DNA of 64,000 bases from a virus (taxonomy: Duplodnaviria; Caudoviricetes): positions 192,001 through 256,000 of the IMG/VR virus record IMGVR_UViG_3300048861_000178; one strand, 5' to 3'. A program made the translations under genes and the position numbers. This document shows positions 1-64,000 of this stretch, piece after piece. Below the pieces are notes generated by a model that worked only from the letters and a program-made list of their open reading frames with translations, was not told where the DNA came from and made no database searches. The number at the start of each line of letters is the position of its first letter. Position 1 is the first letter of the stretch.

Positions 1-8
1 GAGTTAAC

Positions 9-401
9 ATGGCACAGCTGAACATGGACTTGGTGGGGCCGCTCGATGTGGGTGAGGATGCGATGAGTATCGTCATCACCGGCGGCACAGAGCGCGCCCG
101 CTGGGTCGCCAAAGAGGTGGTCTTTGGGGCCTTGGAAGGCGCAGGCTTTCAGCACGTCGATTACATTCCGGATCACAAGGAGCAGATGCCGTCCGAGAAT
201 GTGACCACGCTTTTGGAAGAGTGTCAGATACTCAATCCCGAAATCTTTACCACCGCAATTACCGTGGAAACTGCCCGGCAAGCGTTTGAACCGGACATTC
301 CCAACGAGGCGGCCTGGAACCGGATCACCAATCCGAGTCCGCCCGATGGACCCATCAAAGCCATCGAGATTCAGGGTGGTGTGACCACCATTCGTTTTTA
401 G
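9..401 (+). CDS. Hypothetical protein, paralog family copy 1
   Basis: Contains SIVITG...L.GAGFQHV...TLLEECQILNPEIF, the motif shared with four downstream ORFs. Confidence 0.75.
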   Translation: MAQLNMDLVGPLDVGEDAMSIVITGGTERARWVAKEVVFGALEGAGFQHVDYIPDHKEQMPSENVTTLLEECQILNPEIFTTAITVETARQAFEPDIPNEAAWNRITNPSPPDGPIKAIEIQGGVTTIRF

Positions 402-439
402 CGTAGTCAGTACAGGTTAGAAAGACAGGGAAAAAGAGA

Positions 440-1600
440 ATGAAAATCCTACCGTTGCACACCCCCTTTAACCGTTACCACTTTGTCGACGATCAGTACA
501 ATCTCGGCGAAGCAGAAGCGCTCACCGCGCACGTCTCGGTCTATACGTCGGCGATGCGCTTTAACATGAACATTCCCTTCACCGACCTGGCACGCAGTGA
601 GGAACTCGTCGCGCAGGAAGTGATTCGCCCGAGCTGGGGGGTTGATCCGACGAACCCGCGTTTGTACGGCGTGGTGTTCAAGCTGCCCGATTGCGAGAAG
701 GCGGTGACTTCGGCCATCGGGCTGAATGTGGCAGATGCCCGGTTCGTCCCCGCTTCGCAAACCGACTTCTGTCAACTGGCGATCGAAAACAAGCGCATTC
801 CGTTTGTGATTGGTCTGAAGGAACTGGCGACCTGGACCACGGTCGAATCGCGCCCGCCAATGCTGCAGCGCATGATGGCTGAAGAGATGTATGTGCGATT
901 GGAGATGGAGCTCTCAGGGACGCTCAATATCAAGAGCGGCAACCTGCGCGTCATCCAGCTCACGCCCGTGCATGTGTCGGCGGTGCTCGACCGTAAAGGC
1001 CGCCTGCTTGATCTGGAAGCGGACGAATTCGTCACCTCACTGGTGGCGTATTTCACGCAAGCCGAGCCGATCGGTTTCTGGATGGATGCAGACTGGCTCG
1101 AGTTGCAGCCGCAAGTGTCCTACCAGTTCGAAATGGAGGATGCGTGCTCAGCCGGTCGTGGGCTGGCGCTGCTGGTCAAGGGCGTCGTCGGTGCCTACGA
1201 CTGTACTGGCTATGCTGCGGACGTCTGCGAGCCCACTGAGAGCGCCTACGGCACTACCACGGTGTATCTGGACCCGATGGAGGGCAAGCCCAAGTGGAAA
1301 GTGGTGATCGAGGAGGGGTTCGATCTCCAACCCGGCTGGGTCAATGTGGAATTCTTCGGGCAAGCGGGGGAGCTCCTTAAGCTCAGTAGCATCGCGCGCT
1401 TTGAAAAGATCCCACAGGTGTACGTGGGACAGTGGGCAGGTGCCATCGGCATGTTCTTAGTCGATGGGGACTCACATCGTGTGAATCTCACCCTGCCCGC
1501 GATTGTGCCTGACCACACCACGTGGGCTGAGATCGAAAAGAACCCCGAGGCATTCTCCATCGAACTGCACCGGGCTCGTAAGTTCCAGACCACGGAGTAA
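440..1600 (+). CDS. Hypothetical protein (386 aa)
   Basis: Long ORF with purine-rich upstream region, co-oriented with neighbours; no motif recognised. Confidence 0.75.
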   Translation: MKILPLHTPFNRYHFVDDQYNLGEAEALTAHVSVYTSAMRFNMNIPFTDLARSEELVAQEVIRPSWGVDPTNPRLYGVVFKLPDCEKAVTSAIGLNVADARFVPASQTDFCQLAIENKRIPFVIGLKELATWTTVESRPPMLQRMMAEEMYVRLEMELSGTLNIKSGNLRVIQLTPVHVSAVLDRKGRLLDLEADEFVTSLVAYFTQAEPIGFWMDADWLELQPQVSYQFEMEDACSAGRGLALLVKGVVGAYDCTGYAADVCEPTESAYGTTTVYLDPMEGKPKWKVVIEEGFDLQPGWVNVEFFGQAGELLKLSSIARFEKIPQVYVGQWAGAIGMFLVDGDSHRVNLTLPAIVPDHTTWAEIEKNPEAFSIELHRARKFQTTE

Positions 1601-1606
1601 GCATTA

Positions 1607-2011
1607 ATGAGCGCCCGTAAGAAACCTGCCCTTCCTGAAACCGTTCCGATGGCTGATAACGTACCGAATCCGTTCGGCTACGCCATCATGGGAATTCTGC
1701 AGGCTAAGCTGTTAGCAGTACGCTCGGCGTATCCGAGCATTCAGCTGAAAACCATGTACGTGTGCGAGTCAGAAGACAGTCACGCACACACCCAGTTCTA
1801 CTTCATTGACTTAACCCGTATGGGCCAGCAAGTGCCGTACGTGTCGATGAGGGAGTACTATCGGGACGATGAACCGGGTACAGGGCGATTCTTTGATCTG
1901 TGGCTGCACGATGGTAAAACCGAAGAACTCTTCGTCGAGGCGATCGAAGAAGAGCTTCTCATTGCCGCTAACACGATCTGGGCGCATGTGGGTCTCTCGC
2001 AGCAGAAGTAA
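1607..2011 (+). CDS. Hypothetical protein
   Basis: Starts 6 nt after the previous stop and is followed by a hairpin. Confidence 0.7.
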   Translation: MSARKKPALPETVPMADNVPNPFGYAIMGILQAKLLAVRSAYPSIQLKTMYVCESEDSHAHTQFYFIDLTRMGQQVPYVSMREYYRDDEPGTGRFFDLWLHDGKTEELFVEAIEEELLIAANTIWAHVGLSQQK

Positions 2012-2033
2012 AACTTACGACGACTGAGCATGA

Positions 2034-2069
2034 GATGGAGGGTGCCTTCGGCCCCTCCGTCTTATGAGC
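2034..2069 (+). terminator. Gene-end hairpin followed by TTATGAGC (variant of the hairpin+TATG family)
   Basis: GATGGAGGG...TTCG...CCCTCCGTC then TTATGAGC. Confidence 0.5.
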
Positions 2070-2089
2070 CCTTCAAGGAAAGAATAGGC

Positions 2090-2527
2090 ATGACTCCTGA
2101 CGCAATCAATGTCATCATCGAAGCTCAGGGTGCCCAAACCCGACAGCTGGTGGCAAGTCTGATTCAAGACAAACTCCAGGAATCGGGGTTCACCCATGTC
2201 GACACTGGCATCGCCAGCCGCGACGACGAAACAAGCAAGGTGATCGAACGCTCCGCGCTTCCGAGCCTGCTTGACGAGATGCGTGCACTGAACCCGCGAC
2301 TGTTCGCGCGGCCGGTGAGCATCCTCGCTATGCCCTATAGCGAGAACCCTGTGGAAGCCACCGAGCCCCATCTGAGCACCATGGCGGACCACATCGACGT
2401 AACAGAACTCTCGGGCGACACGTCCGAACTCCAGCCCGGTCAAGGTCGTCTGAAAGACGGCACCATCATTGACCTCGCCACGTTCGTAGCACCAAAAGCA
2501 GTGCTACTCGACGAAGTTCTCGTCTAA
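2090..2527 (+). CDS. Hypothetical protein, paralog family copy 2
   Basis: ATG 2090 after AAGGA; NVIIE...LQESGFTHV...SLLDEMRALNPRLF. Confidence 0.8.
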   Translation: MTPDAINVIIEAQGAQTRQLVASLIQDKLQESGFTHVDTGIASRDDETSKVIERSALPSLLDEMRALNPRLFARPVSILAMPYSENPVEATEPHLSTMADHIDVTELSGDTSELQPGQGRLKDGTIIDLATFVAPKAVLLDEVLV

Positions 2528-2557
2528 CAAAAACCCATCACGAACAGGAACAGTATC

Positions 2558-2971
2558 ATGAAGGAATTTGCTCGCATTATGAACAACGTAACTAAGAACG
2601 ACAGCGGTGCGGGTGTCATCATCGCGTCAGACAACATCAGTCAGCGACAGGCGATCGCGGTTGCGGTCAATAAAGGCCTGGCTGACGCAGGTTTCACCAA
2701 CGTGGCGATCCATGTCGACAAGAGCGACGATCCGACGCGTGTGGATGTGGACCTCTCGAACGCGGACACGCTCCTCGGCTCGATGAAGGCCCTGAACCCG
2801 CAGCTCTTCGATGCACCCATCGCCATCGTTGCCACCGCGGGCGGCAGTGCGGCGCTGGATCTCGTCACGGACATGATTGAAGACGCCAAGGAAGAACTCG
2901 GCGACGGCGCAGGTCTGAACGACGCAATCCGGGTGAGCAAGCCCGAAGCAGCTACGGTCATCGTGCAGTAA
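2558..2971 (+). CDS. Hypothetical protein, paralog family copy 3
   Basis: GVIIA...LADAGFTNV...TLLGSMKALNPQLF; AGGA RBS. Confidence 0.8.
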   Translation: MKEFARIMNNVTKNDSGAGVIIASDNISQRQAIAVAVNKGLADAGFTNVAIHVDKSDDPTRVDVDLSNADTLLGSMKALNPQLFDAPIAIVATAGGSAALDLVTDMIEDAKEELGDGAGLNDAIRVSKPEAATVIVQ

Positions 2972-2999
2972 ACGACGCAGTAAAACAAGGAGGAAGGAA

Positions 3000-3368
3000 A
3001 TGGAACAGCAAGAAGATGCGGTTGCCAGTGTCGTCATCGAGTCGGATAACAACGAACTCGCGCTGGCGCTCGGCAAAGTCGTGGGTCATGCGATCCAGAA
3101 CGTCGGCTTCACCAACGTCACCGTTACTCATCATGCGGATATGAGTAGCGAGGCCGCGGGTGACCCGCAAACGGACTTCGAGCAAGGCAAGTCGTTGCTC
3201 GATGCGATGGCGGACGCCAATCCGGCGCTCTTCCATCGTCGTATCGAAGTCGTGAGTGCCTGTCTCGAGCCGGAGCTCGAAGTGGAGATGGACCTGCCAC
3301 CCAACGAGGCTGCGGATCTGGAAGTCGCGCTCGAACTGGATCGCGACGAGGTGAGTGAGCGCGATTAA
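3000..3368 (+). CDS. Hypothetical protein, paralog family copy 4
   Basis: SVVIE...IQNVGFTNV...SLLDAMADANPALF; strong AGGAGG RBS. Confidence 0.8.
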   Translation: MEQQEDAVASVVIESDNNELALALGKVVGHAIQNVGFTNVTVTHHADMSSEAAGDPQTDFEQGKSLLDAMADANPALFHRRIEVVSACLEPELEVEMDLPPNEAADLEVALELDRDEVSERD

Positions 3369-3380
3369 AAGGGAGGAGTG

Positions 3381-3860
3381 ATGGACGCACCTGTGAACAT
3401 CGTGGTGGAATCGCGCGATGGGAAGAGTGCGGAGTTAGTAGGTCGGGCTATTAGCCAGTCACTGAAGGACACGTACGGCTTTAAGCGCGTCACGGTCGGT
3501 CATGTGGTAGCTGATACGCCTGGCTTTCGTGCTTGGCACAGCAGCACCGAGGTGCAGGAAGAGCCTCAGTCGCTGTTGGAAGCCATGCAGGAAGCTAACC
3601 CGCAGTTGTTTGAACAGCCCGTGACCATTATCAGTCGCGAGCAACCTTTGAAGGCGTTTTCCGACCCGGTGGCAGAGGTGTCCGGCTTCGTCGAGGCCAT
3701 GAATGATGAAGGCGTTACTTTCGCAGAAGCCCAAGGGTTGCAAGACGTGACCTTTAAACTGCCAGGTGAACCCGCGAAACCAGCCCAAGCGGACGTCGAA
3801 GGTTTCGTTAAGGCGGCCGAGATGCTGGGTATACGGGTCGAAAAAGTCATTAGCCTGTAG
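3381..3860 (+). CDS. Hypothetical protein, paralog family copy 5
   Basis: NIVVE...LKDTYGFKRV...SLLEAMQEANPQLF; GGAGG RBS. Confidence 0.8.
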   Translation: MDAPVNIVVESRDGKSAELVGRAISQSLKDTYGFKRVTVGHVVADTPGFRAWHSSTEVQEEPQSLLEAMQEANPQLFEQPVTIISREQPLKAFSDPVAEVSGFVEAMNDEGVTFAEAQGLQDVTFKLPGEPAKPAQADVEGFVKAAEMLGIRVEKVISL

Positions 3861-3874
3861 TATTTTCCCTTGAG

Positions 3875-3909
3875 GCGAGGAGGCTGCGGCTTCCTCGCTA
3901 CTTATAACG
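3875..3909 (+). terminator. Gene-end hairpin closing the paralog cluster
   Basis: GCGAGGAGGC-TGCG-GCTTCCTCGC then TACTTATAACG. Confidence 0.55.
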
Positions 3910-3934
3910 CTTATGTCTTAGTTGAATAAAAAAC

Positions 3935-4438
3935 ATGGAACTCTTTGATTTCACCAATGCCGGTAATGAATTCGGCGTCAAGCTGATCGAGGCTTTGAAC
4001 TCCCAGATCATCTCGAAGAAGGTCTTCCCCTTCGGCACCGTTAAGGAAAAGCTGTATGCCTCAACGGGCTGGGGTGATATGGAAATTCGCTTCGGCGCAA
4101 CCTCGGGCAGCGAAGCCGCTGAACGCGAGGTGCGTATCCGGGCGCGGCAGTTCACGGGCTTCTTTGAAGTGCGCTTTATGCGCTCGGTCTCGCAAGAGTA
4201 TGCCCCGCGTTTTTACAATCGGGCGCGAGAACAGGAGCGTGCCCTGGCAGACATGATTAGCTGGCTCGGCTACGGCGAGCTCACGCAAGAGTACACTGAA
4301 GGGGCAGCCGAGTATCAGCGCTGGCTGGACGGCGTGGGGGAACCGACGCCCAACAGCGTGCTGGGTCTTATCATCAACGCGGGCTTTCGCCTCGGGGACC
4401 GCGCCTTGTTGCAAGAGATCGAGCACGCTACCGCTTAA
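3935..4438 (+). CDS. Hypothetical protein
   Basis: 167 aa ORF in the co-oriented cluster. Confidence 0.7.
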   Translation: MELFDFTNAGNEFGVKLIEALNSQIISKKVFPFGTVKEKLYASTGWGDMEIRFGATSGSEAAEREVRIRARQFTGFFEVRFMRSVSQEYAPRFYNRAREQERALADMISWLGYGELTQEYTEGAAEYQRWLDGVGEPTPNSVLGLIINAGFRLGDRALLQEIEHATA

Positions 4439-4461
4439 CGTAACGCTTTCAGGAGAACAGG

Positions 4462-6492
4462 ATGAAGAAAGGAATTCGCATCACCATCGACGGCGCCAGC
4501 AACACTGGTAAGACGCTGCTCGCCTATGCCTTCTCGGAATTCTTGCGCCAGAACGGCGCGGAGGACGAGCAGATCTCGTTCTTCAATGACGGCATGCCGC
4601 CGCGGGAAGAATGTCAGCGCATTCTGGAAAATGCGATCGCCAATGGCGTCTTCAAGGATACCGAATTCGTCTTTGTTGAACGCAACGTGGGACGCTTGCA
4701 TCTGGTCGATGCCGGGATCGAAGGCACGGCCCGCTGGCAAGCGAAGCCAAAGAAGTATTTGCCAATCCACCAGAATGCGGCCCACGTTGACATGGAAATG
4801 GGGGTTGCCTATTCCTCTTCGCGTGACAATGCGCAGCGGGCCCGCCAGGAAGACGACAAACCCGTCGGCACGCTACTGAGCACGCATCTCGACGCCAGTG
4901 CCGTGCGTCGTAAATACGCCAAGCAACACATGCTCGATATGCAGAACAAGTCGAGCGAAGCGCAAGAATACCTGCAGCTCCAGGAAATCAAGCGCCAGAC
5001 CTTGCTGAACGAGATGCTCAAAGAACCGGCACTCGTGCCCATTCTTGGTGAATTCCGGATCAACACCGTTCACCTTATCCCGCCGCTCGCGCAGGAGAGC
5101 TACCTGGGTTACCGCAAGAGGGAGTTCGAGGACAACGATACCCTGCCGCAGTTGGACGTGTTTATTTCGCGCTGGGATCGTCAACCGGTCACGCAGCAGG
5201 ATATGGTGCGCCTCTACACGGCCTTCAAGCCGGGCTTCCCGGAGATCTGCCTCAACCGCAAGCTGCAGAACTCCGGTATCTCGGGCGCGCATGTGTCTGG
5301 CTCGACGCCGTTGTTCAATCTGACAGCCCATAGTGCGCTGGCGCGAGCAGGTCGGGATGCATTGCAAGCCATGACAAGCCAGCAAGCTCGGGCATCTTCT
5401 CCGATCCTGGAAACCCTGGATGATATCACCCGGAACCATTTCGCTGTGCGAGCCACCGATGCGCGTGCTTTCAGGCCTGAAGGAGGCTGGCCTGGAGAGT
5501 TTGGTGGTACTGTCCTGGGTCATCCGCTGGGGCACGATAATGGCGACCACAACGGCGAGCTGGAGTCGGGTTTCAAGTACCAGATGCAGATCCATCCGCT
5601 CACCGGTGAAACGCGTGAACAGATGCTGGTACGTGCTCAGTCATTCATCCGCGGGATGCATATCGGCGGGGGTGAAATGGCATTCGACTATTCGAACCTA
5701 CCGGTTGATCTGACGTTCGATAACCAGTGCGGGGTGCGCTGGAAGACCGAAGCGGAGATGGCCCAGGTGCAAGCCGAAGTGGATGCGGTGTTCGAACAGG
5801 CTCATGACGCGCCTTTGTCGATGAGCAAAGAGTATTACTTCGACGCGTTTGGGGGCCTGCGCGCTTCGTATGAAGCACCGGGCGCTAACGGCGAGTTCGG
5901 CCGCCTTCTCGCTCAGCTACATTCAGCGGGTCATCGCGAACTGATGCAAAAGTTCACCCTTCATAGCCTCGTCAATCTCTCGAACGACGAAGCCCAACAA
6001 CAGAAGTGGAACCACAAGCGGAGGAACTTCATCATTCGTGGAACGAATAGGCAGTTCCATGAAGTAAAGTTCCTGGCGGAGTTCAAACCGGCAGATGGCG
6101 TAACGAATGTTACGCCTTACATCGGCCAGTTGATCGAAGCCATGCATCAGTGTCGCCCGGAAGTGCTGGCTTACGTTACGTATCCGACAGGTCGGTGGCT
6201 GGAGCAGGACCGTAAGATCGTCAACCAGAGTGAGCTGGATCAGTATCCGGGGATTGATGGAATCGACTCGACGGCTGAGTTCGCATCGGAAGAAGAGCAA
6301 CGCAGAATGACCGAAGGAAGAAGTCCAATCTTCAGCAGACTGCCGCGCGGTATGAACCGTTCCATCACCCACATCGACGACGCAGGACTGTGGCCGGGCG
6401 GTGTTGCGCCGGTAGCCTCGCCTGCTGATCCGGTGTTGAAAGAACAGATGGACACGGTGGCTGCGAACCTGCTCAAGGTCCGTGACCAGTAA
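4462..6492 (+). CDS. Hypothetical protein with N-terminal P-loop (Walker A) motif
   Basis: IRITIDGASNTGKT at the N-terminus; AGGAG RBS; remainder unrecognised. Confidence 0.7.
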   Translation: MKKGIRITIDGASNTGKTLLAYAFSEFLRQNGAEDEQISFFNDGMPPREECQRILENAIANGVFKDTEFVFVERNVGRLHLVDAGIEGTARWQAKPKKYLPIHQNAAHVDMEMGVAYSSSRDNAQRARQEDDKPVGTLLSTHLDASAVRRKYAKQHMLDMQNKSSEAQEYLQLQEIKRQTLLNEMLKEPALVPILGEFRINTVHLIPPLAQESYLGYRKREFEDNDTLPQLDVFISRWDRQPVTQQDMVRLYTAFKPGFPEICLNRKLQNSGISGAHVSGSTPLFNLTAHSALARAGRDALQAMTSQQARASSPILETLDDITRNHFAVRATDARAFRPEGGWPGEFGGTVLGHPLGHDNGDHNGELESGFKYQMQIHPLTGETREQMLVRAQSFIRGMHIGGGEMAFDYSNLPVDLTFDNQCGVRWKTEAEMAQVQAEVDAVFEQAHDAPLSMSKEYYFDAFGGLRASYEAPGANGEFGRLLAQLHSAGHRELMQKFTLHSLVNLSNDEAQQQKWNHKRRNFIIRGTNRQFHEVKFLAEFKPADGVTNVTPYIGQLIEAMHQCRPEVLAYVTYPTGRWLEQDRKIVNQSELDQYPGIDGIDSTAEFASEEEQRRMTEGRSPIFSRLPRGMNRSITHIDDAGLWPGGVAPVASPADPVLKEQMDTVAANLLKVRDQ

Positions 6493-6561
6493 CTGAACAA
6501 CGGGGCCGTGCGATGGGGCCAATAATAACAAATCCAAACGGCGTGCTCGACACGCCTTCGA

Positions 6562-6620
6562 CGGCATAAACGCCCAGGAGACCTTCGGGTCTCCTGGGCT
6601 CTATGACCGTCTTTTTTTTT
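6562..6620. terminator. Bidirectional terminator-like element, CGGCATAA-hairpin-CTATGACCG plus T-tract
   Basis: 12-bp stem GCCCAGGAGACC-TTCG-GGTCTCCTGGGC between convergent genes. Confidence 0.85.
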
Positions 6621-6624
6621 GGTC

Positions 6625-9489
6625 TTAGACTTGCGGTTCTGCTGCGCCTTGGTCTTCCGGCTTGTCATCTTCCGGATTCAAAGGTGATTCATCGGTCGTG
6701 CTGGCGGCGCCACCGAGGTTAAAGGGATCGTCACCGCCCCCTGCACCACCCATGTCGAAACCACCACCGCCAAAGTCATCACTGCCACCCAAGCCACCCA
6801 GACCGGTGTCGCCACCCATGGACATGTCACCGCCCATGCTACCGCCACCCATGTCACCCATCCCGCCTCCCATCCCGCCGCTGTTCTGGTCGGTCGCCTG
6901 ACGCTTGGCGTTGTTCAGCCCCGCTGCATCCTTGATCGGCTTCATGCCATTCATGAAGTGGTCCATGCTCAGGATCATGTTGCTGGTGTGATCCTGGAAC
7001 GCATCCCACAGGTTGAGCTTCGGCTTGCCGTCATCATCCAGCGTGTTCAGATCGGAGAGCTCCGGCAGCACGCCATTCTCACCCATCCACTTACGCATGA
7101 AGTAGGCCTTGGCCATCTCCTTGAGCGAACCCGCGTAGTTGCTGAGGTCGCCCGTGGTGTCGGACGTGAGGAAGTTCGTCGAGATGTAGTAGTCGAGGCC
7201 CTGATCAAGCGACTTCGAGTACGTATCCATGGCCGCCAGTTGGTTCTCCAGCGTCACGCTGTTCGGCTTCGGCAGGCTGACTTCCAGACCCATCACAAAG
7301 TCGTACAGGAGCTGCTGAATCACCAGTTCCTTCGGCTGACCACCCAAGTGCGACCGATATGTCGGATCGTCCTTATGGGCCTCGTCTTGCTTCTTCAACC
7401 GCTCCAGCAGCTTATCGGCGCTCGCCTCCAGAATCGCCCGCAGATCCCGAATGAGCTCTTCATCATTCATCATGACCTTACGCACGTGATCTGCCAGTTG
7501 TGGCTCGATCACTTCCTGAATGTTCATCACTCGCTTGGACAAGAGGATGTTGTTAGTCAGGACCGAAGTCGCGAACTCCGCTTCGAAGGCCGCATCAACG
7601 GACTGCGGGGTGAGACCCAGGCCCATGATCGAGCGCTTGCGCAGATCATCGTCGAGCTCCGTGTCGGGCTTCACGTAGCTGGTGTTCTTTTCCCCAAACT
7701 CCACCGTCATGTCCGGGAGTCCAGGATGGCCTTCCGGGACGAACTCAAAGCCCGCCCGCTGCACCCAGTCCACGATATCCATCGGCGAGTTGGTGCCCAC
7801 CGGGAACGCTTGCTGACGGCTGCGTAGGATTTCATGCACCACGCGCTCAAAGGTCTTCTGCGGGTCAGGATCGTGCTCATCCATCTTGATCTTGACCTCA
7901 GTGCGACCCATCGAGTTCTTGACGGCCGCCATCACGTTGGCAAACAAGAGCATCGAGCGCAGCGAGTTGATGATCTTCAGGTCATCGAGCATTGACTTAC
8001 CCATGCCGTCGCCGTTATAGCGCAGCGCGAAGTACGTCATGAACTCGATCGGCATGAAGAGCAGCTGCGTGTGTTGCTTGGCGAGTGCCCGTGCAAACAT
8101 GATACGGTACACTTCTTCACGCTTAGCCAGAGCCACGCCGTTGCCGTAGACACCATTACGCAGGCGAGCGAGCAGATCCTGCTCGATCATTTCACCGTAC
8201 ACACGCGCCGAATAATCCAGGTGGGCGTTATTGGTGTTATCGAACCCCTGCATGTTCGCCTTGACCTTTTGCAGCATGGCCGAAGGGAACGAACCGCCAG
8301 AGTTCATCCGGGCGTTCAATTGCTGGTAGTAGTCGATGTCGGCAATGCGCTGAATCGGGTGACCGTCTTCATCGATCAAGATGAAGAAGCCCACGTGCTG
8401 CTCAACGTTACCTGGCACGAACACTGGAATGACTGCTTCCGAGGGCAAGTGCATGATGAGCGGCGCACCGACAGTCCGGCGATTGAGCTGCTCCTGGGTT
8501 TTCAGCGTCGTGATCGGCTTGTACTGGTAGTTACGATCCCGATAGATCATCCCAGCCAGTTCCCGATCATTGGGCTTGTGCTGCTGGACCTGATGCGTCG
8601 GGCTCGGCACGCCATACGCTTCGGTCGCGGTCTTCATGGTACGCGACAGACCGTTGCGCGCGCCCAGCAGTTCCATCACGCGGTTTTCGCGGATCTTCTG
8701 GTACAGCATCGGCACCTTGAGCAACGACGGGTTATCGGTGACCGTCGTATAGGTTTCCTGCGCGATGTTATCGAACGCTTTCTCGAGCGTCACATCGGTG
8801 CGATAGGTCGTGTCGAACTTGAACGTCTCGAGCGACTCCATCGAGAGCGCCGCACCCTGACGCACTTGCGTGGGCTTGGTCTTGGTGACCGGACCCAGCA
8901 GACCGAGGGGCTTGATCCGACCATCATTGTGAAAGTGCTCGACGAGCGACTCCATCGAGACTTTGCGATTGGAGTTGATCACATCGTCAATCGAATTCTC
9001 GGGAATCACCGCGACCGGATACGAGCCCGTCTCAGCCAGAACATCACGCAGCATCCGAGGAAGGACCTGCTTTATTTTATAGTTCTGTTCAAAATGGACG
9101 CGAACACGATTGGTCATTGCCGTGTTCACTTCCGGCGGGACCAGGTTCTCCGGAGCTTTATATGTCAGCTCCACGGTCATCATGTCTTTCGGTGAAAGTA
9201 CCGAGGACACGAGGATCTGAATCGCCAGTTCGAGTTCAGGTAACGTCTGGAGCACGGTCTGTGCATCCGAGATGTTTTGAACCGTATTATCCGAGACGTT
9301 CTTCAATGCCTGGATCGACGGATTGTCCGTCGTCATGTTTCCAGAGCTGTCGTACCGGGGAGGCGTTTTGCCATGGACCATCTTGCTGATGGTGGCGGCC
9401 ATGCCTGGGTCTTGACGAACCAGGGACATCGCCGAATAGCGTTTGCCACTGCCAGCAAGCGCAATGGCTTCCTTCAACGCTTTGGACAT
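6625..9489 (-). CDS. Portal protein (phiKZ gp129-like)
   Basis: 954 aa; resembles the phiKZ-family portal (ILVSSVLSPKDM, LPSEAVIPV...GFFILIDEDG, FATS...NILLSKRV); divergent from a large structural gene as in relatives. Confidence 0.75.
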   Translation of the reverse strand: MSKALKEAIALAGSGKRYSAMSLVRQDPGMAATISKMVHGKTPPRYDSSGNMTTDNPSIQALKNVSDNTVQNISDAQTVLQTLPELELAIQILVSSVLSPKDMMTVELTYKAPENLVPPEVNTAMTNRVRVHFEQNYKIKQVLPRMLRDVLAETGSYPVAVIPENSIDDVINSNRKVSMESLVEHFHNDGRIKPLGLLGPVTKTKPTQVRQGAALSMESLETFKFDTTYRTDVTLEKAFDNIAQETYTTVTDNPSLLKVPMLYQKIRENRVMELLGARNGLSRTMKTATEAYGVPSPTHQVQQHKPNDRELAGMIYRDRNYQYKPITTLKTQEQLNRRTVGAPLIMHLPSEAVIPVFVPGNVEQHVGFFILIDEDGHPIQRIADIDYYQQLNARMNSGGSFPSAMLQKVKANMQGFDNTNNAHLDYSARVYGEMIEQDLLARLRNGVYGNGVALAKREEVYRIMFARALAKQHTQLLFMPIEFMTYFALRYNGDGMGKSMLDDLKIINSLRSMLLFANVMAAVKNSMGRTEVKIKMDEHDPDPQKTFERVVHEILRSRQQAFPVGTNSPMDIVDWVQRAGFEFVPEGHPGLPDMTVEFGEKNTSYVKPDTELDDDLRKRSIMGLGLTPQSVDAAFEAEFATSVLTNNILLSKRVMNIQEVIEPQLADHVRKVMMNDEELIRDLRAILEASADKLLERLKKQDEAHKDDPTYRSHLGGQPKELVIQQLLYDFVMGLEVSLPKPNSVTLENQLAAMDTYSKSLDQGLDYYISTNFLTSDTTGDLSNYAGSLKEMAKAYFMRKWMGENGVLPELSDLNTLDDDGKPKLNLWDAFQDHTSNMILSMDHFMNGMKPIKDAAGLNNAKRQATDQNSGGMGGGMGDMGGGSMGGDMSMGGDTGLGGLGGSDDFGGGGFDMGGAGGGDDPFNLGGAASTTDESPLNPEDDKPEDQGAAEPQV

Positions 9490-9557
9490 TTGAACCTCAA
9501 CGAAAGATAGCCCTTGAAAAACAAGGACTGCATGTTATTGAAATAAGGGGCGCCGTT

Positions 9558-11918
9558 ATGGCCGCGACAACTAGTACCTCGAATCAGTATCAGGTCTATC
9601 TCGACAGTGTACTCGCGTTGGCCCGATACATTGTCGTCAAGTCGTCAGCCGTGGCTGATGCAATCAACACGTATATCAGCGGCGTTTATGGGGTAGATCA
9701 GGTCAATGACCTGGACCCCACGACGTGGCGCTACTATATGAATTTGTCTGGCCAGTATCACTTCGCCGACACGATGATGTATGTCGTCTCGATGGATACG
9801 CTAGAAACGATCGAATTCACGGTCGAGAATCTGGCGCTACACCGCGCGACGGCGAAGGCCTACCAGTTTGGCCAACGTGACTATCTGGCGCTGGTGGCCC
9901 AGTATCCGACCCAGGTCACCCTCATCAACGGGATCTTGAATCCGGTTGACATCGACGACGCCATCACCGCCGCCGATGGGAAGATCTTGGCCTACCCGAG
10001 TAGCCTGGTCGAATTCAATGAGTACAGCCTCATCGACAAGCTGCAGCGCTGGATCGACGGCTTCAAAACGCGCTGGGTGAATCTCGCCTACACGGTCTCA
10101 GACGACATGTACGTCCCCTTTACCCTGGGGATCATGTACGCGTTGCTGCCGCAGGTGATTTTGTCGCTGCGCCTGGAAGCCTGTAAGACCAATGAGGCGC
10201 ATAGCTTTCACGTGCGTCAGTACCTCCTGAGCCATGGCCTGCTGGATCTGTACCTCGATCAGCTGACGACCAAACAGTCGCTCGAGCTATATCGGAACAT
10301 CAACTACCTGGAGCGTAACGCCGGGCAGTCGGAGATCTTCGAGTGGCTCGTGGACCATATCATGACCGAGCGTAATTTGCCCCTGGCAAAGTACACCATG
10401 CGGCATGACGTGTCTCAGATGCCTACGGATCTCTATCCGACCATTACGTTTACGCGTGATCCGGTCAATCTGGGCTACAACCTGGATAGCATCAATGAGA
10501 TCACGCTGGACGAGATGCTGATCAAGGAACGACCCGTTGCGCGTGACAATGAGAAGTACGAGGGCGACTACGAGCCGAAGATTCTGGAGGCGATGCAAAA
10601 TTCGCTCTCCAATGAGTTGCCGACCAAGGCGCTTGAGTCGTCGATGATCGACTACACGGGCAGCGTCAAGTATCCGCTCTCCGAAATCCTGGTCAACAAC
10701 TGGTTGTGGCTCTCAAGCCTGGGGTATTACAATTCGGCCGTGCAGTTCACCAATCCAGCCACCGGTGAGACGGTGCCTTTGTTTGCGAAGGATGCGTTCT
10801 GTCTCGCCTGGTATGCACTGAACGCTTCGATTGGGATTACGCTCGATGTGATCCCGCCGATGTTTGCGCAGCGCGTGCCGCGCCTGCCGACACCCAGCGT
10901 CGACGCGATGGCAGCAGTCTGTGACATGAGCAAGGTGGATCGGGCGACGTTGCAGGAGATCCATGACTTGATGCCGTTGATCAAGCCATCGTCGACCTTC
11001 CTCTCGACCGAGGCGTTCTATAGCCTGTGTCAGCAGATCTACACCGCAGCCAATCAGCAAGACGGTTTGGTGTCGTATCAGGAACACATGGAAGTGCGCG
11101 GCTATGTGAAGAATGCCACCTCGCTCTTGTGGAGCGACAATCTGTGCTACGTCGCTGATCCGGGGGATAACTACTCGGCTTGGTTTGCAGCGCGCAACCT
11201 GGACGTGGCAGCGTTCTCGCAAACCGAGTGGGGTTCACTCTACGCGGAAATCGTCGCGCACGCCACGGGTCAGGATCTCATCACCACGCCCAGTGTCGCG
11301 AATATCCAGAAGGCGATGATTGGCATGATGGAGCAGCTCTCGAGCTACTCGATTCAATTCATGTCCAACATCAACGATTCGACTATCGTGCCCGGTGAAT
11401 GGGCGGCGATTCGAGTCGGGGATGCGCGCGGTCATCAGGCCAACGAGATGGATGCAACGGATCTTGGTGTACGGGCGCTCGATCAACACCCGCACTTTAA
11501 GAATTCGCTTGAGAACCAGGTGACCAAGTACACGCCGATCCATGATCGACATGTGTCTATGGCCAACCACGTGAAACTGGCGATCAAGAATCCGTGGCAT
11601 GAAGTCAGCAGCAACTTGCAGCACACCTTCTTCAATGCAGGTAAGGTGCGCTTTAGGATGCATGATTGCGACTGCGCCGCGCCTAACCCCAGTCAGGCGA
11701 TTGTGGTGCCGGGCTTGTGTGACTGGCTGAATCTGCCTGCAGGCGAGCAGCAAAAGATCACGGACATCTGGGGCAATGACTTCCAACCCACAGTGCCGGA
11801 TAACCAAACGACGATGCTGTCGAGCGTAATTCGTACCGGCTATCTCACCGGTTTGATTTACCACCAGCCCGATGGAACGATTAACGTCATTCCACAGCTC
11901 GACCTCGATGGCTTTTAA
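9558..11918 (+). CDS. Virion structural protein (phiKZ gp128-like, probably baseplate)
   Basis: WRYYMNLSGQYH, CKTNEAHSFHVRQYL, LYRNINYL, LSSYSIQF motifs typical of this phiKZ-family protein. Confidence 0.65.
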   Translation: MAATTSTSNQYQVYLDSVLALARYIVVKSSAVADAINTYISGVYGVDQVNDLDPTTWRYYMNLSGQYHFADTMMYVVSMDTLETIEFTVENLALHRATAKAYQFGQRDYLALVAQYPTQVTLINGILNPVDIDDAITAADGKILAYPSSLVEFNEYSLIDKLQRWIDGFKTRWVNLAYTVSDDMYVPFTLGIMYALLPQVILSLRLEACKTNEAHSFHVRQYLLSHGLLDLYLDQLTTKQSLELYRNINYLERNAGQSEIFEWLVDHIMTERNLPLAKYTMRHDVSQMPTDLYPTITFTRDPVNLGYNLDSINEITLDEMLIKERPVARDNEKYEGDYEPKILEAMQNSLSNELPTKALESSMIDYTGSVKYPLSEILVNNWLWLSSLGYYNSAVQFTNPATGETVPLFAKDAFCLAWYALNASIGITLDVIPPMFAQRVPRLPTPSVDAMAAVCDMSKVDRATLQEIHDLMPLIKPSSTFLSTEAFYSLCQQIYTAANQQDGLVSYQEHMEVRGYVKNATSLLWSDNLCYVADPGDNYSAWFAARNLDVAAFSQTEWGSLYAEIVAHATGQDLITTPSVANIQKAMIGMMEQLSSYSIQFMSNINDSTIVPGEWAAIRVGDARGHQANEMDATDLGVRALDQHPHFKNSLENQVTKYTPIHDRHVSMANHVKLAIKNPWHEVSSNLQHTFFNAGKVRFRMHDCDCAAPNPSQAIVVPGLCDWLNLPAGEQQKITDIWGNDFQPTVPDNQTTMLSSVIRTGYLTGLIYHQPDGTINVIPQLDLDGF

Positions 11919-11984
11919 GCACGGGCCAATTGATCGCAAATAGTGTGATTAAGTAATCTGTGACACCCTTTTTCAGGTAAGAGA

Positions 11985-12869
11985 ATGGACAATATCGTAC
12001 GCACCGTGTACGGCAGCTATCTGCAGTCGTGCCAGCTCTTGGGGCTGCCGTTTGCACTGGCTACCAACAGCACGCTGAATGAAAAGTTTCAAGTGCAGCC
12101 GGGCGTTCTGCCCAACTCCGGGGTGCTGCCGACCTGCCGTTACTTTGCGATCGGTAATGGTGGTCACAAGCTGAACATCACCAATGGGTTGTACATCCCT
12201 GAGCCGATCCAGCACTTGACGACCGACGCAGCGCTCTACAACCACCTGCCGTTCGTGCTGCGGGAACCCACCAACGATTTGACGTCGGCCCAACAAGCCG
12301 CGTACGGTCTGCGCGTGGCGGAAACGCACAACGGCGTCAACTACATCGCCTACTACCTGAAGCGCATCGACTTTACGGGTGTGGCGGTTTCGATGCAGTA
12401 CAAGACGGTCAATGCAGACGGCTCGGTCACCACCACGCCGTTCCAGCCCGATACGTCGAACCTGAATCCGAACCCGCAAGCCCTGTCGCCCACCGGCGTG
12501 AATGTGGCTACCGGCGACTACGTGATGGCCTCGGCACCGGTACCGATTACGCTCACTGCTGATGACGTCACGGAAATTTTGAACGTCGCTAACATCATTT
12601 ATGGTGATCCGAACGCTGCGATCGTTTCCGAAATTGCGCTAGTCTCCGGCGTGGACAAGGTCATTGCAGTGGGTGGATCGGGACAACCCACGTTCAACTT
12701 CAAGGAAGTCATCGCCGCGCAAGTGGACACGTTTATCAATACCTTCTATGCGCTGAACTTCAGCCAAGACGGCGTCGAGAACGTGGTCGACTGTGGCGCG
12801 GTGGAACCCCTGTACAAGCTCACCTCCGGGACGGGCACGACATCGGGTTCGCAGACTACCACCAGCTGA
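11985..12869 (+). CDS. Virion structural protein (phiKZ gp139-like)
   Basis: TLNEKF, YFAIGNGG, PFVLR...DL, YIAYYLK motifs; lies before RuvC. Confidence 0.6.
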   Translation: MDNIVRTVYGSYLQSCQLLGLPFALATNSTLNEKFQVQPGVLPNSGVLPTCRYFAIGNGGHKLNITNGLYIPEPIQHLTTDAALYNHLPFVLREPTNDLTSAQQAAYGLRVAETHNGVNYIAYYLKRIDFTGVAVSMQYKTVNADGSVTTTPFQPDTSNLNPNPQALSPTGVNVATGDYVMASAPVPITLTADDVTEILNVANIIYGDPNAAIVSEIALVSGVDKVIAVGGSGQPTFNFKEVIAAQVDTFINTFYALNFSQDGVENVVDCGAVEPLYKLTSGTGTTSGSQTTTS

Positions 12870-12878
12870 GGCTAAGGC

Positions 12879-13457
12879 ATGTTAGTAATACCGGAAGGTG
12901 CATCCCCCATCGGATGCATCGTCGGTATCGATCCTGGGAGCGAGACACTTGGAATGGGTGCCTTGAGAGTAGACGTAGTGAAGCTCGAAATCATCGAGAG
13001 CACTGCGTTTACTTTCGTCGGGTCGAAACTGGCGAAAGACACCTGGTTTGGCGACACCCATGGTGCACGGGCTGAGCGTATTGCAGCCCACGAAGATAAC
13101 CTGGTGGAAATCTTCGAGTATTACCGTCCTAACCTAGTTGCATCAGAGTCTCCGTTTTACAGTCAATTTCGACCTCAGGCATACGGCGCATTGACAGAGA
13201 CTGTCGATGCGATCCGGAGTGCCTTATGGCGATACGACTGCTGGCTGTCGCTCTTTATGATCGACCCGCCCAGCGTGAAGAAAGCCGTGGGGGCAACCTC
13301 ACACGCGAAGAAGGATGAAGTCAAGGCAGCACTGATGCGTCTACCGGATTTAAACTACAACGGACCGGTGCCGCTTGAGATGCTGGATGAGCACTCGATC
13401 GACGCGCTCGCCGTGGCGTACTGTCGACTTAAAATCCTACGGGAGCAACACAGATGA
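12879..13457 (+). CDS. ruvC: Holliday junction resolvase, RuvC-like
   Basis: VGIDPG, ESPF, PPSVKKAVG, KDEV, DEHSIDALAVA catalytic pattern. Confidence 0.85.
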   Translation: MLVIPEGASPIGCIVGIDPGSETLGMGALRVDVVKLEIIESTAFTFVGSKLAKDTWFGDTHGARAERIAAHEDNLVEIFEYYRPNLVASESPFYSQFRPQAYGALTETVDAIRSALWRYDCWLSLFMIDPPSVKKAVGATSHAKKDEVKAALMRLPDLNYNGPVPLEMLDEHSIDALAVAYCRLKILREQHR

Positions 13458-13999
13458 GCACCCTCACATGGCAAATCAAACTCGCGATCGGGGCAGCAAT
13501 TATCGCGGTTATCGGACTGCTCGGCTGGTTCGCAGTGCACGAGTATCACACCGTGCTCAGTGATAACCAGAAGATCGGTTCAGACGCTGTGGTCATCAAA
13601 GGCCAGGCAACCACGATCGTTCAGCAGGCGAGTACCGCTGCGGTGACCGATGCGGTGGTGGCTTCGTCGGTGAAGGCCGATCAAGCAGCGGCTGCCACGG
13701 GTAGCAAGATCGACGCGTGGGTCGCAGACCAGACCAAGCAGATCGATTCGAAGTACGCCAATCCGACGACGAGTGTTGTCGCTCCGGCGACGTCGGTGTC
13801 GAGCACCGCCTCGAGCGCAGTGAAGCCTAAACCAGTTGTGCCGGTCAAGACCATTACCAGTGATCAAGCCGGTGACGTTGTGCCCGTGGGGCGTGACGCC
13901 GAAGTAAGCGCCGTTCAGCTCACGGGGAGTTGGATGAAGTATTGTGCGGCTATTGACAACGCTGATGCCAAGTGCACAGCACTGCCGCAAGCTCAGTAA
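13454..13999 (+). CDS. Putative inner-membrane spanin (Rz-like)
   Basis: Single N-terminal TM helix, Ala-rich periplasmic region, C-terminal Cys pair; followed by a lipoprotein. Confidence 0.55.
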   Translation: MSTLTWQIKLAIGAAIIAVIGLLGWFAVHEYHTVLSDNQKIGSDAVVIKGQATTIVQQASTAAVTDAVVASSVKADQAAAATGSKIDAWVADQTKQIDSKYANPTTSVVAPATSVSSTASSAVKPKPVVPVKTITSDQAGDVVPVGRDAEVSAVQLTGSWMKYCAAIDNADAKCTALPQAQ

Positions 14000-14015
14000 G
14001 AAGCGAGAGACCATC

Positions 14016-14348
14016 ATGAAAAAGACAATCCTGGCTGTGCTGGTGACAGCAAGCCTGGCGGGGTGTGCACAAACCTGTGTACCGGAACTGAAGAACCTGT
14101 ACGTCGCGCCACCTGACGCGCTGCTCGTGAAGGCCACGGTGGAAGCCCCACCTGATCAAACGAGCTACGGCACGCTCTCCTGGAAGCAGCGCAGCGACCT
14201 GTGGGAATCGAAGTACGATGCGCAAACGGCCAACGTCGCCACGGCCAATCGTCACATCGGTTCCTTGCAGGATTGGAAAACGCAGAACAACGCCGTCTTT
14301 GCGGCATCTCCGCAAGGGGCAAGCAATGTTAGTGGAACGCGTCCTTAA
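14016..14348 (+). CDS. Putative outer-membrane spanin lipoprotein (Rz1-like)
   Basis: Signal peptide II MKKTILAVLVTASLAG|C; Pro-rich YVAPPDALL...APP; helical C-terminus ending LQDWK. Confidence 0.65.
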   Translation: MKKTILAVLVTASLAGCAQTCVPELKNLYVAPPDALLVKATVEAPPDQTSYGTLSWKQRSDLWESKYDAQTANVATANRHIGSLQDWKTQNNAVFAASPQGASNVSGTRP

Positions 14349-14817
14349 GGGGATCAGCGACACGCGTGCGGTTTCGGACCACAAGCCAGGACGTCTGCCG
14401 GTGGATGTCTTGGTAGAAGCCTACAACAAGAAGGTTGCGCATGTCGATGAGCTGCCGAACATGACACCTCTGTCAACCGGACGAGAGTTGAAGGAGGCCA
14501 TTCTTGCGATGGACTCTGAAGACCAAGTCGAACTGCTGTATGTGTACTTGCAAGCAAGCGGTGAGCTTCCTGGTCCGCTGCCGGGCGTCCCAGTACCGAA
14601 GCCCGAGGTCGAGACGGAGGATCAGGAAGACCACAAGCTGAAGATCTTCCTCACGAAGGTAACCATTCTGCTCGCCTCGGCTGTCATCCTGATCGTGACT
14701 GGGGCTACGGCGATGGTCGCCGTCCGTGAAGGTCATGCTGCCAACAACCCCGCCCTGGTCGCACTCTGGCACACCGCCAAAGAAGTGCTTACCGTCATCA
14801 CTGGCGGAGAAGACTAA
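14326..14817 (+). CDS. Membrane protein (possible holin-like)
   Basis: C-terminal hydrophobic segment plus amphipathic helix; adjacent to spanin pair; holin role unproven. Confidence 0.45.
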   Translation: MLVERVLKGISDTRAVSDHKPGRLPVDVLVEAYNKKVAHVDELPNMTPLSTGRELKEAILAMDSEDQVELLYVYLQASGELPGPLPGVPVPKPEVETEDQEDHKLKIFLTKVTILLASAVILIVTGATAMVAVREGHAANNPALVALWHTAKEVLTVITGGED

Positions 14818-14845
14818 ACCAGCGTGTAACAATTGGAGTAATACA

Positions 14846-16729
14846 ATGCGCCGTCAACTTCAACGACTGGCTCTGGAGAATGCGTTTATCAACGTGAATC
14901 AACCGCCTTCGCACGAAGACGCACTGATCATGTCGTTTCGCAAAGAGTTCGGTCACCTGTATCCGACGCCGCCGGTAGTGATTGAACACAATCCGATCGG
15001 TCGCCCGTATCTGGCCATGGAAGAAATCGCCAATGGTCAGCCGGTGAACGAAATCGAGCACACGATCTACGCGCGCGTGGTGAACTTCTCTGACCTCGAG
15101 CAAGCCGCGTCGAAGGAAAACCAGGAACAGTGGGAAATCCGGATCGAGAAGACCGAGAAGATCGCCGGGAAGGGTTCCATGCGCGTGCGCAAGACCTGGC
15201 TCGATGGCAAGGAAGAGGAAGCGACGTTCGTCCGTACCTCGAAGGTTGTGATGAACGAAAAGGGTGACAAGATCGAGTTGCCCATGCCGTCCAATAAGGA
15301 CGAGTTCACCATCTTCAAGTTCCTCGCGGCCCAAGGCATGCGCAAGGTGCGCTACACCTTCCCGATTATCGGCACGAACCTGAAGTGGGAAATCGACATG
15401 TTCCCCAAGCCTGATGGCGACGGGTTCTTCGAGTGGTGCAAGATCGATCTGGAAGTGCAGAACCGCGAACAGCCGATTCCTGAGTTTCCGATTCCGCTGG
15501 AAGATGTGATTCTGCCCGAAGGCTACGGTCGCACTGGGGGCGGGGAAGTGCAGAACCAGATCACCCAGCTCTACGATCAGTTCTTCCTGCTCAAGAACCA
15601 GTTCTTGCCGCGCGGTGATGTAGCTCCGGCAGTGGGTTCGGCCAGTGCAGGCGACCAGGGTCTCGCGACTGCGGTTCCGGCCTTGCCTAACGATACGGCT
15701 GAACCGCAACAGCTCCAAGCGCCTAGCAGTGCGAGCGATGAAGCTCCGGCTCCGGCCGTGCAAGACATCGCACCTCAGCCTGCTGCTTCGACGGCGCAAA
15801 ACCCCCAGCAACAACTGGATCAGGCGCTCAATCAAGGCATTCCGGATAACCTGCAAGTGCAACCCGAACCGCCCGTGCAAGAACCCGTGACGGCGGAACT
15901 GCCGCAACAGGCTCAAGCCGAAGAACCGGCGCAAGTCGATTCGACGGTGGCGCAGACACCTGCACCGAACGAAACTCCGGCGCAAACTGAACAGCCCGAA
16001 GGCGAAGCCGCTCAAGCCGAGGGTACGCCGCTGGAGCAGCCTGAGCAACCGGATGTGAGCTCGCCTAGCGACACCCCGGACGAACTGGCCACCAAGCCGC
16101 AAGCCGGGAATGAACCGCCTGTTGATGACAGTGACTCCACGGCCTCTACGCCTGAAGAGCAACAGGAGCAACAGGAAGAACAGACCCAGGAGCAAACCGA
16201 AGATAAAGTCGAAGCCATTCAGCAACAGAAGAAGGCCGAAGCCGAATCCCAAGGTAAGCTCGATCCGACCGAAGATGGCAAGGTGCCGGTGGACCTCATC
16301 GATAACCCCGCTGGGGACCCGTCGATGATGAAGCCCGATGACCAAGACAATCCGGAAGGGGCAGGCGAAGAAACCGCCAATGGCGGCAACGTCACAGGTG
16401 CAACTGATGGTACTAACCCGGATGAGAATGGTGCAGGCACGGGCGATGGTCTGGGTGGTGAACTGGCAGATGGGGCAGGTACCACGGGCACGGATGACGA
16501 CGCACTGGATTTGACCAGCGCGGATGCGACCGACCCGGCCAGTGAAGAAGGTACGGTACCGACTTCTACCTCAGGGACCGCTGAAGGCAACAATGGTTCG
16601 GGCGAAGACATCGACCAAGCCAATGGTGAACAAGCGGGAGTAGCGAACGTGCCGTCCAAGGCCGAGACCGACGAGATTCCGCCGGAGAACGATCAGGACA
16701 AGCGTAAGCTCGAAGCCCAAACGCAGTAA
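14846..16729 (+). CDS. CYTH (triphosphate tunnel metalloenzyme)-like domain protein with long acidic low-complexity tail; probable head protein
   Basis: GGAG RBS; NEIEH, QEQWE, RVRK, RKVRYTF, WEIDMF, IDLEV; N-terminal ALE/AME motifs; tail rich in E/D/Q/P/A/G/T. Confidence 0.65.
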   Translation: MRRQLQRLALENAFINVNQPPSHEDALIMSFRKEFGHLYPTPPVVIEHNPIGRPYLAMEEIANGQPVNEIEHTIYARVVNFSDLEQAASKENQEQWEIRIEKTEKIAGKGSMRVRKTWLDGKEEEATFVRTSKVVMNEKGDKIELPMPSNKDEFTIFKFLAAQGMRKVRYTFPIIGTNLKWEIDMFPKPDGDGFFEWCKIDLEVQNREQPIPEFPIPLEDVILPEGYGRTGGGEVQNQITQLYDQFFLLKNQFLPRGDVAPAVGSASAGDQGLATAVPALPNDTAEPQQLQAPSSASDEAPAPAVQDIAPQPAASTAQNPQQQLDQALNQGIPDNLQVQPEPPVQEPVTAELPQQAQAEEPAQVDSTVAQTPAPNETPAQTEQPEGEAAQAEGTPLEQPEQPDVSSPSDTPDELATKPQAGNEPPVDDSDSTASTPEEQQEQQEEQTQEQTEDKVEAIQQQKKAEAESQGKLDPTEDGKVPVDLIDNPAGDPSMMKPDDQDNPEGAGEETANGGNVTGATDGTNPDENGAGTGDGLGGELADGAGTTGTDDDALDLTSADATDPASEEGTVPTSTSGTAEGNNGSGEDIDQANGEQAGVANVPSKAETDEIPPENDQDKRKLEAQTQ

Positions 16730-16772
16730 ATGCAGTAAACGCGCTGAGAGCCTCTCAGAGGCGCTGTCATAG

Positions 16773-16831
16773 CGGCATAAGGCCTTTCCCTACCCTCATG
16801 GTTGCGAGGGGTGGGAAAGGCCTCTATGACG
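16773..16831. terminator. Bidirectional element CGGCATAA-hairpin-CTATGACG
   Basis: GGCCTTTCCC...GGGAAAGGCC stem between convergent genes; no U-tract. Confidence 0.75.
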
Positions 16832-16845
16832 TTAACTGAAGGCTT

Positions 16846-17295
16846 CTAAGGTATCGTTACGACGGTCAGTTGCACTTGGCCGCTATAACAGAGCGATTCA
16901 GGCGTGGCTGCTAACACGACAGGCTCGGTGAGATCCGCGTACTGGGTATTCACGACGTCAGCTGCGGTGAGTTGCAACTGATAGGCTTGATTGATCGCCG
17001 GGAGCAGATCGACGATGTTAAACGGCAAGGCTGCGACCGTCAACGACACTGCAGGCAACAACACTTCATCCAGCGGCAAGCGTCGATACAGAATCTGCTG
17101 GCTACCTTCAAAGCGGTTATCCTCGATCTGGTCAGCGGTGACCGTAATCAAGGTATCCGGACCACACGAAGCGGCATTGCCGATCGCAGTCGGCGTGCCA
17201 AACTCCATGTAGTCCTGTTGCAACCAGAGGCCGTTACTGCGCCAGATCAGATCCAGCAGAATCTGTGCAGCGGGTTGGTTCAGATTAAGCTTCAT
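16846..17295 (-). CDS. Small tail-associated protein
   Basis: Last gene of the fibre operon; LYRRL and SLCYSG motifs resemble phiKZ-family tail-associated domains. Confidence 0.5.
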   Translation of the reverse strand: MKLNLNQPAAQILLDLIWRSNGLWLQQDYMEFGTPTAIGNAASCGPDTLITVTADQIEDNRFEGSQQILYRRLPLDEVLLPAVSLTVAALPFNIVDLLPAINQAYQLQLTAADVVNTQYADLTEPVVLAATPESLCYSGQVQLTVVTIP

Positions 17296-17304
17296 CGTGA
17301 GCCC

Positions 17305-17814
17305 TTAAGGAATCGCGGTGATGAGCACATTCACCCCAACGTCGGCCGCACCACCCCAGGGGTTATCATCGTTGTAGAAGATGGCCGTCCAGTCGTTGCT
17401 TGCGTCCGGTGCTTGTTGCAACGACACGTTCGAACGACCGGCGTACTTTTGCGGTGTACAGAATACCGTGCGGTACTGCGCGATCTTATCAATCGGTGCC
17501 ATCTGCAAATTACAGAACGACAAATGCGGACCGTGATCCCCGTTAAAGCCATACCCGTTATACGCACCAGTACGGAAGTTAAGCGACAGATAACCGTTGC
17601 GGTCGATGTACATCGCGTACTGGGCAAAGAGCGCATTGTTGTAGGTGGTCAGATTCGACTTACCGTACCAATACGACCAGGCGTATTGGCCGCCCGAGCC
17701 TACGCCTGCGAGCATCGAGATCGGCTGGCCAGCCGCGTCGTACTGCTGCTGACCAATCCCACACTCTGCCATCGCCTGTCCGATACTGATCGCGCCAGAG
17801 GATTGCATCGTCAT
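17305..17814 (-). CDS. Putative tail fibre tip adhesin (gp38-like N-terminus)
   Basis: MQSSGAIS...ECG...WSYWYGKS N-terminal module directly after an S74-chaperone fibre. Confidence 0.5.
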   Translation of the reverse strand: MTMQSSGAISIGQAMAECGIGQQQYDAAGQPISMLAGVGSGGQYAWSYWYGKSNLTTYNNALFAQYAMYIDRNGYLSLNFRTGAYNGYGFNGDHGPHLSFCNLQMAPIDKIAQYRTVFCTPQKYAGRSNVSLQQAPDASNDWTAIFYNDDNPWGGAADVGVNVLITAIP

Positions 17815-17817
17815 GGC

Positions 17818-19293
17818 TTACACTCCCAGTGATTGCAAGCGCACTTCGTGATCCTGCGTTTGCTGATCCAGTGCCTTGATACCTTCGACCAGCAGCGCCA
17901 CGAGCTTGTCGTACTTGATCGTGATGTAGTGCTGGCCCGAGATCGATCCGCCGGTGACTGGATCAATGTCAAACGGGGCTGGACCCACCAACTGCGGGGC
18001 CACTTCAAAGATCTGCTGCGCAAGCAGACCCATGTGCTCGGTGGTCGTGTCGCAGCCCGTCAGGTCCTGTGCCAACTGGTTGTGGGTATAGATAATCCCC
18101 ATGATCTTGCGGATCTTTTCCAGCGGCAGCTCGATCTGACGGATGTTTTCCTTCAGGCGTTCGTCAGACCAGAAGGCCCAGATGTCGTGTGCCGAGTAGA
18201 GCGTGCCGTTGGCCGTCACGTCCCAGAAGCTCACCGACTGGTTAATCCCCGAATAAGCGATCGTGTTACCGATCACCACCCGTGCATTGATCTGGTTCTG
18301 CAGGTTCTGGACGTTCGATTGCAGCTCGTTGTACGACACCATGCCACCGATGTCGGTCGAGTCCACTTGCAGGCGCAGCCGTGAACCATCCCAACCCAGA
18401 TAGATCTTGTTGGACCCTTGATTGGCCCCGCCGCCTTGCTGCACAGGCGTAAAGCCGATCTTCACGGCGTTGGTCGCGTTGGCGATCTTCGTATCGATGG
18501 TCGGACCATCGTACGTATTGAGCTGCGCAACCGTTACACCGTGCGGGTTGTTCCGGTTGGCGATGTGGTTGGTCACCGCCGTATTGATCGGCGTGGTGAT
18601 CGCATCGGCCTGCGGCTTGGTGTAAACGTTCAGCTGCGCGGCGCTGACCTTGTGCGGATTGTTGAAGTCCGTCAAGTGAGCGTTGAAAGCGGTATTGCCC
18701 GAATCGATTTCCGCTTGCAGCACTTGTTGCACGTGATCGATGTACGCGTAAATCTGATCGTACTGAGCACTATCGCCCACTTCGATCGCATCGCGCAGAC
18801 GGTCAATCGCATGCACCAGATACTCGAAGCCGTAGACGTCACCAATGTCGTGCAAGTGGAACGCAGGCGGGAACGCGCTCGGACGACCCAGGATGTCACC
18901 CCAGGCAACCGGGCGGGTATCCAGTTGCAGGTTTTCGATCTGCTGGATAATCGCTTGCGCGGAGGTACCGTACGGGCCACCCAGCGTTTGATACTGCAGC
19001 GACACCTGATTGCTGACCGCGGGGTCGGTGATCAAGATGACCGCACAGATCTCTTTGCCGTAACGCGCAGTCGGCAGCTCGTACATTTCTGCCGCATAGT
19101 ACTGGCTGGTGGTGAGCGGCTGGTTGGTCGCCATGTCCGTGATGACCAGCGACTCGGTAAAGAAGGCCCCGTAGAACGGCGCGATTGCGCGCACATTACG
19201 GTTAGCGGTCAGGTTTTGAATTTCACCCGTGACCAGATTGTTAGGGCTTACGCCCGTCGGGTCCAGCGGATACCGAATGAGAAGCGGCGTCAT
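17818..19293 (-). CDS. Tail fibre protein with C-terminal peptidase S74 intramolecular chaperone
   Basis: phiKZ-type N-terminus (YPLDPTG...APFYGAFF), NPHxV repeats, GFTPVQQGGG...KIYLGW, WSDERLKENI, GLLAQ, YDKLVALLVEGIK coil. Confidence 0.8.
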   Translation of the reverse strand: MTPLLIRYPLDPTGVSPNNLVTGEIQNLTANRNVRAIAPFYGAFFTESLVITDMATNQPLTTSQYYAAEMYELPTARYGKEICAVILITDPAVSNQVSLQYQTLGGPYGTSAQAIIQQIENLQLDTRPVAWGDILGRPSAFPPAFHLHDIGDVYGFEYLVHAIDRLRDAIEVGDSAQYDQIYAYIDHVQQVLQAEIDSGNTAFNAHLTDFNNPHKVSAAQLNVYTKPQADAITTPINTAVTNHIANRNNPHGVTVAQLNTYDGPTIDTKIANATNAVKIGFTPVQQGGGANQGSNKIYLGWDGSRLRLQVDSTDIGGMVSYNELQSNVQNLQNQINARVVIGNTIAYSGINQSVSFWDVTANGTLYSAHDIWAFWSDERLKENIRQIELPLEKIRKIMGIIYTHNQLAQDLTGCDTTTEHMGLLAQQIFEVAPQLVGPAPFDIDPVTGGSISGQHYITIKYDKLVALLVEGIKALDQQTQDHEVRLQSLGV

Positions 19294-19322
19294 TTGTTTA
19301 CTAACTCCTAATCTTGTCCGAA

Positions 19323-19364
19323 CGACACAATCACCTCTGGCCAGGACGACCCCAGCCAGAGGTG
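19323..19364 (-). terminator. Gene-end hairpin followed on the minus strand by TTGTGTCG
   Basis: CACCTCTGGC...GCCAGAGGTG between two minus-strand genes. Confidence 0.55.
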
Positions 19365-19383
19365 TGTTGCATCGCGCTATTTA

Positions 19384-21213
19384 TCAGCTGCTAATCGAAG
19401 CGGCCAGCTGGGTGAACAATGTGGTCAGTGTGTCTACCATGTTGACGACTTCTGACTCCAGGGCAAACCGATCCGTCGTCGCGTAGACGATGCTGGCAGG
19501 TGCCACCGCCACCCGGCTATTCGTCACGAGCTTGGACGAATCATCGGAGAGCTGCGTGACCGTGTAGGCGTTCAGGTTCGGACCCGTCTTCATCCAGACA
19601 CGAATGGTCGGGACAGCTGTACCGCCCACCGTCACGTTCTCGATCGTGTAGCCAAACTGCGCCCCCGGATCGCTCGTCACCATGTTGGTGACGCTCATCG
19701 TCACTTGACTGCCCGAGGGTCCCCGGATGTTAAAGCAGATCAGGTAAGCACCCGACACCAGTTCACCATTCGAGTCCCCGCCCGAGAGCAACCAACGAAT
19801 ATCGTTGTAGCCCGTGAGGTTCGGATCAGTAGCCGACGGCAGCGGGATCTGACCGAGCTCACTCCAGTAATCGGTACCGGTTTCGCCGCTGGTCGGATTA
19901 AAGAGCACCTGCGGCGCAAAGGCACTGCCTGCACCCGAACTGGCTTGGGCCAACACCTGCGCGAGCGTGTACCCGCCGAGCATATTGGAGTCTGCCGCCG
20001 GACCGTTGTTATTCAGCACCCAGGTCGCAAAGTCCGCCGGAGTCATGCCGTTAACTTTCAACGCGTTCGAAGCGGCCCCATTGTTGAGCACCCACGCAGC
20101 AAACGTAGCGGGGTCCATGCCGTTGAATTCAAACGTGTCGGCTGCTTTACCCGCCAACGCATCCGAGAGCACTTGCGCGTAGGTATGGCCTGCGAGCTGA
20201 TTGGCGTTCGCCGCGGTACCGCCAAGCACGGCTGCCGTGAAGTCCGCGGGTGTTTGACCGCCAAACTTATTGGAATTCGAAGCCACGCCGGTAGCGAGTG
20301 CCCAGTCCCGATAGGTCGTTGCATCCATGCCGTCAAAGAGCAACGAGTCGGCCGCCGAACCGCCGGAAGGCGTATAGCCTGACAGCAGCTGATCGACTTC
20401 GGCTTGTGTGTACGCTCCTACTTCGTGCGCGGTGGTAGCGTGCGGGTTGTCGGTCCGCGCCGCGTGCGCAGCAATTGCTGCATTCGGACCCGCATTCATC
20501 ATCGTCGTCACGCCACCCGGCGTAATGTAGACGCTGTTGCTCGTGCCAGCTGCCAGGTCAGCCGCTTGCGCGATGCCGTAGTTCTGTACGTTACCCAAGC
20601 CGACCTGTGTGGCCGTTACCCGGTGCGGGTTGGTGAAGTCCGCCAAGTGAGCTGCCAGGCCCGTGGAACCCGTTTGACGCAGCGCCGTTTCGATGTTGCC
20701 AAGCGCATTGACCAGGTCGGTGGCGCCGACCATGTCCACGAGATCCCACTCGTGATCGATCACCGGGAACATCACCGGTTGTTCGACGACTTGTTCCCAG
20801 GCCGTGATCCGGGGGTTAGCCGTACGGTCCGCGAGCAGGGCCGAGACACCTGCCTCATCAAGCGTCCACATGCCACCGAGCGTCTGGTAGCTAACCTTCA
20901 CCACGCCAGCCAGGAGCGGATTGACAAACTGGATACCACCCCAGATGGGGGCGGCGCAAGCCCGCGAGGCGGAGATAAATTCAAAACACGGATACCAGTC
21001 TTTACCGCGGTCCAGCGGTGTGACGTTGCCTTGGGCGTCCGTGATGGTCAGGCTCACACTTGCGTCAAAGAACGGCGCCCAGCGCGGCACGATGATCTGG
21101 TAATCGGTCCAATTCACCGCCGTCAGGATTTGCTGCTCGTTGGTGATCTTGTTCGACGCAAGCGAGCCCGTGGGATCAAACGGGTAAGCGAGGTCATTCA
21201 AATTCAATGCCAT
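19384..21213 (-). CDS. Tail fibre-like virion protein (phiKZ gp145/146-like), paralogous N-terminus to the 17818-19293 fibre
   Basis: YPFDPTG...APFF...YQTLGG; HxxxxxNPHxxT repeats; six internal AxD/N repeats. Confidence 0.7.
   Translation of the reverse strand: MALNLNDLAYPFDPTGSLASNKITNEQQILTAVNWTDYQIIVPRWAPFFDASVSLTITDAQGNVTPLDRGKDWYPCFEFISASRACAAPIWGGIQFVNPLLAGVVKVSYQTLGGMWTLDEAGVSALLADRTANPRITAWEQVVEQPVMFPVIDHEWDLVDMVGATDLVNALGNIETALRQTGSTGLAAHLADFTNPHRVTATQVGLGNVQNYGIAQAADLAAGTSNSVYITPGGVTTMMNAGPNAAIAAHAARTDNPHATTAHEVGAYTQAEVDQLLSGYTPSGGSAADSLLFDGMDATTYRDWALATGVASNSNKFGGQTPADFTAAVLGGTAANANQLAGHTYAQVLSDALAGKAADTFEFNGMDPATFAAWVLNNGAASNALKVNGMTPADFATWVLNNNGPAADSNMLGGYTLAQVLAQASSGAGSAFAPQVLFNPTSGETGTDYWSELGQIPLPSATDPNLTGYNDIRWLLSGGDSNGELVSGAYLICFNIRGPSGSQVTMSVTNMVTSDPGAQFGYTIENVTVGGTAVPTIRVWMKTGPNLNAYTVTQLSDDSSKLVTNSRVAVAPASIVYATTDRFALESEVVNMVDTLTTLFTQLAASISS
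19935..20356 (-). repeat. Six ~23-25 aa internal repeats in ABC-ABC order
   Basis: AADSLLFDGMDATTY / ASNSNKFGGQTPADF / AANANQLAGHTYAQVL then AADTFEFNGMDPATF / ASNALKVNGMTPADF / AADSNMLGGYTLAQVL. Confidence 0.75.
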
Positions 21214-21324
21214 TCTTTTCTCCCAGCGGGTGAAGGCGATATTCTATAGGTTTTAGTCTATCTTCCAAGACTACAACAAAGCTACAATCATAGTATTCAA
21301 AAGATTTTTCCCCGGAGCCACGGC

Positions 21325-22593
21325 ATGTATACGTTAGTCTCAGCTATCGGTAAATCGTTTGCGAGCGCAGGTCGATGGGAGAGTGCGGACATTGGCGCGA
21401 TGCCCTTGAGCCAGATCTATTCCACCTACCTGAAGGTGTACGCAGTCCTGACCAATCCGTTCGTGAGCGGTCAGGTCAGTTTGGACCTCTCGCAAATCCA
21501 AGCTGCCGATGGTGGCTTGTCGATGACGTTCAATGAGTTTCTCACTCAAAATGGTGACACGGCATTACCGACGTCCACCACCATTCCCACGCTTAAGCCA
21601 CAGTACGCTGAGTACAAGGATGGCTTTCGCGCAGGCTACAAAGTGCAGCCCGTCAATAAGCTGGCTGCACCCGATGCGCAGTTGCCGATGTCGGAGAAGA
21701 CTTGGCTGTATCTCACCAAGACTGATGCCGAGGGGAACTCGATCGACTTTGAGCTCTTTTATAAGAGCTGCATGGTGACGATCAATGGTTACTTCCACAA
21801 TATCGACGCGATCCCCACTGCTGCCTGGGTGATGGACGGGATGGTGAGCCGTAACATCTCCAAGCAGAATCAGTTTGGGCTGCTCAACTTCCAGAAGCTC
21901 GGTAGCTTGCAGTACGTGGCGATTCAGCCGTCGATGATCTACAAGCAAAATAGCAACCAAGCCTATCGCAACCAGATGTACGTGAATCTGGGGGTGGACC
22001 TCACGAATAAAACCGTGATGCTGGTGCTGGGTGGCTACTTGCACATTCTCGATCCGAAGACCTTCTTCCGGGTCAGTGCGACGGCGGTGGCGATTAACTT
22101 TAACAACCTGCCGATTCTCGAGCGCTACCACGAGTCGATGCAATACCTCGACTTCTCGGCGCTACCGTTTGATCGCGACGCGCATGATCCGTCCAAGATT
22201 AATGTGGCGGATTTCTTGTCGGACGAGAACCTGGTGGCGTATGCGACGATGAGCCAGTCGTTCTTTGTGATTCTGGATAACCCGGAAGTCTTCATCGAAA
22301 CCGAGAAGGTCTACACCGGCAAGCTCACCAATATCTTGGTGTCGAACCAGGAGCCAAAGTACCCGCTGGTGAACGGTCATGGCAAGCTGGCCGATTACTG
22401 GTCGGTGGAAGAAGATGGTCGCTGGGCCCTGACGGTGTACGATAACCGTTGGAACCAGCGCACTTACAATACGGTCGACTGGCGCAATGCGGACTGCGTG
22501 AATAACGCCCGTACGAGCCAGGAAGTCTCGCTTCCGTCACGGGCCTTCTTCCTGAAGATCGGTACGGACTTCGATAGCGGCGCGACGTCATAA
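21325..22593 (+). CDS. Conserved phiKZ-family virion structural protein
   Basis: 422 aa; TINGYFH, LVLGGYLH, SQSFFV motifs; GGAG RBS. Confidence 0.6.
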   Translation: MYTLVSAIGKSFASAGRWESADIGAMPLSQIYSTYLKVYAVLTNPFVSGQVSLDLSQIQAADGGLSMTFNEFLTQNGDTALPTSTTIPTLKPQYAEYKDGFRAGYKVQPVNKLAAPDAQLPMSEKTWLYLTKTDAEGNSIDFELFYKSCMVTINGYFHNIDAIPTAAWVMDGMVSRNISKQNQFGLLNFQKLGSLQYVAIQPSMIYKQNSNQAYRNQMYVNLGVDLTNKTVMLVLGGYLHILDPKTFFRVSATAVAINFNNLPILERYHESMQYLDFSALPFDRDAHDPSKINVADFLSDENLVAYATMSQSFFVILDNPEVFIETEKVYTGKLTNILVSNQEPKYPLVNGHGKLADYWSVEEDGRWALTVYDNRWNQRTYNTVDWRNADCVNNARTSQEVSLPSRAFFLKIGTDFDSGATS

Positions 22594-22651
22594 CGGCATA
22601 AACCCCCGGCCCGTCCCCTGTGAAGAGGATAGGCGCGGGGGCTTATGACCG
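22594..22651. terminator. Bidirectional element CGGCATAA-hairpin-TTATGACCG
   Basis: Imperfect CCCCCG...CGGGGG stem between convergent genes. Confidence 0.65.
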
Positions 22652-22667
22652 AGGGTACAACACGGGC

Positions 22668-23654
22668 TTACTGCTGGCTCGCCAGGCGCTCACCGGCGTT
22701 GAAGATCGCGCTCACGGTACCGAACACCAGTTGCATCGCTTGCGGGTTCAGCGAACGGATGTGCTGACGATCGTTGAACGGGGCGAATGACACCCACACA
22801 TCGATCTCCGTATTCGGCAAGTTGCTCACCGTCACTTGCATCTTGGCGTTGCCGAGATAGAACTGCAAGAGCTTGGTCGCTTCGTCGGTGTAAAAGCCGC
22901 TCGGGTAGTCGTACTCGCGCAACTGCTGGGGGGCGATACGCAGCACGTCTTCTTCGTATTCCCCGAAGCCACCGTAGCCCGGTTTCACGAAGCCACGGCC
23001 GAGGAGGTAGACTTCCGGCGAGAAGTACTTGGCAAACACCGAACCGGAGCCGACGAAGTGACCGAGGTAGTCGGCCGCGCTCGGCGCGTCGCTGACCGGC
23101 TCACCCACGTGCTTTTGCTTGGGCGTCGGACGATGCAGGTTTTGCAGCGAGCGCGGCTGACGCACCGGGGTTTCCGGGGCCGGGTGTTGCAAGTGCGTGC
23201 GAATGTTCTCGCCGAGCGTTTCGACAGCGTTCTTGGCGGCTTCCGCTGCTGCATTGATGCTGGTGTGGCCCGGATGGCGCACCGGCGGCAACGCCGGATT
23301 AGCCTGGGTACCGGCGGGCGTGATCGGCAGTTTGCCCGGTGCCGGGCGCTGTGCTGAAGTACCTGCATGGGTTGCCGCAGGCTGCTGGCGGTATGCACCC
23401 ACCGAAGCGGTGGCGGCCGTGGCCGCAGCGACAGCGTCGTCCACCACGGCACCGGGCAGGAAGCCCTTCAGGGCCTCGATCACGTGCAGCGAGAACACCA
23501 CGTCCTTCTGCATCTCAGTGATGGTGTTCATGTGCAGTTGCTGCAATTGCGAGAGCGCCAGGTTCACGCGGTTCAGGCGCTTTTCCAGGAGCTCAGTCGG
23601 CGACATCGACAGCTCGTCTTGTTCGGGATGGATGATGATCTCTTGCTGGTTCAT
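22668..23654 (-). CDS. Hypothetical protein (N-terminal coiled coil, Pro/Ala-rich linker, C-terminal globular domain)
   Basis: 328 aa ORF with GAGGAA upstream, downstream of sbcC. Confidence 0.7.
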   Translation of the reverse strand: MNQQEIIIHPEQDELSMSPTELLEKRLNRVNLALSQLQQLHMNTITEMQKDVVFSLHVIEALKGFLPGAVVDDAVAAATAATASVGAYRQQPAATHAGTSAQRPAPGKLPITPAGTQANPALPPVRHPGHTSINAAAEAAKNAVETLGENIRTHLQHPAPETPVRQPRSLQNLHRPTPKQKHVGEPVSDAPSAADYLGHFVGSGSVFAKYFSPEVYLLGRGFVKPGYGGFGEYEEDVLRIAPQQLREYDYPSGFYTDEATKLLQFYLGNAKMQVTVSNLPNTEIDVWVSFAPFNDRQHIRSLNPQAMQLVFGTVSAIFNAGERLASQQ

Positions 23655-23677
23655 GTTTCTTTTCTTTCCTCATTAAG

Positions 23678-26164
23678 TTACTGCATAGTGACGTGCTGAT
23701 TGTACACGCTCGGTACCGTGATGTTGCGGGCATCCAAGACACAGGTCTGCGCATTGGTAAACGATCCGTAACCACTTTCGTAGTGTGAGATCATGTACAA
23801 CTGCGAGAAGTGCTGCGTATCCATCAGGTTCTTAATACAGCTCGATGCGGCGGTGCGGTGCTCCAGGTCAAAGCTCGCACCAAACTCATCGAGTAGGAGC
23901 GGTGCCTCGCCTAAGCCCAGATACTTCATGGCGACCACCTTAAAGGCGAGGTCGACGACTTCTTGCATGCCGCTACTGCCATTCTTGACATCGTCGCGAA
24001 TATTGGCCCGGTCCTGCACCATCAGCGGGAACTTGTAGTCGAGCTCCGCGCCACGATCCGTCGCGACACCGCAAGGTTGAATCTCCAGTGGATAAGCCCA
24101 GATCTTCTTGATGAGATGGTTCATCTCCCGCACAAAGCGACGAATGAAACCGAGCAGCCCTTCGGCAATCAAACCATCAGTCGGTGACATCTCCTTGACC
24201 ATCAGCTTCAGGGTTTCGTCACGCAAGGCATACTGCGCAATCGTCTTTTCTAACTCGGCGATGATGCCCTTTTGGAGCTTCATCTCCTGCAAGGCCGAGT
24301 TCTTGTGGGCGAGCGACAGCTGCAGGGCATTGATTGCGTTTTGGATCGCTTCGCGGCGTAGCATCTCCACCAGTTCTTTGGTGGCATCTTCCGCTTGGCC
24401 GATCATCTGCTCCAGGCGCTGACCCGTCGATTGCACATCGGACATCTGGCGCCGGTAAGCCATCGTTTGCTGCAGATGCTTATTGAGTCGGTTCAGTTTG
24501 CCCGTGAGTTCTTCGACCGTGCCCGTCACCTTGACCAACGACTCCGTCACTTCGTTCAGGTTCGCATCACCGAGCTGTTCAGCTTGTTTGATGAGTTCCT
24601 TGATGTCAGCGATTTCCCGCTCCTGTCGCTCAGCGGCGAGCTCTTGCACCAGGTCCTGTTTAAGCAGGTCGAGCTGCATGAGTGCGACGCGTGGCGTCTT
24701 GATGACCATCTCGTGATGCAAGAGGTGATCCCAGAACGGTTGCAGCGCAGGCCAGTTCTTCACGCAGCGGTTAAAGTCCATGTAGAGATTGAGGTAGGTC
24801 TGAAACGCCTCCATCTCTTCTTCGAGCGCCTTGATCTCGGCTTTAAGCTTGGTGATCTCTTCGCCACGCGATTCAATCGCAGCATCGTACTTCTGGATCA
24901 CTTCCGGATCGTAGCCCACCACCCACAGGTGATGACACTTCGGGCACTCGATGTTCCCAGCCTGCTTATGGGACTCCATGTGCTGCTTCTTACCGGCGAA
25001 GTGAGCGATCTCCTTTTCCTTTTGCAGGATCAGGTCACGTCGCTCGAGCACCTTCTGACGGTTCTCGTTATTCTTCGTCTGACTGAAGCGCCGATCCTCG
25101 TTGGAGGGGATCTCCGAGAAGCACGCAAAGAGCACCCCGTAGACCGATTCGAGTGCGGCAGCTGCCTGGGATGCACTGAAGCCTTCCAAGCCCAGCACGC
25201 GGGCTGAGAGGAGCTTGTTGCGGGTTTCCTGAGCGAGGTGCAGCCGACGCAGGAGCGCATCGACACCTTGGGCCCCCGTCTTCTTCAGCAAGTCCTGCTT
25301 TTCCTTCAGCTTGCCGTGCTCTTCCACCGCTTTATTGAGGAGCGCTTCAGTGGCCGCAATCTCTTGCTTGGTCGCATCGATGTCCTCCGTAATCTGTTCG
25401 ACCGAGTCGTACCCCTTCCAGCCAAAGAAAGAGGCGCGGTGCCGTAGCAGGTTATCCGAGATGCTGTAGAGCTCGGACAAAATCTCTTCCTGCTCCGTCA
25501 TAAACGTCGACACTGGCCGCGGAATCGGGGCCCGCTGGCGCTGCAGGCGCTCAATCTCTCCAATCAGGGTTTCAACTTCCTGACTGAGCTTGCGCTCCTC
25601 TTCCTCGGTGACGATCTTGCTGGTTTCAGCCACCAGCTTGTTCTTGGCCATCTTCAGCGCGCCGGAGGTCACCGTAGCGGCTTCCTTCAGACGCATGAAC
25701 AAACCAATGGCGTAGGTGTAGTCCACGTCCGAGAGCATCGTAAACCACTTGCGGCGATCAGTCGGTCCCATGGTGTGGAAACGGATCGCATTGCGCAGCA
25801 GCTCATGGATGTCATCGTTGACACCGAACTCCGTCATCACCAGCTTGCGCTGCACGGTGATGGTGTGACCATCGTTAAGCTCTTGGCCGTTCTTCAGGAA
25901 GCTGTGCTTATTGCCTTCTGAGAACCAGCTCTTGAGCACAAACGTGTTGCCACGGTGAGTAATCGTTATGGTTTTAGAGCCATCTTTACTGTATTCCTTA
26001 GGCTCAGCAGGCAACGGGGTCAATTCCTTTACCAAGGAGGATTTGCCAGAGCCGTTGGTGCCGAGAATGAGCTGAATGCGTTCAGCCGGACGGATCATAA
26101 AGCGGGTGTGCCCATTGAGCGCGATCCGCTTGTATCCGACCAGCTCTAATGAGTTAATGAGCAT
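23678..26164 (-). CDS. sbcC: SbcC/Rad50-like SMC ATPase
   Basis: Walker A GTNGSGKS, coiled coils, CPKC zinc hook, SSG signature, LLLDE Walker B, ISH. Confidence 0.9.
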   Translation of the reverse strand: MLINSLELVGYKRIALNGHTRFMIRPAERIQLILGTNGSGKSSLVKELTPLPAEPKEYSKDGSKTITITHRGNTFVLKSWFSEGNKHSFLKNGQELNDGHTITVQRKLVMTEFGVNDDIHELLRNAIRFHTMGPTDRRKWFTMLSDVDYTYAIGLFMRLKEAATVTSGALKMAKNKLVAETSKIVTEEEERKLSQEVETLIGEIERLQRQRAPIPRPVSTFMTEQEEILSELYSISDNLLRHRASFFGWKGYDSVEQITEDIDATKQEIAATEALLNKAVEEHGKLKEKQDLLKKTGAQGVDALLRRLHLAQETRNKLLSARVLGLEGFSASQAAAALESVYGVLFACFSEIPSNEDRRFSQTKNNENRQKVLERRDLILQKEKEIAHFAGKKQHMESHKQAGNIECPKCHHLWVVGYDPEVIQKYDAAIESRGEEITKLKAEIKALEEEMEAFQTYLNLYMDFNRCVKNWPALQPFWDHLLHHEMVIKTPRVALMQLDLLKQDLVQELAAERQEREIADIKELIKQAEQLGDANLNEVTESLVKVTGTVEELTGKLNRLNKHLQQTMAYRRQMSDVQSTGQRLEQMIGQAEDATKELVEMLRREAIQNAINALQLSLAHKNSALQEMKLQKGIIAELEKTIAQYALRDETLKLMVKEMSPTDGLIAEGLLGFIRRFVREMNHLIKKIWAYPLEIQPCGVATDRGAELDYKFPLMVQDRANIRDDVKNGSSGMQEVVDLAFKVVAMKYLGLGEAPLLLDEFGASFDLEHRTAASSCIKNLMDTQHFSQLYMISHYESGYGSFTNAQTCVLDARNITVPSVYNQHVTMQ

Positions 26165-26242
26165 GTAAGCCTTCTATTACACAGCTTGATTCTGTCGTCA
26201 GACGATGGTTGAGCTCTGTGTTTTTTAACAGGACCCGATAAA

Positions 26243-27259
26243 ATGGATCACCTTGCCGCGCAGTTCGCGGGTCACGAAAGCCCGCAGGGCACCATCAGTA
26301 AGTTCCATGTGTACTCACTGGGCCATGCTGCTGAGAACAAAGCCCTGAATTCCTTCGATCTGGAGATTACGCCAATTGAGGATACGCCGATGGTGGACGG
26401 GGAGCTTTCCACCAATGCCAACACTGAGCAAGCCTCGGGTACGGATCTCTCGGGTCAGCAGTACCAGACCAACCTCACGTCCTCCGGCACCATCAAGGCG
26501 ACCTGGCTACCGGTGGGCCAAGCGAACCGGTTGACGGCACCCGATGTGCGTCGCGGTGAGCAGGTGGTCATCTACCGGTACGGTGACACCGACAAGTATT
26601 ACTGGAACACGATGCGCAATGACCTGAACTTCCGTAAGCTCGAGACGGTCGTGTTTGGCATTAGCGCCACCGCCGTGGAAGGTGCAACGCCGGACAAGAC
26701 CAATACGTACTACGTGGAATTCAGTTCGCACAAGAAGTCGATCACGCTTATCACCACCAAGGCCAATGGGGAGCCCTACGCCTATTCGTTCCAGTTCGAT
26801 ACGGGTAACGGCAAGGTGCAACTGGAAGACGACATCGGTAACGGGATGTTCCTGGACTCGCAGCAGCATCAGTGGCATATCGAGAACGCAGATGGTTCGT
26901 TCTTTGACATGACCAAGAAAGCTATCAAAGGGCATGCGGATGATTCGATTAGCTGGACCACCAAGGACTGGTCGGTCGATGCTTCGAACAGCACCAGCGA
27001 GACTACCGAGACGCGTACTGTCAAAGCCAGCACCGAAACCGTGACGGCAGAAACCACCCACAATGGTGACACTGTCCATAACGGTAACATCGGCCTGAAT
27101 GGTGACCTGACTACCGCACCGGGTAACGCAGGCACGGGTAAGATCAGCATCAAGGGTGAGGCTGAACTCTTGGGCAATCTCGACGTGCAGGGTGACATGA
27201 CCGCAGTGACGATCGAGGCGACCGAATCGATCACGGCACCGAACCTGAAGTACAATTAA
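26243..27259 (+). CDS. Baseplate central spike (phiKZ gp164-like, gpV/gp5 OB-fold plus beta-helix)
   Basis: ATWL...APDVRRGEQVVIY...YYW OB-fold pattern; repetitive beta-strand C-terminus with THNGDTVHNG. Confidence 0.7.
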   Translation: MDHLAAQFAGHESPQGTISKFHVYSLGHAAENKALNSFDLEITPIEDTPMVDGELSTNANTEQASGTDLSGQQYQTNLTSSGTIKATWLPVGQANRLTAPDVRRGEQVVIYRYGDTDKYYWNTMRNDLNFRKLETVVFGISATAVEGATPDKTNTYYVEFSSHKKSITLITTKANGEPYAYSFQFDTGNGKVQLEDDIGNGMFLDSQQHQWHIENADGSFFDMTKKAIKGHADDSISWTTKDWSVDASNSTSETTETRTVKASTETVTAETTHNGDTVHNGNIGLNGDLTTAPGNAGTGKISIKGEAELLGNLDVQGDMTAVTIEATESITAPNLKYN

Positions 27260-27267
27260 AAAAGTAG

Positions 27268-27303
27268 GGACATAAGGGGAGGCCGAAGCCTCCCTCTATG
27301 CCG
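27268..27303. terminator. Bidirectional element GGACATAA-hairpin-CTATGCCG
   Basis: GGGAGGC-CGAA-GCCTCCC between convergent genes. Confidence 0.75.
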
Positions 27304-27311
27304 TTATTGCT

Positions 27312-28589
27312 TCAGCTTGCGGTGTTCCACTTGTTAAAACCCGTGGGAGCTGCATGCACGAAGTTGGTTGCCCCTGCGTTGATCGTCACGGCATCCGTCT
27401 TAGCATCCAGTGACACGCCGAGGTAGACCAGTCCTGCGTTGCCGCCAGGGACCGCGATCGCCGCGAGCGGCAGACCCCCCAGACCGGTGGCCGGGTTCTG
27501 GTTCGCCAACACATCGCCATTCCACTGCTGCGTCTGCGGGTTGTAGAACCAGCCGAGCTTGGCGTTCAGGTCGATGGCAATCCCCACCACGTCCCCTTGC
27601 TTCGGAGTGGTGCCGATCGTCTGGGCATTACCACCATTGTAGAAGATCCCGGCCGTCGCCCCATCGGCTTCGGTAAAGATCATCATGCCATTGGTGTCCG
27701 CACCAATCCTCTGGTTGTTAAGCTGACTGGCGTTACAGATACCAAAGCCCACAGCACCCGCCAACGTGTTAAGCGTGGCTTCCGCGTAGAACTTGCCTGC
27801 CTGATGGCCGACGGTGCCCCGTGCCGATTGCCAGCCAACGACGGTACTGGTGGCAGTGAGGTTGTTGTTGCTTAGCGTAAGGCCTGCTGGGCTTAAGGCC
27901 GCATCCAGTTGATCCACCGGGTCAGTCGCGGGCGGCGTGTCCGTGAGCTTACCGATGTTCGCATTCACAAACGCTTCCAGATTAGCGTACTGACCTTGCA
28001 GGGTCTGGAGTTGTTTGGTGAGGGCAATCACCTGCGACTCGGGCGTGTTGGTGTTGGTGATGTTAGCCTGCCGAGCGGCTTCAGCAAGAGCATGATCCGC
28101 CGCCGAGAGATTGGTCGTCGGAGACACCACCACCGTCTGAATCAACACGCTCGTCAACCCCACGGTCGTCTTCACCAGATTGGCAATCTGTTGCTTTAAG
28201 AACGTGAGGTCCACGTAAGTGGGCATCGCACCCAGATCGACTGCCATCATCAGGTTGGTGTAGGGCACACCACCCTTAGACGGATAGCTGGCCACAAAGC
28301 TCGAGGGCACGTAAGCGACCGCACCCGACGACTGCTGCAGCGTGATGATGCACACGCCGCTGCCGAGGTCTGCCTGGTATTGGGCTGCCAGATCCCCCGA
28401 GGTTTGTTCGCGCGGCTGGTAGTACTGGGTGTAGGGATCGCCACCTGCGGCGATGATGTCCTCCAGCTGCCGAATCGCAATACAGGTGTACGACGCGTTC
28501 GCCATCAGCGCGTTGTTAAACGGCGCGGTGAGCGTAAAGACTCCGGCTGCCCCCAGCTCCGGAATCAGATTGGTGGTGATAACGGTCAT
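27312..28589 (-). CDS. Phage protein with C-terminal SPRY/B30.2-like domain
   Basis: LSNNNLT, GKFYAE, GFGIC, GDVVGIAIDL, INAG...APTGF. Confidence 0.7.
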   Translation of the reverse strand: MTVITTNLIPELGAAGVFTLTAPFNNALMANASYTCIAIRQLEDIIAAGGDPYTQYYQPREQTSGDLAAQYQADLGSGVCIITLQQSSGAVAYVPSSFVASYPSKGGVPYTNLMMAVDLGAMPTYVDLTFLKQQIANLVKTTVGLTSVLIQTVVVSPTTNLSAADHALAEAARQANITNTNTPESQVIALTKQLQTLQGQYANLEAFVNANIGKLTDTPPATDPVDQLDAALSPAGLTLSNNNLTATSTVVGWQSARGTVGHQAGKFYAEATLNTLAGAVGFGICNASQLNNQRIGADTNGMMIFTEADGATAGIFYNGGNAQTIGTTPKQGDVVGIAIDLNAKLGWFYNPQTQQWNGDVLANQNPATGLGGLPLAAIAVPGGNAGLVYLGVSLDAKTDAVTINAGATNFVHAAPTGFNKWNTAS

Positions 28590-28601
28590 GCAGGGCTCCT
28601 A

Positions 28602-29909
28602 TTACGGCGCGGCGAACTGCGGGTTCGACTTGGCAGCGACGAGGTAGTCAATCGTCTGGTAGTTGTACACCAGGTACAGAATGTTGTTACGGATCAACTT
28701 GGTGTAGCCCAGCGGGATGCTGGAATACTGCGTCATTGATTCCGCCACCAGCAACATGGTGGCCAGTGCCGAGAGGAACGCTTGCGTCGCCTGGCTCATG
28801 CGCGCGAAATCCGTCGAGGTCGAGCTCACCGAGATGAGATCCGGGAATACATCCGAGAGCTCGTACAGGTTGTTGCGGTTCTGGTCCGAACCAATCATGG
28901 CGATGGCCAGCGACTTGTACGGATGACCCATGACGGTGCCGTGCGCATTGATATGAGCACTTGGATAACTAGCGAACTGGGGGAGCAGCGCGAGCGCATC
29001 CGTCAGATTCGTAATCGGAGAGTATATGCCCGCCTGACCCGTGGAGCGATCAGGGATCGCCATTTTGTTCCACTGGGGGATGAGCACAAACTCCGTGCGC
29101 TTGAAGATGTCCGGGAACACCGCCACCCATTCATCGCGCGAGTGCGAGCTGTTGGCGAGGATGTAGGCTTCCAGCGCATCGCTGATCGAGTCGACATTGT
29201 CGCCCGCCATGCCGTACAGAATCAGCGTCCAGTCCGTCGAGATGAGCGTGCCGGTTCCAGCCGGATCATGCCAGTCGTAGGACATGACGATGATGTCAGT
29301 TTCCGGATTGTTCGCCTTGGCAGCCTGGATGTTCAAGAAGAGCTGGGGCTTGGTAACGGCGCTGACTTCCGCTTGCACTTGCGTGGCGGCTTTGAAAAAG
29401 TCGTCAAGCGGGGTGATCGGCGGCACGATGACAAAAGCCGATTCGTCGTATTCGTTCTGGAAGCTTGCATCTGCAAACCAAATCCGAATAAACGAACCGG
29501 GGTTGGCCACGTCGGTCCAGCTGACCCATTCGGGCAACCAGCGCGTCCCGTCGGTGACCATCGCCCCGGAGGCGAAGGTGTTAGCGGTCGCTGCAAACTG
29601 CGTGAGGGCGCCTTCGAGGAGGACGTCCGCGTATTGCTGACCAGCATTGTTAATGGTCTGGTTGTAGAACCAGGCACAAATCGTGAGCACGCGCTTGGCG
29701 AGGTCTGCATCGACGACTTGGGCTGTGCCATCCGTTGCGCTCAAGAAAGACCAGAGCGTGACGTTTGGCGAACCCACTGCATCAGTGTAGAGGCCGATTT
29801 CGCGCGAGTAAGTCCGCGACACCGTGGAGAGTTCCCCGACGGCGTTGACTTGACCTGGCGTGTTGTTTGCGAACAGGGCGTGGCTCGCAAAACCTTTAAG
29901 TGTGTACAT
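28602..29909 (-). CDS. Conserved phiKZ-family virion structural protein
   Basis: MYTLKGF...GELST.SRTY; FPDIFKRTEF; FPD...STDFARM. Confidence 0.6.
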   Translation of the reverse strand: MYTLKGFASHALFANNTPGQVNAVGELSTVSRTYSREIGLYTDAVGSPNVTLWSFLSATDGTAQVVDADLAKRVLTICAWFYNQTINNAGQQYADVLLEGALTQFAATANTFASGAMVTDGTRWLPEWVSWTDVANPGSFIRIWFADASFQNEYDESAFVIVPPITPLDDFFKAATQVQAEVSAVTKPQLFLNIQAAKANNPETDIIVMSYDWHDPAGTGTLISTDWTLILYGMAGDNVDSISDALEAYILANSSHSRDEWVAVFPDIFKRTEFVLIPQWNKMAIPDRSTGQAGIYSPITNLTDALALLPQFASYPSAHINAHGTVMGHPYKSLAIAMIGSDQNRNNLYELSDVFPDLISVSSTSTDFARMSQATQAFLSALATMLLVAESMTQYSSIPLGYTKLIRNNILYLVYNYQTIDYLVAAKSNPQFAAP

Positions 29910-30020
29910 CGAGTAATCTCCAGCTGTTCTTCAACAGGTCGTGGACACAGGGGGATGGACCAAGTGTCTTGAAATCCATTAGAATAAGACTAAGCATAAA
30001 ATGAAGCAATAGGGGCTATC

Positions 30021-30491
30021 ATGCTGGCATGGAAAACTTTCACTCTCTTGTGGCCGTTTCTGAAGGAGCTCTTCCTTGGAAAGAAAACACTGAGCGAGGC
30101 ACTGAAGACAAACAAAGGCCGCGTCTTTCTGATGATAGCCATCATCGGGTCGGTCGTAATGAACTTATGGCTAGTGCCCAACATTGTGCGGATTTCCACC
30201 GACTACGTGGAGCTCAAACACAAGTACGACGATTTAAAGACAAGCGCCGACGATCGACCTAAGGTAGACACGCCGCCTGCACCGCCTGCACCTCCGCCCG
30301 TGAAGAAGTACACGTCGATCGTGCAGCCGGATAAGATTACAGAGTCACTGCCTGCGGCCGCCCGGTCGCCTGCCAGTGCACCTGTGGTGCCGGAAGCTAC
30401 GGTGCAGCAGTGGTCCAGTTACGACGCCACCGTGGCGCGTTTTAATCAAATCCAGGCGCGTGAGCGGACTGGCGGTTATAAGAGCAGGTAG
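30021..30491 (+). CDS. Single-pass membrane protein, Pro-rich
   Basis: TM segment VFLMIAIIGSVVMNLWLV, short coil, PPAPPAPPP. Confidence 0.65.
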   Translation: MLAWKTFTLLWPFLKELFLGKKTLSEALKTNKGRVFLMIAIIGSVVMNLWLVPNIVRISTDYVELKHKYDDLKTSADDRPKVDTPPAPPAPPPVKKYTSIVQPDKITESLPAAARSPASAPVVPEATVQQWSSYDATVARFNQIQARERTGGYKSR

Positions 30492-30495
30492 ACTC

Positions 30496-30969
30496 ATGAA
30501 ATCGCTAAAATACGCAGTAGTGCTGGCCATTGGCCTCACGGGGTGCAATAGCTTTAACACCTACGAGCCTCCCCACGGGCCACGAGGTCGGCAAGAGCAG
30601 CGCGAGCAACCCAAGAAGCAGGAGAAAGGCTTTTTCTCTTTCCTGTTTGGTAGTGACGATCAAGCCGCAAGTGAGGTGCCGGTCGAACAACCGGCTTCAG
30701 CTACGGAGATCATCATTGCCACGCGCGATGAAACTGGGAATGTGCTGTGTCCTTACGTCAAACTGGTGCCCGTGCCTCAGCCTCCACCAGTACCGGTGGA
30801 TCAGCTCAAGCAACTGAGCCCCAAGGATAAGGACGCGATCATTGCGCTGCTCACCGATCACATCGATCAGATGCACCAGTACTCCACGCGGGTGCGCGAT
30901 CAGAGCGAGCGACAGCGGCGTCAATACGCGGCTGAGTGCAAACGCTGGGTCATGCTCCATCAGCAGTAA
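30496..30969 (+). CDS. Lipoprotein
   Basis: MKSLKYAVVLAIGLTG|C lipobox; Pro-rich stretch and C-terminal helix. Confidence 0.7.
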   Translation: MKSLKYAVVLAIGLTGCNSFNTYEPPHGPRGRQEQREQPKKQEKGFFSFLFGSDDQAASEVPVEQPASATEIIIATRDETGNVLCPYVKLVPVPQPPPVPVDQLKQLSPKDKDAIIALLTDHIDQMHQYSTRVRDQSERQRRQYAAECKRWVMLHQQ

Positions 30970-31027
30970 AAAAAGTTATTTTGACAGGGTAGGTTCATGT
31001 TTTGCGACATGCCTGCCCTGCAGTTCC

Positions 31028-31477
31028 ATGACACCATCTACGATCCGAGATTGGCTTCAGACCAATCTGTCGCTTTATGTCCACGGGGATTTGCGCAAAC
31101 GCATTCCTTTGCCTGGCGTCTACGCGATTCATTTTCCCCACACCGATGAAGTCTTCTTCGGACAAACCAAGCACTTGTACCGAGGTCGGATTAAACACTT
31201 ACGTGCACTTAAACGGGGTGTAGCCGAAAACAAGGGTTTGCAACGTGCGTTTAAAGAAGGTAAGCGAACCTTTGATTTCTACTACATCAACCTCCCAGTC
31301 GAGGTGACGAAAGAGGTCGAGCAGGACTACTTAGACCTGCACCATGGACAACCTTACCTACTGAATCAGGCGAGGGCGTCTCGGACACGCAAGAAACAAT
31401 ATATTCCCTTGGGGGATACTCTGACGAGCCCGAAACACTCTGATTCGGTACGAATAGAAAAGAAAGGATTACAGCGT
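31028..31477 (+). CDS. GIY-YIG-like nuclease domain, in frame with RNase H and with no stop codon between
   Basis: PGVYAI...VFFGQT..L..R...H...L......NKGLQRAF...EQDYLD...LLN. Confidence 0.55.
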
Positions 31478-33115
31478 ATGTCAAGCGTAGAAGAAGTCGG
31501 TGCTGAGCCTGCAAAAGGCCAACCGGCACTACTCGATGCTCCACAAGGTGTGGTGTACCACACCGACGGGGGCTGCCGCCCGAATCCTGGCCCTGGTGGC
31601 TGGGGGATTCACGGTTATCTGTACGCGGCTGCTAAGCCGAAGAAAGGTTCGGGCAATCCGGACCACATCGTAACGGCTGCAGGTTATGTGACCAAGGTCG
31701 AATACAACAGGCAGTCCAACGATTGGACGCTTGCGGATTTCCAGGAATGGTTAAGCAATCCGCTGGCGCGGCGCAAGCACATGGAAGTCACCCCGATTGC
31801 TTACATCGACGGGTATGGCTCCTTCAGTGCGGCAATCACCAACAACATCGCTGAGCTGGTGGCCGCCACGCAAGCGCTGGAGCACGCCGCGCAGTATGAC
31901 GTGAAGATTGTGCAGGTGCATTGCGATTCGAAGTACGTCTGCAATGGCCTGATGGATTACGTGCCGACCTGGATTCGCAACAACTGGATCAAGTCCGACG
32001 GCATGGTCGTGAAGAATGCTGAGTACTGGAAGAAGCTCGTAAGCGCTCGCGACATCTTGACCAATCGCGGCGTGATGGTGCGCTTTGACTGGGTCAAGGG
32101 TCATAACGACCATCTGGGCAACGAGACGGCTGATCAGGCAGCGACGATTGGCGTGATGCTCTCACAGCGGGCGATGTTCGGCAAATCGTGGAGCTTCGAT
32201 CCGGACGGGCCGGTTGCGACCACCTACGCGTCGATCGACACCTCCCCGGCTGACGGCTACTGGAAGTACGACACGGAAAAGCATCCGTTTATCTCGATGC
32301 CCCGGATGTACTTTAACACCTGTACGGATTACTTCCGGCCGGGTGAGTACTACCTCAGTAACGGTCGTGAGGAAGAGCATCCGGGCAAACGCATCAGTGA
32401 CGGCGCGTACGCGATTGTCAAGCTGAAGACACCCGACCCGGTGTTGGAACTGGTGCGGGGTCACCAGAGCACCCTGGCTGATAACGTCATGGCACTCGCG
32501 TCGGCGCGCCTGGACTTTATCTACCGCCCCGACATTCACAAGAAGCTCTCGCAGCATGGCCCGCTTGTGATGGTGCAGGACAATCCGCGGCGTCTGGACA
32601 CCTTCGATTTGCACAGTCTTGATAAGGACAAGCAGAAGGAACCCATCACGCGTGAGCACCAACCGCCTCATCTGGCGATGCGTGCCGTGGAGTCCATTGA
32701 GCTCCTGATGCACAAGCTCAATCAGTATCTGGCGAAGGACCCGGAGATTGTTGTCACGGATCTGACCGATATTCTGTATGAGAAGAGTCAAAAGGTCGTC
32801 AAGAAAGAGACGGTCGACGTCTGCACGCTAAATCCGAAGTACAACGTCGGGTTTGCGGCCATGGATATTGAGGCTAAGTACAAGACCGATGAAGGTATCG
32901 GTACTGCGTCAGTGACCCTGACACTTGGCATTGACCTCCTCGATCGGAACGCTCTGAAGCGCCTGGAGAATTCTCACCCGAAAGTCAGTTTGATTACCTG
33001 GCTGGAGGCCCCGCACATTTTCCGTTACGCCACGGTGATTGAAACCGAGGAGGATCTGGGAATTTGGGCGGGCGTGTACAGTAACGTGCGGATTGTGACG
33101 CCGCAATCTCACTAA
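31478..33115 (+). CDS. rnhA: Ribonuclease HI (phiKZ gp155-like, with long C-terminal extension)
   Basis: HTDGGCRPNPGPGGWG, TNNIAEL, CDSKYV, WVKGH..HLGNETAD; AAAGGA RBS before ATG 31478. Confidence 0.9.
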   Translation: MSSVEEVGAEPAKGQPALLDAPQGVVYHTDGGCRPNPGPGGWGIHGYLYAAAKPKKGSGNPDHIVTAAGYVTKVEYNRQSNDWTLADFQEWLSNPLARRKHMEVTPIAYIDGYGSFSAAITNNIAELVAATQALEHAAQYDVKIVQVHCDSKYVCNGLMDYVPTWIRNNWIKSDGMVVKNAEYWKKLVSARDILTNRGVMVRFDWVKGHNDHLGNETADQAATIGVMLSQRAMFGKSWSFDPDGPVATTYASIDTSPADGYWKYDTEKHPFISMPRMYFNTCTDYFRPGEYYLSNGREEEHPGKRISDGAYAIVKLKTPDPVLELVRGHQSTLADNVMALASARLDFIYRPDIHKKLSQHGPLVMVQDNPRRLDTFDLHSLDKDKQKEPITREHQPPHLAMRAVESIELLMHKLNQYLAKDPEIVVTDLTDILYEKSQKVVKKETVDVCTLNPKYNVGFAAMDIEAKYKTDEGIGTASVTLTLGIDLLDRNALKRLENSHPKVSLITWLEAPHIFRYATVIETEEDLGIWAGVYSNVRIVTPQSH

Positions 33116-33166
33116 CCTCGATGGGTTGCTGCTTATTACCGTCAGTGGCGGCCCATTATTGGAGTT

Positions 33167-33586
33167 TTGTCCATGTTACGGTTAACGGCAAGTCTGAAAT
33201 CTGGAGTTGCAAGTGTCCTGGAAACATCGCTGCCTGCCCGGACGAAGAAGCTGATTCTGTTTGCTTCGATCGTCGCGAAAGCCAAGGAAACGCGCAGCTT
33301 GGATGTTCAGACGATTCGTAAGCTCAACAATCTCATGGACCTGGCTGGCGAGGAAAAGGCGATGGGTTTGCCCGCGTCGCTTTCCAAAGCCATCTGGGAC
33401 GGCAAGACTTCGGTCGATGCCATAGCACTGCTATCCAAGGGGGGTCCTCTTCCTGAATCCACCATCGGTGACCTCGTACAACAAATCAAGGCCTGCATCC
33501 CATCGTGGTTGCGTTACGGTCGTGAAGGTGAGGTCGATGCGGATCTGCAGAAGTTGTTCCGTCATAAGTCCGAAATTTTGGGCTAG
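33167..33586 (+). CDS. Hypothetical protein
   Basis: GGAG RBS; start may be ATG 33172-region; IPSWLRY motif. Confidence 0.65.
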   Translation: MSMLRLTASLKSGVASVLETSLPARTKKLILFASIVAKAKETRSLDVQTIRKLNNLMDLAGEEKAMGLPASLSKAIWDGKTSVDAIALLSKGGPLPESTIGDLVQQIKACIPSWLRYGREGEVDADLQKLFRHKSEILG

Positions 33587-33594
33587 TGTCGCCG

Positions 33595-33651
33595 CGGTCA
33601 TATTCCCACTAACCTCCCCAGTGGTGCGGGCGGGTTAGTGGGTTTATGCCG
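33595..33651. terminator. Bidirectional element CGGTCATA-hairpin-TTTATGCCG
   Basis: CCCACTAACC...GGTTAGTGGG between convergent genes. Confidence 0.75.
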
Positions 33652-33665
33652 CTTGGGCGACGCTC

Positions 33666-34493
33666 TTACGACTTCAGGTTATCGGTGATCTTGTCGACCG
33701 ATTCGTTGATGCTCGTGTTAAACGCCATCACGCGGAAGTACATCGTCGAGAAGAACTCGAGCTCACAGGCGATCTGGTAGGCGCCCTCGGAGAGCTCTTG
33801 CGCGACTTCGTACGCAGTGCTTTCCATCTTGCCGTCCTTGAGCATCTGGACGATCTTTTCCATGTACTGGGTGGCTTCTTTCACCTTCGCATTGAGCTTC
33901 TCACGCGAGACGCTGTTGCTCAGCTTGGAGAGCGTGTCGACTTCACCGAAGACGAGCTCCCAGTCCTTGTTGCGCGCGACGGCCTCGCTGTACTTCATGG
34001 TCGTGTCGTGACGACCCGGATTGAAGCAGGCGCCGATGTCCTTCAAGAGGCTCGTGCGGGCTTCTTGCAGACCCTGGTAGACCTTGGCCGAATTTTCCGT
34101 CGAGAAGCGTTGATACTCGTTGGTGATCAGCAGCGCCAAGTACGTGGTGTACTGGTTCAGCAGGTCCATCACCTTGGCCGAATGCTCAGCACCGCGCTTC
34201 AGTGCCGCAGCGAGCTCCAGGTAACTACCCGTCATCCCTTCGGGGCAGTAAACGGCGAGCGGGCTGATGTCGACGTAGTTGTGACGCTCCAGCAGCTTCA
34301 TGAAGCTCGCCTGATGGCGCGAGAGCGGCACTGGCTTGTCGGTGCCCGAGAAGCGCTGCGTGAAATCGAGGAAGTGTTTCTTGATGTCCGGGAAGATCTG
34401 TTTGAGCATGCCGGTGACATCGAGTGCCTGGACGCTGAAAGTCTCCAGCGCCACAACGTCACGATGGTGACGCAGAGTTTGAAGCGAGTCCAT
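33666..34493 (-). CDS. Head protein (phiKZ gp153-like)
   Basis: AAGGA RBS before MDSLQ; N-terminal VALE putative cleavage site; divergent from uvsX as in relatives. Confidence 0.6.
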   Translation of the reverse strand: MDSLQTLRHHRDVVALETFSVQALDVTGMLKQIFPDIKKHFLDFTQRFSGTDKPVPLSRHQASFMKLLERHNYVDISPLAVYCPEGMTGSYLELAAALKRGAEHSAKVMDLLNQYTTYLALLITNEYQRFSTENSAKVYQGLQEARTSLLKDIGACFNPGRHDTTMKYSEAVARNKDWELVFGEVDTLSKLSNSVSREKLNAKVKEATQYMEKIVQMLKDGKMESTAYEVAQELSEGAYQIACELEFFSTMYFRVMAFNTSINESVDKITDNLKS

Positions 34494-34634
34494 AGGTGTC
34501 CTTCTGACTGGGGTAAGTTTGTAAGCCATAACATGCGCGTGATGGTTATAGCTGTGTGGTATTTTTCACCGGCTATCGCCATTATTTGTACGGCTGTGTT
34601 TCGTCATTCTCCATTTAAGACCAAAGCAAAGCAC

Positions 34635-36065
34635 ATGGAATTTCTTCAACCTAAAATCAACGCTGCGCCCAACGTGAAACTGATGATTAACATCGGTGCA
34701 CTGATGGACATCCCCACCGGCACCTATATCGAGGGGCGCAAGGGTGAGCACATCCTTAACGGCGGCCTGGCTACGCTTACCGGGGTCGTGGGGATTGGTA
34801 ACAACTTCAAGTCCACGGTGATGCACTACCAGATGCTCACCGCGATGTCGCGTTTTCGCCAGGCTTCGGCCTCCACCTACGACACCGAAGTCAACATTCA
34901 GGAATGGCACTTGATGGAGATGATCCGTCGAGTCGAAGGGCTGCACGAAGAAGACGTCCTGCAAACGGGACGTTGGATCATCACCGACAAGACCATGCAC
35001 ACGGGCGACGACTGGTACGCCAAGCAGCGTGAGTTCTTGGAGGAGAAAGCCAAGAACGTCGGCAAGTGGTCGGTGGATACGCCGTTCTGGAATCGGGATC
35101 GCTCGGGGCCGCTGCGCATGATCATCCCCACGTTCAATGAGATCGACTCCTTCACGGAATTCGAAACCTCGGACGTGATGGACATGCAGGACAAGAACGA
35201 TCTGGGCGAGTCGGGCGGTAACACGATTCACATGCGTCAGGGTCTGGCCAAGCTGCGCCTGCTGATGGAAGCGCCGCGTCTGAACGGTCAGGCGAATAAC
35301 TACTCGCTGATGACCGCGCACATCGGCAAAGAGTCGACGATGCAAAATGCGGGGCCTGCTGGTTCGGTCCCGATCGTCAAGCTCAAGCACCTGAAAAACG
35401 GCGACAAGATCAAGGGCACGACCGACAAGTTCACCTTCATCACGCACAACTGCTGGCACGCTTATAACGCCTCGCCTTTGATGGCGGCGGACAAGAACGG
35501 GCCGGAGTATCCGCGCGATTCCGATGACAAGGTCAAGCTCGATACGGACTTGAACACCGTGCAGTTGCGTAACCTGCGCTCCAAGTCGGGCCCATCAGGC
35601 ATGGCGATCACCTTGATTGTCTCGCAAACCGAAGGCGTGTTGCCCTCACTGACCGAGTTCCATCACATCCGTGAACAGGACTACTACGGCCTGGTGGGCA
35701 GCAAGATCAACTACGCACTGGCTATCTACCCGGAGTGCAAGCTGGGTCGTACTACCGTGCGCAGCAAGATCGACGAAGACGCGAAGTTGCGGCGCGCGCT
35801 GAACATCACCTCCGAGATGTGCCAGATGTCGTACATGTGGCATCACCTGGATGACCTGATGTGCACGCCCGAAGAGCTGTACAACGACCTGAAGGCCAAG
35901 GGTTACGACTGGGAGCTGCTGCTCAATACGCGCGGCTGGTGGACGACGGACGAAGATCATCCGCTGCCTTTCCTCTCGACGATGGATCTCTTGCGCATGC
36001 GCAAGGGTCTGTACCACCCGTACTGGTATCCGGTCAGCGTGGATGCCCTGAAGGCCGCAGCATGA
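34635..36065 (+). CDS. uvsX: UvsX/RecA-like recombinase (phiKZ gp152-like)
   Basis: NIGALMDIPTG, GIGNNFKST Walker A-like, YDTE, IDSFT, LRSKSGPSG. Confidence 0.8.
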   Translation: MEFLQPKINAAPNVKLMINIGALMDIPTGTYIEGRKGEHILNGGLATLTGVVGIGNNFKSTVMHYQMLTAMSRFRQASASTYDTEVNIQEWHLMEMIRRVEGLHEEDVLQTGRWIITDKTMHTGDDWYAKQREFLEEKAKNVGKWSVDTPFWNRDRSGPLRMIIPTFNEIDSFTEFETSDVMDMQDKNDLGESGGNTIHMRQGLAKLRLLMEAPRLNGQANNYSLMTAHIGKESTMQNAGPAGSVPIVKLKHLKNGDKIKGTTDKFTFITHNCWHAYNASPLMAADKNGPEYPRDSDDKVKLDTDLNTVQLRNLRSKSGPSGMAITLIVSQTEGVLPSLTEFHHIREQDYYGLVGSKINYALAIYPECKLGRTTVRSKIDEDAKLRRALNITSEMCQMSYMWHHLDDLMCTPEELYNDLKAKGYDWELLLNTRGWWTTDEDHPLPFLSTMDLLRMRKGLYHPYWYPVSVDALKAAA

Positions 36066-36229
36066 AGTATCTGCGTCGTTTGATTAGAACGACGCTTTGC
36101 AAGCACCCCGAGAAGAAGATGGTCCGGACTGATCTCGTATTGGTCCACCGTGTTTGTAAGGGGTGTGGCAAAGATTTCGTCGAACCCTACAACGGTTTTA
36201 AGGCCCTGAGCTATCATGAGCACCACTGA
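36062..36229 (+). CDS. Small Cys/His (zinc-binding-like) protein
   Basis: ATGA overlap with uvsX; CKH...CKGCG. Confidence 0.5.
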   Translation: MKYLRRLIRTTLCKHPEKKMVRTDLVLVHRVCKGCGKDFVEPYNGFKALSYHEHH

Positions 36230-36506
36230 ACAAGCAGAAATCCCCGTCACCTCGCCGGTGAAGTTTGTGATCAACGACGTGGTGGAACATGTTAAGTCCG
36301 GTGGCCTGTACGTGGTCGCTGGACTGCCCACGGAGTACGTTCTCGAGAACACGCGTGAACCCGCGTACGCTTACCGGATGAAAGATGGTCGGGTGTGCGT
36401 GCGCTGTCAGTCGGAGTTCGAGGACGGTCGTTTCGTCTATCGTGGCCGAGCCAAAGCACTCGGCTACCCCGAAGAACCCACACGCCCGCCCATGACGCGC
36501 GGCTAG
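36216..36506 (+). CDS. DUF1653-like small protein
   Basis: HVKSGGLYVV...E...AY....GRVCVR...EF..GRF pattern. Confidence 0.55.
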   Translation: MSTTEQAEIPVTSPVKFVINDVVEHVKSGGLYVVAGLPTEYVLENTREPAYAYRMKDGRVCVRCQSEFEDGRFVYRGRAKALGYPEEPTRPPMTRG

Positions 36507-36516
36507 GAGTACCAAC

Positions 36517-36885
36517 ATGAATACCGCAGTTCAATCCACTGACATCGTCGGTGGCGAAGCCCCCGCCCAACTCGAAGCCAATCTGATCGACTACGTGACG
36601 ACTCGGCTGGCCGAATCCGGTCACCCGAATCCGAGCGCCTGGCAGACCTATGGCGAAGGCATCCATAGCGACGCCTACAGCACGATCGAATTCCCCCGTC
36701 ATCGCTTCCTGGTCAATCGTCAACTGCGTCAGCTCGTCGGTGCGGTGCCCGCGAATACCACGCAGATTCGTTTCTGCCTGGTCGATCAGGGCACGGCCGA
36801 TGACTGGATGCGTCTCTTCGAACAGATGGTCCTGCCATGCATGATGAAATTCAGCATTCCGCAATCGCACTACGCGAGCGCTTAA
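36517..36885 (+). CDS. Hypothetical protein
   Basis: AGGAG RBS, 122 aa. Confidence 0.7.
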   Translation: MNTAVQSTDIVGGEAPAQLEANLIDYVTTRLAESGHPNPSAWQTYGEGIHSDAYSTIEFPRHRFLVNRQLRQLVGAVPANTTQIRFCLVDQGTADDWMRLFEQMVLPCMMKFSIPQSHYASA

Positions 36886-37427
36886 ATCTGCTCGACGAAT
36901 GGCCCATCGTCAAGGGCCGAGAGTTTGTGGTGCCGCACGAGCTGTTAACGCGCGAGATCTGGGACGCGATCATTGTGGTCGCCGGGGGTCGCAACTATAA
37001 CCGTTACGAGGACTTTGTCCACTGGTTAGAATTGCGGCTCATGAAAGAGGATTTGGTTGACTTACCCAGGATCGTTTTTGTATCCGGCAAGGCCAGTAAG
37101 GGCGCTGATGATATGATTATCCACTGGTGCAAAGAGAACGGCTTCCCATGGGCGGAGTTTCCTGCCGATTGGGACGGGCTCGGGCGTAGCGCAGGTTATG
37201 TGCGCAACACTCAAATGGCACGCGTGGCAACCCATCTCATCACGTTCTGGGACGGTGAATCACGAGGCACGAAACACATGATCGATCAGGGCAAGAAGTA
37301 CCAGCTCACCATGACGATCAACCTTGTGGAACCGGACGAGGACTGGCTTGAACGGATTAGGAAAACATCATGGCAGGAAACCGAGCAGCTGCTGAAGCGG
37401 TTATCTACGAATGGATCGAGAAGTTGA
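36837..37427 (+). CDS. SLOG superfamily (YspA/DUF2493-like) protein
   Basis: IVVAGGRNY, VSG.A.KGAD, PADW..LGRSAGYVRN.QM, FWDGESRGTKHMI; start uncertain. Confidence 0.8.
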   Translation: MHDEIQHSAIALRERLNLLDEWPIVKGREFVVPHELLTREIWDAIIVVAGGRNYNRYEDFVHWLELRLMKEDLVDLPRIVFVSGKASKGADDMIIHWCKENGFPWAEFPADWDGLGRSAGYVRNTQMARVATHLITFWDGESRGTKHMIDQGKKYQLTMTINLVEPDEDWLERIRKTSWQETEQLLKRLSTNGSRS

Positions 37428-38065
37428 TCCCGGAGTCAGGTAACACTGACATTTACCGCGACCTCTTTGCCAGTATGGACGACGCGGCGTTTGCCGTGTG
37501 GATGGAAAAGCTTGAGCGGCAGGAGATTCGACTCGCGGTGATTGCGCCTAACCTCGCAGAACACCCGCAAGGCGGCGACAAGACGTTAGTGCGCCTAGAC
37601 ATCGAACGGAACCTGAAGCTGGCTGATGAACTGGGCCATAACTTCTTTGAAAGGATCTGGATCGACAATGGCAACGATATTCCACCGTATCTGTCACCGA
37701 TTCCGTACCTGGTGGTTGATCTCCCCCTGCGCCGTCAAGCGCAGCTGCTGGTCAAGAAGATCTCGATTCCTGAAGACTCTAAGTCCGTGGACGATTTCAC
37801 AGGCCAGCCGACCGGGAAGTCCAAGGGATCGAAGATCTCCTACCCAGAGACGCAGATTATGGCCGCACTTAACCTGGACGCTAACCTCACCGAGATGCTC
37901 AAGTATCGAGGCGGGGATGAGAAAGGCTTTGATGCGCTCAATTCCGCTATCAGCAAAACTGGCGGGGTGTCGCTCAAGTCGATCGAGAAGCTGGGCACCC
38001 AGGTGAAGTCGACGCAAACGCTTTCCATCATCTTGACCTGCATGCATTTGTCCAACACGCTTTGA
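37370..38065 (+). CDS. rpoB: Virion RNA polymerase beta subunit, C-terminal part (phiKZ gp149-like)
   Basis: LPLRRQAQLL.KK, DDFTGQPTG.SKGSKISYPE (matching the beta region I TxQP...G...E), EMLKYRGGD. Confidence 0.8.
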   Translation: MAGNRAAAEAVIYEWIEKLIPESGNTDIYRDLFASMDDAAFAVWMEKLERQEIRLAVIAPNLAEHPQGGDKTLVRLDIERNLKLADELGHNFFERIWIDNGNDIPPYLSPIPYLVVDLPLRRQAQLLVKKISIPEDSKSVDDFTGQPTGKSKGSKISYPETQIMAALNLDANLTEMLKYRGGDEKGFDALNSAISKTGGVSLKSIEKLGTQVKSTQTLSIILTCMHLSNTL

Positions 38066-38181
38066 TGGAAGAAGATCCGAACTCTCCCTGGTACGAGGAT
38101 TCGTGCGATCGGGATGATTTGCTGCTGGCTTGCATTATCATCGAGGTCATTCTGATCGGGCTGCTGAAGGCCTGGTCTTAG
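38065..38181 (+). CDS. Small membrane peptide (38 aa)
   Basis: TGATG coupling to the previous gene; MEEDPNSPWYEDSCDRDDLLLACIIIEVILIGLLKAWS. Confidence 0.45.
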   Translation: MEEDPNSPWYEDSCDRDDLLLACIIIEVILIGLLKAWS

Positions 38182-38190
38182 GAGCACATC

Positions 38191-38439
38191 GTGGGACTCT
38201 TTACTGACATTGGTTACGACCGGCTTGCCAAGGAGCGCCGTGAGCGCTTTATTCGCGAAGGTCGAGCCGGTGAAAGTCTGGGCTTTACCAACCGGCCAGA
38301 TCTTAACTATCCCTGGGACGAGGAGTCCCGGTTCACGACGATCGATGCCTGGATCTGCGTGATCCTCGCTCTCATCGGTCTAATTGGGATAGTTGCTATG
38401 ATCTGGAGCGATCACTTCGTCTGGAGCGGCCATGTCTGA
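38191..38439 (+). CDS. Small membrane protein
   Basis: AGGAG RBS, GTG start, C-terminal TM helix. Confidence 0.6.
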   Translation: MGLFTDIGYDRLAKERRERFIREGRAGESLGFTNRPDLNYPWDEESRFTTIDAWICVILALIGLIGIVAMIWSDHFVWSGHV

Positions 38440-38533
38440 AGTACACAAACGCGTAATGGCGCAGATTCGTGCCTGGAAGTTGATGTACGACTCCCAGCCG
38501 TGTCGCGTCATCGTCACACCGAAACAACAATGA
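38432..38533 (+). CDS. Possible 33 aa peptide
   Basis: GGAG RBS; stop overlaps the next ATG (ATGA); fills the gap exactly. Confidence 0.3.
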   Translation: MSEVHKRVMAQIRAWKLMYDSQPCRVIVTPKQQ

Positions 38534-38919
38534 ATATCGACGCCTATTTCGTCGACAAGTGGATCACGCTCGAACTGGCTCAGGCCCTCTCACGGGAGCC
38601 TCAGCCAGTCGGGCCTTTATTTCCCGAGCTTCGTAAAGCAATAGGCATGTACGCCTTGTACTTTCCGGAGCACGAAGCTGTGTATTTCGGAGAAGCAGGC
38701 GATCTGGAACACGCTAAAGCCCATCACCTGTATCAACTTCGCTGTCAACGTCATGAAAACCCGGCTGTACAACAAGCTTTCAACGACGATCCGGAAGGCA
38801 AGGTCCTATTCTTCGCGATTGTTACGTCACGTCGCGAGCAAGCGCGAGCCCTTCTCGAGCAATTTCTAGCAGCCTATAAAGACTGCGCTACTTTACTAAA
38901 TAACGGGGTGTTGGAGTGA
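38530..38919 (+). CDS. GIY-YIG-like domain protein
   Basis: IGMYALY...VYFGE..DL....AHH...L....HENPAVQQAFN...LEQ...LLN. Confidence 0.6.
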   Translation: MNIDAYFVDKWITLELAQALSREPQPVGPLFPELRKAIGMYALYFPEHEAVYFGEAGDLEHAKAHHLYQLRCQRHENPAVQQAFNDDPEGKVLFFAIVTSRREQARALLEQFLAAYKDCATLLNNGVLE

Positions 38920-39509
38920 GTGGTTTTAAAGCAGATAGCGCATGGCGCAATCCCAAAGACGTTGCAGACCCGAACGTGTTCACCAACGATGACATGGAAG
39001 TCGTCGCCGGGGCTTTCGAGGCAGCCATTAAAACCGTGCTGGAGCAATACCTGGACGAGGCGCTCAAGGAAAAGCTCCTGTTGTTTATCAACAACATCGT
39101 GGTGCAAGAAAAACCCTGGGTCTGGGTCTCACCCGAAGGGCCGAACCACCTCGACAATCTCTTCATGGTCGATGAGTTCACTCGCGACTTTATCATGCTG
39201 CTCACTTTCACCTTTTTTGCCCGCTGGGGCGAGGGAAAAGTAAAATTTACTGGCCTGATAGATACATTGAGCTGGGGATGTTCAGCCGATGAAGACGAAG
39301 AGGACAAAGGTTACGTGCTAATGTCGAAAGACCTTAGCGCACGTCTATCACCGACTGATGCTGTAAAAAAATACCTCAGAGCCAATAAGTGGGTCGTCGT
39401 GGCGATGCTAATCAAGCTATTCGTCAAACCGACCAACGGCCAAATGCCGGAGACCCGCGGGTCGATGGCGAGTCAAATATTTCACGGGGCGCCAGGTCAA
39501 CAACAATAA
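38916..39509 (+). CDS. Conserved hypothetical protein
   Basis: GTGA overlap, GGAG upstream; FFARWG. Confidence 0.65.
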   Translation: MSGFKADSAWRNPKDVADPNVFTNDDMEVVAGAFEAAIKTVLEQYLDEALKEKLLLFINNIVVQEKPWVWVSPEGPNHLDNLFMVDEFTRDFIMLLTFTFFARWGEGKVKFTGLIDTLSWGCSADEDEEDKGYVLMSKDLSARLSPTDAVKKYLRANKWVVVAMLIKLFVKPTNGQMPETRGSMASQIFHGAPGQQQ

Positions 39510-39524
39510 GCCTGGCAGGAATGA

Positions 39525-40253
39525 ATGGATCAATCAGCGGTTGCCGTCGTATACGCTGAGCTTGATGCTCTGCTCGATACGCGGCTCGGGACCCTGGCAC
39601 GCATGGGCGACCATGTAGCCGAAGCTGTATTGTTGTCCGGGAGTTATCATAAACGCGACTGCGACGTGTTCGCAGACGTGGATATGCAGGTCTACCGTGA
39701 CCTGTACTCCAAGCGCGACGTAGAGACATTAAAGTTCTCACGCGCGACTAAAGCGGTGTTCCTCCTGAATTCGCTAGTGCGTTATCTGAAGGAACAGGCG
39801 ACTGTACGCCCGTATCACGAGAGTGCAAAAGTCGTCATTAATACGTTCCCTTACGTGCTGAGCGTCGAAGAAGAAGCTGAGTTGGGCAAGGTCATTGCGA
39901 CCTGGATTTCAGGGCTCGCACCGGTTGAGCTCGTACATATGCGCCCACAAGAGCTTTCTCCTCTGTACGTTAGACAGCAGTCGTATTCGAGCTTGTTGAT
40001 GTACGAGTACGATCCTTGGATGAGTCTGCATTTTGGACCCACATCGAAGCAAGCAACGCCTATCCAAGATGTCTCAATATTCGCGCCAGCGATATTCTTC
40101 GCGGATAAGCCAAGCGACAAAGAGTTGCAGCAAGTCATCAAGCGCGCAGCCCATCCACTGCAAGCTGTAGAGATCCTGGGACGGTCGCTCGTCGGCCTGA
40201 ACTTGATCGATGTCGAATACTTCAGCATAATTCGACCTTCCGAACCGGCATAA
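39525..40253 (+). CDS. Conserved phiKZ-family hypothetical protein
   Basis: YAELDALLDTRLGTL, INTFPY motifs. Confidence 0.7.
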   Translation: MDQSAVAVVYAELDALLDTRLGTLARMGDHVAEAVLLSGSYHKRDCDVFADVDMQVYRDLYSKRDVETLKFSRATKAVFLLNSLVRYLKEQATVRPYHESAKVVINTFPYVLSVEEEAELGKVIATWISGLAPVELVHMRPQELSPLYVRQQSYSSLLMYEYDPWMSLHFGPTSKQATPIQDVSIFAPAIFFADKPSDKELQQVIKRAAHPLQAVEILGRSLVGLNLIDVEYFSIIRPSEPA

Positions 40254-40303
40254 ACGCCCCGCACCCCTCGACCCCACTTCTGGAGCGGTCGAGGCGGGTG
40301 CGG
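40246..40303 (-). terminator. Hairpin with TTATGCCG on the minus strand
   Basis: CGGCATAA then CCGCACCC-CTCGACC...GGTCGAG-GGGTGCGG between convergent genes. Confidence 0.65.
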
Positions 40304-40333
40304 AGCACAGTCACGGTTTGGAGCGGGTTTCCG

Positions 40334-40780
40334 TTAGTCTGCACCGTCCACCGGTGCAAACTGAGCGTGGAACGAATCGAAGTCTTGCTGAATCGGCGTA
40401 GTGGCAACTTCCCCATCCACCAGGACGGGGTCGGGTACATCGCTTCCGAGCTTCGGAACCTCCCTTGGAACAGGTTCAGCAGCTTGGAAGTTATGACCGC
40501 CGCTGCCCATCTGACGCAAGATCTCCGCGATGTTCGCTGCCATGCCTTCCTGATTCATGACTTGCTGCTCTTCCACGCGCAGCTTCATCTTGCCGAGCGC
40601 CTGGCGGTCCATGCCGTCGAGCACCTGGGAGATGGTGCCCACGATTTTGGGGTCGGCGAGGTTTTCCAGATTCTTAGCGAGCACGCCAACAATCTGCTTA
40701 CGCATTCCTTGGGTATAGTCGAGTACGGCCTCATCCGCATCGGCGGGCCCCACGACTTCGACTTCCTGATGTGCAGACAT
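40334..40780 (-). CDS. Hypothetical protein
   Basis: AAGGA RBS on the minus strand; 148 aa. Confidence 0.7.
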   Translation of the reverse strand: MSAHQEVEVVGPADADEAVLDYTQGMRKQIVGVLAKNLENLADPKIVGTISQVLDGMDRQALGKMKLRVEEQQVMNQEGMAANIAEILRQMGSGGHNFQAAEPVPREVPKLGSDVPDPVLVDGEVATTPIQQDFDSFHAQFAPVDGAD

Positions 40781-40806
40781 GGTCGTATCCTTAAAAAACT
40801 CAGCGA

Positions 40807-40814
40807 TATATTAC
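40807..40814 (+). promoter_or_regulatory. Putative phiKZ-type early promoter (TATATTAC)
   Basis: Exact TATATTAC in an AT-rich intergenic region about 30 nt upstream of the HNH gene; matches the published phiKZ early motif. Confidence 0.55.
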
Positions 40815-40841
40815 TACTTACAATGGCTCTGGGTATTAACT

Positions 40842-41396
40842 ATGTTGAAGCATGAAGCTAAGATAAAAATCGTTCAGGATAGCGGATTAAATCCAGCAGA
40901 TACTGAAGCGTGGTTTGGCAAGTATCAGAAGCAACGCACCAATGCTACCGCTCGGGGCATGGTAGCGGAACTTTCGTTTCAAGAGTACATTACCAAAGCA
41001 GTCGAGGCTGGTTTGACTAACCCCGAAAGTATCGGATGCGGCAACGGACAGTTTGTGTTAGGTCGACACGGCGACGTAGGCAATTACGGTGTTGAGAACT
41101 GTCGGTTCATTACGACGGCACAGAATCGAATAGACGCAATTGAGAGTGGCGCTTACCACAGAGCATCGAAGACACTAACAGGCCGTACGAAAGAAAATCA
41201 TCCTGGCAAGGCAGCACAGGCAGAAAAGCTTGCTAAAGACTTTGTCCTCGTCGACCCTAACGGAATCGAGCATCGCGGTAGTAACGTCAAAGAATTCTGC
41301 AACCGGAACGACCTCAACGTTTTCTGCATCTACGACGTGTTCGCAGGTAGACGACAGCATCACAAAGGCTGGACTGGTCGCTACGAAAATAAGTAA
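40842..41396 (+). CDS. Free-standing HNH homing-endonuclease-like protein
   Basis: Y..QR.NA..RG....LSF.EY; GRHGDVGNYGVENCRFIT..QN; C-terminal NUMOD-like DPNG...KEFC....L...HKGW; AT-richer codons. Confidence 0.7.
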   Translation: MLKHEAKIKIVQDSGLNPADTEAWFGKYQKQRTNATARGMVAELSFQEYITKAVEAGLTNPESIGCGNGQFVLGRHGDVGNYGVENCRFITTAQNRIDAIESGAYHRASKTLTGRTKENHPGKAAQAEKLAKDFVLVDPNGIEHRGSNVKEFCNRNDLNVFCIYDVFAGRRQHHKGWTGRYENK

Positions 41397-41495
41397 CAAG
41401 GTGTCCTTATCCAATGCCCCTATGCTCGACGGGGGCTGGAGTCATAGTATCGGTCAAAAGGCACCGTAAATAGGCGAATTTACAAAGAGGGCGTT

Positions 41496-42056
41496 ATGTT
41501 CGTTGATCGCTGGAAGAACTGGGTGATGCGGGTCAGCCAGGGGCTGCGTGACCATAACACGCGCGCGCAGTATGAAGCACTCAAGAGGCGGCTTAAGGAG
41601 ATTCCGGAAAAGAAGCCGCATCGCCAGAGCTGCGAAGAAATTTTGACCCTGCTGGAACCGGACAAGTACATTGGCTATCAGCCGTACTATGCCAAGCAGG
41701 TGAAGCTCGGTGAAGACATCGCCAATCTGGAAGCGTTCACCAAACGCCTACTGGATACTTCGGCGATGGTATTGAAGGAAACGCCAATACCGCCTGGCTG
41801 GATGAAACCCGATGAAGTGCTGGTGCAGTTTGATCGGCTCTTTATCGCAAGTGGGGGCTACTACTTGGATGTCGCACAAAGCGTGCACAAGTTCAAGGTA
41901 GCGGGTCTGCGACTGTGTGAGCTGATGCGTGAATCAGACACCGCGACGCATGGCATCCACGAGCACAACTTTCGTATGCTGTCACGACTCTTTGTGCAGT
42001 TGCGGGAACTGAGCACCGCATTGGTGGAGGTGGGGCTCGAGCAGGGCAAGAAGTAA
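41496..42056 (+). CDS. Hypothetical protein
   Basis: GAGGG RBS, 186 aa. Confidence 0.7.
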   Translation: MFVDRWKNWVMRVSQGLRDHNTRAQYEALKRRLKEIPEKKPHRQSCEEILTLLEPDKYIGYQPYYAKQVKLGEDIANLEAFTKRLLDTSAMVLKETPIPPGWMKPDEVLVQFDRLFIASGGYYLDVAQSVHKFKVAGLRLCELMRESDTATHGIHEHNFRMLSRLFVQLRELSTALVEVGLEQGKK

Positions 42057-42106
42057 AACAAGGCGCAGGACTTAATAGCGATTTACAATTGAAACGCGAG
42101 GTACAA

Positions 42107-42532
42107 ATGGCAAAGAATCAGATGGCGAACATCCTCGCCAAAACCGACAAGGACGTAGGCGGCACATACGGTCCGAACGGGGTGCTCTCTCGCCTCTTCC
42201 GGAAGCTCTTGCTGACCATGAACGTCAATGAGAACCGGTGGAACATCCTAATGCATGCGTTCCTGAACGATCCGCGTAACGGCGTACCCAATACGCGTAA
42301 GGATCAGACCAGCATGCGGGGGAATTTGACGAAGGAATTCGCCCGGCCGCAGATGACGTGGAAAGTGTTCTGCAAGGCCATGATGTTCATGCAGTTTGTT
42401 CACTTCGAGGTGTGCATCATCGCGCGCGACAAACACGGGCGTGAAATTGCGTTTAGCACAGATGTGAATCTGGGCGACCGCACGGTGCCTACTCAGACGT
42501 TGACTGACAACACACCTAAGGGAGACGAATGA
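42107..42532 (+). CDS. Conserved phiKZ-family hypothetical protein
   Basis: GAGG RBS; LSRLFR...RGNLTKE...MTWKVF motif. Confidence 0.7.
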   Translation: MAKNQMANILAKTDKDVGGTYGPNGVLSRLFRKLLLTMNVNENRWNILMHAFLNDPRNGVPNTRKDQTSMRGNLTKEFARPQMTWKVFCKAMMFMQFVHFEVCIIARDKHGREIAFSTDVNLGDRTVPTQTLTDNTPKGDE

Positions 42533-42595
42533 GCCATCTTCGTTCCCGAGTGCTGTCAGCTCGGGTTGAACTAATCGAGCGCGAGGATAGAAGGA

Positions 42596-43309
42596 ATGTT
42601 CAATGATCGTGAACGCAAGGGAAGAGTGCGTTTCCCGAACATTAGTGACGAACGCCGTCGAGAAGCGTCCCAGGAAAAGTCGGGCGCTGAGGCAAACGCA
42701 CAAGACAATACAAGGACGGGAGCCAAACCCGCGGAGAAAGTCATGCAAGCAGTAACGGAGGAAGTGCAGGTGCCGGTGCATCCGCTCGTTCTGGAAGATG
42801 GCAACACGCATATCAACATCGATGCGTTTGCGCAGACTGAATTGGGCCGCATGCTGGTGCATCAGTTCGCGTCAAAGTTCGAGCACCCGCAGTTCGGGCG
42901 CTTTCGTTCAGTCGAGGGATTCTGGGGCTATGTGCGTGATACAACGCGCGATGACCGCTGGCGTTACGTCTCCGGCATGACGGCCAAGCGCGAGACGCGC
43001 AACTTGGGGGTGCGCTGGATCGCCAATTTTCACCAGATCATTATGGAGGCGAACTACTTCAAGATCGAGCAGAATGACCATCTCAAAGCGCTCTTTGTGG
43101 CTTCTGAGTTGCCGTTCGATCACTACTACATCTTTCGTGGTAAGGAAGCCAGCGCCAACGACCCCGGTTTCCCGATTCGTCCTCAGATTGCTCCCTGGTT
43201 CACCCGCGGCATGGAGAGCATTCGCACGATGATGAAGGAAGGGCGTCGTCCGGATAAACCCGACTACAGCGACGTGTTCAATCCCAATCCGGAACGGAAC
43301 GGGCACTAA
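42596..43309 (+). CDS. Conserved phage protein with NADAR/T4 gp30.3-like motifs
   Basis: HINI....TELGRML...F.HP.FG.F.SVEGFW; LPFDHYY. Confidence 0.5.
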   Translation: MFNDRERKGRVRFPNISDERRREASQEKSGAEANAQDNTRTGAKPAEKVMQAVTEEVQVPVHPLVLEDGNTHINIDAFAQTELGRMLVHQFASKFEHPQFGRFRSVEGFWGYVRDTTRDDRWRYVSGMTAKRETRNLGVRWIANFHQIIMEANYFKIEQNDHLKALFVASELPFDHYYIFRGKEASANDPGFPIRPQIAPWFTRGMESIRTMMKEGRRPDKPDYSDVFNPNPERNGH

Positions 43310-43331
43310 CGCAGTTCGCGTTGTATCGCTC

Positions 43332-43375
43332 GGGGAGGCTTCGGCCTCCCCTATGCCCCTTCTTCTTTTTTTTTT
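43332..43375 (+). terminator. Hairpin followed by TATGCCC and a T-tract
   Basis: GGGGAGGC-TTCG-GCCTCCCC-TATGCCC...TTTTTTTTTT. Confidence 0.8.
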
Positions 43376-43390
43376 GTTTCGAGGACCACC

Positions 43391-44917
43391 ATGCCGTCTA
43401 TTACCGATGCGGTTCAGAGCGCTACTAACGCTGTGGCTGCGAGCACCAGCACGGCACTGACGGGTGTCAATGGTGCGATGTCTGCGCAGCAAGCTGCACT
43501 GGCGCAAAATGCCTGGGTCGGCTCAGCGGATAACGCGCTGGCTACCGCGGACGTCTACAACCCCCCTGGTGGCAATGCCATCATCACGGACGTCCAGAAT
43601 CTGTTTCAGAAGTTTGACTTCTCCATCTCTGACGTGTTGCGGGGCGGGAAGTTTATCGCCCAGGAAGCGGGGGCGGTGATGGCAGGCCTGCGAACGGGCT
43701 TGCGGGTGGCTGGGCAGATTCAGCGCGGTGTCACCATGCTGCAAAAGGGTGACATCATGGCGCGTATCCTCGGTGCCTCGCTGGTCACCAAGGGCGCTCT
43801 TAATGCGCTTGGCCTCGCAGGGCTGGATAATATCGCCGGGTCGATCAATGCTGGAATTGGGGCTGCCCAAGGTGCCGTGGGTCAAGCGGTCGGTCAGGTG
43901 GGTACGCAGATCTACGCCGAACTCGGTGGTGTGATGCAGCAGGTCGATCAGGCCTATGCGGGCGGTATGCAGGCGCTCGGGGAATGCATTAACTCGCTTG
44001 GCATCAGTGCGAACTTCAATATCAATGACGTCGGGGTGAAGGTCGGTCTGTATGCTGGCCTGATTCAAACCTCGTGCGGCTATGGGATTCCCAATTCGTT
44101 CGGCTCGCTCACTGCAGCCATTACGGATCGTGGCATGCTCGCGCAGATTACCGCGAGGGTCTTGCCTTCGGTGATTGCCAGTGGTGACGTGCACAGCCTG
44201 ATGTCGATTGGTGCGACCCTGGGCGCGCGCGGCGCCTACGCCTACAATCCGAACATCCTGGCGGACTTCAGTTCCTCGTACTACCTGCCCCCGCCCTCGT
44301 CCAATACGAATCAGGTGGATTACGCAGACTGCTTTAGCAACTTGACCAGCGCCTACAGTAGTGTTGATCCGGAGTGGGCGACGCTGAATCGGGAAACCAC
44401 CATTACCGATGCTGATGGTAATGACGTGACGCAAAACGATCCGGCGTTTAATCTGAATGCGATCACCAATGGCTCGGATGACTTTAAGAAGGTGATCCAG
44501 CAGGGTGTGACCAGTACTACGGATCGCACCAATAACGTGATGGCTTTGGCTGGGGTGGTGCAGCAATCTACCGTGGCGGACAAGCTGGCTTCGCAGTTCC
44601 CGATGACCGTGTTTGGGGGCAACAGTCAGTCGGCCTCCACGCAAGATCCGCTGGCACTGGCTTCGGGGGCTCAACCGATCACGGTACCGTCCGGTTACTC
44701 GAACGTCTCGCCCAATACGGGACAAACGGTCAACCCGGCGCCGGACCCGAAGACGATCAATCCGGATACGGGTCGCGCTTACGACCTGAGCGATCCGGGT
44801 GTCAAGACCGAGAACGGCATCAACGTGTGGCCCAATGGTCACTGGCAGATTGGGGGTACCTACACGAACAAGGATACCGGCCAAAGCTACGTGGCTAAGA
44901 GCATTACGTTCGACTAA
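43391..44917 (+). CDS. Probable virion structural protein
   Basis: GAGGA RBS; Ala/Gly-rich; LATADVY motif; next to the tail module. Confidence 0.55.
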   Translation: MPSITDAVQSATNAVAASTSTALTGVNGAMSAQQAALAQNAWVGSADNALATADVYNPPGGNAIITDVQNLFQKFDFSISDVLRGGKFIAQEAGAVMAGLRTGLRVAGQIQRGVTMLQKGDIMARILGASLVTKGALNALGLAGLDNIAGSINAGIGAAQGAVGQAVGQVGTQIYAELGGVMQQVDQAYAGGMQALGECINSLGISANFNINDVGVKVGLYAGLIQTSCGYGIPNSFGSLTAAITDRGMLAQITARVLPSVIASGDVHSLMSIGATLGARGAYAYNPNILADFSSSYYLPPPSSNTNQVDYADCFSNLTSAYSSVDPEWATLNRETTITDADGNDVTQNDPAFNLNAITNGSDDFKKVIQQGVTSTTDRTNNVMALAGVVQQSTVADKLASQFPMTVFGGNSQSASTQDPLALASGAQPITVPSGYSNVSPNTGQTVNPAPDPKTINPDTGRAYDLSDPGVKTENGINVWPNGHWQIGGTYTNKDTGQSYVAKSITFD

Positions 44918-44936
44918 GCTTGAATGCCTGTTTTAA

Positions 44937-44974
44937 CGTCATAAGGGCCAGGGTTTCCCCTGGCCTCTATGCCG
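44937..44974. terminator. Bidirectional element CGTCATAA-hairpin-CTATGCCG
   Basis: GGCCAGGG-TTTC-CCCTGGCC between convergent genes. Confidence 0.75.
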
Positions 44975-44978
44975 TCGA

Positions 44979-47090
44979 TTAGTTACGGACGGTGCGACCA
45001 AAGATCGCAGAGACTAAACTGCCCGGCAAGGTATCCCCGGCAAAGCTCGCAAAGTGTGCCGTGCTATACCAGGTCTTCCAGCTCGTCATGGCCCGAGTCA
45101 AGTTAAGCTTGAACTTGTTCATCGAATAGATCTGATCTGTGAGACCCATGCCTGACAACACCGCCATGTAGTCCGTGAAGGTATTGTCATCGTCGAACAT
45201 CGAGCCGATGGTTTGCGCGGCGTTGTTCAAAGCATCTGCCCCTGCACCAAGGGCACCGCCGATGGCACCCCCGAGTGCTGCCCCACCAATTGCCGTGAGC
45301 GGACCGCCACCTGCACCCACCACACCACCTGCAACGGCACCCAGCTCACTACCTGCTGCCGTGGCATTGGAGGAGAAGCCCTGACTGATCGGCATCGCGA
45401 GCACCGTGGACATGTCCATGAACGTAATGCTCACTTCAATGCCCATCGCGTGGCCCTTGTTGTTAAAGCCCGTGTTACCCGTACCGCGGGTAATCGACAA
45501 GCTCTCCACCATGGACAAACGTGACTGGCAACGACCCCGGTCAAAGATCTCACACAGGAACGGACTCGTGTAGGACTGCTTACCGGTCGCAATCGGCAAG
45601 GTCATGGCAAGCAGCATCGCCAGCGGCACGTAGAGATTGAGCAGCTGCGAGACACGATTGCCGTACGGGCTTACCAAGTTGATGGTGTAGCTCATACGGG
45701 GCAAGGACGCAGCGGACGACTGCCAGGAACGCGGGATGTCCACAAACGCTGCACCGCCCAGCGCGGCCAGACCCGACAAATGCAAGGAGTCCAAGCCACC
45801 CTTGATGAAATTGCCCACTGCACCGAAGGCGCCGGTGATCATGCTGCCAATTGCCCCACCGCCCAGGTTACCGTTCGCCAGGTCAAACTCAGCCGAGCGG
45901 GCCTGTGAGGAGATGCTATTGATCTTCTGCGCGATTTCCGATTCCTGAGCCTGACTGGAAAACGACTCACCCACCGGGCCGGTTGCATTGACCCGGAAGC
46001 CGACAAAAGCCGAGCCGTCATTGATCTCCGCACCAAGGAATTCAAAGAAGCCCGCATCGTAAGCCTGGTTGGGGGCCGTCGTACCACTGTCGTCGTTATT
46101 AAGCGACTCCGTAGTCGAACTATCGCCACCTTCCCCAGCGGCTTGGGGAATGGCCTGCGAGGAGCCCAGCCATTTCTTCAGGTAATCACTCCAGCCCGTG
46201 CCGCCATTGTCTTTCAAGGACTGGCTATAGGCCTTCTGCACCGCGCTCGTCAGATCGAGGTTATCGGCATTAAACGCCTGCTTCAGGTTGTTCTGATGCA
46301 AGGTGGCGAGCCGCTGCGCCCGGTTAGCCATCGCGTAGACGTTGATCGAACCGCCTTCGTTGATGATGTCAGGCAAAAGCTGATGCAGCTGCGTTTGGGC
46401 TTTGGCATCGAACTGGTAGCCTTCGCCCAGTTGCTGAGCAAGTGAGGTACCGCCAATGCGTGGCACAATCCCCATGTTCACCGCAATCTGGTTGACGATG
46501 GTTTGCACCGCATTCCAATACAACGGCATGGCGGGCTTCGAGTAGTAGAACTTGCTCGAGGGCTTTTGCAAGAAAAAGCGCGCCGCATTACCCAGCAGCG
46601 TCACGGCCAGCAACTTCCACGACAGGATCGAGACGACAAAGCCTGCGGCGCGACCCAGCTCATAAAACGCTGAGGGTGCGCGACCTGTGCGCGCCAGCGT
46701 GCCTGCGCTGGTGTTATAGAAACCGGTGAAGAAGGTCGTCAACGAATTGAACGACGGCAGACCACAACGGATATTGATGATCTGCGAGTTTGCCGCAATG
46801 GCTTCGCCGTAATAGCGACCATAGCCGGTATTCCCGGCCCGGTTGACCTGGTTAGGATTCCAGCTCCCGTTGGGCGCGCGGGGTTTCAGATCCGCGTTGC
46901 GGGTAAACTGCGGCGGCGGATTGATACACAAACTTCCACCAGGGCGGGTGTCCTGAAAGTCCAGACTCACCGGCGTGAAGATCCGGTTTTGCTGATCCAC
47001 CGGTTGCAGGTGAGACAGGTTCACCAGAAAAGACTGCCGTACCCACGAGGCGTCTTTTTCAAGATTATTCAGCGAGACTGTTGAAGCCAC
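44979..47090 (-). CDS. Baseplate/tail tip protein (phiKZ gp182-like)
   Basis: GGAG RBS plus GTG; INPPPQFTRNAD, GYGRYY, LVSPYGN, SYTSPF, SLSITRG. Confidence 0.65.
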   Translation of the reverse strand: MASTVSLNNLEKDASWVRQSFLVNLSHLQPVDQQNRIFTPVSLDFQDTRPGGSLCINPPPQFTRNADLKPRAPNGSWNPNQVNRAGNTGYGRYYGEAIAANSQIINIRCGLPSFNSLTTFFTGFYNTSAGTLARTGRAPSAFYELGRAAGFVVSILSWKLLAVTLLGNAARFFLQKPSSKFYYSKPAMPLYWNAVQTIVNQIAVNMGIVPRIGGTSLAQQLGEGYQFDAKAQTQLHQLLPDIINEGGSINVYAMANRAQRLATLHQNNLKQAFNADNLDLTSAVQKAYSQSLKDNGGTGWSDYLKKWLGSSQAIPQAAGEGGDSSTTESLNNDDSGTTAPNQAYDAGFFEFLGAEINDGSAFVGFRVNATGPVGESFSSQAQESEIAQKINSISSQARSAEFDLANGNLGGGAIGSMITGAFGAVGNFIKGGLDSLHLSGLAALGGAAFVDIPRSWQSSAASLPRMSYTINLVSPYGNRVSQLLNLYVPLAMLLAMTLPIATGKQSYTSPFLCEIFDRGRCQSRLSMVESLSITRGTGNTGFNNKGHAMGIEVSITFMDMSTVLAMPISQGFSSNATAAGSELGAVAGGVVGAGGGPLTAIGGAALGGAIGGALGAGADALNNAAQTIGSMFDDDNTFTDYMAVLSGMGLTDQIYSMNKFKLNLTRAMTSWKTWYSTAHFASFAGDTLPGSLVSAIFGRTVRN

Positions 47091-47101
47091 GGCTGCTCCT
47101 A

Positions 47102-47132
47102 CGAAATAAAGAGGGGAGCCGAAGCTCCCCTC
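47102..47132 (-). terminator. Hairpin followed on the minus strand by TTTATTTCG
   Basis: GAGGGGAGC-CGAA-GCTCCCCTC immediately after the tail protein stop. Confidence 0.65.
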
Positions 47133-47135
47133 GTG

Positions 47136-50100
47136 TTAAGCCATTTTGGACATGGAAACCGGAGCAGAGGGCATCGGCTGCGGTGTCTTCCTTTGCATAG
47201 CATCAGGCGAGAGCGTGCCCGTCGGCGTCTTCGAGTTCGCTTGGGAATTGCTCCCTTGCTTACCGGCAAAACCCACGAGTTGTTGCAACGCCGTCAGCAT
47301 CTGCTTTTGGACATCGAGCGATTGCTTGAGTACATCGGAGACCGGACCGAGTGTTTTGGCCAGATCTTGCGACTGCGCTTGGCTCTGGGCTGCCAGATCC
47401 TTACTGCGGTTCTGGAAGCCCCCCATGGCAGCGGCGGTTTGGCTATTGATGGAGTCAGGCAAGGCGCTAACTGCTGCACTCGCGCCATTATCCACCGGCC
47501 CAGCATCCGGCGCAGTTGTCGGGGTTGACTTCAATGCCGGAGCCGGACCAGGCGTCTGATCCGCGACCTTGATGATCCCGCCTGCTGCCCCTGTTGCGGC
47601 CGCCGCACCCGTACCGCCCGCACCACCTGTGGCCGGAGCACCCCCCGTCGAAGCGACTTGGGTACCCGCCTCACCTGCCTTGGCATTGGGGTCGGGCTTA
47701 CCGCCTAACTGACCTTGCTGAGCCTGACCGAGGTAAGCCTGGAACTTCGCCTGCCGATCGCTCAGGCCGTTCGTGCCACCGTTGATCGCTTTGGTGACCG
47801 AGAGCACATCGCCTGCTTTCGCAGCCGCTGAAGACACCCGATCCTTCCAGTACGCCAGCGCAATCTTAGCCGCATTGGCCGGGTCAGACGCGAGATCCGG
47901 ATTGTTCACCAGATCCAAGCCTGTCATCTTGCCGTACTTGGCGTAGTTGGCCTTACCGGTCAACTGGACGACACCCCGACCCCGATAGGTCCAGCCATCA
48001 TCCGGCGCGGTGTTCCCCATGCGACCACCGTAGATCCGATTGGCAATTGCTTGCGGACCACCAGCAGCCACATTGGCAGCATCGCCTTCACCATTAAAGT
48101 GCGACTTAAACAGACTCGCGAGCACCGAGGGTCGATAGTTCAGATTTTCCGAGAGGGACTTAAAGCCCCCGCTCTCATGGTCCATCTGCGCCATGAACAT
48201 CGCTTGCTCAGTCGGGTCACTCATGCCTGCGGTTTTCATCGCCGCAATCAACGCACCCTTAATGGCCGAGGCCGAAGCCGTGAGGGTCGCACCAATCTTA
48301 CCGGCTGCGCCCTTTGCCGCCTGGTAGCCTGACTTCAGGGCGTCGCCTGCACCCGAGATGAGACTCGACGCAGCCGAGCCTACTGAGCTGGCAGCACTCT
48401 TTGTCGCATCCCACGCATTGCCTGCAAACTGTTTGGTCTTATCCCAGGCGTTACTGATGCCTGACTTAAGATTATCCATCCAGCTCGGCTCAGGCTTGTT
48501 ATCGCCCTTGGTCGCGGCGTCGTGCTTAGCCTCGTCCTTGGCTTTCACCGCCTTGTCGTTGGTCTTCTTGTCCTTATCTTTCTCGACCTCCTTATCGTTG
48601 GCGGCTTGCACCTCGTCCATCACAGCTTTCACGTCATCGGCTCCCGCACTCAATTGCTTCTCACCCGGAATCGGTGAGACCATCGAGTTATACGGCTCAG
48701 CAGGCATGCGAATGCCTTGCAGGAAAGTCTTCTTCTCCGCTGAGGACAACTTATCGTTGGCATCCGACAACGCCGTGCCCTTCTTGATGTTATTCAAAAT
48801 AGTGAGGTGGGTGATAAAGACCGGCTTAAAGCGCCGCACGTACCAGGTGGCAAAGTTCTGCACCTGATCCTTATCCTGCAGATCGACACCCAGGCCTTCA
48901 ACGGCGCTCTTGATGTCCACCTTCTTCGGATCAATCTGCGCTTGACCACCGACGTACGTGACACCTGGCATCAATGCGTTTTCCAACGCAAACACCTTGT
49001 GCACATTGCCGTCGTCCTCGGGCTTCCAGCCGTACTGAGCGTAACGGATCTTTGAGAGCGCGTCGAGCTTGTTACGGCTCAGGAGTCGATAGCCGCCGTA
49101 CACTGCAGCCCCAGCAGCCGCAATACCGAGAGCAGGCAAGAGCACAGGCGAAGCAAGCACCGCCCCAAGTCCAGTAAGGAGTGCCCCGCCTGCAGCGCCT
49201 GCAAGGCCCAATGCTCCACCTTCAACACCGAGTAGACCAGCAGCCCCAGAAGCAAGAGACCACCCAGTCGCAGCATCACCTGCATAGCCCAACCCCTTTC
49301 CAATGGTATCGTGGCCGGTGGCATTGGCCAGTGCCGAAGCACCCGTGAGTGCTACGCCTGCACCCAAGCCTTTGCCCCACTTCAGACCGCCCATGATGCG
49401 ACTACCGAGACCCTGCTTAGCCGCACCACCTACGATGTTTTCAGCGGCTCCAGCAGCTGCACCAGCTCCGCCCTTACCGAAGAGTCGCCCCAGGCCCGGA
49501 ATCTTGCGCAGGAGTTTACCCCCAGGAATCTTGCCCAGGATCTTGTCAGCAATCGTTTGTTCGACTGCGGATTCGATCCCATCGGCCAGACCGCCCTTGG
49601 AGTCGTCTTCGTCATCGTTCTTTTTCTTGCGCTTGAATAGGCCACTGAGCAGGCTGAGAATACCGCCCTTCTTCTGGCCGTCATCGCCTTGGCCGTTCTG
49701 CCCCAGGTGCTTCTTCCACTCCTCTTCGAGCTGTTCCTTACGCGACTTGTGCTGGTCCTCGATCGAGCCCTTACGGATGATGTGCCGTTCAGGCAGGCGG
49801 TCTTTGAGCAAGTCACGAATCTCTTCCACGGCTGACATCAGTTTCTTGCCGCCACCAAAGAAAATCCCCGTCTTACCAAAGAGAGCACCCAGGCCACTGA
49901 ACATGCCCTTACCCAGACCGAACGCATGACCGATGCCTTGGTTCACCCCTCCGGCCAACCACTTAAGTGCGCCGAACCCACCGCCGAGAATCTTCGTGGC
50001 GCCTGACAGAATGCGTGCTACCCCGTGTTTGAGCGGGTTGCCGTTCTTGTCATACAGACCGCGCTTGAATTCCTCTTCGTCGAGTACCGTGACACCCTTG

Positions 50101-53100
50101 TAGTTGTAGACTTCGCCATCGATGTCTTTTGGACTCTTGATAGCTTTGTCATTGACCGCCGAGTGATAGCCGCCTGCGCGCATGGTCTTCGCGTCCAGTG
50201 CCTTACGCAGTCGCTTCGGATGATCCTTATCGAACACGTACACATCTTGCGGACCATTGGCATAACCCAGTGCGCCTTTGATGGCCAGCTCGCCGAGTTT
50301 AGCGATCGCTTTGTAGCCCGCCAGAGGGCCGCCCAAGAGGTTGCCACCGAGGAAGCTACCGAGCTTGCTGGCGACCTTGACACCGGCACCCAGACCCCTT
50401 AGCGCCTTCTTAACGAGCCCTTCTCGCACATAGGCGGTCGAGGCCTGCTCCTCGGTCATGACAATGCCTGAGGCATCGGCCACAGCACCCTGAATATCGC
50501 GCCAGGTCCTGACGGGTTTGCCCGTCTTGACATCGAAGTACTCACCAGCCTTCAGACGCGCCGCATAGAGCAGGACCTTACGCGGACCCGTTTCTTCCGA
50601 ATACACGTCCTTAAAGCCGCGGGCCTTGTCAAGCACCTTGCCTGCCAGGCCGGTTGCCATACCGCCCACCGCTTTCGCCGTGCCGAAGAGACCACCGAAG
50701 CTACTGCCGACCAGCCAGTTACCCAGCTTGCCTGCATTCTTCATGCCACCCCATGCACCCGAGGCGAGGCTCTTGACGCCGTCCTTGATGGACTTGTTCC
50801 ACCAGCGTACCTTGCCACCCGTACCTGCAGCACCTGCCGGGATCGACCCATCTGCAGCGTTACCCACCACCATCACGGGCAGTGCGTCGGCAAAGCGCTC
50901 CTGGATGGCCTTGATCCCGTCGCTAATGGACCCTACGCCTTCGGAGAGTTTCTCGAGCAGCGTCTCGATGTGGTTCTTGGCATTCTCATGCAGTGCGCGT
51001 GCACCCGAGGCCGTCCGGTTAGCAAACTCACGCGCATGATCTCGTGCATTGCTAAAGAATCCGCCAGCGCGTTGCGTACCCGCAGCCTGCAAACCTGCCG
51101 CACCTTGTACTGCACTGTGCGCCGTTGCCCCCATGGCAGAGACGGTTTGCTCCACCAACGCATTGACTTGCTGAACCGGTACTCCCAGCTTTTGCAAGTA
51201 GTTCGCCAACTGCTGACGATACTTGGGCGTGCCGACCGCGGCGTTCGGTTGCGGGCTATAGGCACCCGCATTGGCAGTCGTCGGTACAAAGCTCGGCGTA
51301 ATCAGACCAGGCGTTGCAAAGGACGGGACGGGACCGGCCGCCAATTGAGACAGGGCTTGATGCACCCCACCGCGATTTGCGCGACCAATACTGCCTGCAT
51401 TGCCACGCCGCCGACGACGACGCGGACCCACAGCAGCTGCAGCCGCCCCAGCTTGAGCGGGACGAAAACCATTCGCGGTACTGCCCGTGGCGGGGTTAAA
51501 GTCCTTACCGTAATAGTAGTCAAAGAACTGCTCGAGCTTCACGCCATCTTCGTCATCATTAAGCAGGCCCGCTTCATTCAAGAAGTCGTTCATGCCCAGA
51601 TTGGAAAAATGCTGAACCTTTTCACGCGAGGCGGACGCGTACTGACCAAACGCATTGTACGCATTGGCAAACGAGTGCTTGCGCTCGTTATCGTGATCAT
51701 TGCGGAAGTACGTCTTGAACAGATCGGCAAACGCATCAGCGTGCGGTGCGGCATCGCCATCATAACGGCGCCGGTTACCGAGCACTTCTTCGCCACCCAG
51801 TCGACCCTTGACGTTATTGCGCAAGAGTTGACTGCCCAGAATCTTCTTCTGTTCCGGGGTGAGGGTTTTACCTGTCTTGGTGGTGACTTCATCGATCAGG
51901 CTATCGATCGACTCGGTAGTCCACTTGCGCTCGTTGTCTTTGACCAGGGACTTAAACGCGTTCGTATGCACATTGCTTTGCGTGTCGAACTTGTTCTTGG
52001 TGTAGTCATAGTGCGTCATCTCGACGTTCGGGTCCCCGGTGCGGGTGACTTGCAACTCACGCAGAATCCGAGCGAGGTAGCCAGGGATGATCTCGTTCAA
52101 CGACTTCGCCGACTGACGGCTAAAGTAGGACGGCTCACCCATGCTCTCGACCGTGTCCTTTTGCAGACCGGTTTGCATCTTTTGCGACTGCTTGACATTC
52201 ATCTTCAAGAAGCGCACCAGCCCATCGGTCAAGCCGCCGTTCTCCCCCTTCGAGGAGCGAGCCCATTCACCGAGCATCTGCGGGATATTCTCCGCGCCGT
52301 ATTGCAGCTTGTTACCGAACTTCTTCACGCCCGGCATCTTCGCCAGGTGCGGGGCCATCTTCTTGGCAATCCACTGACCAATGAAGTCAGTCCCCAGCGC
52401 TCCACCCAGCATCCCGGCAGAATGGAACGGATCGGTTTGCATGCCCATCGCCTTGGCCATGTCATCGGCGTCGAGCACCCCGTTAGCGATGTCGAGCCCG
52501 GTGCGACCAATTCCCAAGCCATTCTTCACACCCCGCAAGGCATTCTTCTGCAAGTTGCCCGTGAGGTTATTCAGGAACTCCTGGCCGCGACCGAGGATCG
52601 TGCCACCAATCAGTTTCATGGCTTGTTGCTTGGCCATGTCTTTAAAGGTGTCCGAGGCCTTGAGCTTGGCTTGCTCGGGCAGCGCCGTATTGTGCACCAC
52701 ACTTTGCAGGAGCAGACGCATCTCTGCGTTGCTGCGCTTGGCTTCTTCCAGCGCGTCTACAGCAACGAAGTAATGGCGGTACTGGAGCTCGAGCGACTTG
52801 CGATGGTAGTTAGCGGTAACGTTGGACTGGTAATCCACAAGCTGAGCAATGCCAACGCGCAGCGAGTCCATCTGCTTAAGCTTGTCCCGATGGCGGACTT
52901 GTTCGAGGCCTTCACGGAGTCGATCCTTCGTGTCTGATTCAGTGGTTTGTTTGTATTGGAGTTCGGACTGCACCTGAGCGAAGCCTGCGAGCATCGCACT
53001 GATCTCGGCTTCGCGAGGATCATAGTTCGAGCTACCCGGCTTGGCGTCGGCCGTCTCGGTCCAGTCCTTCACTTGCTTCTTGAGCTTGTCCGGCATCGCC

Positions 53101-53444
53101 TGCTCCACCTTCGGGAGCAAGCGTGCCGTCGTGCGCTTCAAGTCGTTCATGAACGGCCGGATTTCCTTGGTCGTATCATCGTATAGACTTTTTATCGATC
53201 CGAACGATTTCTCGGCGAGATCATACGCGGAGCCGTATCCCCGAGGCAGGGCTTTCTCAATGACTGCCTTGACAAAGGTAGAATTCTTAGCCGACAGGCT
53301 GATGCCTTCTTTCAGGCCCGCAGCGACTTTGGTAACCGGCTTGCGGTTATCCTTCGGCGGCTTGAGATCGAAATCGAAATCAGGCACGTCAAGGTTCTTG
53401 TCGAACTGGAAATCGTTCAACGTGAATTTTTGTTGCTTGGCCAT
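47136..53444 (-). CDS. Giant tail protein / tape-measure-like (phiKZ gp181-like) with C-terminal glycoside hydrolase family 19 domain
   Basis: ~2100 aa; KSLELQYR, EIIPGYL motifs; Gly/Ala-rich and TM-like segments; AMFMAQMDHESGGF..LSENLNY, YRGRG..QLTG..NY, TKAINGG.NGL.DR. Confidence 0.8.
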   Translation of the reverse strand: MAKQQKFTLNDFQFDKNLDVPDFDFDLKPPKDNRKPVTKVAAGLKEGISLSAKNSTFVKAVIEKALPRGYGSAYDLAEKSFGSIKSLYDDTTKEIRPFMNDLKRTTARLLPKVEQAMPDKLKKQVKDWTETADAKPGSSNYDPREAEISAMLAGFAQVQSELQYKQTTESDTKDRLREGLEQVRHRDKLKQMDSLRVGIAQLVDYQSNVTANYHRKSLELQYRHYFVAVDALEEAKRSNAEMRLLLQSVVHNTALPEQAKLKASDTFKDMAKQQAMKLIGGTILGRGQEFLNNLTGNLQKNALRGVKNGLGIGRTGLDIANGVLDADDMAKAMGMQTDPFHSAGMLGGALGTDFIGQWIAKKMAPHLAKMPGVKKFGNKLQYGAENIPQMLGEWARSSKGENGGLTDGLVRFLKMNVKQSQKMQTGLQKDTVESMGEPSYFSRQSAKSLNEIIPGYLARILRELQVTRTGDPNVEMTHYDYTKNKFDTQSNVHTNAFKSLVKDNERKWTTESIDSLIDEVTTKTGKTLTPEQKKILGSQLLRNNVKGRLGGEEVLGNRRRYDGDAAPHADAFADLFKTYFRNDHDNERKHSFANAYNAFGQYASASREKVQHFSNLGMNDFLNEAGLLNDDEDGVKLEQFFDYYYGKDFNPATGSTANGFRPAQAGAAAAAVGPRRRRRRGNAGSIGRANRGGVHQALSQLAAGPVPSFATPGLITPSFVPTTANAGAYSPQPNAAVGTPKYRQQLANYLQKLGVPVQQVNALVEQTVSAMGATAHSAVQGAAGLQAAGTQRAGGFFSNARDHAREFANRTASGARALHENAKNHIETLLEKLSEGVGSISDGIKAIQERFADALPVMVVGNAADGSIPAGAAGTGGKVRWWNKSIKDGVKSLASGAWGGMKNAGKLGNWLVGSSFGGLFGTAKAVGGMATGLAGKVLDKARGFKDVYSEETGPRKVLLYAARLKAGEYFDVKTGKPVRTWRDIQGAVADASGIVMTEEQASTAYVREGLVKKALRGLGAGVKVASKLGSFLGGNLLGGPLAGYKAIAKLGELAIKGALGYANGPQDVYVFDKDHPKRLRKALDAKTMRAGGYHSAVNDKAIKSPKDIDGEVYNYKGVTVLDEEEFKRGLYDKNGNPLKHGVARILSGATKILGGGFGALKWLAGGVNQGIGHAFGLGKGMFSGLGALFGKTGIFFGGGKKLMSAVEEIRDLLKDRLPERHIIRKGSIEDQHKSRKEQLEEEWKKHLGQNGQGDDGQKKGGILSLLSGLFKRKKKNDDEDDSKGGLADGIESAVEQTIADKILGKIPGGKLLRKIPGLGRLFGKGGAGAAAGAAENIVGGAAKQGLGSRIMGGLKWGKGLGAGVALTGASALANATGHDTIGKGLGYAGDAATGWSLASGAAGLLGVEGGALGLAGAAGGALLTGLGAVLASPVLLPALGIAAAGAAVYGGYRLLSRNKLDALSKIRYAQYGWKPEDDGNVHKVFALENALMPGVTYVGGQAQIDPKKVDIKSAVEGLGVDLQDKDQVQNFATWYVRRFKPVFITHLTILNNIKKGTALSDANDKLSSAEKKTFLQGIRMPAEPYNSMVSPIPGEKQLSAGADDVKAVMDEVQAANDKEVEKDKDKKTNDKAVKAKDEAKHDAATKGDNKPEPSWMDNLKSGISNAWDKTKQFAGNAWDATKSAASSVGSAASSLISGAGDALKSGYQAAKGAAGKIGATLTASASAIKGALIAAMKTAGMSDPTEQAMFMAQMDHESGGFKSLSENLNYRPSVLASLFKSHFNGEGDAANVAAGGPQAIANRIYGGRMGNTAPDDGWTYRGRGVVQLTGKANYAKYGKMTGLDLVNNPDLASDPANAAKIALAYWKDRVSSAAAKAGDVLSVTKAINGGTNGLSDRQAKFQAYLGQAQQGQLGGKPDPNAKAGEAGTQVASTGGAPATGGAGGTGAAAATGAAGGIIKVADQTPGPAPALKSTPTTAPDAGPVDNGASAAVSALPDSINSQTAAAMGGFQNRSKDLAAQSQAQSQDLAKTLGPVSDVLKQSLDVQKQMLTALQQLVGFAGKQGSNSQANSKTPTGTLSPDAMQRKTPQPMPSAPVSMSKMA

Positions 53445-53519
53445 AAACACAGGCTCCAATGATGTCGGGCTGCTCGTGAGCCCCTCATAGGTTTGGGCTT
53501 AAAACCCGCAGGATAAGAT

Positions 53520-55148
53520 ATGCCGCAAAAATCCGACGTGCCATTTAACGTGAGTATCCTTGAACTCACGGAGAAAAAGCTCGTGGGGGTGAAGCCTGTT
53601 ACGAAACAGGACATCTTCGATGGCGCGACCCACAACTTCGATGAAGGCGGACTCTTCTCGGTGAGCATCTTCGGCAAAGTCGGGGATGAGCGCCGGAGTC
53701 AGCGCTTTTCGTTTATCGACATCAAGGCCCCGGTGTTCCACCCGGTGATCTATCGGGCACTCGCCCAGCTCAAGCGTCTCTATGCCGCGATTATGGCAGG
53801 CACTGAGTACGCCGTATGGAATCCGGAAACCAAAGACTTTGAGCGCAGCAATTCGATTACCGGTCGCACCGGCTACGCGTTCTTTCTGGAATACTGGAAG
53901 CTCATCGAATTCGGTGACACCAAGAGTGTGACACGGGAAATGAATGTGTCGCTCTTGAAGAAGTTCCAGAGCGTGGCCCTCACGAGCAAAGTGATCGTGA
54001 TGCCTGCGGGGATGCGCGACGTGGAGCTCGATGGTGGTCGGGTGCAGATGGATGAAATCAACACCTTTTACCGCAAGCTGCTGGCGATCTCCAACACCAT
54101 CTCCGAAGCGTCGGTGAAGACTGCGCCGGAAGTGATCAACACCGCGCGCTATAACTTGCAGCTCACCTTTAACCAGTTGTACGACATGCTGGAAAATATG
54201 GTGCAGGGCAAGAAGAAGCTGCTGATGGGCAAGTGGGCCAGTCGACGGATTCAGGACGGTACGCGTAACGTGATTACCGCAATGGATACGTCCAGTCCTT
54301 ATCTGGGCGCGCCCGATGCAGTGGGCTTTAACAACACGGTGATCGGCCTGTACCAGATGTTGAAAGCGTCGCGCCCGATTGCGATGTACAACATTCGCAA
54401 CGGCTTTCTCTCCAAAGTGTTCTTTGAAGTGGGTCGGCCAGTCAAGCTGATTGACAAGAAGACGCTGCGCCCAGTCGAAGTCACCCTCAAGACGCAAAGC
54501 TACGATCGCTGGATGACCAACGAAGGCATCGAGAAGGTGATCACGTCATTTGGGGACGAGGACCTGCGCCATAAGGCGCTGGAGATTGAAGGCTATTACC
54601 TGGGTCTGATCTACAAGGGCCCGGACGGGACCTACAAGATCTTCCAGGACATTGGTGATGTGCCCATTGAGCGCAGTCGCAAAGATGTGACGCCACTCAC
54701 GTTTTGTGAGCTACTCTATCTGTCGACCTTCCAGGCCATCAACGGCTTGCCGCTCTTTGTGACGCGTTACCCGGTGACCGGGGTGGGCTCGATCTATCCG
54801 TCGCTCGCCTATGTGAAGACGACGATTAAGGCTGAGGTCCGCAAGGAGCTCGATGAGCAGTGGCAACTACGACTGGATGCGCCGGTGGCGTATCAGTTCC
54901 CAATTACGGGCGGTGCGTTTATCAACTCACTGGTGCCGCACTCGGCCAAGCTTGGCAAACTGGGCGCGGACTTTGACGGCGATACCGCCTCGGGTAACGT
55001 CACGTATTCGGACGAATCCATCGCGGAAGTCAAGGCACACCTGAGTAAGAAGCGCGCCTATGTCGGTACCGACGGCTCCTTCATGTCCAGTATCGAAGTC
55101 TCGACCGTGTCCTTGGTGTTCCACAATCTGACAGGTTACGATTCATGA
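53520..55148 (+). CDS. rpoC: Virion RNA polymerase beta-prime subunit, catalytic part (phiKZ gp180-like)
   Basis: GLFS..IFG, GTRNVIT, TRYP, LGADFDGD catalytic motif. Confidence 0.9.
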   Translation: MPQKSDVPFNVSILELTEKKLVGVKPVTKQDIFDGATHNFDEGGLFSVSIFGKVGDERRSQRFSFIDIKAPVFHPVIYRALAQLKRLYAAIMAGTEYAVWNPETKDFERSNSITGRTGYAFFLEYWKLIEFGDTKSVTREMNVSLLKKFQSVALTSKVIVMPAGMRDVELDGGRVQMDEINTFYRKLLAISNTISEASVKTAPEVINTARYNLQLTFNQLYDMLENMVQGKKKLLMGKWASRRIQDGTRNVITAMDTSSPYLGAPDAVGFNNTVIGLYQMLKASRPIAMYNIRNGFLSKVFFEVGRPVKLIDKKTLRPVEVTLKTQSYDRWMTNEGIEKVITSFGDEDLRHKALEIEGYYLGLIYKGPDGTYKIFQDIGDVPIERSRKDVTPLTFCELLYLSTFQAINGLPLFVTRYPVTGVGSIYPSLAYVKTTIKAEVRKELDEQWQLRLDAPVAYQFPITGGAFINSLVPHSAKLGKLGADFDGDTASGNVTYSDESIAEVKAHLSKKRAYVGTDGSFMSSIEVSTVSLVFHNLTGYDS

Positions 55149-58100
55149 TTTTCTACAACAACTTCTTTCGACGCTTTGGCGTGCGTACGGCTTCGCAGTT
55201 GACGAACCCGCCCATGCCCAAGCTCGATTTGCTGGAGCTGCCGCGTGAGTCGATCTTTCACTACGTGAGTGAAAGCGCGGTGGACATCGGCCCGCGTTCG
55301 GATGAATTTCTCTTTCGGCATGTGGCGCGGCCCATTCCGATCATGCACCAGATCGAGTTGCTCTCGGACAAGGGCATGCCGCGGCGCGTGGCGGTACCGG
55401 TGGAAACGGAGATTCGCAAGTACCACCAGCATCATCGTCGGTTTCGTCGGCAGATTAACCTGAACGCAGCACTGCGTGATGTGAATGTCCCGTTCGTGAT
55501 GAACTACGGCTTTCTGGCGGGACTCTACCGTTATCAGCGTTCGATGTTTGCTGAGTACAACCGCTGGTACAATATTGCGGCCACGGTCTGGAAGCGCATT
55601 GGCGATCTGGCGAAAGACTCGACCCGCCACCAGTTCATCGAGATTCGACTGCCGAAGATTCTGCCGGGTTTGACCGATCTGCGCATTGCCTCGGAGTCGC
55701 TTATCGAAGGCGACGTGCTGAGCTACGCCAGTGAAGGCATCAAGCTGGCATTGGAGTCCGTCGATCAGGAGTATCTGGACCTGGTGCAAGCCTCGCCCCA
55801 CTATGTGGATAGCGTCTCGATGGAGGCGATGAACCAGCGTACGCTTAAGGTGTTCCATACACCGGAAGCCCTGATGCTGCTCGAGCTGTGGAAGTGGGCC
55901 GGTGACGCGCGTCATAGCTCGTTGATTGCCAACGTCAATGATGAGCATCTGGATCGCGTGAATCTGATCTTCACGGAATCGGGTCGCTGGTTCGTGGTGA
56001 ACCTAGGTGTCATCAATCGCTGGCGTGTGGCAACCGAGGAAGAGCTCGCGGCGAACCCGCAAGCGAACCAGAAGGGATTGTCGCCGGTGCAGATGCAACG
56101 GCGCTTGCTGCGCATGTCGATGTCGCTCTTTCAAGTGCGCACTGATGTGGGTCCGGAAGCTGAAGACGCGGCGCAAGACGAAGAGTCGATCCAGGCAGCG
56201 GATGCGCAAGACGCGAACGCCGATGGCGTGCCAGAAGCGCAGCATTACGACCCTGATGAACAGTTCGATGCAGACAAGGGCGACGAGGAAGACGAGAGTC
56301 TCTTGCCGACCTTCAAGCAAACGGGCAGTCTTCCCAAGGTCGATCCGATTACCGGCGAGGCGATTCTCAAGCCCACGGCGGTGAAGACGAATGCGGCCAC
56401 GAGCACCCCGACCGATGAATTCACGCCTACTGAAAAGGCCGAGGACTTTGTCTTTGACCCGACTGAAGACGCGCAGATTGAAAAGGATCTGCAAGAGCTC
56501 GATAAGCTCAGTCGTCAAGCAGTCGCAGTGGGTGCGGGTGAGATTCCGCATCCGGTGGAAGTGGTTGAGCTCAATGACGTCCCGCAACCCGAAGACGGCG
56601 TGATTGCGCTACTCAATCGGCTGGCGGATGACGGCATGGTGAGTGCGGCTGAGTATCGGCGCTTCACGCAACTGGCTCAGTCCCCCAAGAACCTGCCTGC
56701 GCCCAAGGGCGAAGGTAATCTGCACGACTTCTCGCAAGTGCAGCCGCACGAAACCAAGATGGATAAGTCACCCTCCATCAAGGACATTCCGACCGTGCTG
56801 GATAAGACGATGCTCAAGTCGTCGCTGCTGGAGTTCGATCAGCGCTACATCGAAACGCTGCTGGAAAAGGACGTGGCAGGGATGGTCCTGGCGTTGCAAA
56901 ACGCTGGGATCTGCGTGACGTCCTACGAGCGCGAAGAAGTGGATGACGTGATGGGTTCGTACGTGATGTACCACGTGCGGATTGTGCCGGTCCAAGGCAC
57001 GGCTTCGACGCTGCACTTTAAGCTGCCGCTGTTGCAAGACGATGGCACTTACATGGCTAACGGCACACGCTATCGCATCCGTAAGCAAAAGGGTGACATG
57101 CCGATCCGTAAGATCGCACCGGACCGCGTGGCCCTCACCTCTTACTACGGTAAGGTGTTTGTGTCGCGTAGCGAAAAGCGGGTGAATGACCGGGCACAGT
57201 GGTTGCGTAATGCGATCATGGCGATGGGGCTGGATAACGAGAACACCACGGTGGTGAATCTGCATCCGGGTGACGTGTTCGATAACCTCTTTGAAGCCCC
57301 GCGTCTGTATTCCTCGATGTCGATGGGCTTTCGCGGTTTCACGGTGGATTCGGCCCATTTCCCGAAGAAGCTTAACTTCCTCTTTGATCACTCCAAGCGC
57401 GACAAGCTCTACGGCCCGGACGTGGTCAAGGCGCTCGAAGTAGGTGGCCGTCTGGTGTGTGGTCAAGCCGAAGGGGGCGAGTACATCGTCATGGATCGCG
57501 AGGGGGACTTCTTCCTGGCGACGCTTAAAGACGGTGTCAGTCTGGTGACGGGTGACGCTATCCCGCCGCTTGAGGAGTTGCTCGATCTGGAAGCCAAGAA
57601 AGCCCCGGTGGAGTTTGCGGAGCTCAAGGTACTGGGTCGTACGATTCCGCTGGCCGTGGTGCTGGGTTACCAGATGGGCTTGGAAAAGCTCATGCGGGCG
57701 TTGAAGGTGACGGCACGGCGTGTGAACGCGGGTCAGCGTCTGAACCTGCAAGACAACGAGTACGCGATTGCGTTCTCGGATGAGACGTTGATCTTCCCGC
57801 GCGATAACACCTTCGCAGCGATGATTCTCGGGGGCTTTAACGAGTTCCACCGGCAGATCCGTAACTACAGCGTGTTCGAGTTTGATCGACGCGGTGTCTA
57901 TCTGAATATCCTCGAAGGCAATGGACGTTCGGAGCGGTATCTGCGTGAGATCGATTTGATGTACCAGATGTTTATCGATCCGATCACACGGGAAATCTTG
58001 CAGGGCATGAAAGAGCCGTTGACCTTCCAGGGTCTCTTGGTGCGCTCGGTGGAGATGCTACTCTCGGACACCCACCCTGATGAGCTCGATCCGAAGTACA

Positions 58101-59683
58101 TGCGGATCAAGGGCTACGAGCGCATGGCCGGTGCCGTGTATGCTGAACTGATTCGGGCGATTCGGATTCATAACGGACGGCCGGGCAAGAACAAGCATCC
58201 GATCGACCTGAACCCGTACGCAGTCTGGACGGCGATTCAGACCGACCCGGCCAAGAACCAGGTGTCGGACATCAACCCGGTGGAAAACCTGAAGGACGTG
58301 GAAGCAGTCACATTCTCGGGCACAGGGGGTCGAGGCAGCCGCTCGATGACGAAGCGCACGCGCCAGTACCATCGCAACGACATGGGGACTATCTCTGAGT
58401 CGACGAAGGACAGCTCGGACGTGGCCATCAACACCTACCTGTCAGCGGACCCGCAGTTTAATTCGCTGCGTGGGACGTCCAATCCGTACGAGATTGGGGT
58501 GACGGGTGCGACTGCTCTGCTCTCAACTGCCGCGCTCTTGTCACCGGGCTCGGATCGCGATGATGCGAAGCGGGTGAACTTCGTGGGGATTCAGCATTCT
58601 CACGGGATTGCCTGCGCGGGTTACACGCAAGCCTCGGTGCGCACTGGGTATGAACAGGTGCTCGCTCACCGGACCTCGGACCTCTACGCTTACACGGCCA
58701 AGAAGGACGGCAAGGTGATCAGTGTCTCGGACACCGGCATGGTGATCGAGTACGCTGATGGTACGCGCAAGGGAATCGAGCTGGGGCGTCGCTATGGTAA
58801 CGCAGCGGGTCTTACCGTTGCGCATGAAGTGGTGGCAGACGTGCAGGAAGGACAGACGTTTAAGGCAGGCGACCTCTTGTGTCACAACACGGGATTCTTC
58901 GAGCGTGATACGCTCAATCCGAATCAGGTGGTGTGGAAGGCTGGGACGATTGTCAAGACGGTTCTGTTGGAGTCGACCGATACCCTGGAAGACTCCTCGG
59001 CGATTAGCAAACGGGTGTCGGGTCTCTTGACCACGAAGACCACCAAGGTGCGTAAGATCGTGGTGAACTTCGATCAAGCCGTGCATCGGTTGGTGAAAAC
59101 CGGCCAGCGCGTGGGCAGCGAGGACATCTTATGCATAATCGAGGACGCGGTCACCGCGAACAATCACCTCTTTGATGAGGAGTCGCTGGACACCTTGCGC
59201 AATCTGTCTGCTCAGGTGCCGCTCTCCAAGACCAAAGGCGTGGTCGAGCGCATTGAAGTCTTCTATCACGGGGACAAAGAGGACATGTCGGAGTCGCTGC
59301 GGCAACTGACGAACATGTCGGATCGTGAGATGGCGAAGCGCCATAAGTCCGCTGGACGAAAGGGCTTCACGGGAAGTACCGACGAGGGCTTCCGGGTCGA
59401 TGGAGAACCACTGGCGTTGGATACAGTGGCGATTCAGATCTACATCACGGCCGATGTGAGCGCAGGGGTCGGTGACAAGGGTGTGTTTGCCAACCAGATG
59501 AAGACGGTGTTCGGTAAGGTGATGGAGAACGAACTGAAGACGGAGTCGGGCACAGTCATCGACTGCGTATTCGGTTACAAGAGTGTCTACGATCGTATTG
59601 TGAATAGCCCTGCGATCATTGGCACCACCACTACCCTGCTGGACGTGATTGCCAAACGAGCAGTCGCTGCCTACAAGAGCTAA
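55145..59683 (+). CDS. rpoB: Virion RNA polymerase beta subunit, N-terminal/major part (phiKZ gp178-like)
   Basis: 1512 aa; D.PIRKI, G.GGR, ISE.T.DS, DDAKR, EDSSAIS, GDK...NQ.K.V; ATGA overlap with the beta-prime gene. Confidence 0.9.
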   Translation: MIFYNNFFRRFGVRTASQLTNPPMPKLDLLELPRESIFHYVSESAVDIGPRSDEFLFRHVARPIPIMHQIELLSDKGMPRRVAVPVETEIRKYHQHHRRFRRQINLNAALRDVNVPFVMNYGFLAGLYRYQRSMFAEYNRWYNIAATVWKRIGDLAKDSTRHQFIEIRLPKILPGLTDLRIASESLIEGDVLSYASEGIKLALESVDQEYLDLVQASPHYVDSVSMEAMNQRTLKVFHTPEALMLLELWKWAGDARHSSLIANVNDEHLDRVNLIFTESGRWFVVNLGVINRWRVATEEELAANPQANQKGLSPVQMQRRLLRMSMSLFQVRTDVGPEAEDAAQDEESIQAADAQDANADGVPEAQHYDPDEQFDADKGDEEDESLLPTFKQTGSLPKVDPITGEAILKPTAVKTNAATSTPTDEFTPTEKAEDFVFDPTEDAQIEKDLQELDKLSRQAVAVGAGEIPHPVEVVELNDVPQPEDGVIALLNRLADDGMVSAAEYRRFTQLAQSPKNLPAPKGEGNLHDFSQVQPHETKMDKSPSIKDIPTVLDKTMLKSSLLEFDQRYIETLLEKDVAGMVLALQNAGICVTSYEREEVDDVMGSYVMYHVRIVPVQGTASTLHFKLPLLQDDGTYMANGTRYRIRKQKGDMPIRKIAPDRVALTSYYGKVFVSRSEKRVNDRAQWLRNAIMAMGLDNENTTVVNLHPGDVFDNLFEAPRLYSSMSMGFRGFTVDSAHFPKKLNFLFDHSKRDKLYGPDVVKALEVGGRLVCGQAEGGEYIVMDREGDFFLATLKDGVSLVTGDAIPPLEELLDLEAKKAPVEFAELKVLGRTIPLAVVLGYQMGLEKLMRALKVTARRVNAGQRLNLQDNEYAIAFSDETLIFPRDNTFAAMILGGFNEFHRQIRNYSVFEFDRRGVYLNILEGNGRSERYLREIDLMYQMFIDPITREILQGMKEPLTFQGLLVRSVEMLLSDTHPDELDPKYMRIKGYERMAGAVYAELIRAIRIHNGRPGKNKHPIDLNPYAVWTAIQTDPAKNQVSDINPVENLKDVEAVTFSGTGGRGSRSMTKRTRQYHRNDMGTISESTKDSSDVAINTYLSADPQFNSLRGTSNPYEIGVTGATALLSTAALLSPGSDRDDAKRVNFVGIQHSHGIACAGYTQASVRTGYEQVLAHRTSDLYAYTAKKDGKVISVSDTGMVIEYADGTRKGIELGRRYGNAAGLTVAHEVVADVQEGQTFKAGDLLCHNTGFFERDTLNPNQVVWKAGTIVKTVLLESTDTLEDSSAISKRVSGLLTTKTTKVRKIVVNFDQAVHRLVKTGQRVGSEDILCIIEDAVTANNHLFDEESLDTLRNLSAQVPLSKTKGVVERIEVFYHGDKEDMSESLRQLTNMSDREMAKRHKSAGRKGFTGSTDEGFRVDGEPLALDTVAIQIYITADVSAGVGDKGVFANQMKTVFGKVMENELKTESGTVIDCVFGYKSVYDRIVNSPAIIGTTTTLLDVIAKRAVAAYKS

Positions 59684-59685
59684 CT

Positions 59686-59734
59686 GAGTGTGGTTGCCCT
59701 CATTGCGGTGAGGGTGACCTACTCGGCCTTTTTT
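59686..59734 (+). terminator. Intrinsic terminator
   Basis: GAGT..GGTTGCCCTCA...TGAGGGTGACC..ACTC stem followed by TTTTTT. Confidence 0.75.
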
Positions 59735-59775
59735 CACGTCCTTTCAACGTTTACGTCTACTAGACAGGAAAAGCT

Positions 59776-59973
59776 ATGCAATTGCAAGATTCGCATCGGA
59801 CCGTCGCAACACTTGGCAATGCCGCTGAGTTGGTTGCGGCTATCGTCCAGGGAGTCGTCGGTAACGACGTAGCGGACACCATCGACGGGTCGCCCCTCAC
59901 GCGCGGCACGATTTTCAATCTGGCTCAGCTCAAGTTCCAAGAGAGCGCGGGCAAAGTTCTGGGAGCCGAATAA
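59776..59973 (+). CDS. Small hypothetical protein
   Basis: AGGA RBS; ends 1 nt before the next gene. Confidence 0.65.
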   Translation: MQLQDSHRTVATLGNAAELVAAIVQGVVGNDVADTIDGSPLTRGTIFNLAQLKFQESAGKVLGAE

Positions 59974-59974
59974 C

Positions 59975-61429
59975 ATGCTGAGCATTCAAGCCCTCGAGAG
60001 CGCATTGCCGCTGGCCGAACGCTTTGACCAGCGCAAGCTGCTGGTGCTGCCGCGTGCGGACACGCCGCTGGAAATGCTGGTGAACCGCACCCGCAGTCCC
60101 GAAACCGTCACGTCCTCGCACGATGGCGTAACGATCAAGGTCGACCTGCAACAACTCGCGGCTTCGGCTGCGATCAAAGATCCGGTCTTTGGAGACTCGG
60201 ATCACGACAACGTGTTCGACCAGATCGCCGAAGTCTGTATCCCGGCGGTGCAGTCGCATGTGAAGTTTGCCAAGGAAGTCGTGGCTCCGGCCGTGGATGA
60301 TCTGGTGACGCGTGTAACCGATATTCTGTCGCAGCACACCCCGAGCCAACTGCTCGGCATGGAAGTGCGCATCGACGAACTGCCCGCGCCGCTCACGAAC
60401 ACCGCGTTCGACGCGATGGTGCGTAAGTTCGAAGAAACGCCGCTGGATTCCCCGGCGCTCAATTTCAACCTGCCGGATCAAACCGGTGCGGAAATCGTCG
60501 AACTGATGAAGACCGGTTCGGCTTCGCTCGATGCTGACATCGAACAGTTTGCGGCCACGCTGGGTGACGGCTGCCTGATCGACGTGTGGGCGAAAGCCTT
60601 CCAGCAACAGCAAGCCGACATCAACGACGCGCGCGTGCATCGCTTCGTCGATCTGCTCAATTCGCCCGACTGCGGGGTGGACAACGCCCTCATCATCTTC
60701 TTGCTCGCACGCAAGCTGATCGACAACCCGCTCGACGGGATCACGATGAGCCTGCAGCAGTACGAAACGTTGATGGCGGACTTCCGCGATCAAGCTGCGG
60801 CCTTCCTGTGCCGGGAACTGAATGCCTACGAGCAAGCCGAATCGGCAGGTGCGCTGGTGATCAGCCTCACCAGCAACGAGATCGTCGTCAACCCGCAGCT
60901 CTACAAGCAGTACATCGAGAACGGCGGCGAGAACGAAGTGCTCTTCGGGAATCTGCTGCAGTCGAACCCGTACGTGATGCTCGAGGACATCGAAGCGAAC
61001 GCTGGGACGCTCAAGCGTGCGTGGGACAACCATGCTGCGCTGACGGCCACGGTCGAAGCGAACCGCAAGTTCGCCCGTACCAAGGAAGCGCTCTCGACGG
61101 TGTTTCGTCGTCAGCTGCGTGAGCTCGCCGAGGAAGATCTCGCGAATCTCGACGTTGGTGCGACGACGGCCAAGTTCGATGAGCTGCTCGACGACGTGGT
61201 CGAGTCGGATCTGGAATGCCTCTACACGCTGGGCCTGAAGCTCGTGTGCCGCTCGCGTTTCTCGAAGACCGAAGCCGAGCGTATCCTCGCTGGGATCGAT
61301 CGCATCAAGAAGAAGAACCCGTCGCTCGAAGTGCGTGAAGCGGCCGCTATCTCGGTGATCGAATACGTCGCCTGGTGGGTCGGCTCGCAGCTGCAAGTGG
61401 TCGACGCGGGTTTCAAGCAATCCATCTAA
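59975..61429 (+). CDS. Probable head protein (phiKZ gp177-like)
   Basis: 484 aa acidic helical protein; syntenic between vRNAP beta and the protease; N-terminal ALE. Confidence 0.55.
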   Translation: MLSIQALESALPLAERFDQRKLLVLPRADTPLEMLVNRTRSPETVTSSHDGVTIKVDLQQLAASAAIKDPVFGDSDHDNVFDQIAEVCIPAVQSHVKFAKEVVAPAVDDLVTRVTDILSQHTPSQLLGMEVRIDELPAPLTNTAFDAMVRKFEETPLDSPALNFNLPDQTGAEIVELMKTGSASLDADIEQFAATLGDGCLIDVWAKAFQQQQADINDARVHRFVDLLNSPDCGVDNALIIFLLARKLIDNPLDGITMSLQQYETLMADFRDQAAAFLCRELNAYEQAESAGALVISLTSNEIVVNPQLYKQYIENGGENEVLFGNLLQSNPYVMLEDIEANAGTLKRAWDNHAALTATVEANRKFARTKEALSTVFRRQLRELAEEDLANLDVGATTAKFDELLDDVVESDLECLYTLGLKLVCRSRFSKTEAERILAGIDRIKKKNPSLEVREAAAISVIEYVAWWVGSQLQVVDAGFKQSI

Positions 61430-61444
61430 GCGCGGGGGTAAGTC

Positions 61445-62170
61445 ATGGACGTGAGTAAACTCATTCGCGATCCCAAACGGGTCCAGGCTTACCTCGAAGA
61501 ACTTCCAAACGGGAGCCTCGTGTGCAAGAAGCCGGTAAAGATCTATCTACCGGTGCGCTTCGCAGAACGGGGCCTCGCTCAGATCGGCATTGAAACCTAC
61601 ATTGTGGGGATCTATGCGATTGTCGTAGAAGATGTGTACTATGGCGTCTCCATGGTGAATGCCATGTTGCCCATCGAACCGACGGCGACCCTGAAGATAC
61701 AAATCGACGGGGATGAGTATTACGAGTTCAGCTTCGATGCGGGTAGCGTCGTGGTCACAAGCACGGATCTGGTGAAGACCGACGTGTTGGTGTACAAAAT
61801 CTACGACGAGATCATCTCGAAGGGCCGGGTACCTTGGTACTTGGGCTATCTGGAGCTCGGGAAAATCTTCGACACGGCGCTGTATCATGCCGGAGCCAAC
61901 ATCGGGGCCAACCAGGAAGTCACGGAGCTGATCATTTCGATGATCTCGCGCTCGGAGAAGGATCGCAACCAGTATTACCGGACCACGATCGAAGACCTCT
62001 CCCAGCTCAGCGTCGTGAAGCCTGCGTTCATTCCGCTGCGCTCAGTGCAGTACGCAGCGACCAATACGACCAACAAGCTTGCAGGGTCGTACTTTGGAGA
62101 TGCTCTGGTGTCTGCTCTCGTGAATCCGGCGGATCGCGTGGAGCGCATCGAGTCTCTCTTGCGAGCATAA
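61445..62170 (+). CDS. phiKZ gp176-like protein (reported as vRNAP-associated in relatives)
   Basis: RDP...GRVPWY...YR...KLAGSYF..ALVSALV...IESLLR; synteny. Confidence 0.6.
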   Translation: MDVSKLIRDPKRVQAYLEELPNGSLVCKKPVKIYLPVRFAERGLAQIGIETYIVGIYAIVVEDVYYGVSMVNAMLPIEPTATLKIQIDGDEYYEFSFDAGSVVVTSTDLVKTDVLVYKIYDEIISKGRVPWYLGYLELGKIFDTALYHAGANIGANQEVTELIISMISRSEKDRNQYYRTTIEDLSQLSVVKPAFIPLRSVQYAATNTTNKLAGSYFGDALVSALVNPADRVERIESLLRA

Positions 62171-62190
62171 GTCAACAAGTCGAGAACACA

Positions 62191-62991
62191 ATGGGCAATC
62201 AAATTCGATTCGCGTGTACGGCACTCGCGGCATCGAACAAGAGCGGGGTGTTGAAGAAAGACGACAACGGCTACTACGAACTAGTGGTCGGGGCGTTGAA
62301 CGTCTTCAACTCAATTGGTCAGTACTACGTGTACGATCAAGCCCGTGATCTGTTCGAGGGCTCGAGCACCTTCATGCGACGCGTGAAGCGCGGCGTGCTG
62401 CGCGGTGAGCTGGGTCATCCCAAGCCACTGCCTGGCATGAGTGAAGAGCAGTTTGCACAGCGCGTGATGTCGATCTATGAAGACAACGTGTGCTGCCACC
62501 ACAAGGAGATCTACCTGGATTTCGATCGGGTGAAAGATGACCACGGTAACCCCGTGATCGCTATCATCTCGCGCGTCTATCCGTCGGGTCCCCATGGCGA
62601 GCAGCTGCGTCGATCGCTGGACAATCCGAACGAGAACGTCTGCTTCTCGATTCGGGCGTTCACCGATGACTTCATGGACCGTGGCACCTGCAAGCGCATT
62701 TTGCGCACCATCGTCACCTGGGACCAAGTATTGGAACCCGGACTGGCGGCCGCCGAGAAGTTCAAGGCACCGGCACTGGAAGGAGCGCACGTGGGCGCGA
62801 GCGATCGCAACACGCTTGACTTTGACCACCTCTTTAGCCGGGGTCAGATCGAGCGCGGGATCAAGCGCAACTCGATGTACGGGGTGGCTCAGGAATCAGC
62901 CATCTTGACGGGGCAGGAACTGTTCTCAGCCATGGGTTGGGACACGACTGAAACCGAAGGGGCGAAGAAGCCCGCCTTCTTGCAGTGGTGA
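62191..62991 (+). CDS. Prohead (head maturation) serine protease (phiKZ gp175-like)
   Basis: LRGELGHP (His), NVCFSIR (Ser), TWDQVLEPG; C-terminal ALE/AQE self-cleavage-type sites. Confidence 0.85.
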   Translation: MGNQIRFACTALAASNKSGVLKKDDNGYYELVVGALNVFNSIGQYYVYDQARDLFEGSSTFMRRVKRGVLRGELGHPKPLPGMSEEQFAQRVMSIYEDNVCCHHKEIYLDFDRVKDDHGNPVIAIISRVYPSGPHGEQLRRSLDNPNENVCFSIRAFTDDFMDRGTCKRILRTIVTWDQVLEPGLAAAEKFKAPALEGAHVGASDRNTLDFDHLFSRGQIERGIKRNSMYGVAQESAILTGQELFSAMGWDTTETEGAKKPAFLQW

Positions 62992-63005
62992 CACCACCGT
63001 AAGTG

Positions 63006-63036
63006 AGCCCCAGGGGAAACCCTGGGGTTTATGCCG
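63006..63036 (+). terminator. Hairpin followed by TTATGCCG
   Basis: GCCCCAGGG-GAAA-CCCTGGGGT-TTATGCCG after the protease stop. Confidence 0.75.
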
Positions 63037-63078
63037 TTAAACCGTACAAAGACGCATGATTCAAAGATTTGTTAGACC

Positions 63079-63086
63079 TATATTAC
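63079..63086 (+). promoter_or_regulatory. Putative phiKZ-type early promoter (TATATTAC)
   Basis: Exact TATATTAC in an AT-rich intergenic region after a terminator. Confidence 0.55.
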
Positions 63087-63196
63087 TAACATGAGCAAAA
63101 CCAGAAGCACTCAAATGCGTGGATTATTTTACGTGTGTGCCTCCTGCTATGCGATAATGAAATCGCCCTAAACCTGAGGAATTTAGTACCCCCATC

Positions 63197-63682
63197 ATGG
63201 AAGATATTTCGAAAGTCATCCTGACCTTCAAAGACCAGCAGTACTCGCTGACCAAAGTCATGGCCAAAGCTGGCTCCGGTAGCATCGCTTCTGTCGAGGT
63301 GAAAGACATCAACTTCTCCGACGCAGCGCTTGCCATGATTGACCTCTCGCAAGACTGTCCGCAGTTCCATGGCGGCACGATCAGTTTCTTCAAACTCGAA
63401 GGCAAGTTCATCGTCTTCGGCGGGCGTGATCAAGTCAGTCGCGACCTTGCCAAAGGTAAGACCCACATCTCCGGCCACATCCTTTCCAGTCCCGCGCTCA
63501 AAGCTGCGCGCATCGACACGCCGGTGGCACCAGCCCCGGCGGCAGTGGAAGCATTGGCCGACAAGTTCAACTCGGTGCCCTCCAACCGCACTGAGGTGAG
63601 AACGCCGCGGAAGCCGTACGGGAGCCGCCCGACGATTTCTCGGCAGCCTTCCGGCGGCAACCAGTACGCTCGAAGCAAGTAG
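63197..63682 (+). CDS. Hypothetical protein
   Basis: GAGGA upstream; ILSSPALKAAR motif; basic C-terminal tail. Confidence 0.7.
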   Translation: MEDISKVILTFKDQQYSLTKVMAKAGSGSIASVEVKDINFSDAALAMIDLSQDCPQFHGGTISFFKLEGKFIVFGGRDQVSRDLAKGKTHISGHILSSPALKAARIDTPVAPAPAAVEALADKFNSVPSNRTEVRTPRKPYGSRPTISRQPSGGNQYARSK

Positions 63683-63750
63683 TAGTTCTTGAGCTCAAGG
63701 ACTCCAGTAGTCACTCTCTTTCTTAAATCCGATAAACAAGGAAATGCATC

Positions 63751-64000
63751 ATGACCACGACTGTTAAAGAATCCATCGTCTTCAAGCCGGAAACGCGTGA
63801 ACTGGCCGACAAGATCAAGCAGCACATCAAGCTCGATCCGAAGACCGGCCTCGCCGATCCGGAAAAGCTGAAGGGCGTGTACGTCGAACTGCTGCCCGAA
63901 GGCGTGAGCGCCGACACCGTGCTGGCAATCGACAACCACAACACGCGCTTCGCCGCCGCATCGTTCCTGGCACTCGGCGAAACCGGCGTCGACTTCTTCA
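63751..64000 (+). CDS. Hypothetical protein, truncated by the window end
   Basis: AAGGA RBS; MTTTVKESIVFKPETRELADKIK..., open to the end of the window. Confidence 0.65.
   Translation, partial: MTTTVKESIVFKPETRELADKIKQHIKLDPKTGLADPEKLKGVYVELLPEGVSADTVLAIDNHNTRFAAASFLALGETGVDFF

Follow-up and report, generated by a model that had tools for sequence, protein, structure and literature searches.

The intergenic regions of this phage carry dispersed elements, each a GC-rich hairpin followed by an oriented TATG(C/A)CG motif, that very probably serve the phage as its own factor-independent, phiKZ-type transcription terminators. The window (the whole 64,000-nucleotide stretch of DNA that was analysed) is part of a 315-kb phiKZ-like jumbo phage genome, which is ~76% identical in DNA to Burkholderia phage FLC9; relatives found by tblastn include FLC9, PhiPA3, and Phikzvirus. 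Like phiKZ, the phage has split virion and non-virion multisubunit RNA polymerases, encoded by two β/β′ gene sets. PHROG RNA-polymerase beta-subunit matches lie at 53520-55148 and 55145-59683 of the window, and Pfam Rpb2_6 and Rpb1_2 matches lie in the genome outside these positions.

Genome-wide, the element consists of the hairpin and then, after 0–5 nt, (Y)(T)TATG(C/A)CG(T)(T). The consensus of 113 intergenic hairpin-linked matches is Y-T-TATG-C/A-C-G-T-T, with a gap of 0–3 nt between stem and TATG in 106 of them, and the k-mers found de novo behind hairpins were TATGCC, ATGCCG, and TGCCGT. Enrichment was calculated for 273 perfect hairpins with stems of at least 7 bp (546 sides). TATG occurred 0–8 nt downstream of 71 sides, versus 6.3 expected (Poisson p ~1e-48), and ranked top among all 256 tetramers; GTAT, CATA, and ATAC, used as controls, showed no comparable enrichment behind hairpins. 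The genome contains 62 copies of TATGCCG. Intergenic DNA, which makes up roughly 9% of the sequence, holds 53 of them, and 47 of these 53 lie at most 5 nt behind a hairpin with a folding energy of -8 kcal/mol or lower. Stem ends defined by RNAfold were dropped because TTAT/ATAA was absorbed into the stem, which blurred the motif, and anchoring on TATG worked better. A looser pattern meant to capture variants, T[AG]T[GTA]..., was dropped because it matched mostly coding-sequence noise.

The first-pass annotation, which had noticed a hairpin-plus-motif element at gene ends, described the stems as unrelated. Their sequences do differ, but their composition is alike between copies (GGGAGGC/GCCTCCC and CCCTGGGG types), and the loops are mostly UUCG, UACG, or GNRA tetraloops. 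Read on the sense strand, the loop is UUCG or UACG in 19 of the 40 sense-only copies described below; the complements, CGAA and CGTA, are absent from the loops listed for these 40. The count of G-U versus A-C pairs (66 versus 0) is an unfair test of strandedness, since the folding program cannot pair A with C. Every site cited in that annotation exists as described, and the predicted elements of the window are as follows.

6561-6609, both strands: putative bidirectional terminator between convergent genes 4462-6492 (+) and 6625-9489 (-); 12-bp stem, UUCG/CGAA loop; plus TCTATGACCG, minus GTTTATGCCG; plus-strand T9 run beyond the element at 6612-6620
16772-16832, both strands: putative bidirectional terminator between convergent genes 14846-16729 (+) and 16846-17295 (-); long imperfect stem, -31 kcal/mol; plus CTATGACG, minus TATGCCGC
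22593-22651, both strands: putative bidirectional terminator between convergent genes 21325-22593 (+) and 22668-23654 (-); plus CTTATGACCG, minus TATGCCGTT
27267-27304, both strands: putative bidirectional terminator between convergent genes 26243-27259 (+) and 27312-28589 (-); plus CTATGCCG, minus TATGTCCC
33595-33652, both strands: putative bidirectional terminator between convergent genes 33173-33586 (+) and 33666-34493 (-); plus TTTATGCCG, minus AATATGACCG
40245-40306, minus strand: convergent junction with a putative terminator on one side; stem long (-37 kcal/mol), then GTTTATGCCGG
43332-43359, plus strand: putative unidirectional terminator after gene 42596-43309; 8-bp stem, UUCG loop, then TATGCCCC, with a T-run starting ~12 nt past it
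44936-44975, both strands: putative bidirectional terminator between convergent genes 43391-44917 (+) and 44979-47090 (-); plus CTATGCCGTCG, minus TATGACGTT
63006-63037, plus strand: putative unidirectional terminator after gene 62191-62991; carries TTTATGCCGTTAAA
19322-19364, minus strand: putative variant terminator after gene 19384-21213 (-); hairpin, then ATTGTGTCG
47101-47132, minus strand: putative variant terminator after the 2102-aa gene 47136-53444 (-); UUCG loop, then TTTATTTCGT
3874-3910, plus strand: weak variant after gene 3381-3860; hairpin, then ACTTATAACG (variant TTATAACG)
~2037-2071, plus strand: weak copy after gene 1607-2011; imperfect hairpin, then GTCTTATGAGCC (variant TTATGAGC)

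The tandem copies in the window are as first described, with plus-strand copies at 43332-43359 and 63006-63037, minus-strand variants at 19322-19364 and 47101-47132, and the two weaker plus-strand copies.

These elements do not have the U (T) run directly after the hairpin that characterizes a canonical intrinsic terminator. Among 56 sense-side copies behind perfect hairpins, a run of T4 or longer lies within 10 nt of the stem in one, bearing out the earlier remark that a U-tract is usually lacking; in 39, no such run occurs within 30 nt, and in 54 the stretch from the stem end through TAT contains just 2–4 T. Classic hairpin and T-run terminators are a minority in the genome (9 versus 56 sense sides). 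In a few copies, a T-run lies between hairpin and TATGCCG, with a gap of 9–13 nt. Release would then precede the motif, which hints that TATGCCG may be a separable module. The likeness to Rho-independent terminators extends to the GC-rich hairpin, the stable tetraloop, the bidirectional use at convergent genes, and, in phiKZ, release 5–9 nt past the stem; the difference is that the U-tract is missing and a conserved non-U word, TATGCCG, lies at and beyond the release point.

Placement relative to genes was assessed with home-made gene calls (six-frame competitive score), on which the junction classes rest; a codon log-odds gene caller was dropped because its ORFs ran on into shadow frames. At the loose threshold used for the junction count, for which about eight intergenic matches are expected by chance, all 20 convergent junctions of the genome carry the motif, 16 of them on both strands. 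The window has seven such junctions; six are two-stranded, and the seventh (40245-40306) has the motif on the minus strand only, which agrees with the initial description of six two-sided sites and a one-sided site at 40246. Tandem junctions have the motif on the sense side only in 40 cases versus the antisense side only in eight (p = 3e-6), so the claim that motif orientation follows the ending gene holds genome-wide. Another ten tandem junctions have it on both sides, and antisense transcription would be needed to explain the antisense-side motifs of these ten and of the eight antisense-only cases. Divergent junctions carry the motif in 3 of 17 cases. Location at gene ends on the strand of the ending gene, with overlapping bidirectional pairs at convergent genes, is the arrangement of phiKZ-type terminators.

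The first-pass annotation had also offered terminator-coupled, including antisense, late promoters as an explanation. On such a reading, the hairpin would stop the upstream transcript, and the following TATG would be a start site of the non-virion polymerase, with G as +1. It is TATG, with its G as +1, that defines the late promoters of phiKZ (PMC4666361). Apart from stop-containing words, TATG and CATA are the most depleted tetramers in the coding sequence (observed/expected 0.67 and 0.49), which indicates that TATG alone is probably a signal here, and the elements at tandem junctions lie 26–184 nt upstream of the next gene. At convergent junctions, however, a promoter would have only antisense RNA to make, and all of these are occupied, whereas the motif is missing from 14 of the 17 divergent junctions, where promoters must exist. 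In the phiKZ tables consulted (bioRxiv supplement; starts P001-P004 and P008-P066, ends in the first 50 kb), none of the listed starts falls on a hairpin-linked TATG; the nearest lie 5 nt and 22–47 nt downstream of one, where there is a second TATG or an early promoter. The well-studied phiKZ late promoter P119L, which reads TATGTAGA, has neither an upstream hairpin nor CCG after TATG, and the conserved CCGT extension is missing from the late-promoter logo as described in PMC4666361. What the two signals share is TATG itself and the G, used as +1 in phiKZ promoters and lying close to phiKZ RNA 3′ ends; at the 20 convergent junctions of the present genome, what TATG faces is only the antisense of a gene. 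On the junction statistics and the portion of the start-site tables covered, we rejected the promoter reading, which we regard as improbable.

The closest known systems are the phiKZ terminator motif and motif A of phage 201phi2-1 (PMC11512511). The former, mapped by RNA sequencing, is BCCYCCCCHWWDGGGRRGGBYTTATKYYGT (Putzeys et al. 2024, Microlife, PMC10914365), and the elements described here likewise have a GC-rich stem-loop immediately before YTTATKYYGT. Direct inspection of a Phikzvirus locus and of phiKZ showed the same consensus, with some copies paired at convergent genes: the hairpin is directly followed by (Y)TTATG(C/T)(C/T)GT just past stop codons, and an early promoter (TATATTAC) often lies 30–50 nt downstream. 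Some copies in the present genome equal a Phikzvirus copy over 12 nt (TTATGCCGTTAA). Among the variants, TTTATTTCG at 47101-47132 is compatible with YTTATKYYGT with K=T, and that at 3874-3910 resembles phiKZ terminator T006, which has TTTATAACG. As in phiKZ, early-promoter-like boxes lie 30–85 nt downstream of many elements. One such box, TATATTAC, was seen ~45 nt downstream of 63006-63037. Differences from phiKZ are that the T-rich spacer is shorter here (usually 0–2 nt before TATG, versus YTT), that the fourth base is nearly always G and CCG is stricter, that the 3′ arm is C/U-rich in many one-sided copies and G-rich in phiKZ, and that every convergent junction is occupied. The hairpin–TATGCCG element is recognizably a version of the phiKZ terminator, which makes it, judged by sequence, a new example of a known signal and not a new kind.

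Within the first 50 kb covered by the phiKZ table, ONT-cappable-seq places the 3′ ends between -3 and +2 nt relative to the fourth base of TAT(G/T), a distance of 5–9 nt past the stem (n=10 TAT(G/T) terminators), and three TTATA variants in the same table have similar 3′-end positions. For 201phi2-1, too, published work shows RNA 3′ ends at the motif. From the phiKZ mapping we infer that RNA would end at the elements of the present phage as well. The earlier suggestion of a termination signal for a phage RNA polymerase gains support from the phiKZ consensus, from these 3′ ends in the part of the table used, and from the split β/β′ genes.

A 3′ end may also arise by processing, and ONT-cappable-seq 3′ ends alone cannot separate the two (PMC10914365). 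A host or phage endonuclease might cut read-through RNA at the single-stranded UAUGCCG, or the RNA might be trimmed back, with the hairpin protecting the new 3′ end; the motif is sequence-specific, like a nuclease site. Exonuclease trimming, however, would end at the stem base and not 5–9 nt beyond, and we identified no nuclease that would recognize this motif. Eight 201phi2-1 terminators, picked across that phage's five terminator motifs, among which the phiKZ-like motif may not be included, terminate in uninfected P. chlororaphis, where they cut downstream reporter expression, the behaviour of an intrinsic terminator (PMC11512511). The motif is common to phages of Pseudomonas, Erwinia, Ralstonia, and Burkholderia, which fits a reader encoded in the phage core genome; its enrichment is absent in SPN3US, Vibrio sm033, and PBS1, though these are phages with such polymerases. 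We consider pure RNA processing less likely than termination, and in itself highly improbable.

Comparison with FLC9 and uncultured relatives showed that stems have been replaced at matching sites, with hairpin and motif retained. At the site after the virion-protein gene, stems differ in five relatives (three stems are unrelated to that of the present phage, and one shares its outer bases), even where the adjacent protein is ~97–98% identical, and all five keep a perfect 10–12-bp hairpin and both flanking motifs. Sites orthologous to 6561-6609 in the relatives compared keep both motifs with different stems, and at 27267-27304 stem and loop are changed in FLC9 and both motifs retained. Relative to FLC9, the stem at 33595-33652 shows a compensatory A-T to G-C change and that at 43332-43359 a compensatory G-C to C-G change; the minus-strand variant TTGTGTCG at 19322-19364 is kept. 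Fifteen junction sides share the element with FLC9 (one of these is spurious, lying in a coding region that had been missed), three have it here only, and four in FLC9 only. Structure plus motif is apparently under selection at orthologous sites. Recombination between copies could also explain how stems were swapped between such close relatives, and the elements are palindromic and dispersed, as would be expected of a DNA-level or selfish palindrome (REP/MITE-like, cruciform, or a replication or packaging signal) piling up between genes. Copies of a REP/MITE would share the palindrome sequence, but here only the oriented 8–10-nt flanking motif is common. Its strand tracks the ending gene, the sense-strand tetraloops are of stable RNA types, the same sites are occupied in FLC9, and an Rfam search of the window gave no match. 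We regard a DNA-level origin as extremely unlikely.

For the favoured reading, termination, we propose the following mechanism. The nascent RNA would fold into the GC-rich, tetraloop-capped hairpin, leaving the polymerase on a short, weak U/A-rich hybrid (YUUAU) ahead of G and then CCG, and RNA would be released approximately at the G, 5–9 nt past the stem, so that the short TTAT would replace the usual U-tract. Multisubunit polymerases tend to pause where the RNA 3′ end is a pyrimidine and the base that comes next is G. TAT|G followed by GC-rich DNA would match this rule, and we infer that the TATG(C)CG part may act as a pause site. T7 RNA polymerase responds to a class II pause/termination signal that is sequence-specific and hairpin-independent. 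In both cases, stopping would be helped by a short, conserved stretch of DNA that a phage polymerase recognizes; the T7 enzyme, in contrast, is a single-subunit polymerase, needs no hairpin, and reads an unrelated sequence. At convergent genes, two signals would share one palindrome, allowing the site to work in both directions. Because the same element lies at the ends of early-type units and of virion genes, it is probably read by both the virion and the non-virion polymerase.

A more speculative idea, which we hold to be rather unlikely, is that one and the same pocket of the non-virion polymerase (β-like subunit lobe) recognizes both the terminator TATG and the non-template TATG of late promoters, in the same register, with G at the active site. 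The phiKZ 3′ ends at that G, in the table portion used, and the avoidance of TATG on both strands inside genes are consistent with this. The word "TATG" is absent from the main text of PMC10914365, and a link between terminator and promoter is not drawn there or in PMC4666361 and PMC11512511. If the idea is true, TATG would signal initiation where the DNA is bare, and pausing with release where a nascent hairpin lies just behind it, which would be a phage counterpart of the sigma-dependent pauses at -10-like sequences.

The motif can be used directly to annotate where transcription units would end in FLC9-like Burkholderia phages and soil jumbo phages, whose genes are otherwise nearly all annotated as hypothetical proteins. 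The phiKZ word is kept nearly letter for letter despite some 20 points more GC (56% in this genome versus 37% in phiKZ) and a different host, which argues that the phage polymerases read the word itself and not a generic hairpin and U-tract. With U-tracts nearly absent from this genome, the contribution of TATGCCG would be unusually exposed, and its elements would be good templates for studying termination by sigma-less polymerases.

Judging from its gene content, the virus record (315,190 bp, 56% GC; the window covers bases 192001–256000) is that of a phiKZ-like phage with its own multisubunit polymerases, because subunit genes lie in the window, more Rpb2- and Rpb1-like fragments lie outside it in the same genome, and the 542-aa subunit, used as a tblastn query, matched 313 jumbo phages (identities: Burkholderia phage FLC9, 85%; Ralstonia phage FLC4-3B, 52%; PhiPA3 and Phikzvirus members, ~39%). 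FLC9, a cultured phage, is the nearest named relative; 81% of a 20-kb query aligned to it, at 76% DNA identity. The subunit genes in the window, which as a pair match PHROGs 2986 and 3148, are:

53520–55148: RNA-polymerase subunit gene, phiKZ type
55145–59683: RNA-polymerase subunit gene, phiKZ type, adjoining the former

The first-pass annotation had described a dispersed element at gene ends, a hairpin followed by YTATG(A/C)CG, and all sites that it cited were as described when checked in the sequence. Perfect hairpins were collected genome-wide (stem of at least 7 bp, loop of 3–12 nt; 273 after overlap removal), and the 12 nt past each arm were inspected. The commonest words were TATG (71 sides), ATGC, TGCC, GCCG, and CCGT, which join to TATGCCGT. 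Genome-wide TATG frequency predicts 6.3 such sides (p ~1e-48), and the control words GTAT, CATA, and ATAC had no comparable excess in the same scan. In an alternative approach, the 60 nt upstream of each TATG[ACT][CT] in the genome were folded, and a site was scored as linked if it lay at most 5 nt behind a hairpin with a folding energy of −8 kcal/mol or lower; this gave 113 linked intergenic sites versus 79 in coding sequence, a fraction ten times as large. Of 62 copies of the longer word TATGCCG, 53 were intergenic and 47 hairpin-linked. Alignment yielded the consensus Y-T-TATG-C/A-C-G-T-T, with TATG 0 (n = 34), 1 (n = 30), 2 (n = 28), or 3 nt (n = 14) behind the stem.

Placement was assessed with our own gene calls (378 genes, in the same order in the window as in FLC9), counting junctions of at least 25 nt. 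The caller left the coding stretches 36886–37369 and 59776–59973, which show in-frame conservation with FLC9 gp53/gp39-like genes, as intergenic, and an apparent element at 36886 is a false product of the former. A small plus-strand ORF at 14017–14348, missed by a second gene call and kept in FLC9, starts with MKKTILAVLVTASLAGC, a lipoprotein signal with lipobox, and may encode an outer-membrane spanin-like lysis protein.

The element occurs at 20 of 20 convergent junctions (on both strands in 16), at 58 of 178 tandem junctions, and at 3 of 17 divergent junctions. Its proposed orientation by the gene ending there was borne out at tandem junctions, where 40 copies were on the sense side only and 8 on the antisense side only (binomial p = 3e-6), the other 10 junctions having both. 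About 8 intergenic matches are expected by chance at the thresholds used, enough to explain some of the antisense and divergent cases. Even so, several copies on the antisense side match the motif perfectly, and some are paired with an ordinary sense-side hairpin and T-run (e.g., genome positions 73897 and 191418); as a group, antisense-side copies at tandem junctions do not fit the picture neatly. The sense-strand tetraloops of the 40 sense-only copies were UUCG (13), UACG (6), and GNRA types, and the complementary loops CGAA and CGTA were absent from those listed. This strand bias points to a hairpin that forms in the transcript rather than to a DNA cruciform.

The sense sides of perfect intergenic hairpins carried TATG in 56 cases, a T-run in 9, a variant in 2, and neither in 34. 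The U-tract is indeed usually lacking, as first noted: T4 or longer adjoins the stem in 1 of the 56 elements, and in 39 the following 30 nt hold no T4 at all. A displaced T-run (T5 or more, 8–30 nt downstream of the stem and beyond the motif) was found in 12 of 56, as at:

Window 6610–6620: displaced T-run (T9; 6612–6620)
Window 43362–43375: displaced T-run
Genome positions 22187, 133815, and 172472: displaced T-runs

At some sites a conserved T-run lies 6–10 nt past the motif; the one at 6612–6620 is kept in all seven relatives compared, down to 50% protein identity. Elsewhere a T-run separates TATGCCG from the stem (genome positions 71367, 84859, 281310, and 285759). Together, the antisense copies, inserted T-runs, and conserved displaced T-runs hint at a TATGCCG word that can to some extent be uncoupled from the point of release.

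At junctions compared with FLC9, the element was on the same side in both phages in 15 cases (one being a false positive within a missed coding region), in this phage only in 3, and in FLC9 only in 4. Stems were often wholly different or changed compensatorily (33595–33652, 43332–43359), with TATG(C/A)C kept. At the site 3′ of the virion-protein gene 6625–9489, seven uncultured relatives (50–98% protein identity) have four additional stem sequences, all perfect 10–11-bp hairpins; one shares its outer bases with the stem of this phage, and the other three are unrelated to it. In all seven the hairpin lies between ...GTCATA(A/G)... and TCTATG(C/A)(C/T)GTC, and the A-run after the stop codon is the same. 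Because stems are replaced while hairpin and word stay, selection acts on "a hairpin" and "this word" and not on stem sequence.

Compared with four loci of relatives (L019, L020, L023, and L024; ~4400–4440 in each), window 6572–6599 has a wholly different stem between near-identical flanks, the adjacent protein being ~97–98% identical. This suggests exchange of whole stems, perhaps through recombination between copies via the common motif, and not gradual change by point mutation.

In phiKZ, 133 termination sites have been mapped with ONT-cappable-seq (Putzeys et al., PMC10914365), and motif A of phage 201phi2-1 closely resembles the phiKZ terminator motif (PMC11512511). Eight 201phi2-1 terminators, picked across its five motifs (motif A among them not confirmed), were active in uninfected P. 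chlororaphis (PMC11512511). A Phikzvirus locus shows a like arrangement: there, GGGAGGGC-type stems are followed by TTATG(C/T)(C/T)GT, on both strands where genes converge, and one copy reads TTATGCCGTTAAAC, the same as window 63006–63037. TTATGYYGT was enriched in PhiPA3 (46 versus 16 control) and Ea35-70 (18 versus 6), and the same word count gave no enrichment in SPN3US, Vibrio sm033, and PBS1. FLC4-3B (locus L016) does have the terminator word, but more sparsely, and in Burkholderia phage FLC6 (Chiangmaivirus; L017) it is barely visible. The lineages of these five phages may use a different terminator signal.

When phiKZ end sites from a bioRxiv supplement were placed on the phiKZ sequence, RNA 3′ ends at the 10 hairpin + TAT(G/T) terminators in the first 50 kb lay at −3 to +2 relative to the fourth base, 5–9 nt past the stem. 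Such a geometry is that of intrinsic termination, whereas an exonuclease working back to the stem would not produce it. With phiKZ 3′ ends at the motif, the same motif in Phikzvirus, and a closely similar one in 201phi2-1 motif A, the suggested termination signal is supported: the element is real, strongly non-random, and probably functional, and it is this phage's form of a terminator class already in the literature.

The first-pass annotation had also proposed terminator-coupled late promoters, and phiKZ late promoters likewise consist of TATG, with G as +1 (PMC4666361). However, no phiKZ start among P001–P004 and P008–P066 falls on a hairpin-linked TATG. Starts after terminators use a second TATG located 5 or 22 nt downstream (P049, P054) or middle or early promoters located 26–47 nt downstream (P012, P016, P017, P023), and the well-studied late promoter P119L, TATGTAGA, lacks a hairpin. 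In this genome, some 16 early-promoter-like boxes lie 30–120 nt upstream of plus-strand genes (GATTCAAAGATTT, 6–8 nt, then TATATTAC(T)) and closely resemble phiKZ early promoters (…AGAT(C/T)TATATTAC…); 9 follow a hairpin-TATGCCG element at a distance of at most 100 nt. Examples in the window are:

63048–63090: early-promoter-like box
40790–40815: early-promoter-like box

The layout is therefore terminator first, separate promoter after, and this, together with the element's presence at every convergent junction, means that the promoter reading is not supported.

The divergent junctions 21214–21324 and 29910–30020 are almost identical to FLC9, versus ~76% identity overall. Each has a minus-strand A/T-rich stretch ending in TATG, without a hairpin (near 21292 and 29998), 79–89 nt upstream of a minus-strand gene; these are candidate late or middle promoters.

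For termination, we envisage that the nascent transcript folds into the hairpin, as the tetraloops indicate, leaving a short, weak (Y)UUAU hybrid at release. Multisubunit polymerases pause where the RNA ends in a pyrimidine and the following base is G. An end at U|G, followed by GC-rich DNA (CCG), would be such a pause site, and GCCGT, being at or beyond the release point, is probably read by the polymerase as DNA and not as RNA. Both phage polymerases, virion and non-virion, probably respond, because the element follows early-type gene arrays and virion genes. The promoter pocket of the non-virion polymerase binds non-template TATG (PMC12809450); that it also captures this word during elongation and pauses there is a speculative and rather unlikely idea, consistent with the coincidence of phiKZ RNA 3′ ends with the base that is +1 in promoters and with the scarcity of TATG and CATA in genes.

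Stop-containing words aside, TATG and CATA show the strongest depletion of any tetramers in coding sequence (observed/expected 0.67 and 0.49, maximal-order Markov model; codon usage could contribute), as would follow if TATG by itself acted as a polymerase signal, whichever strand it is on. The element is of interest for three reasons: U-tracts are nearly absent from this genome, the word is conserved letter for letter although GC content differs by 20 points, and there is a putative link between terminator word and late-promoter word.
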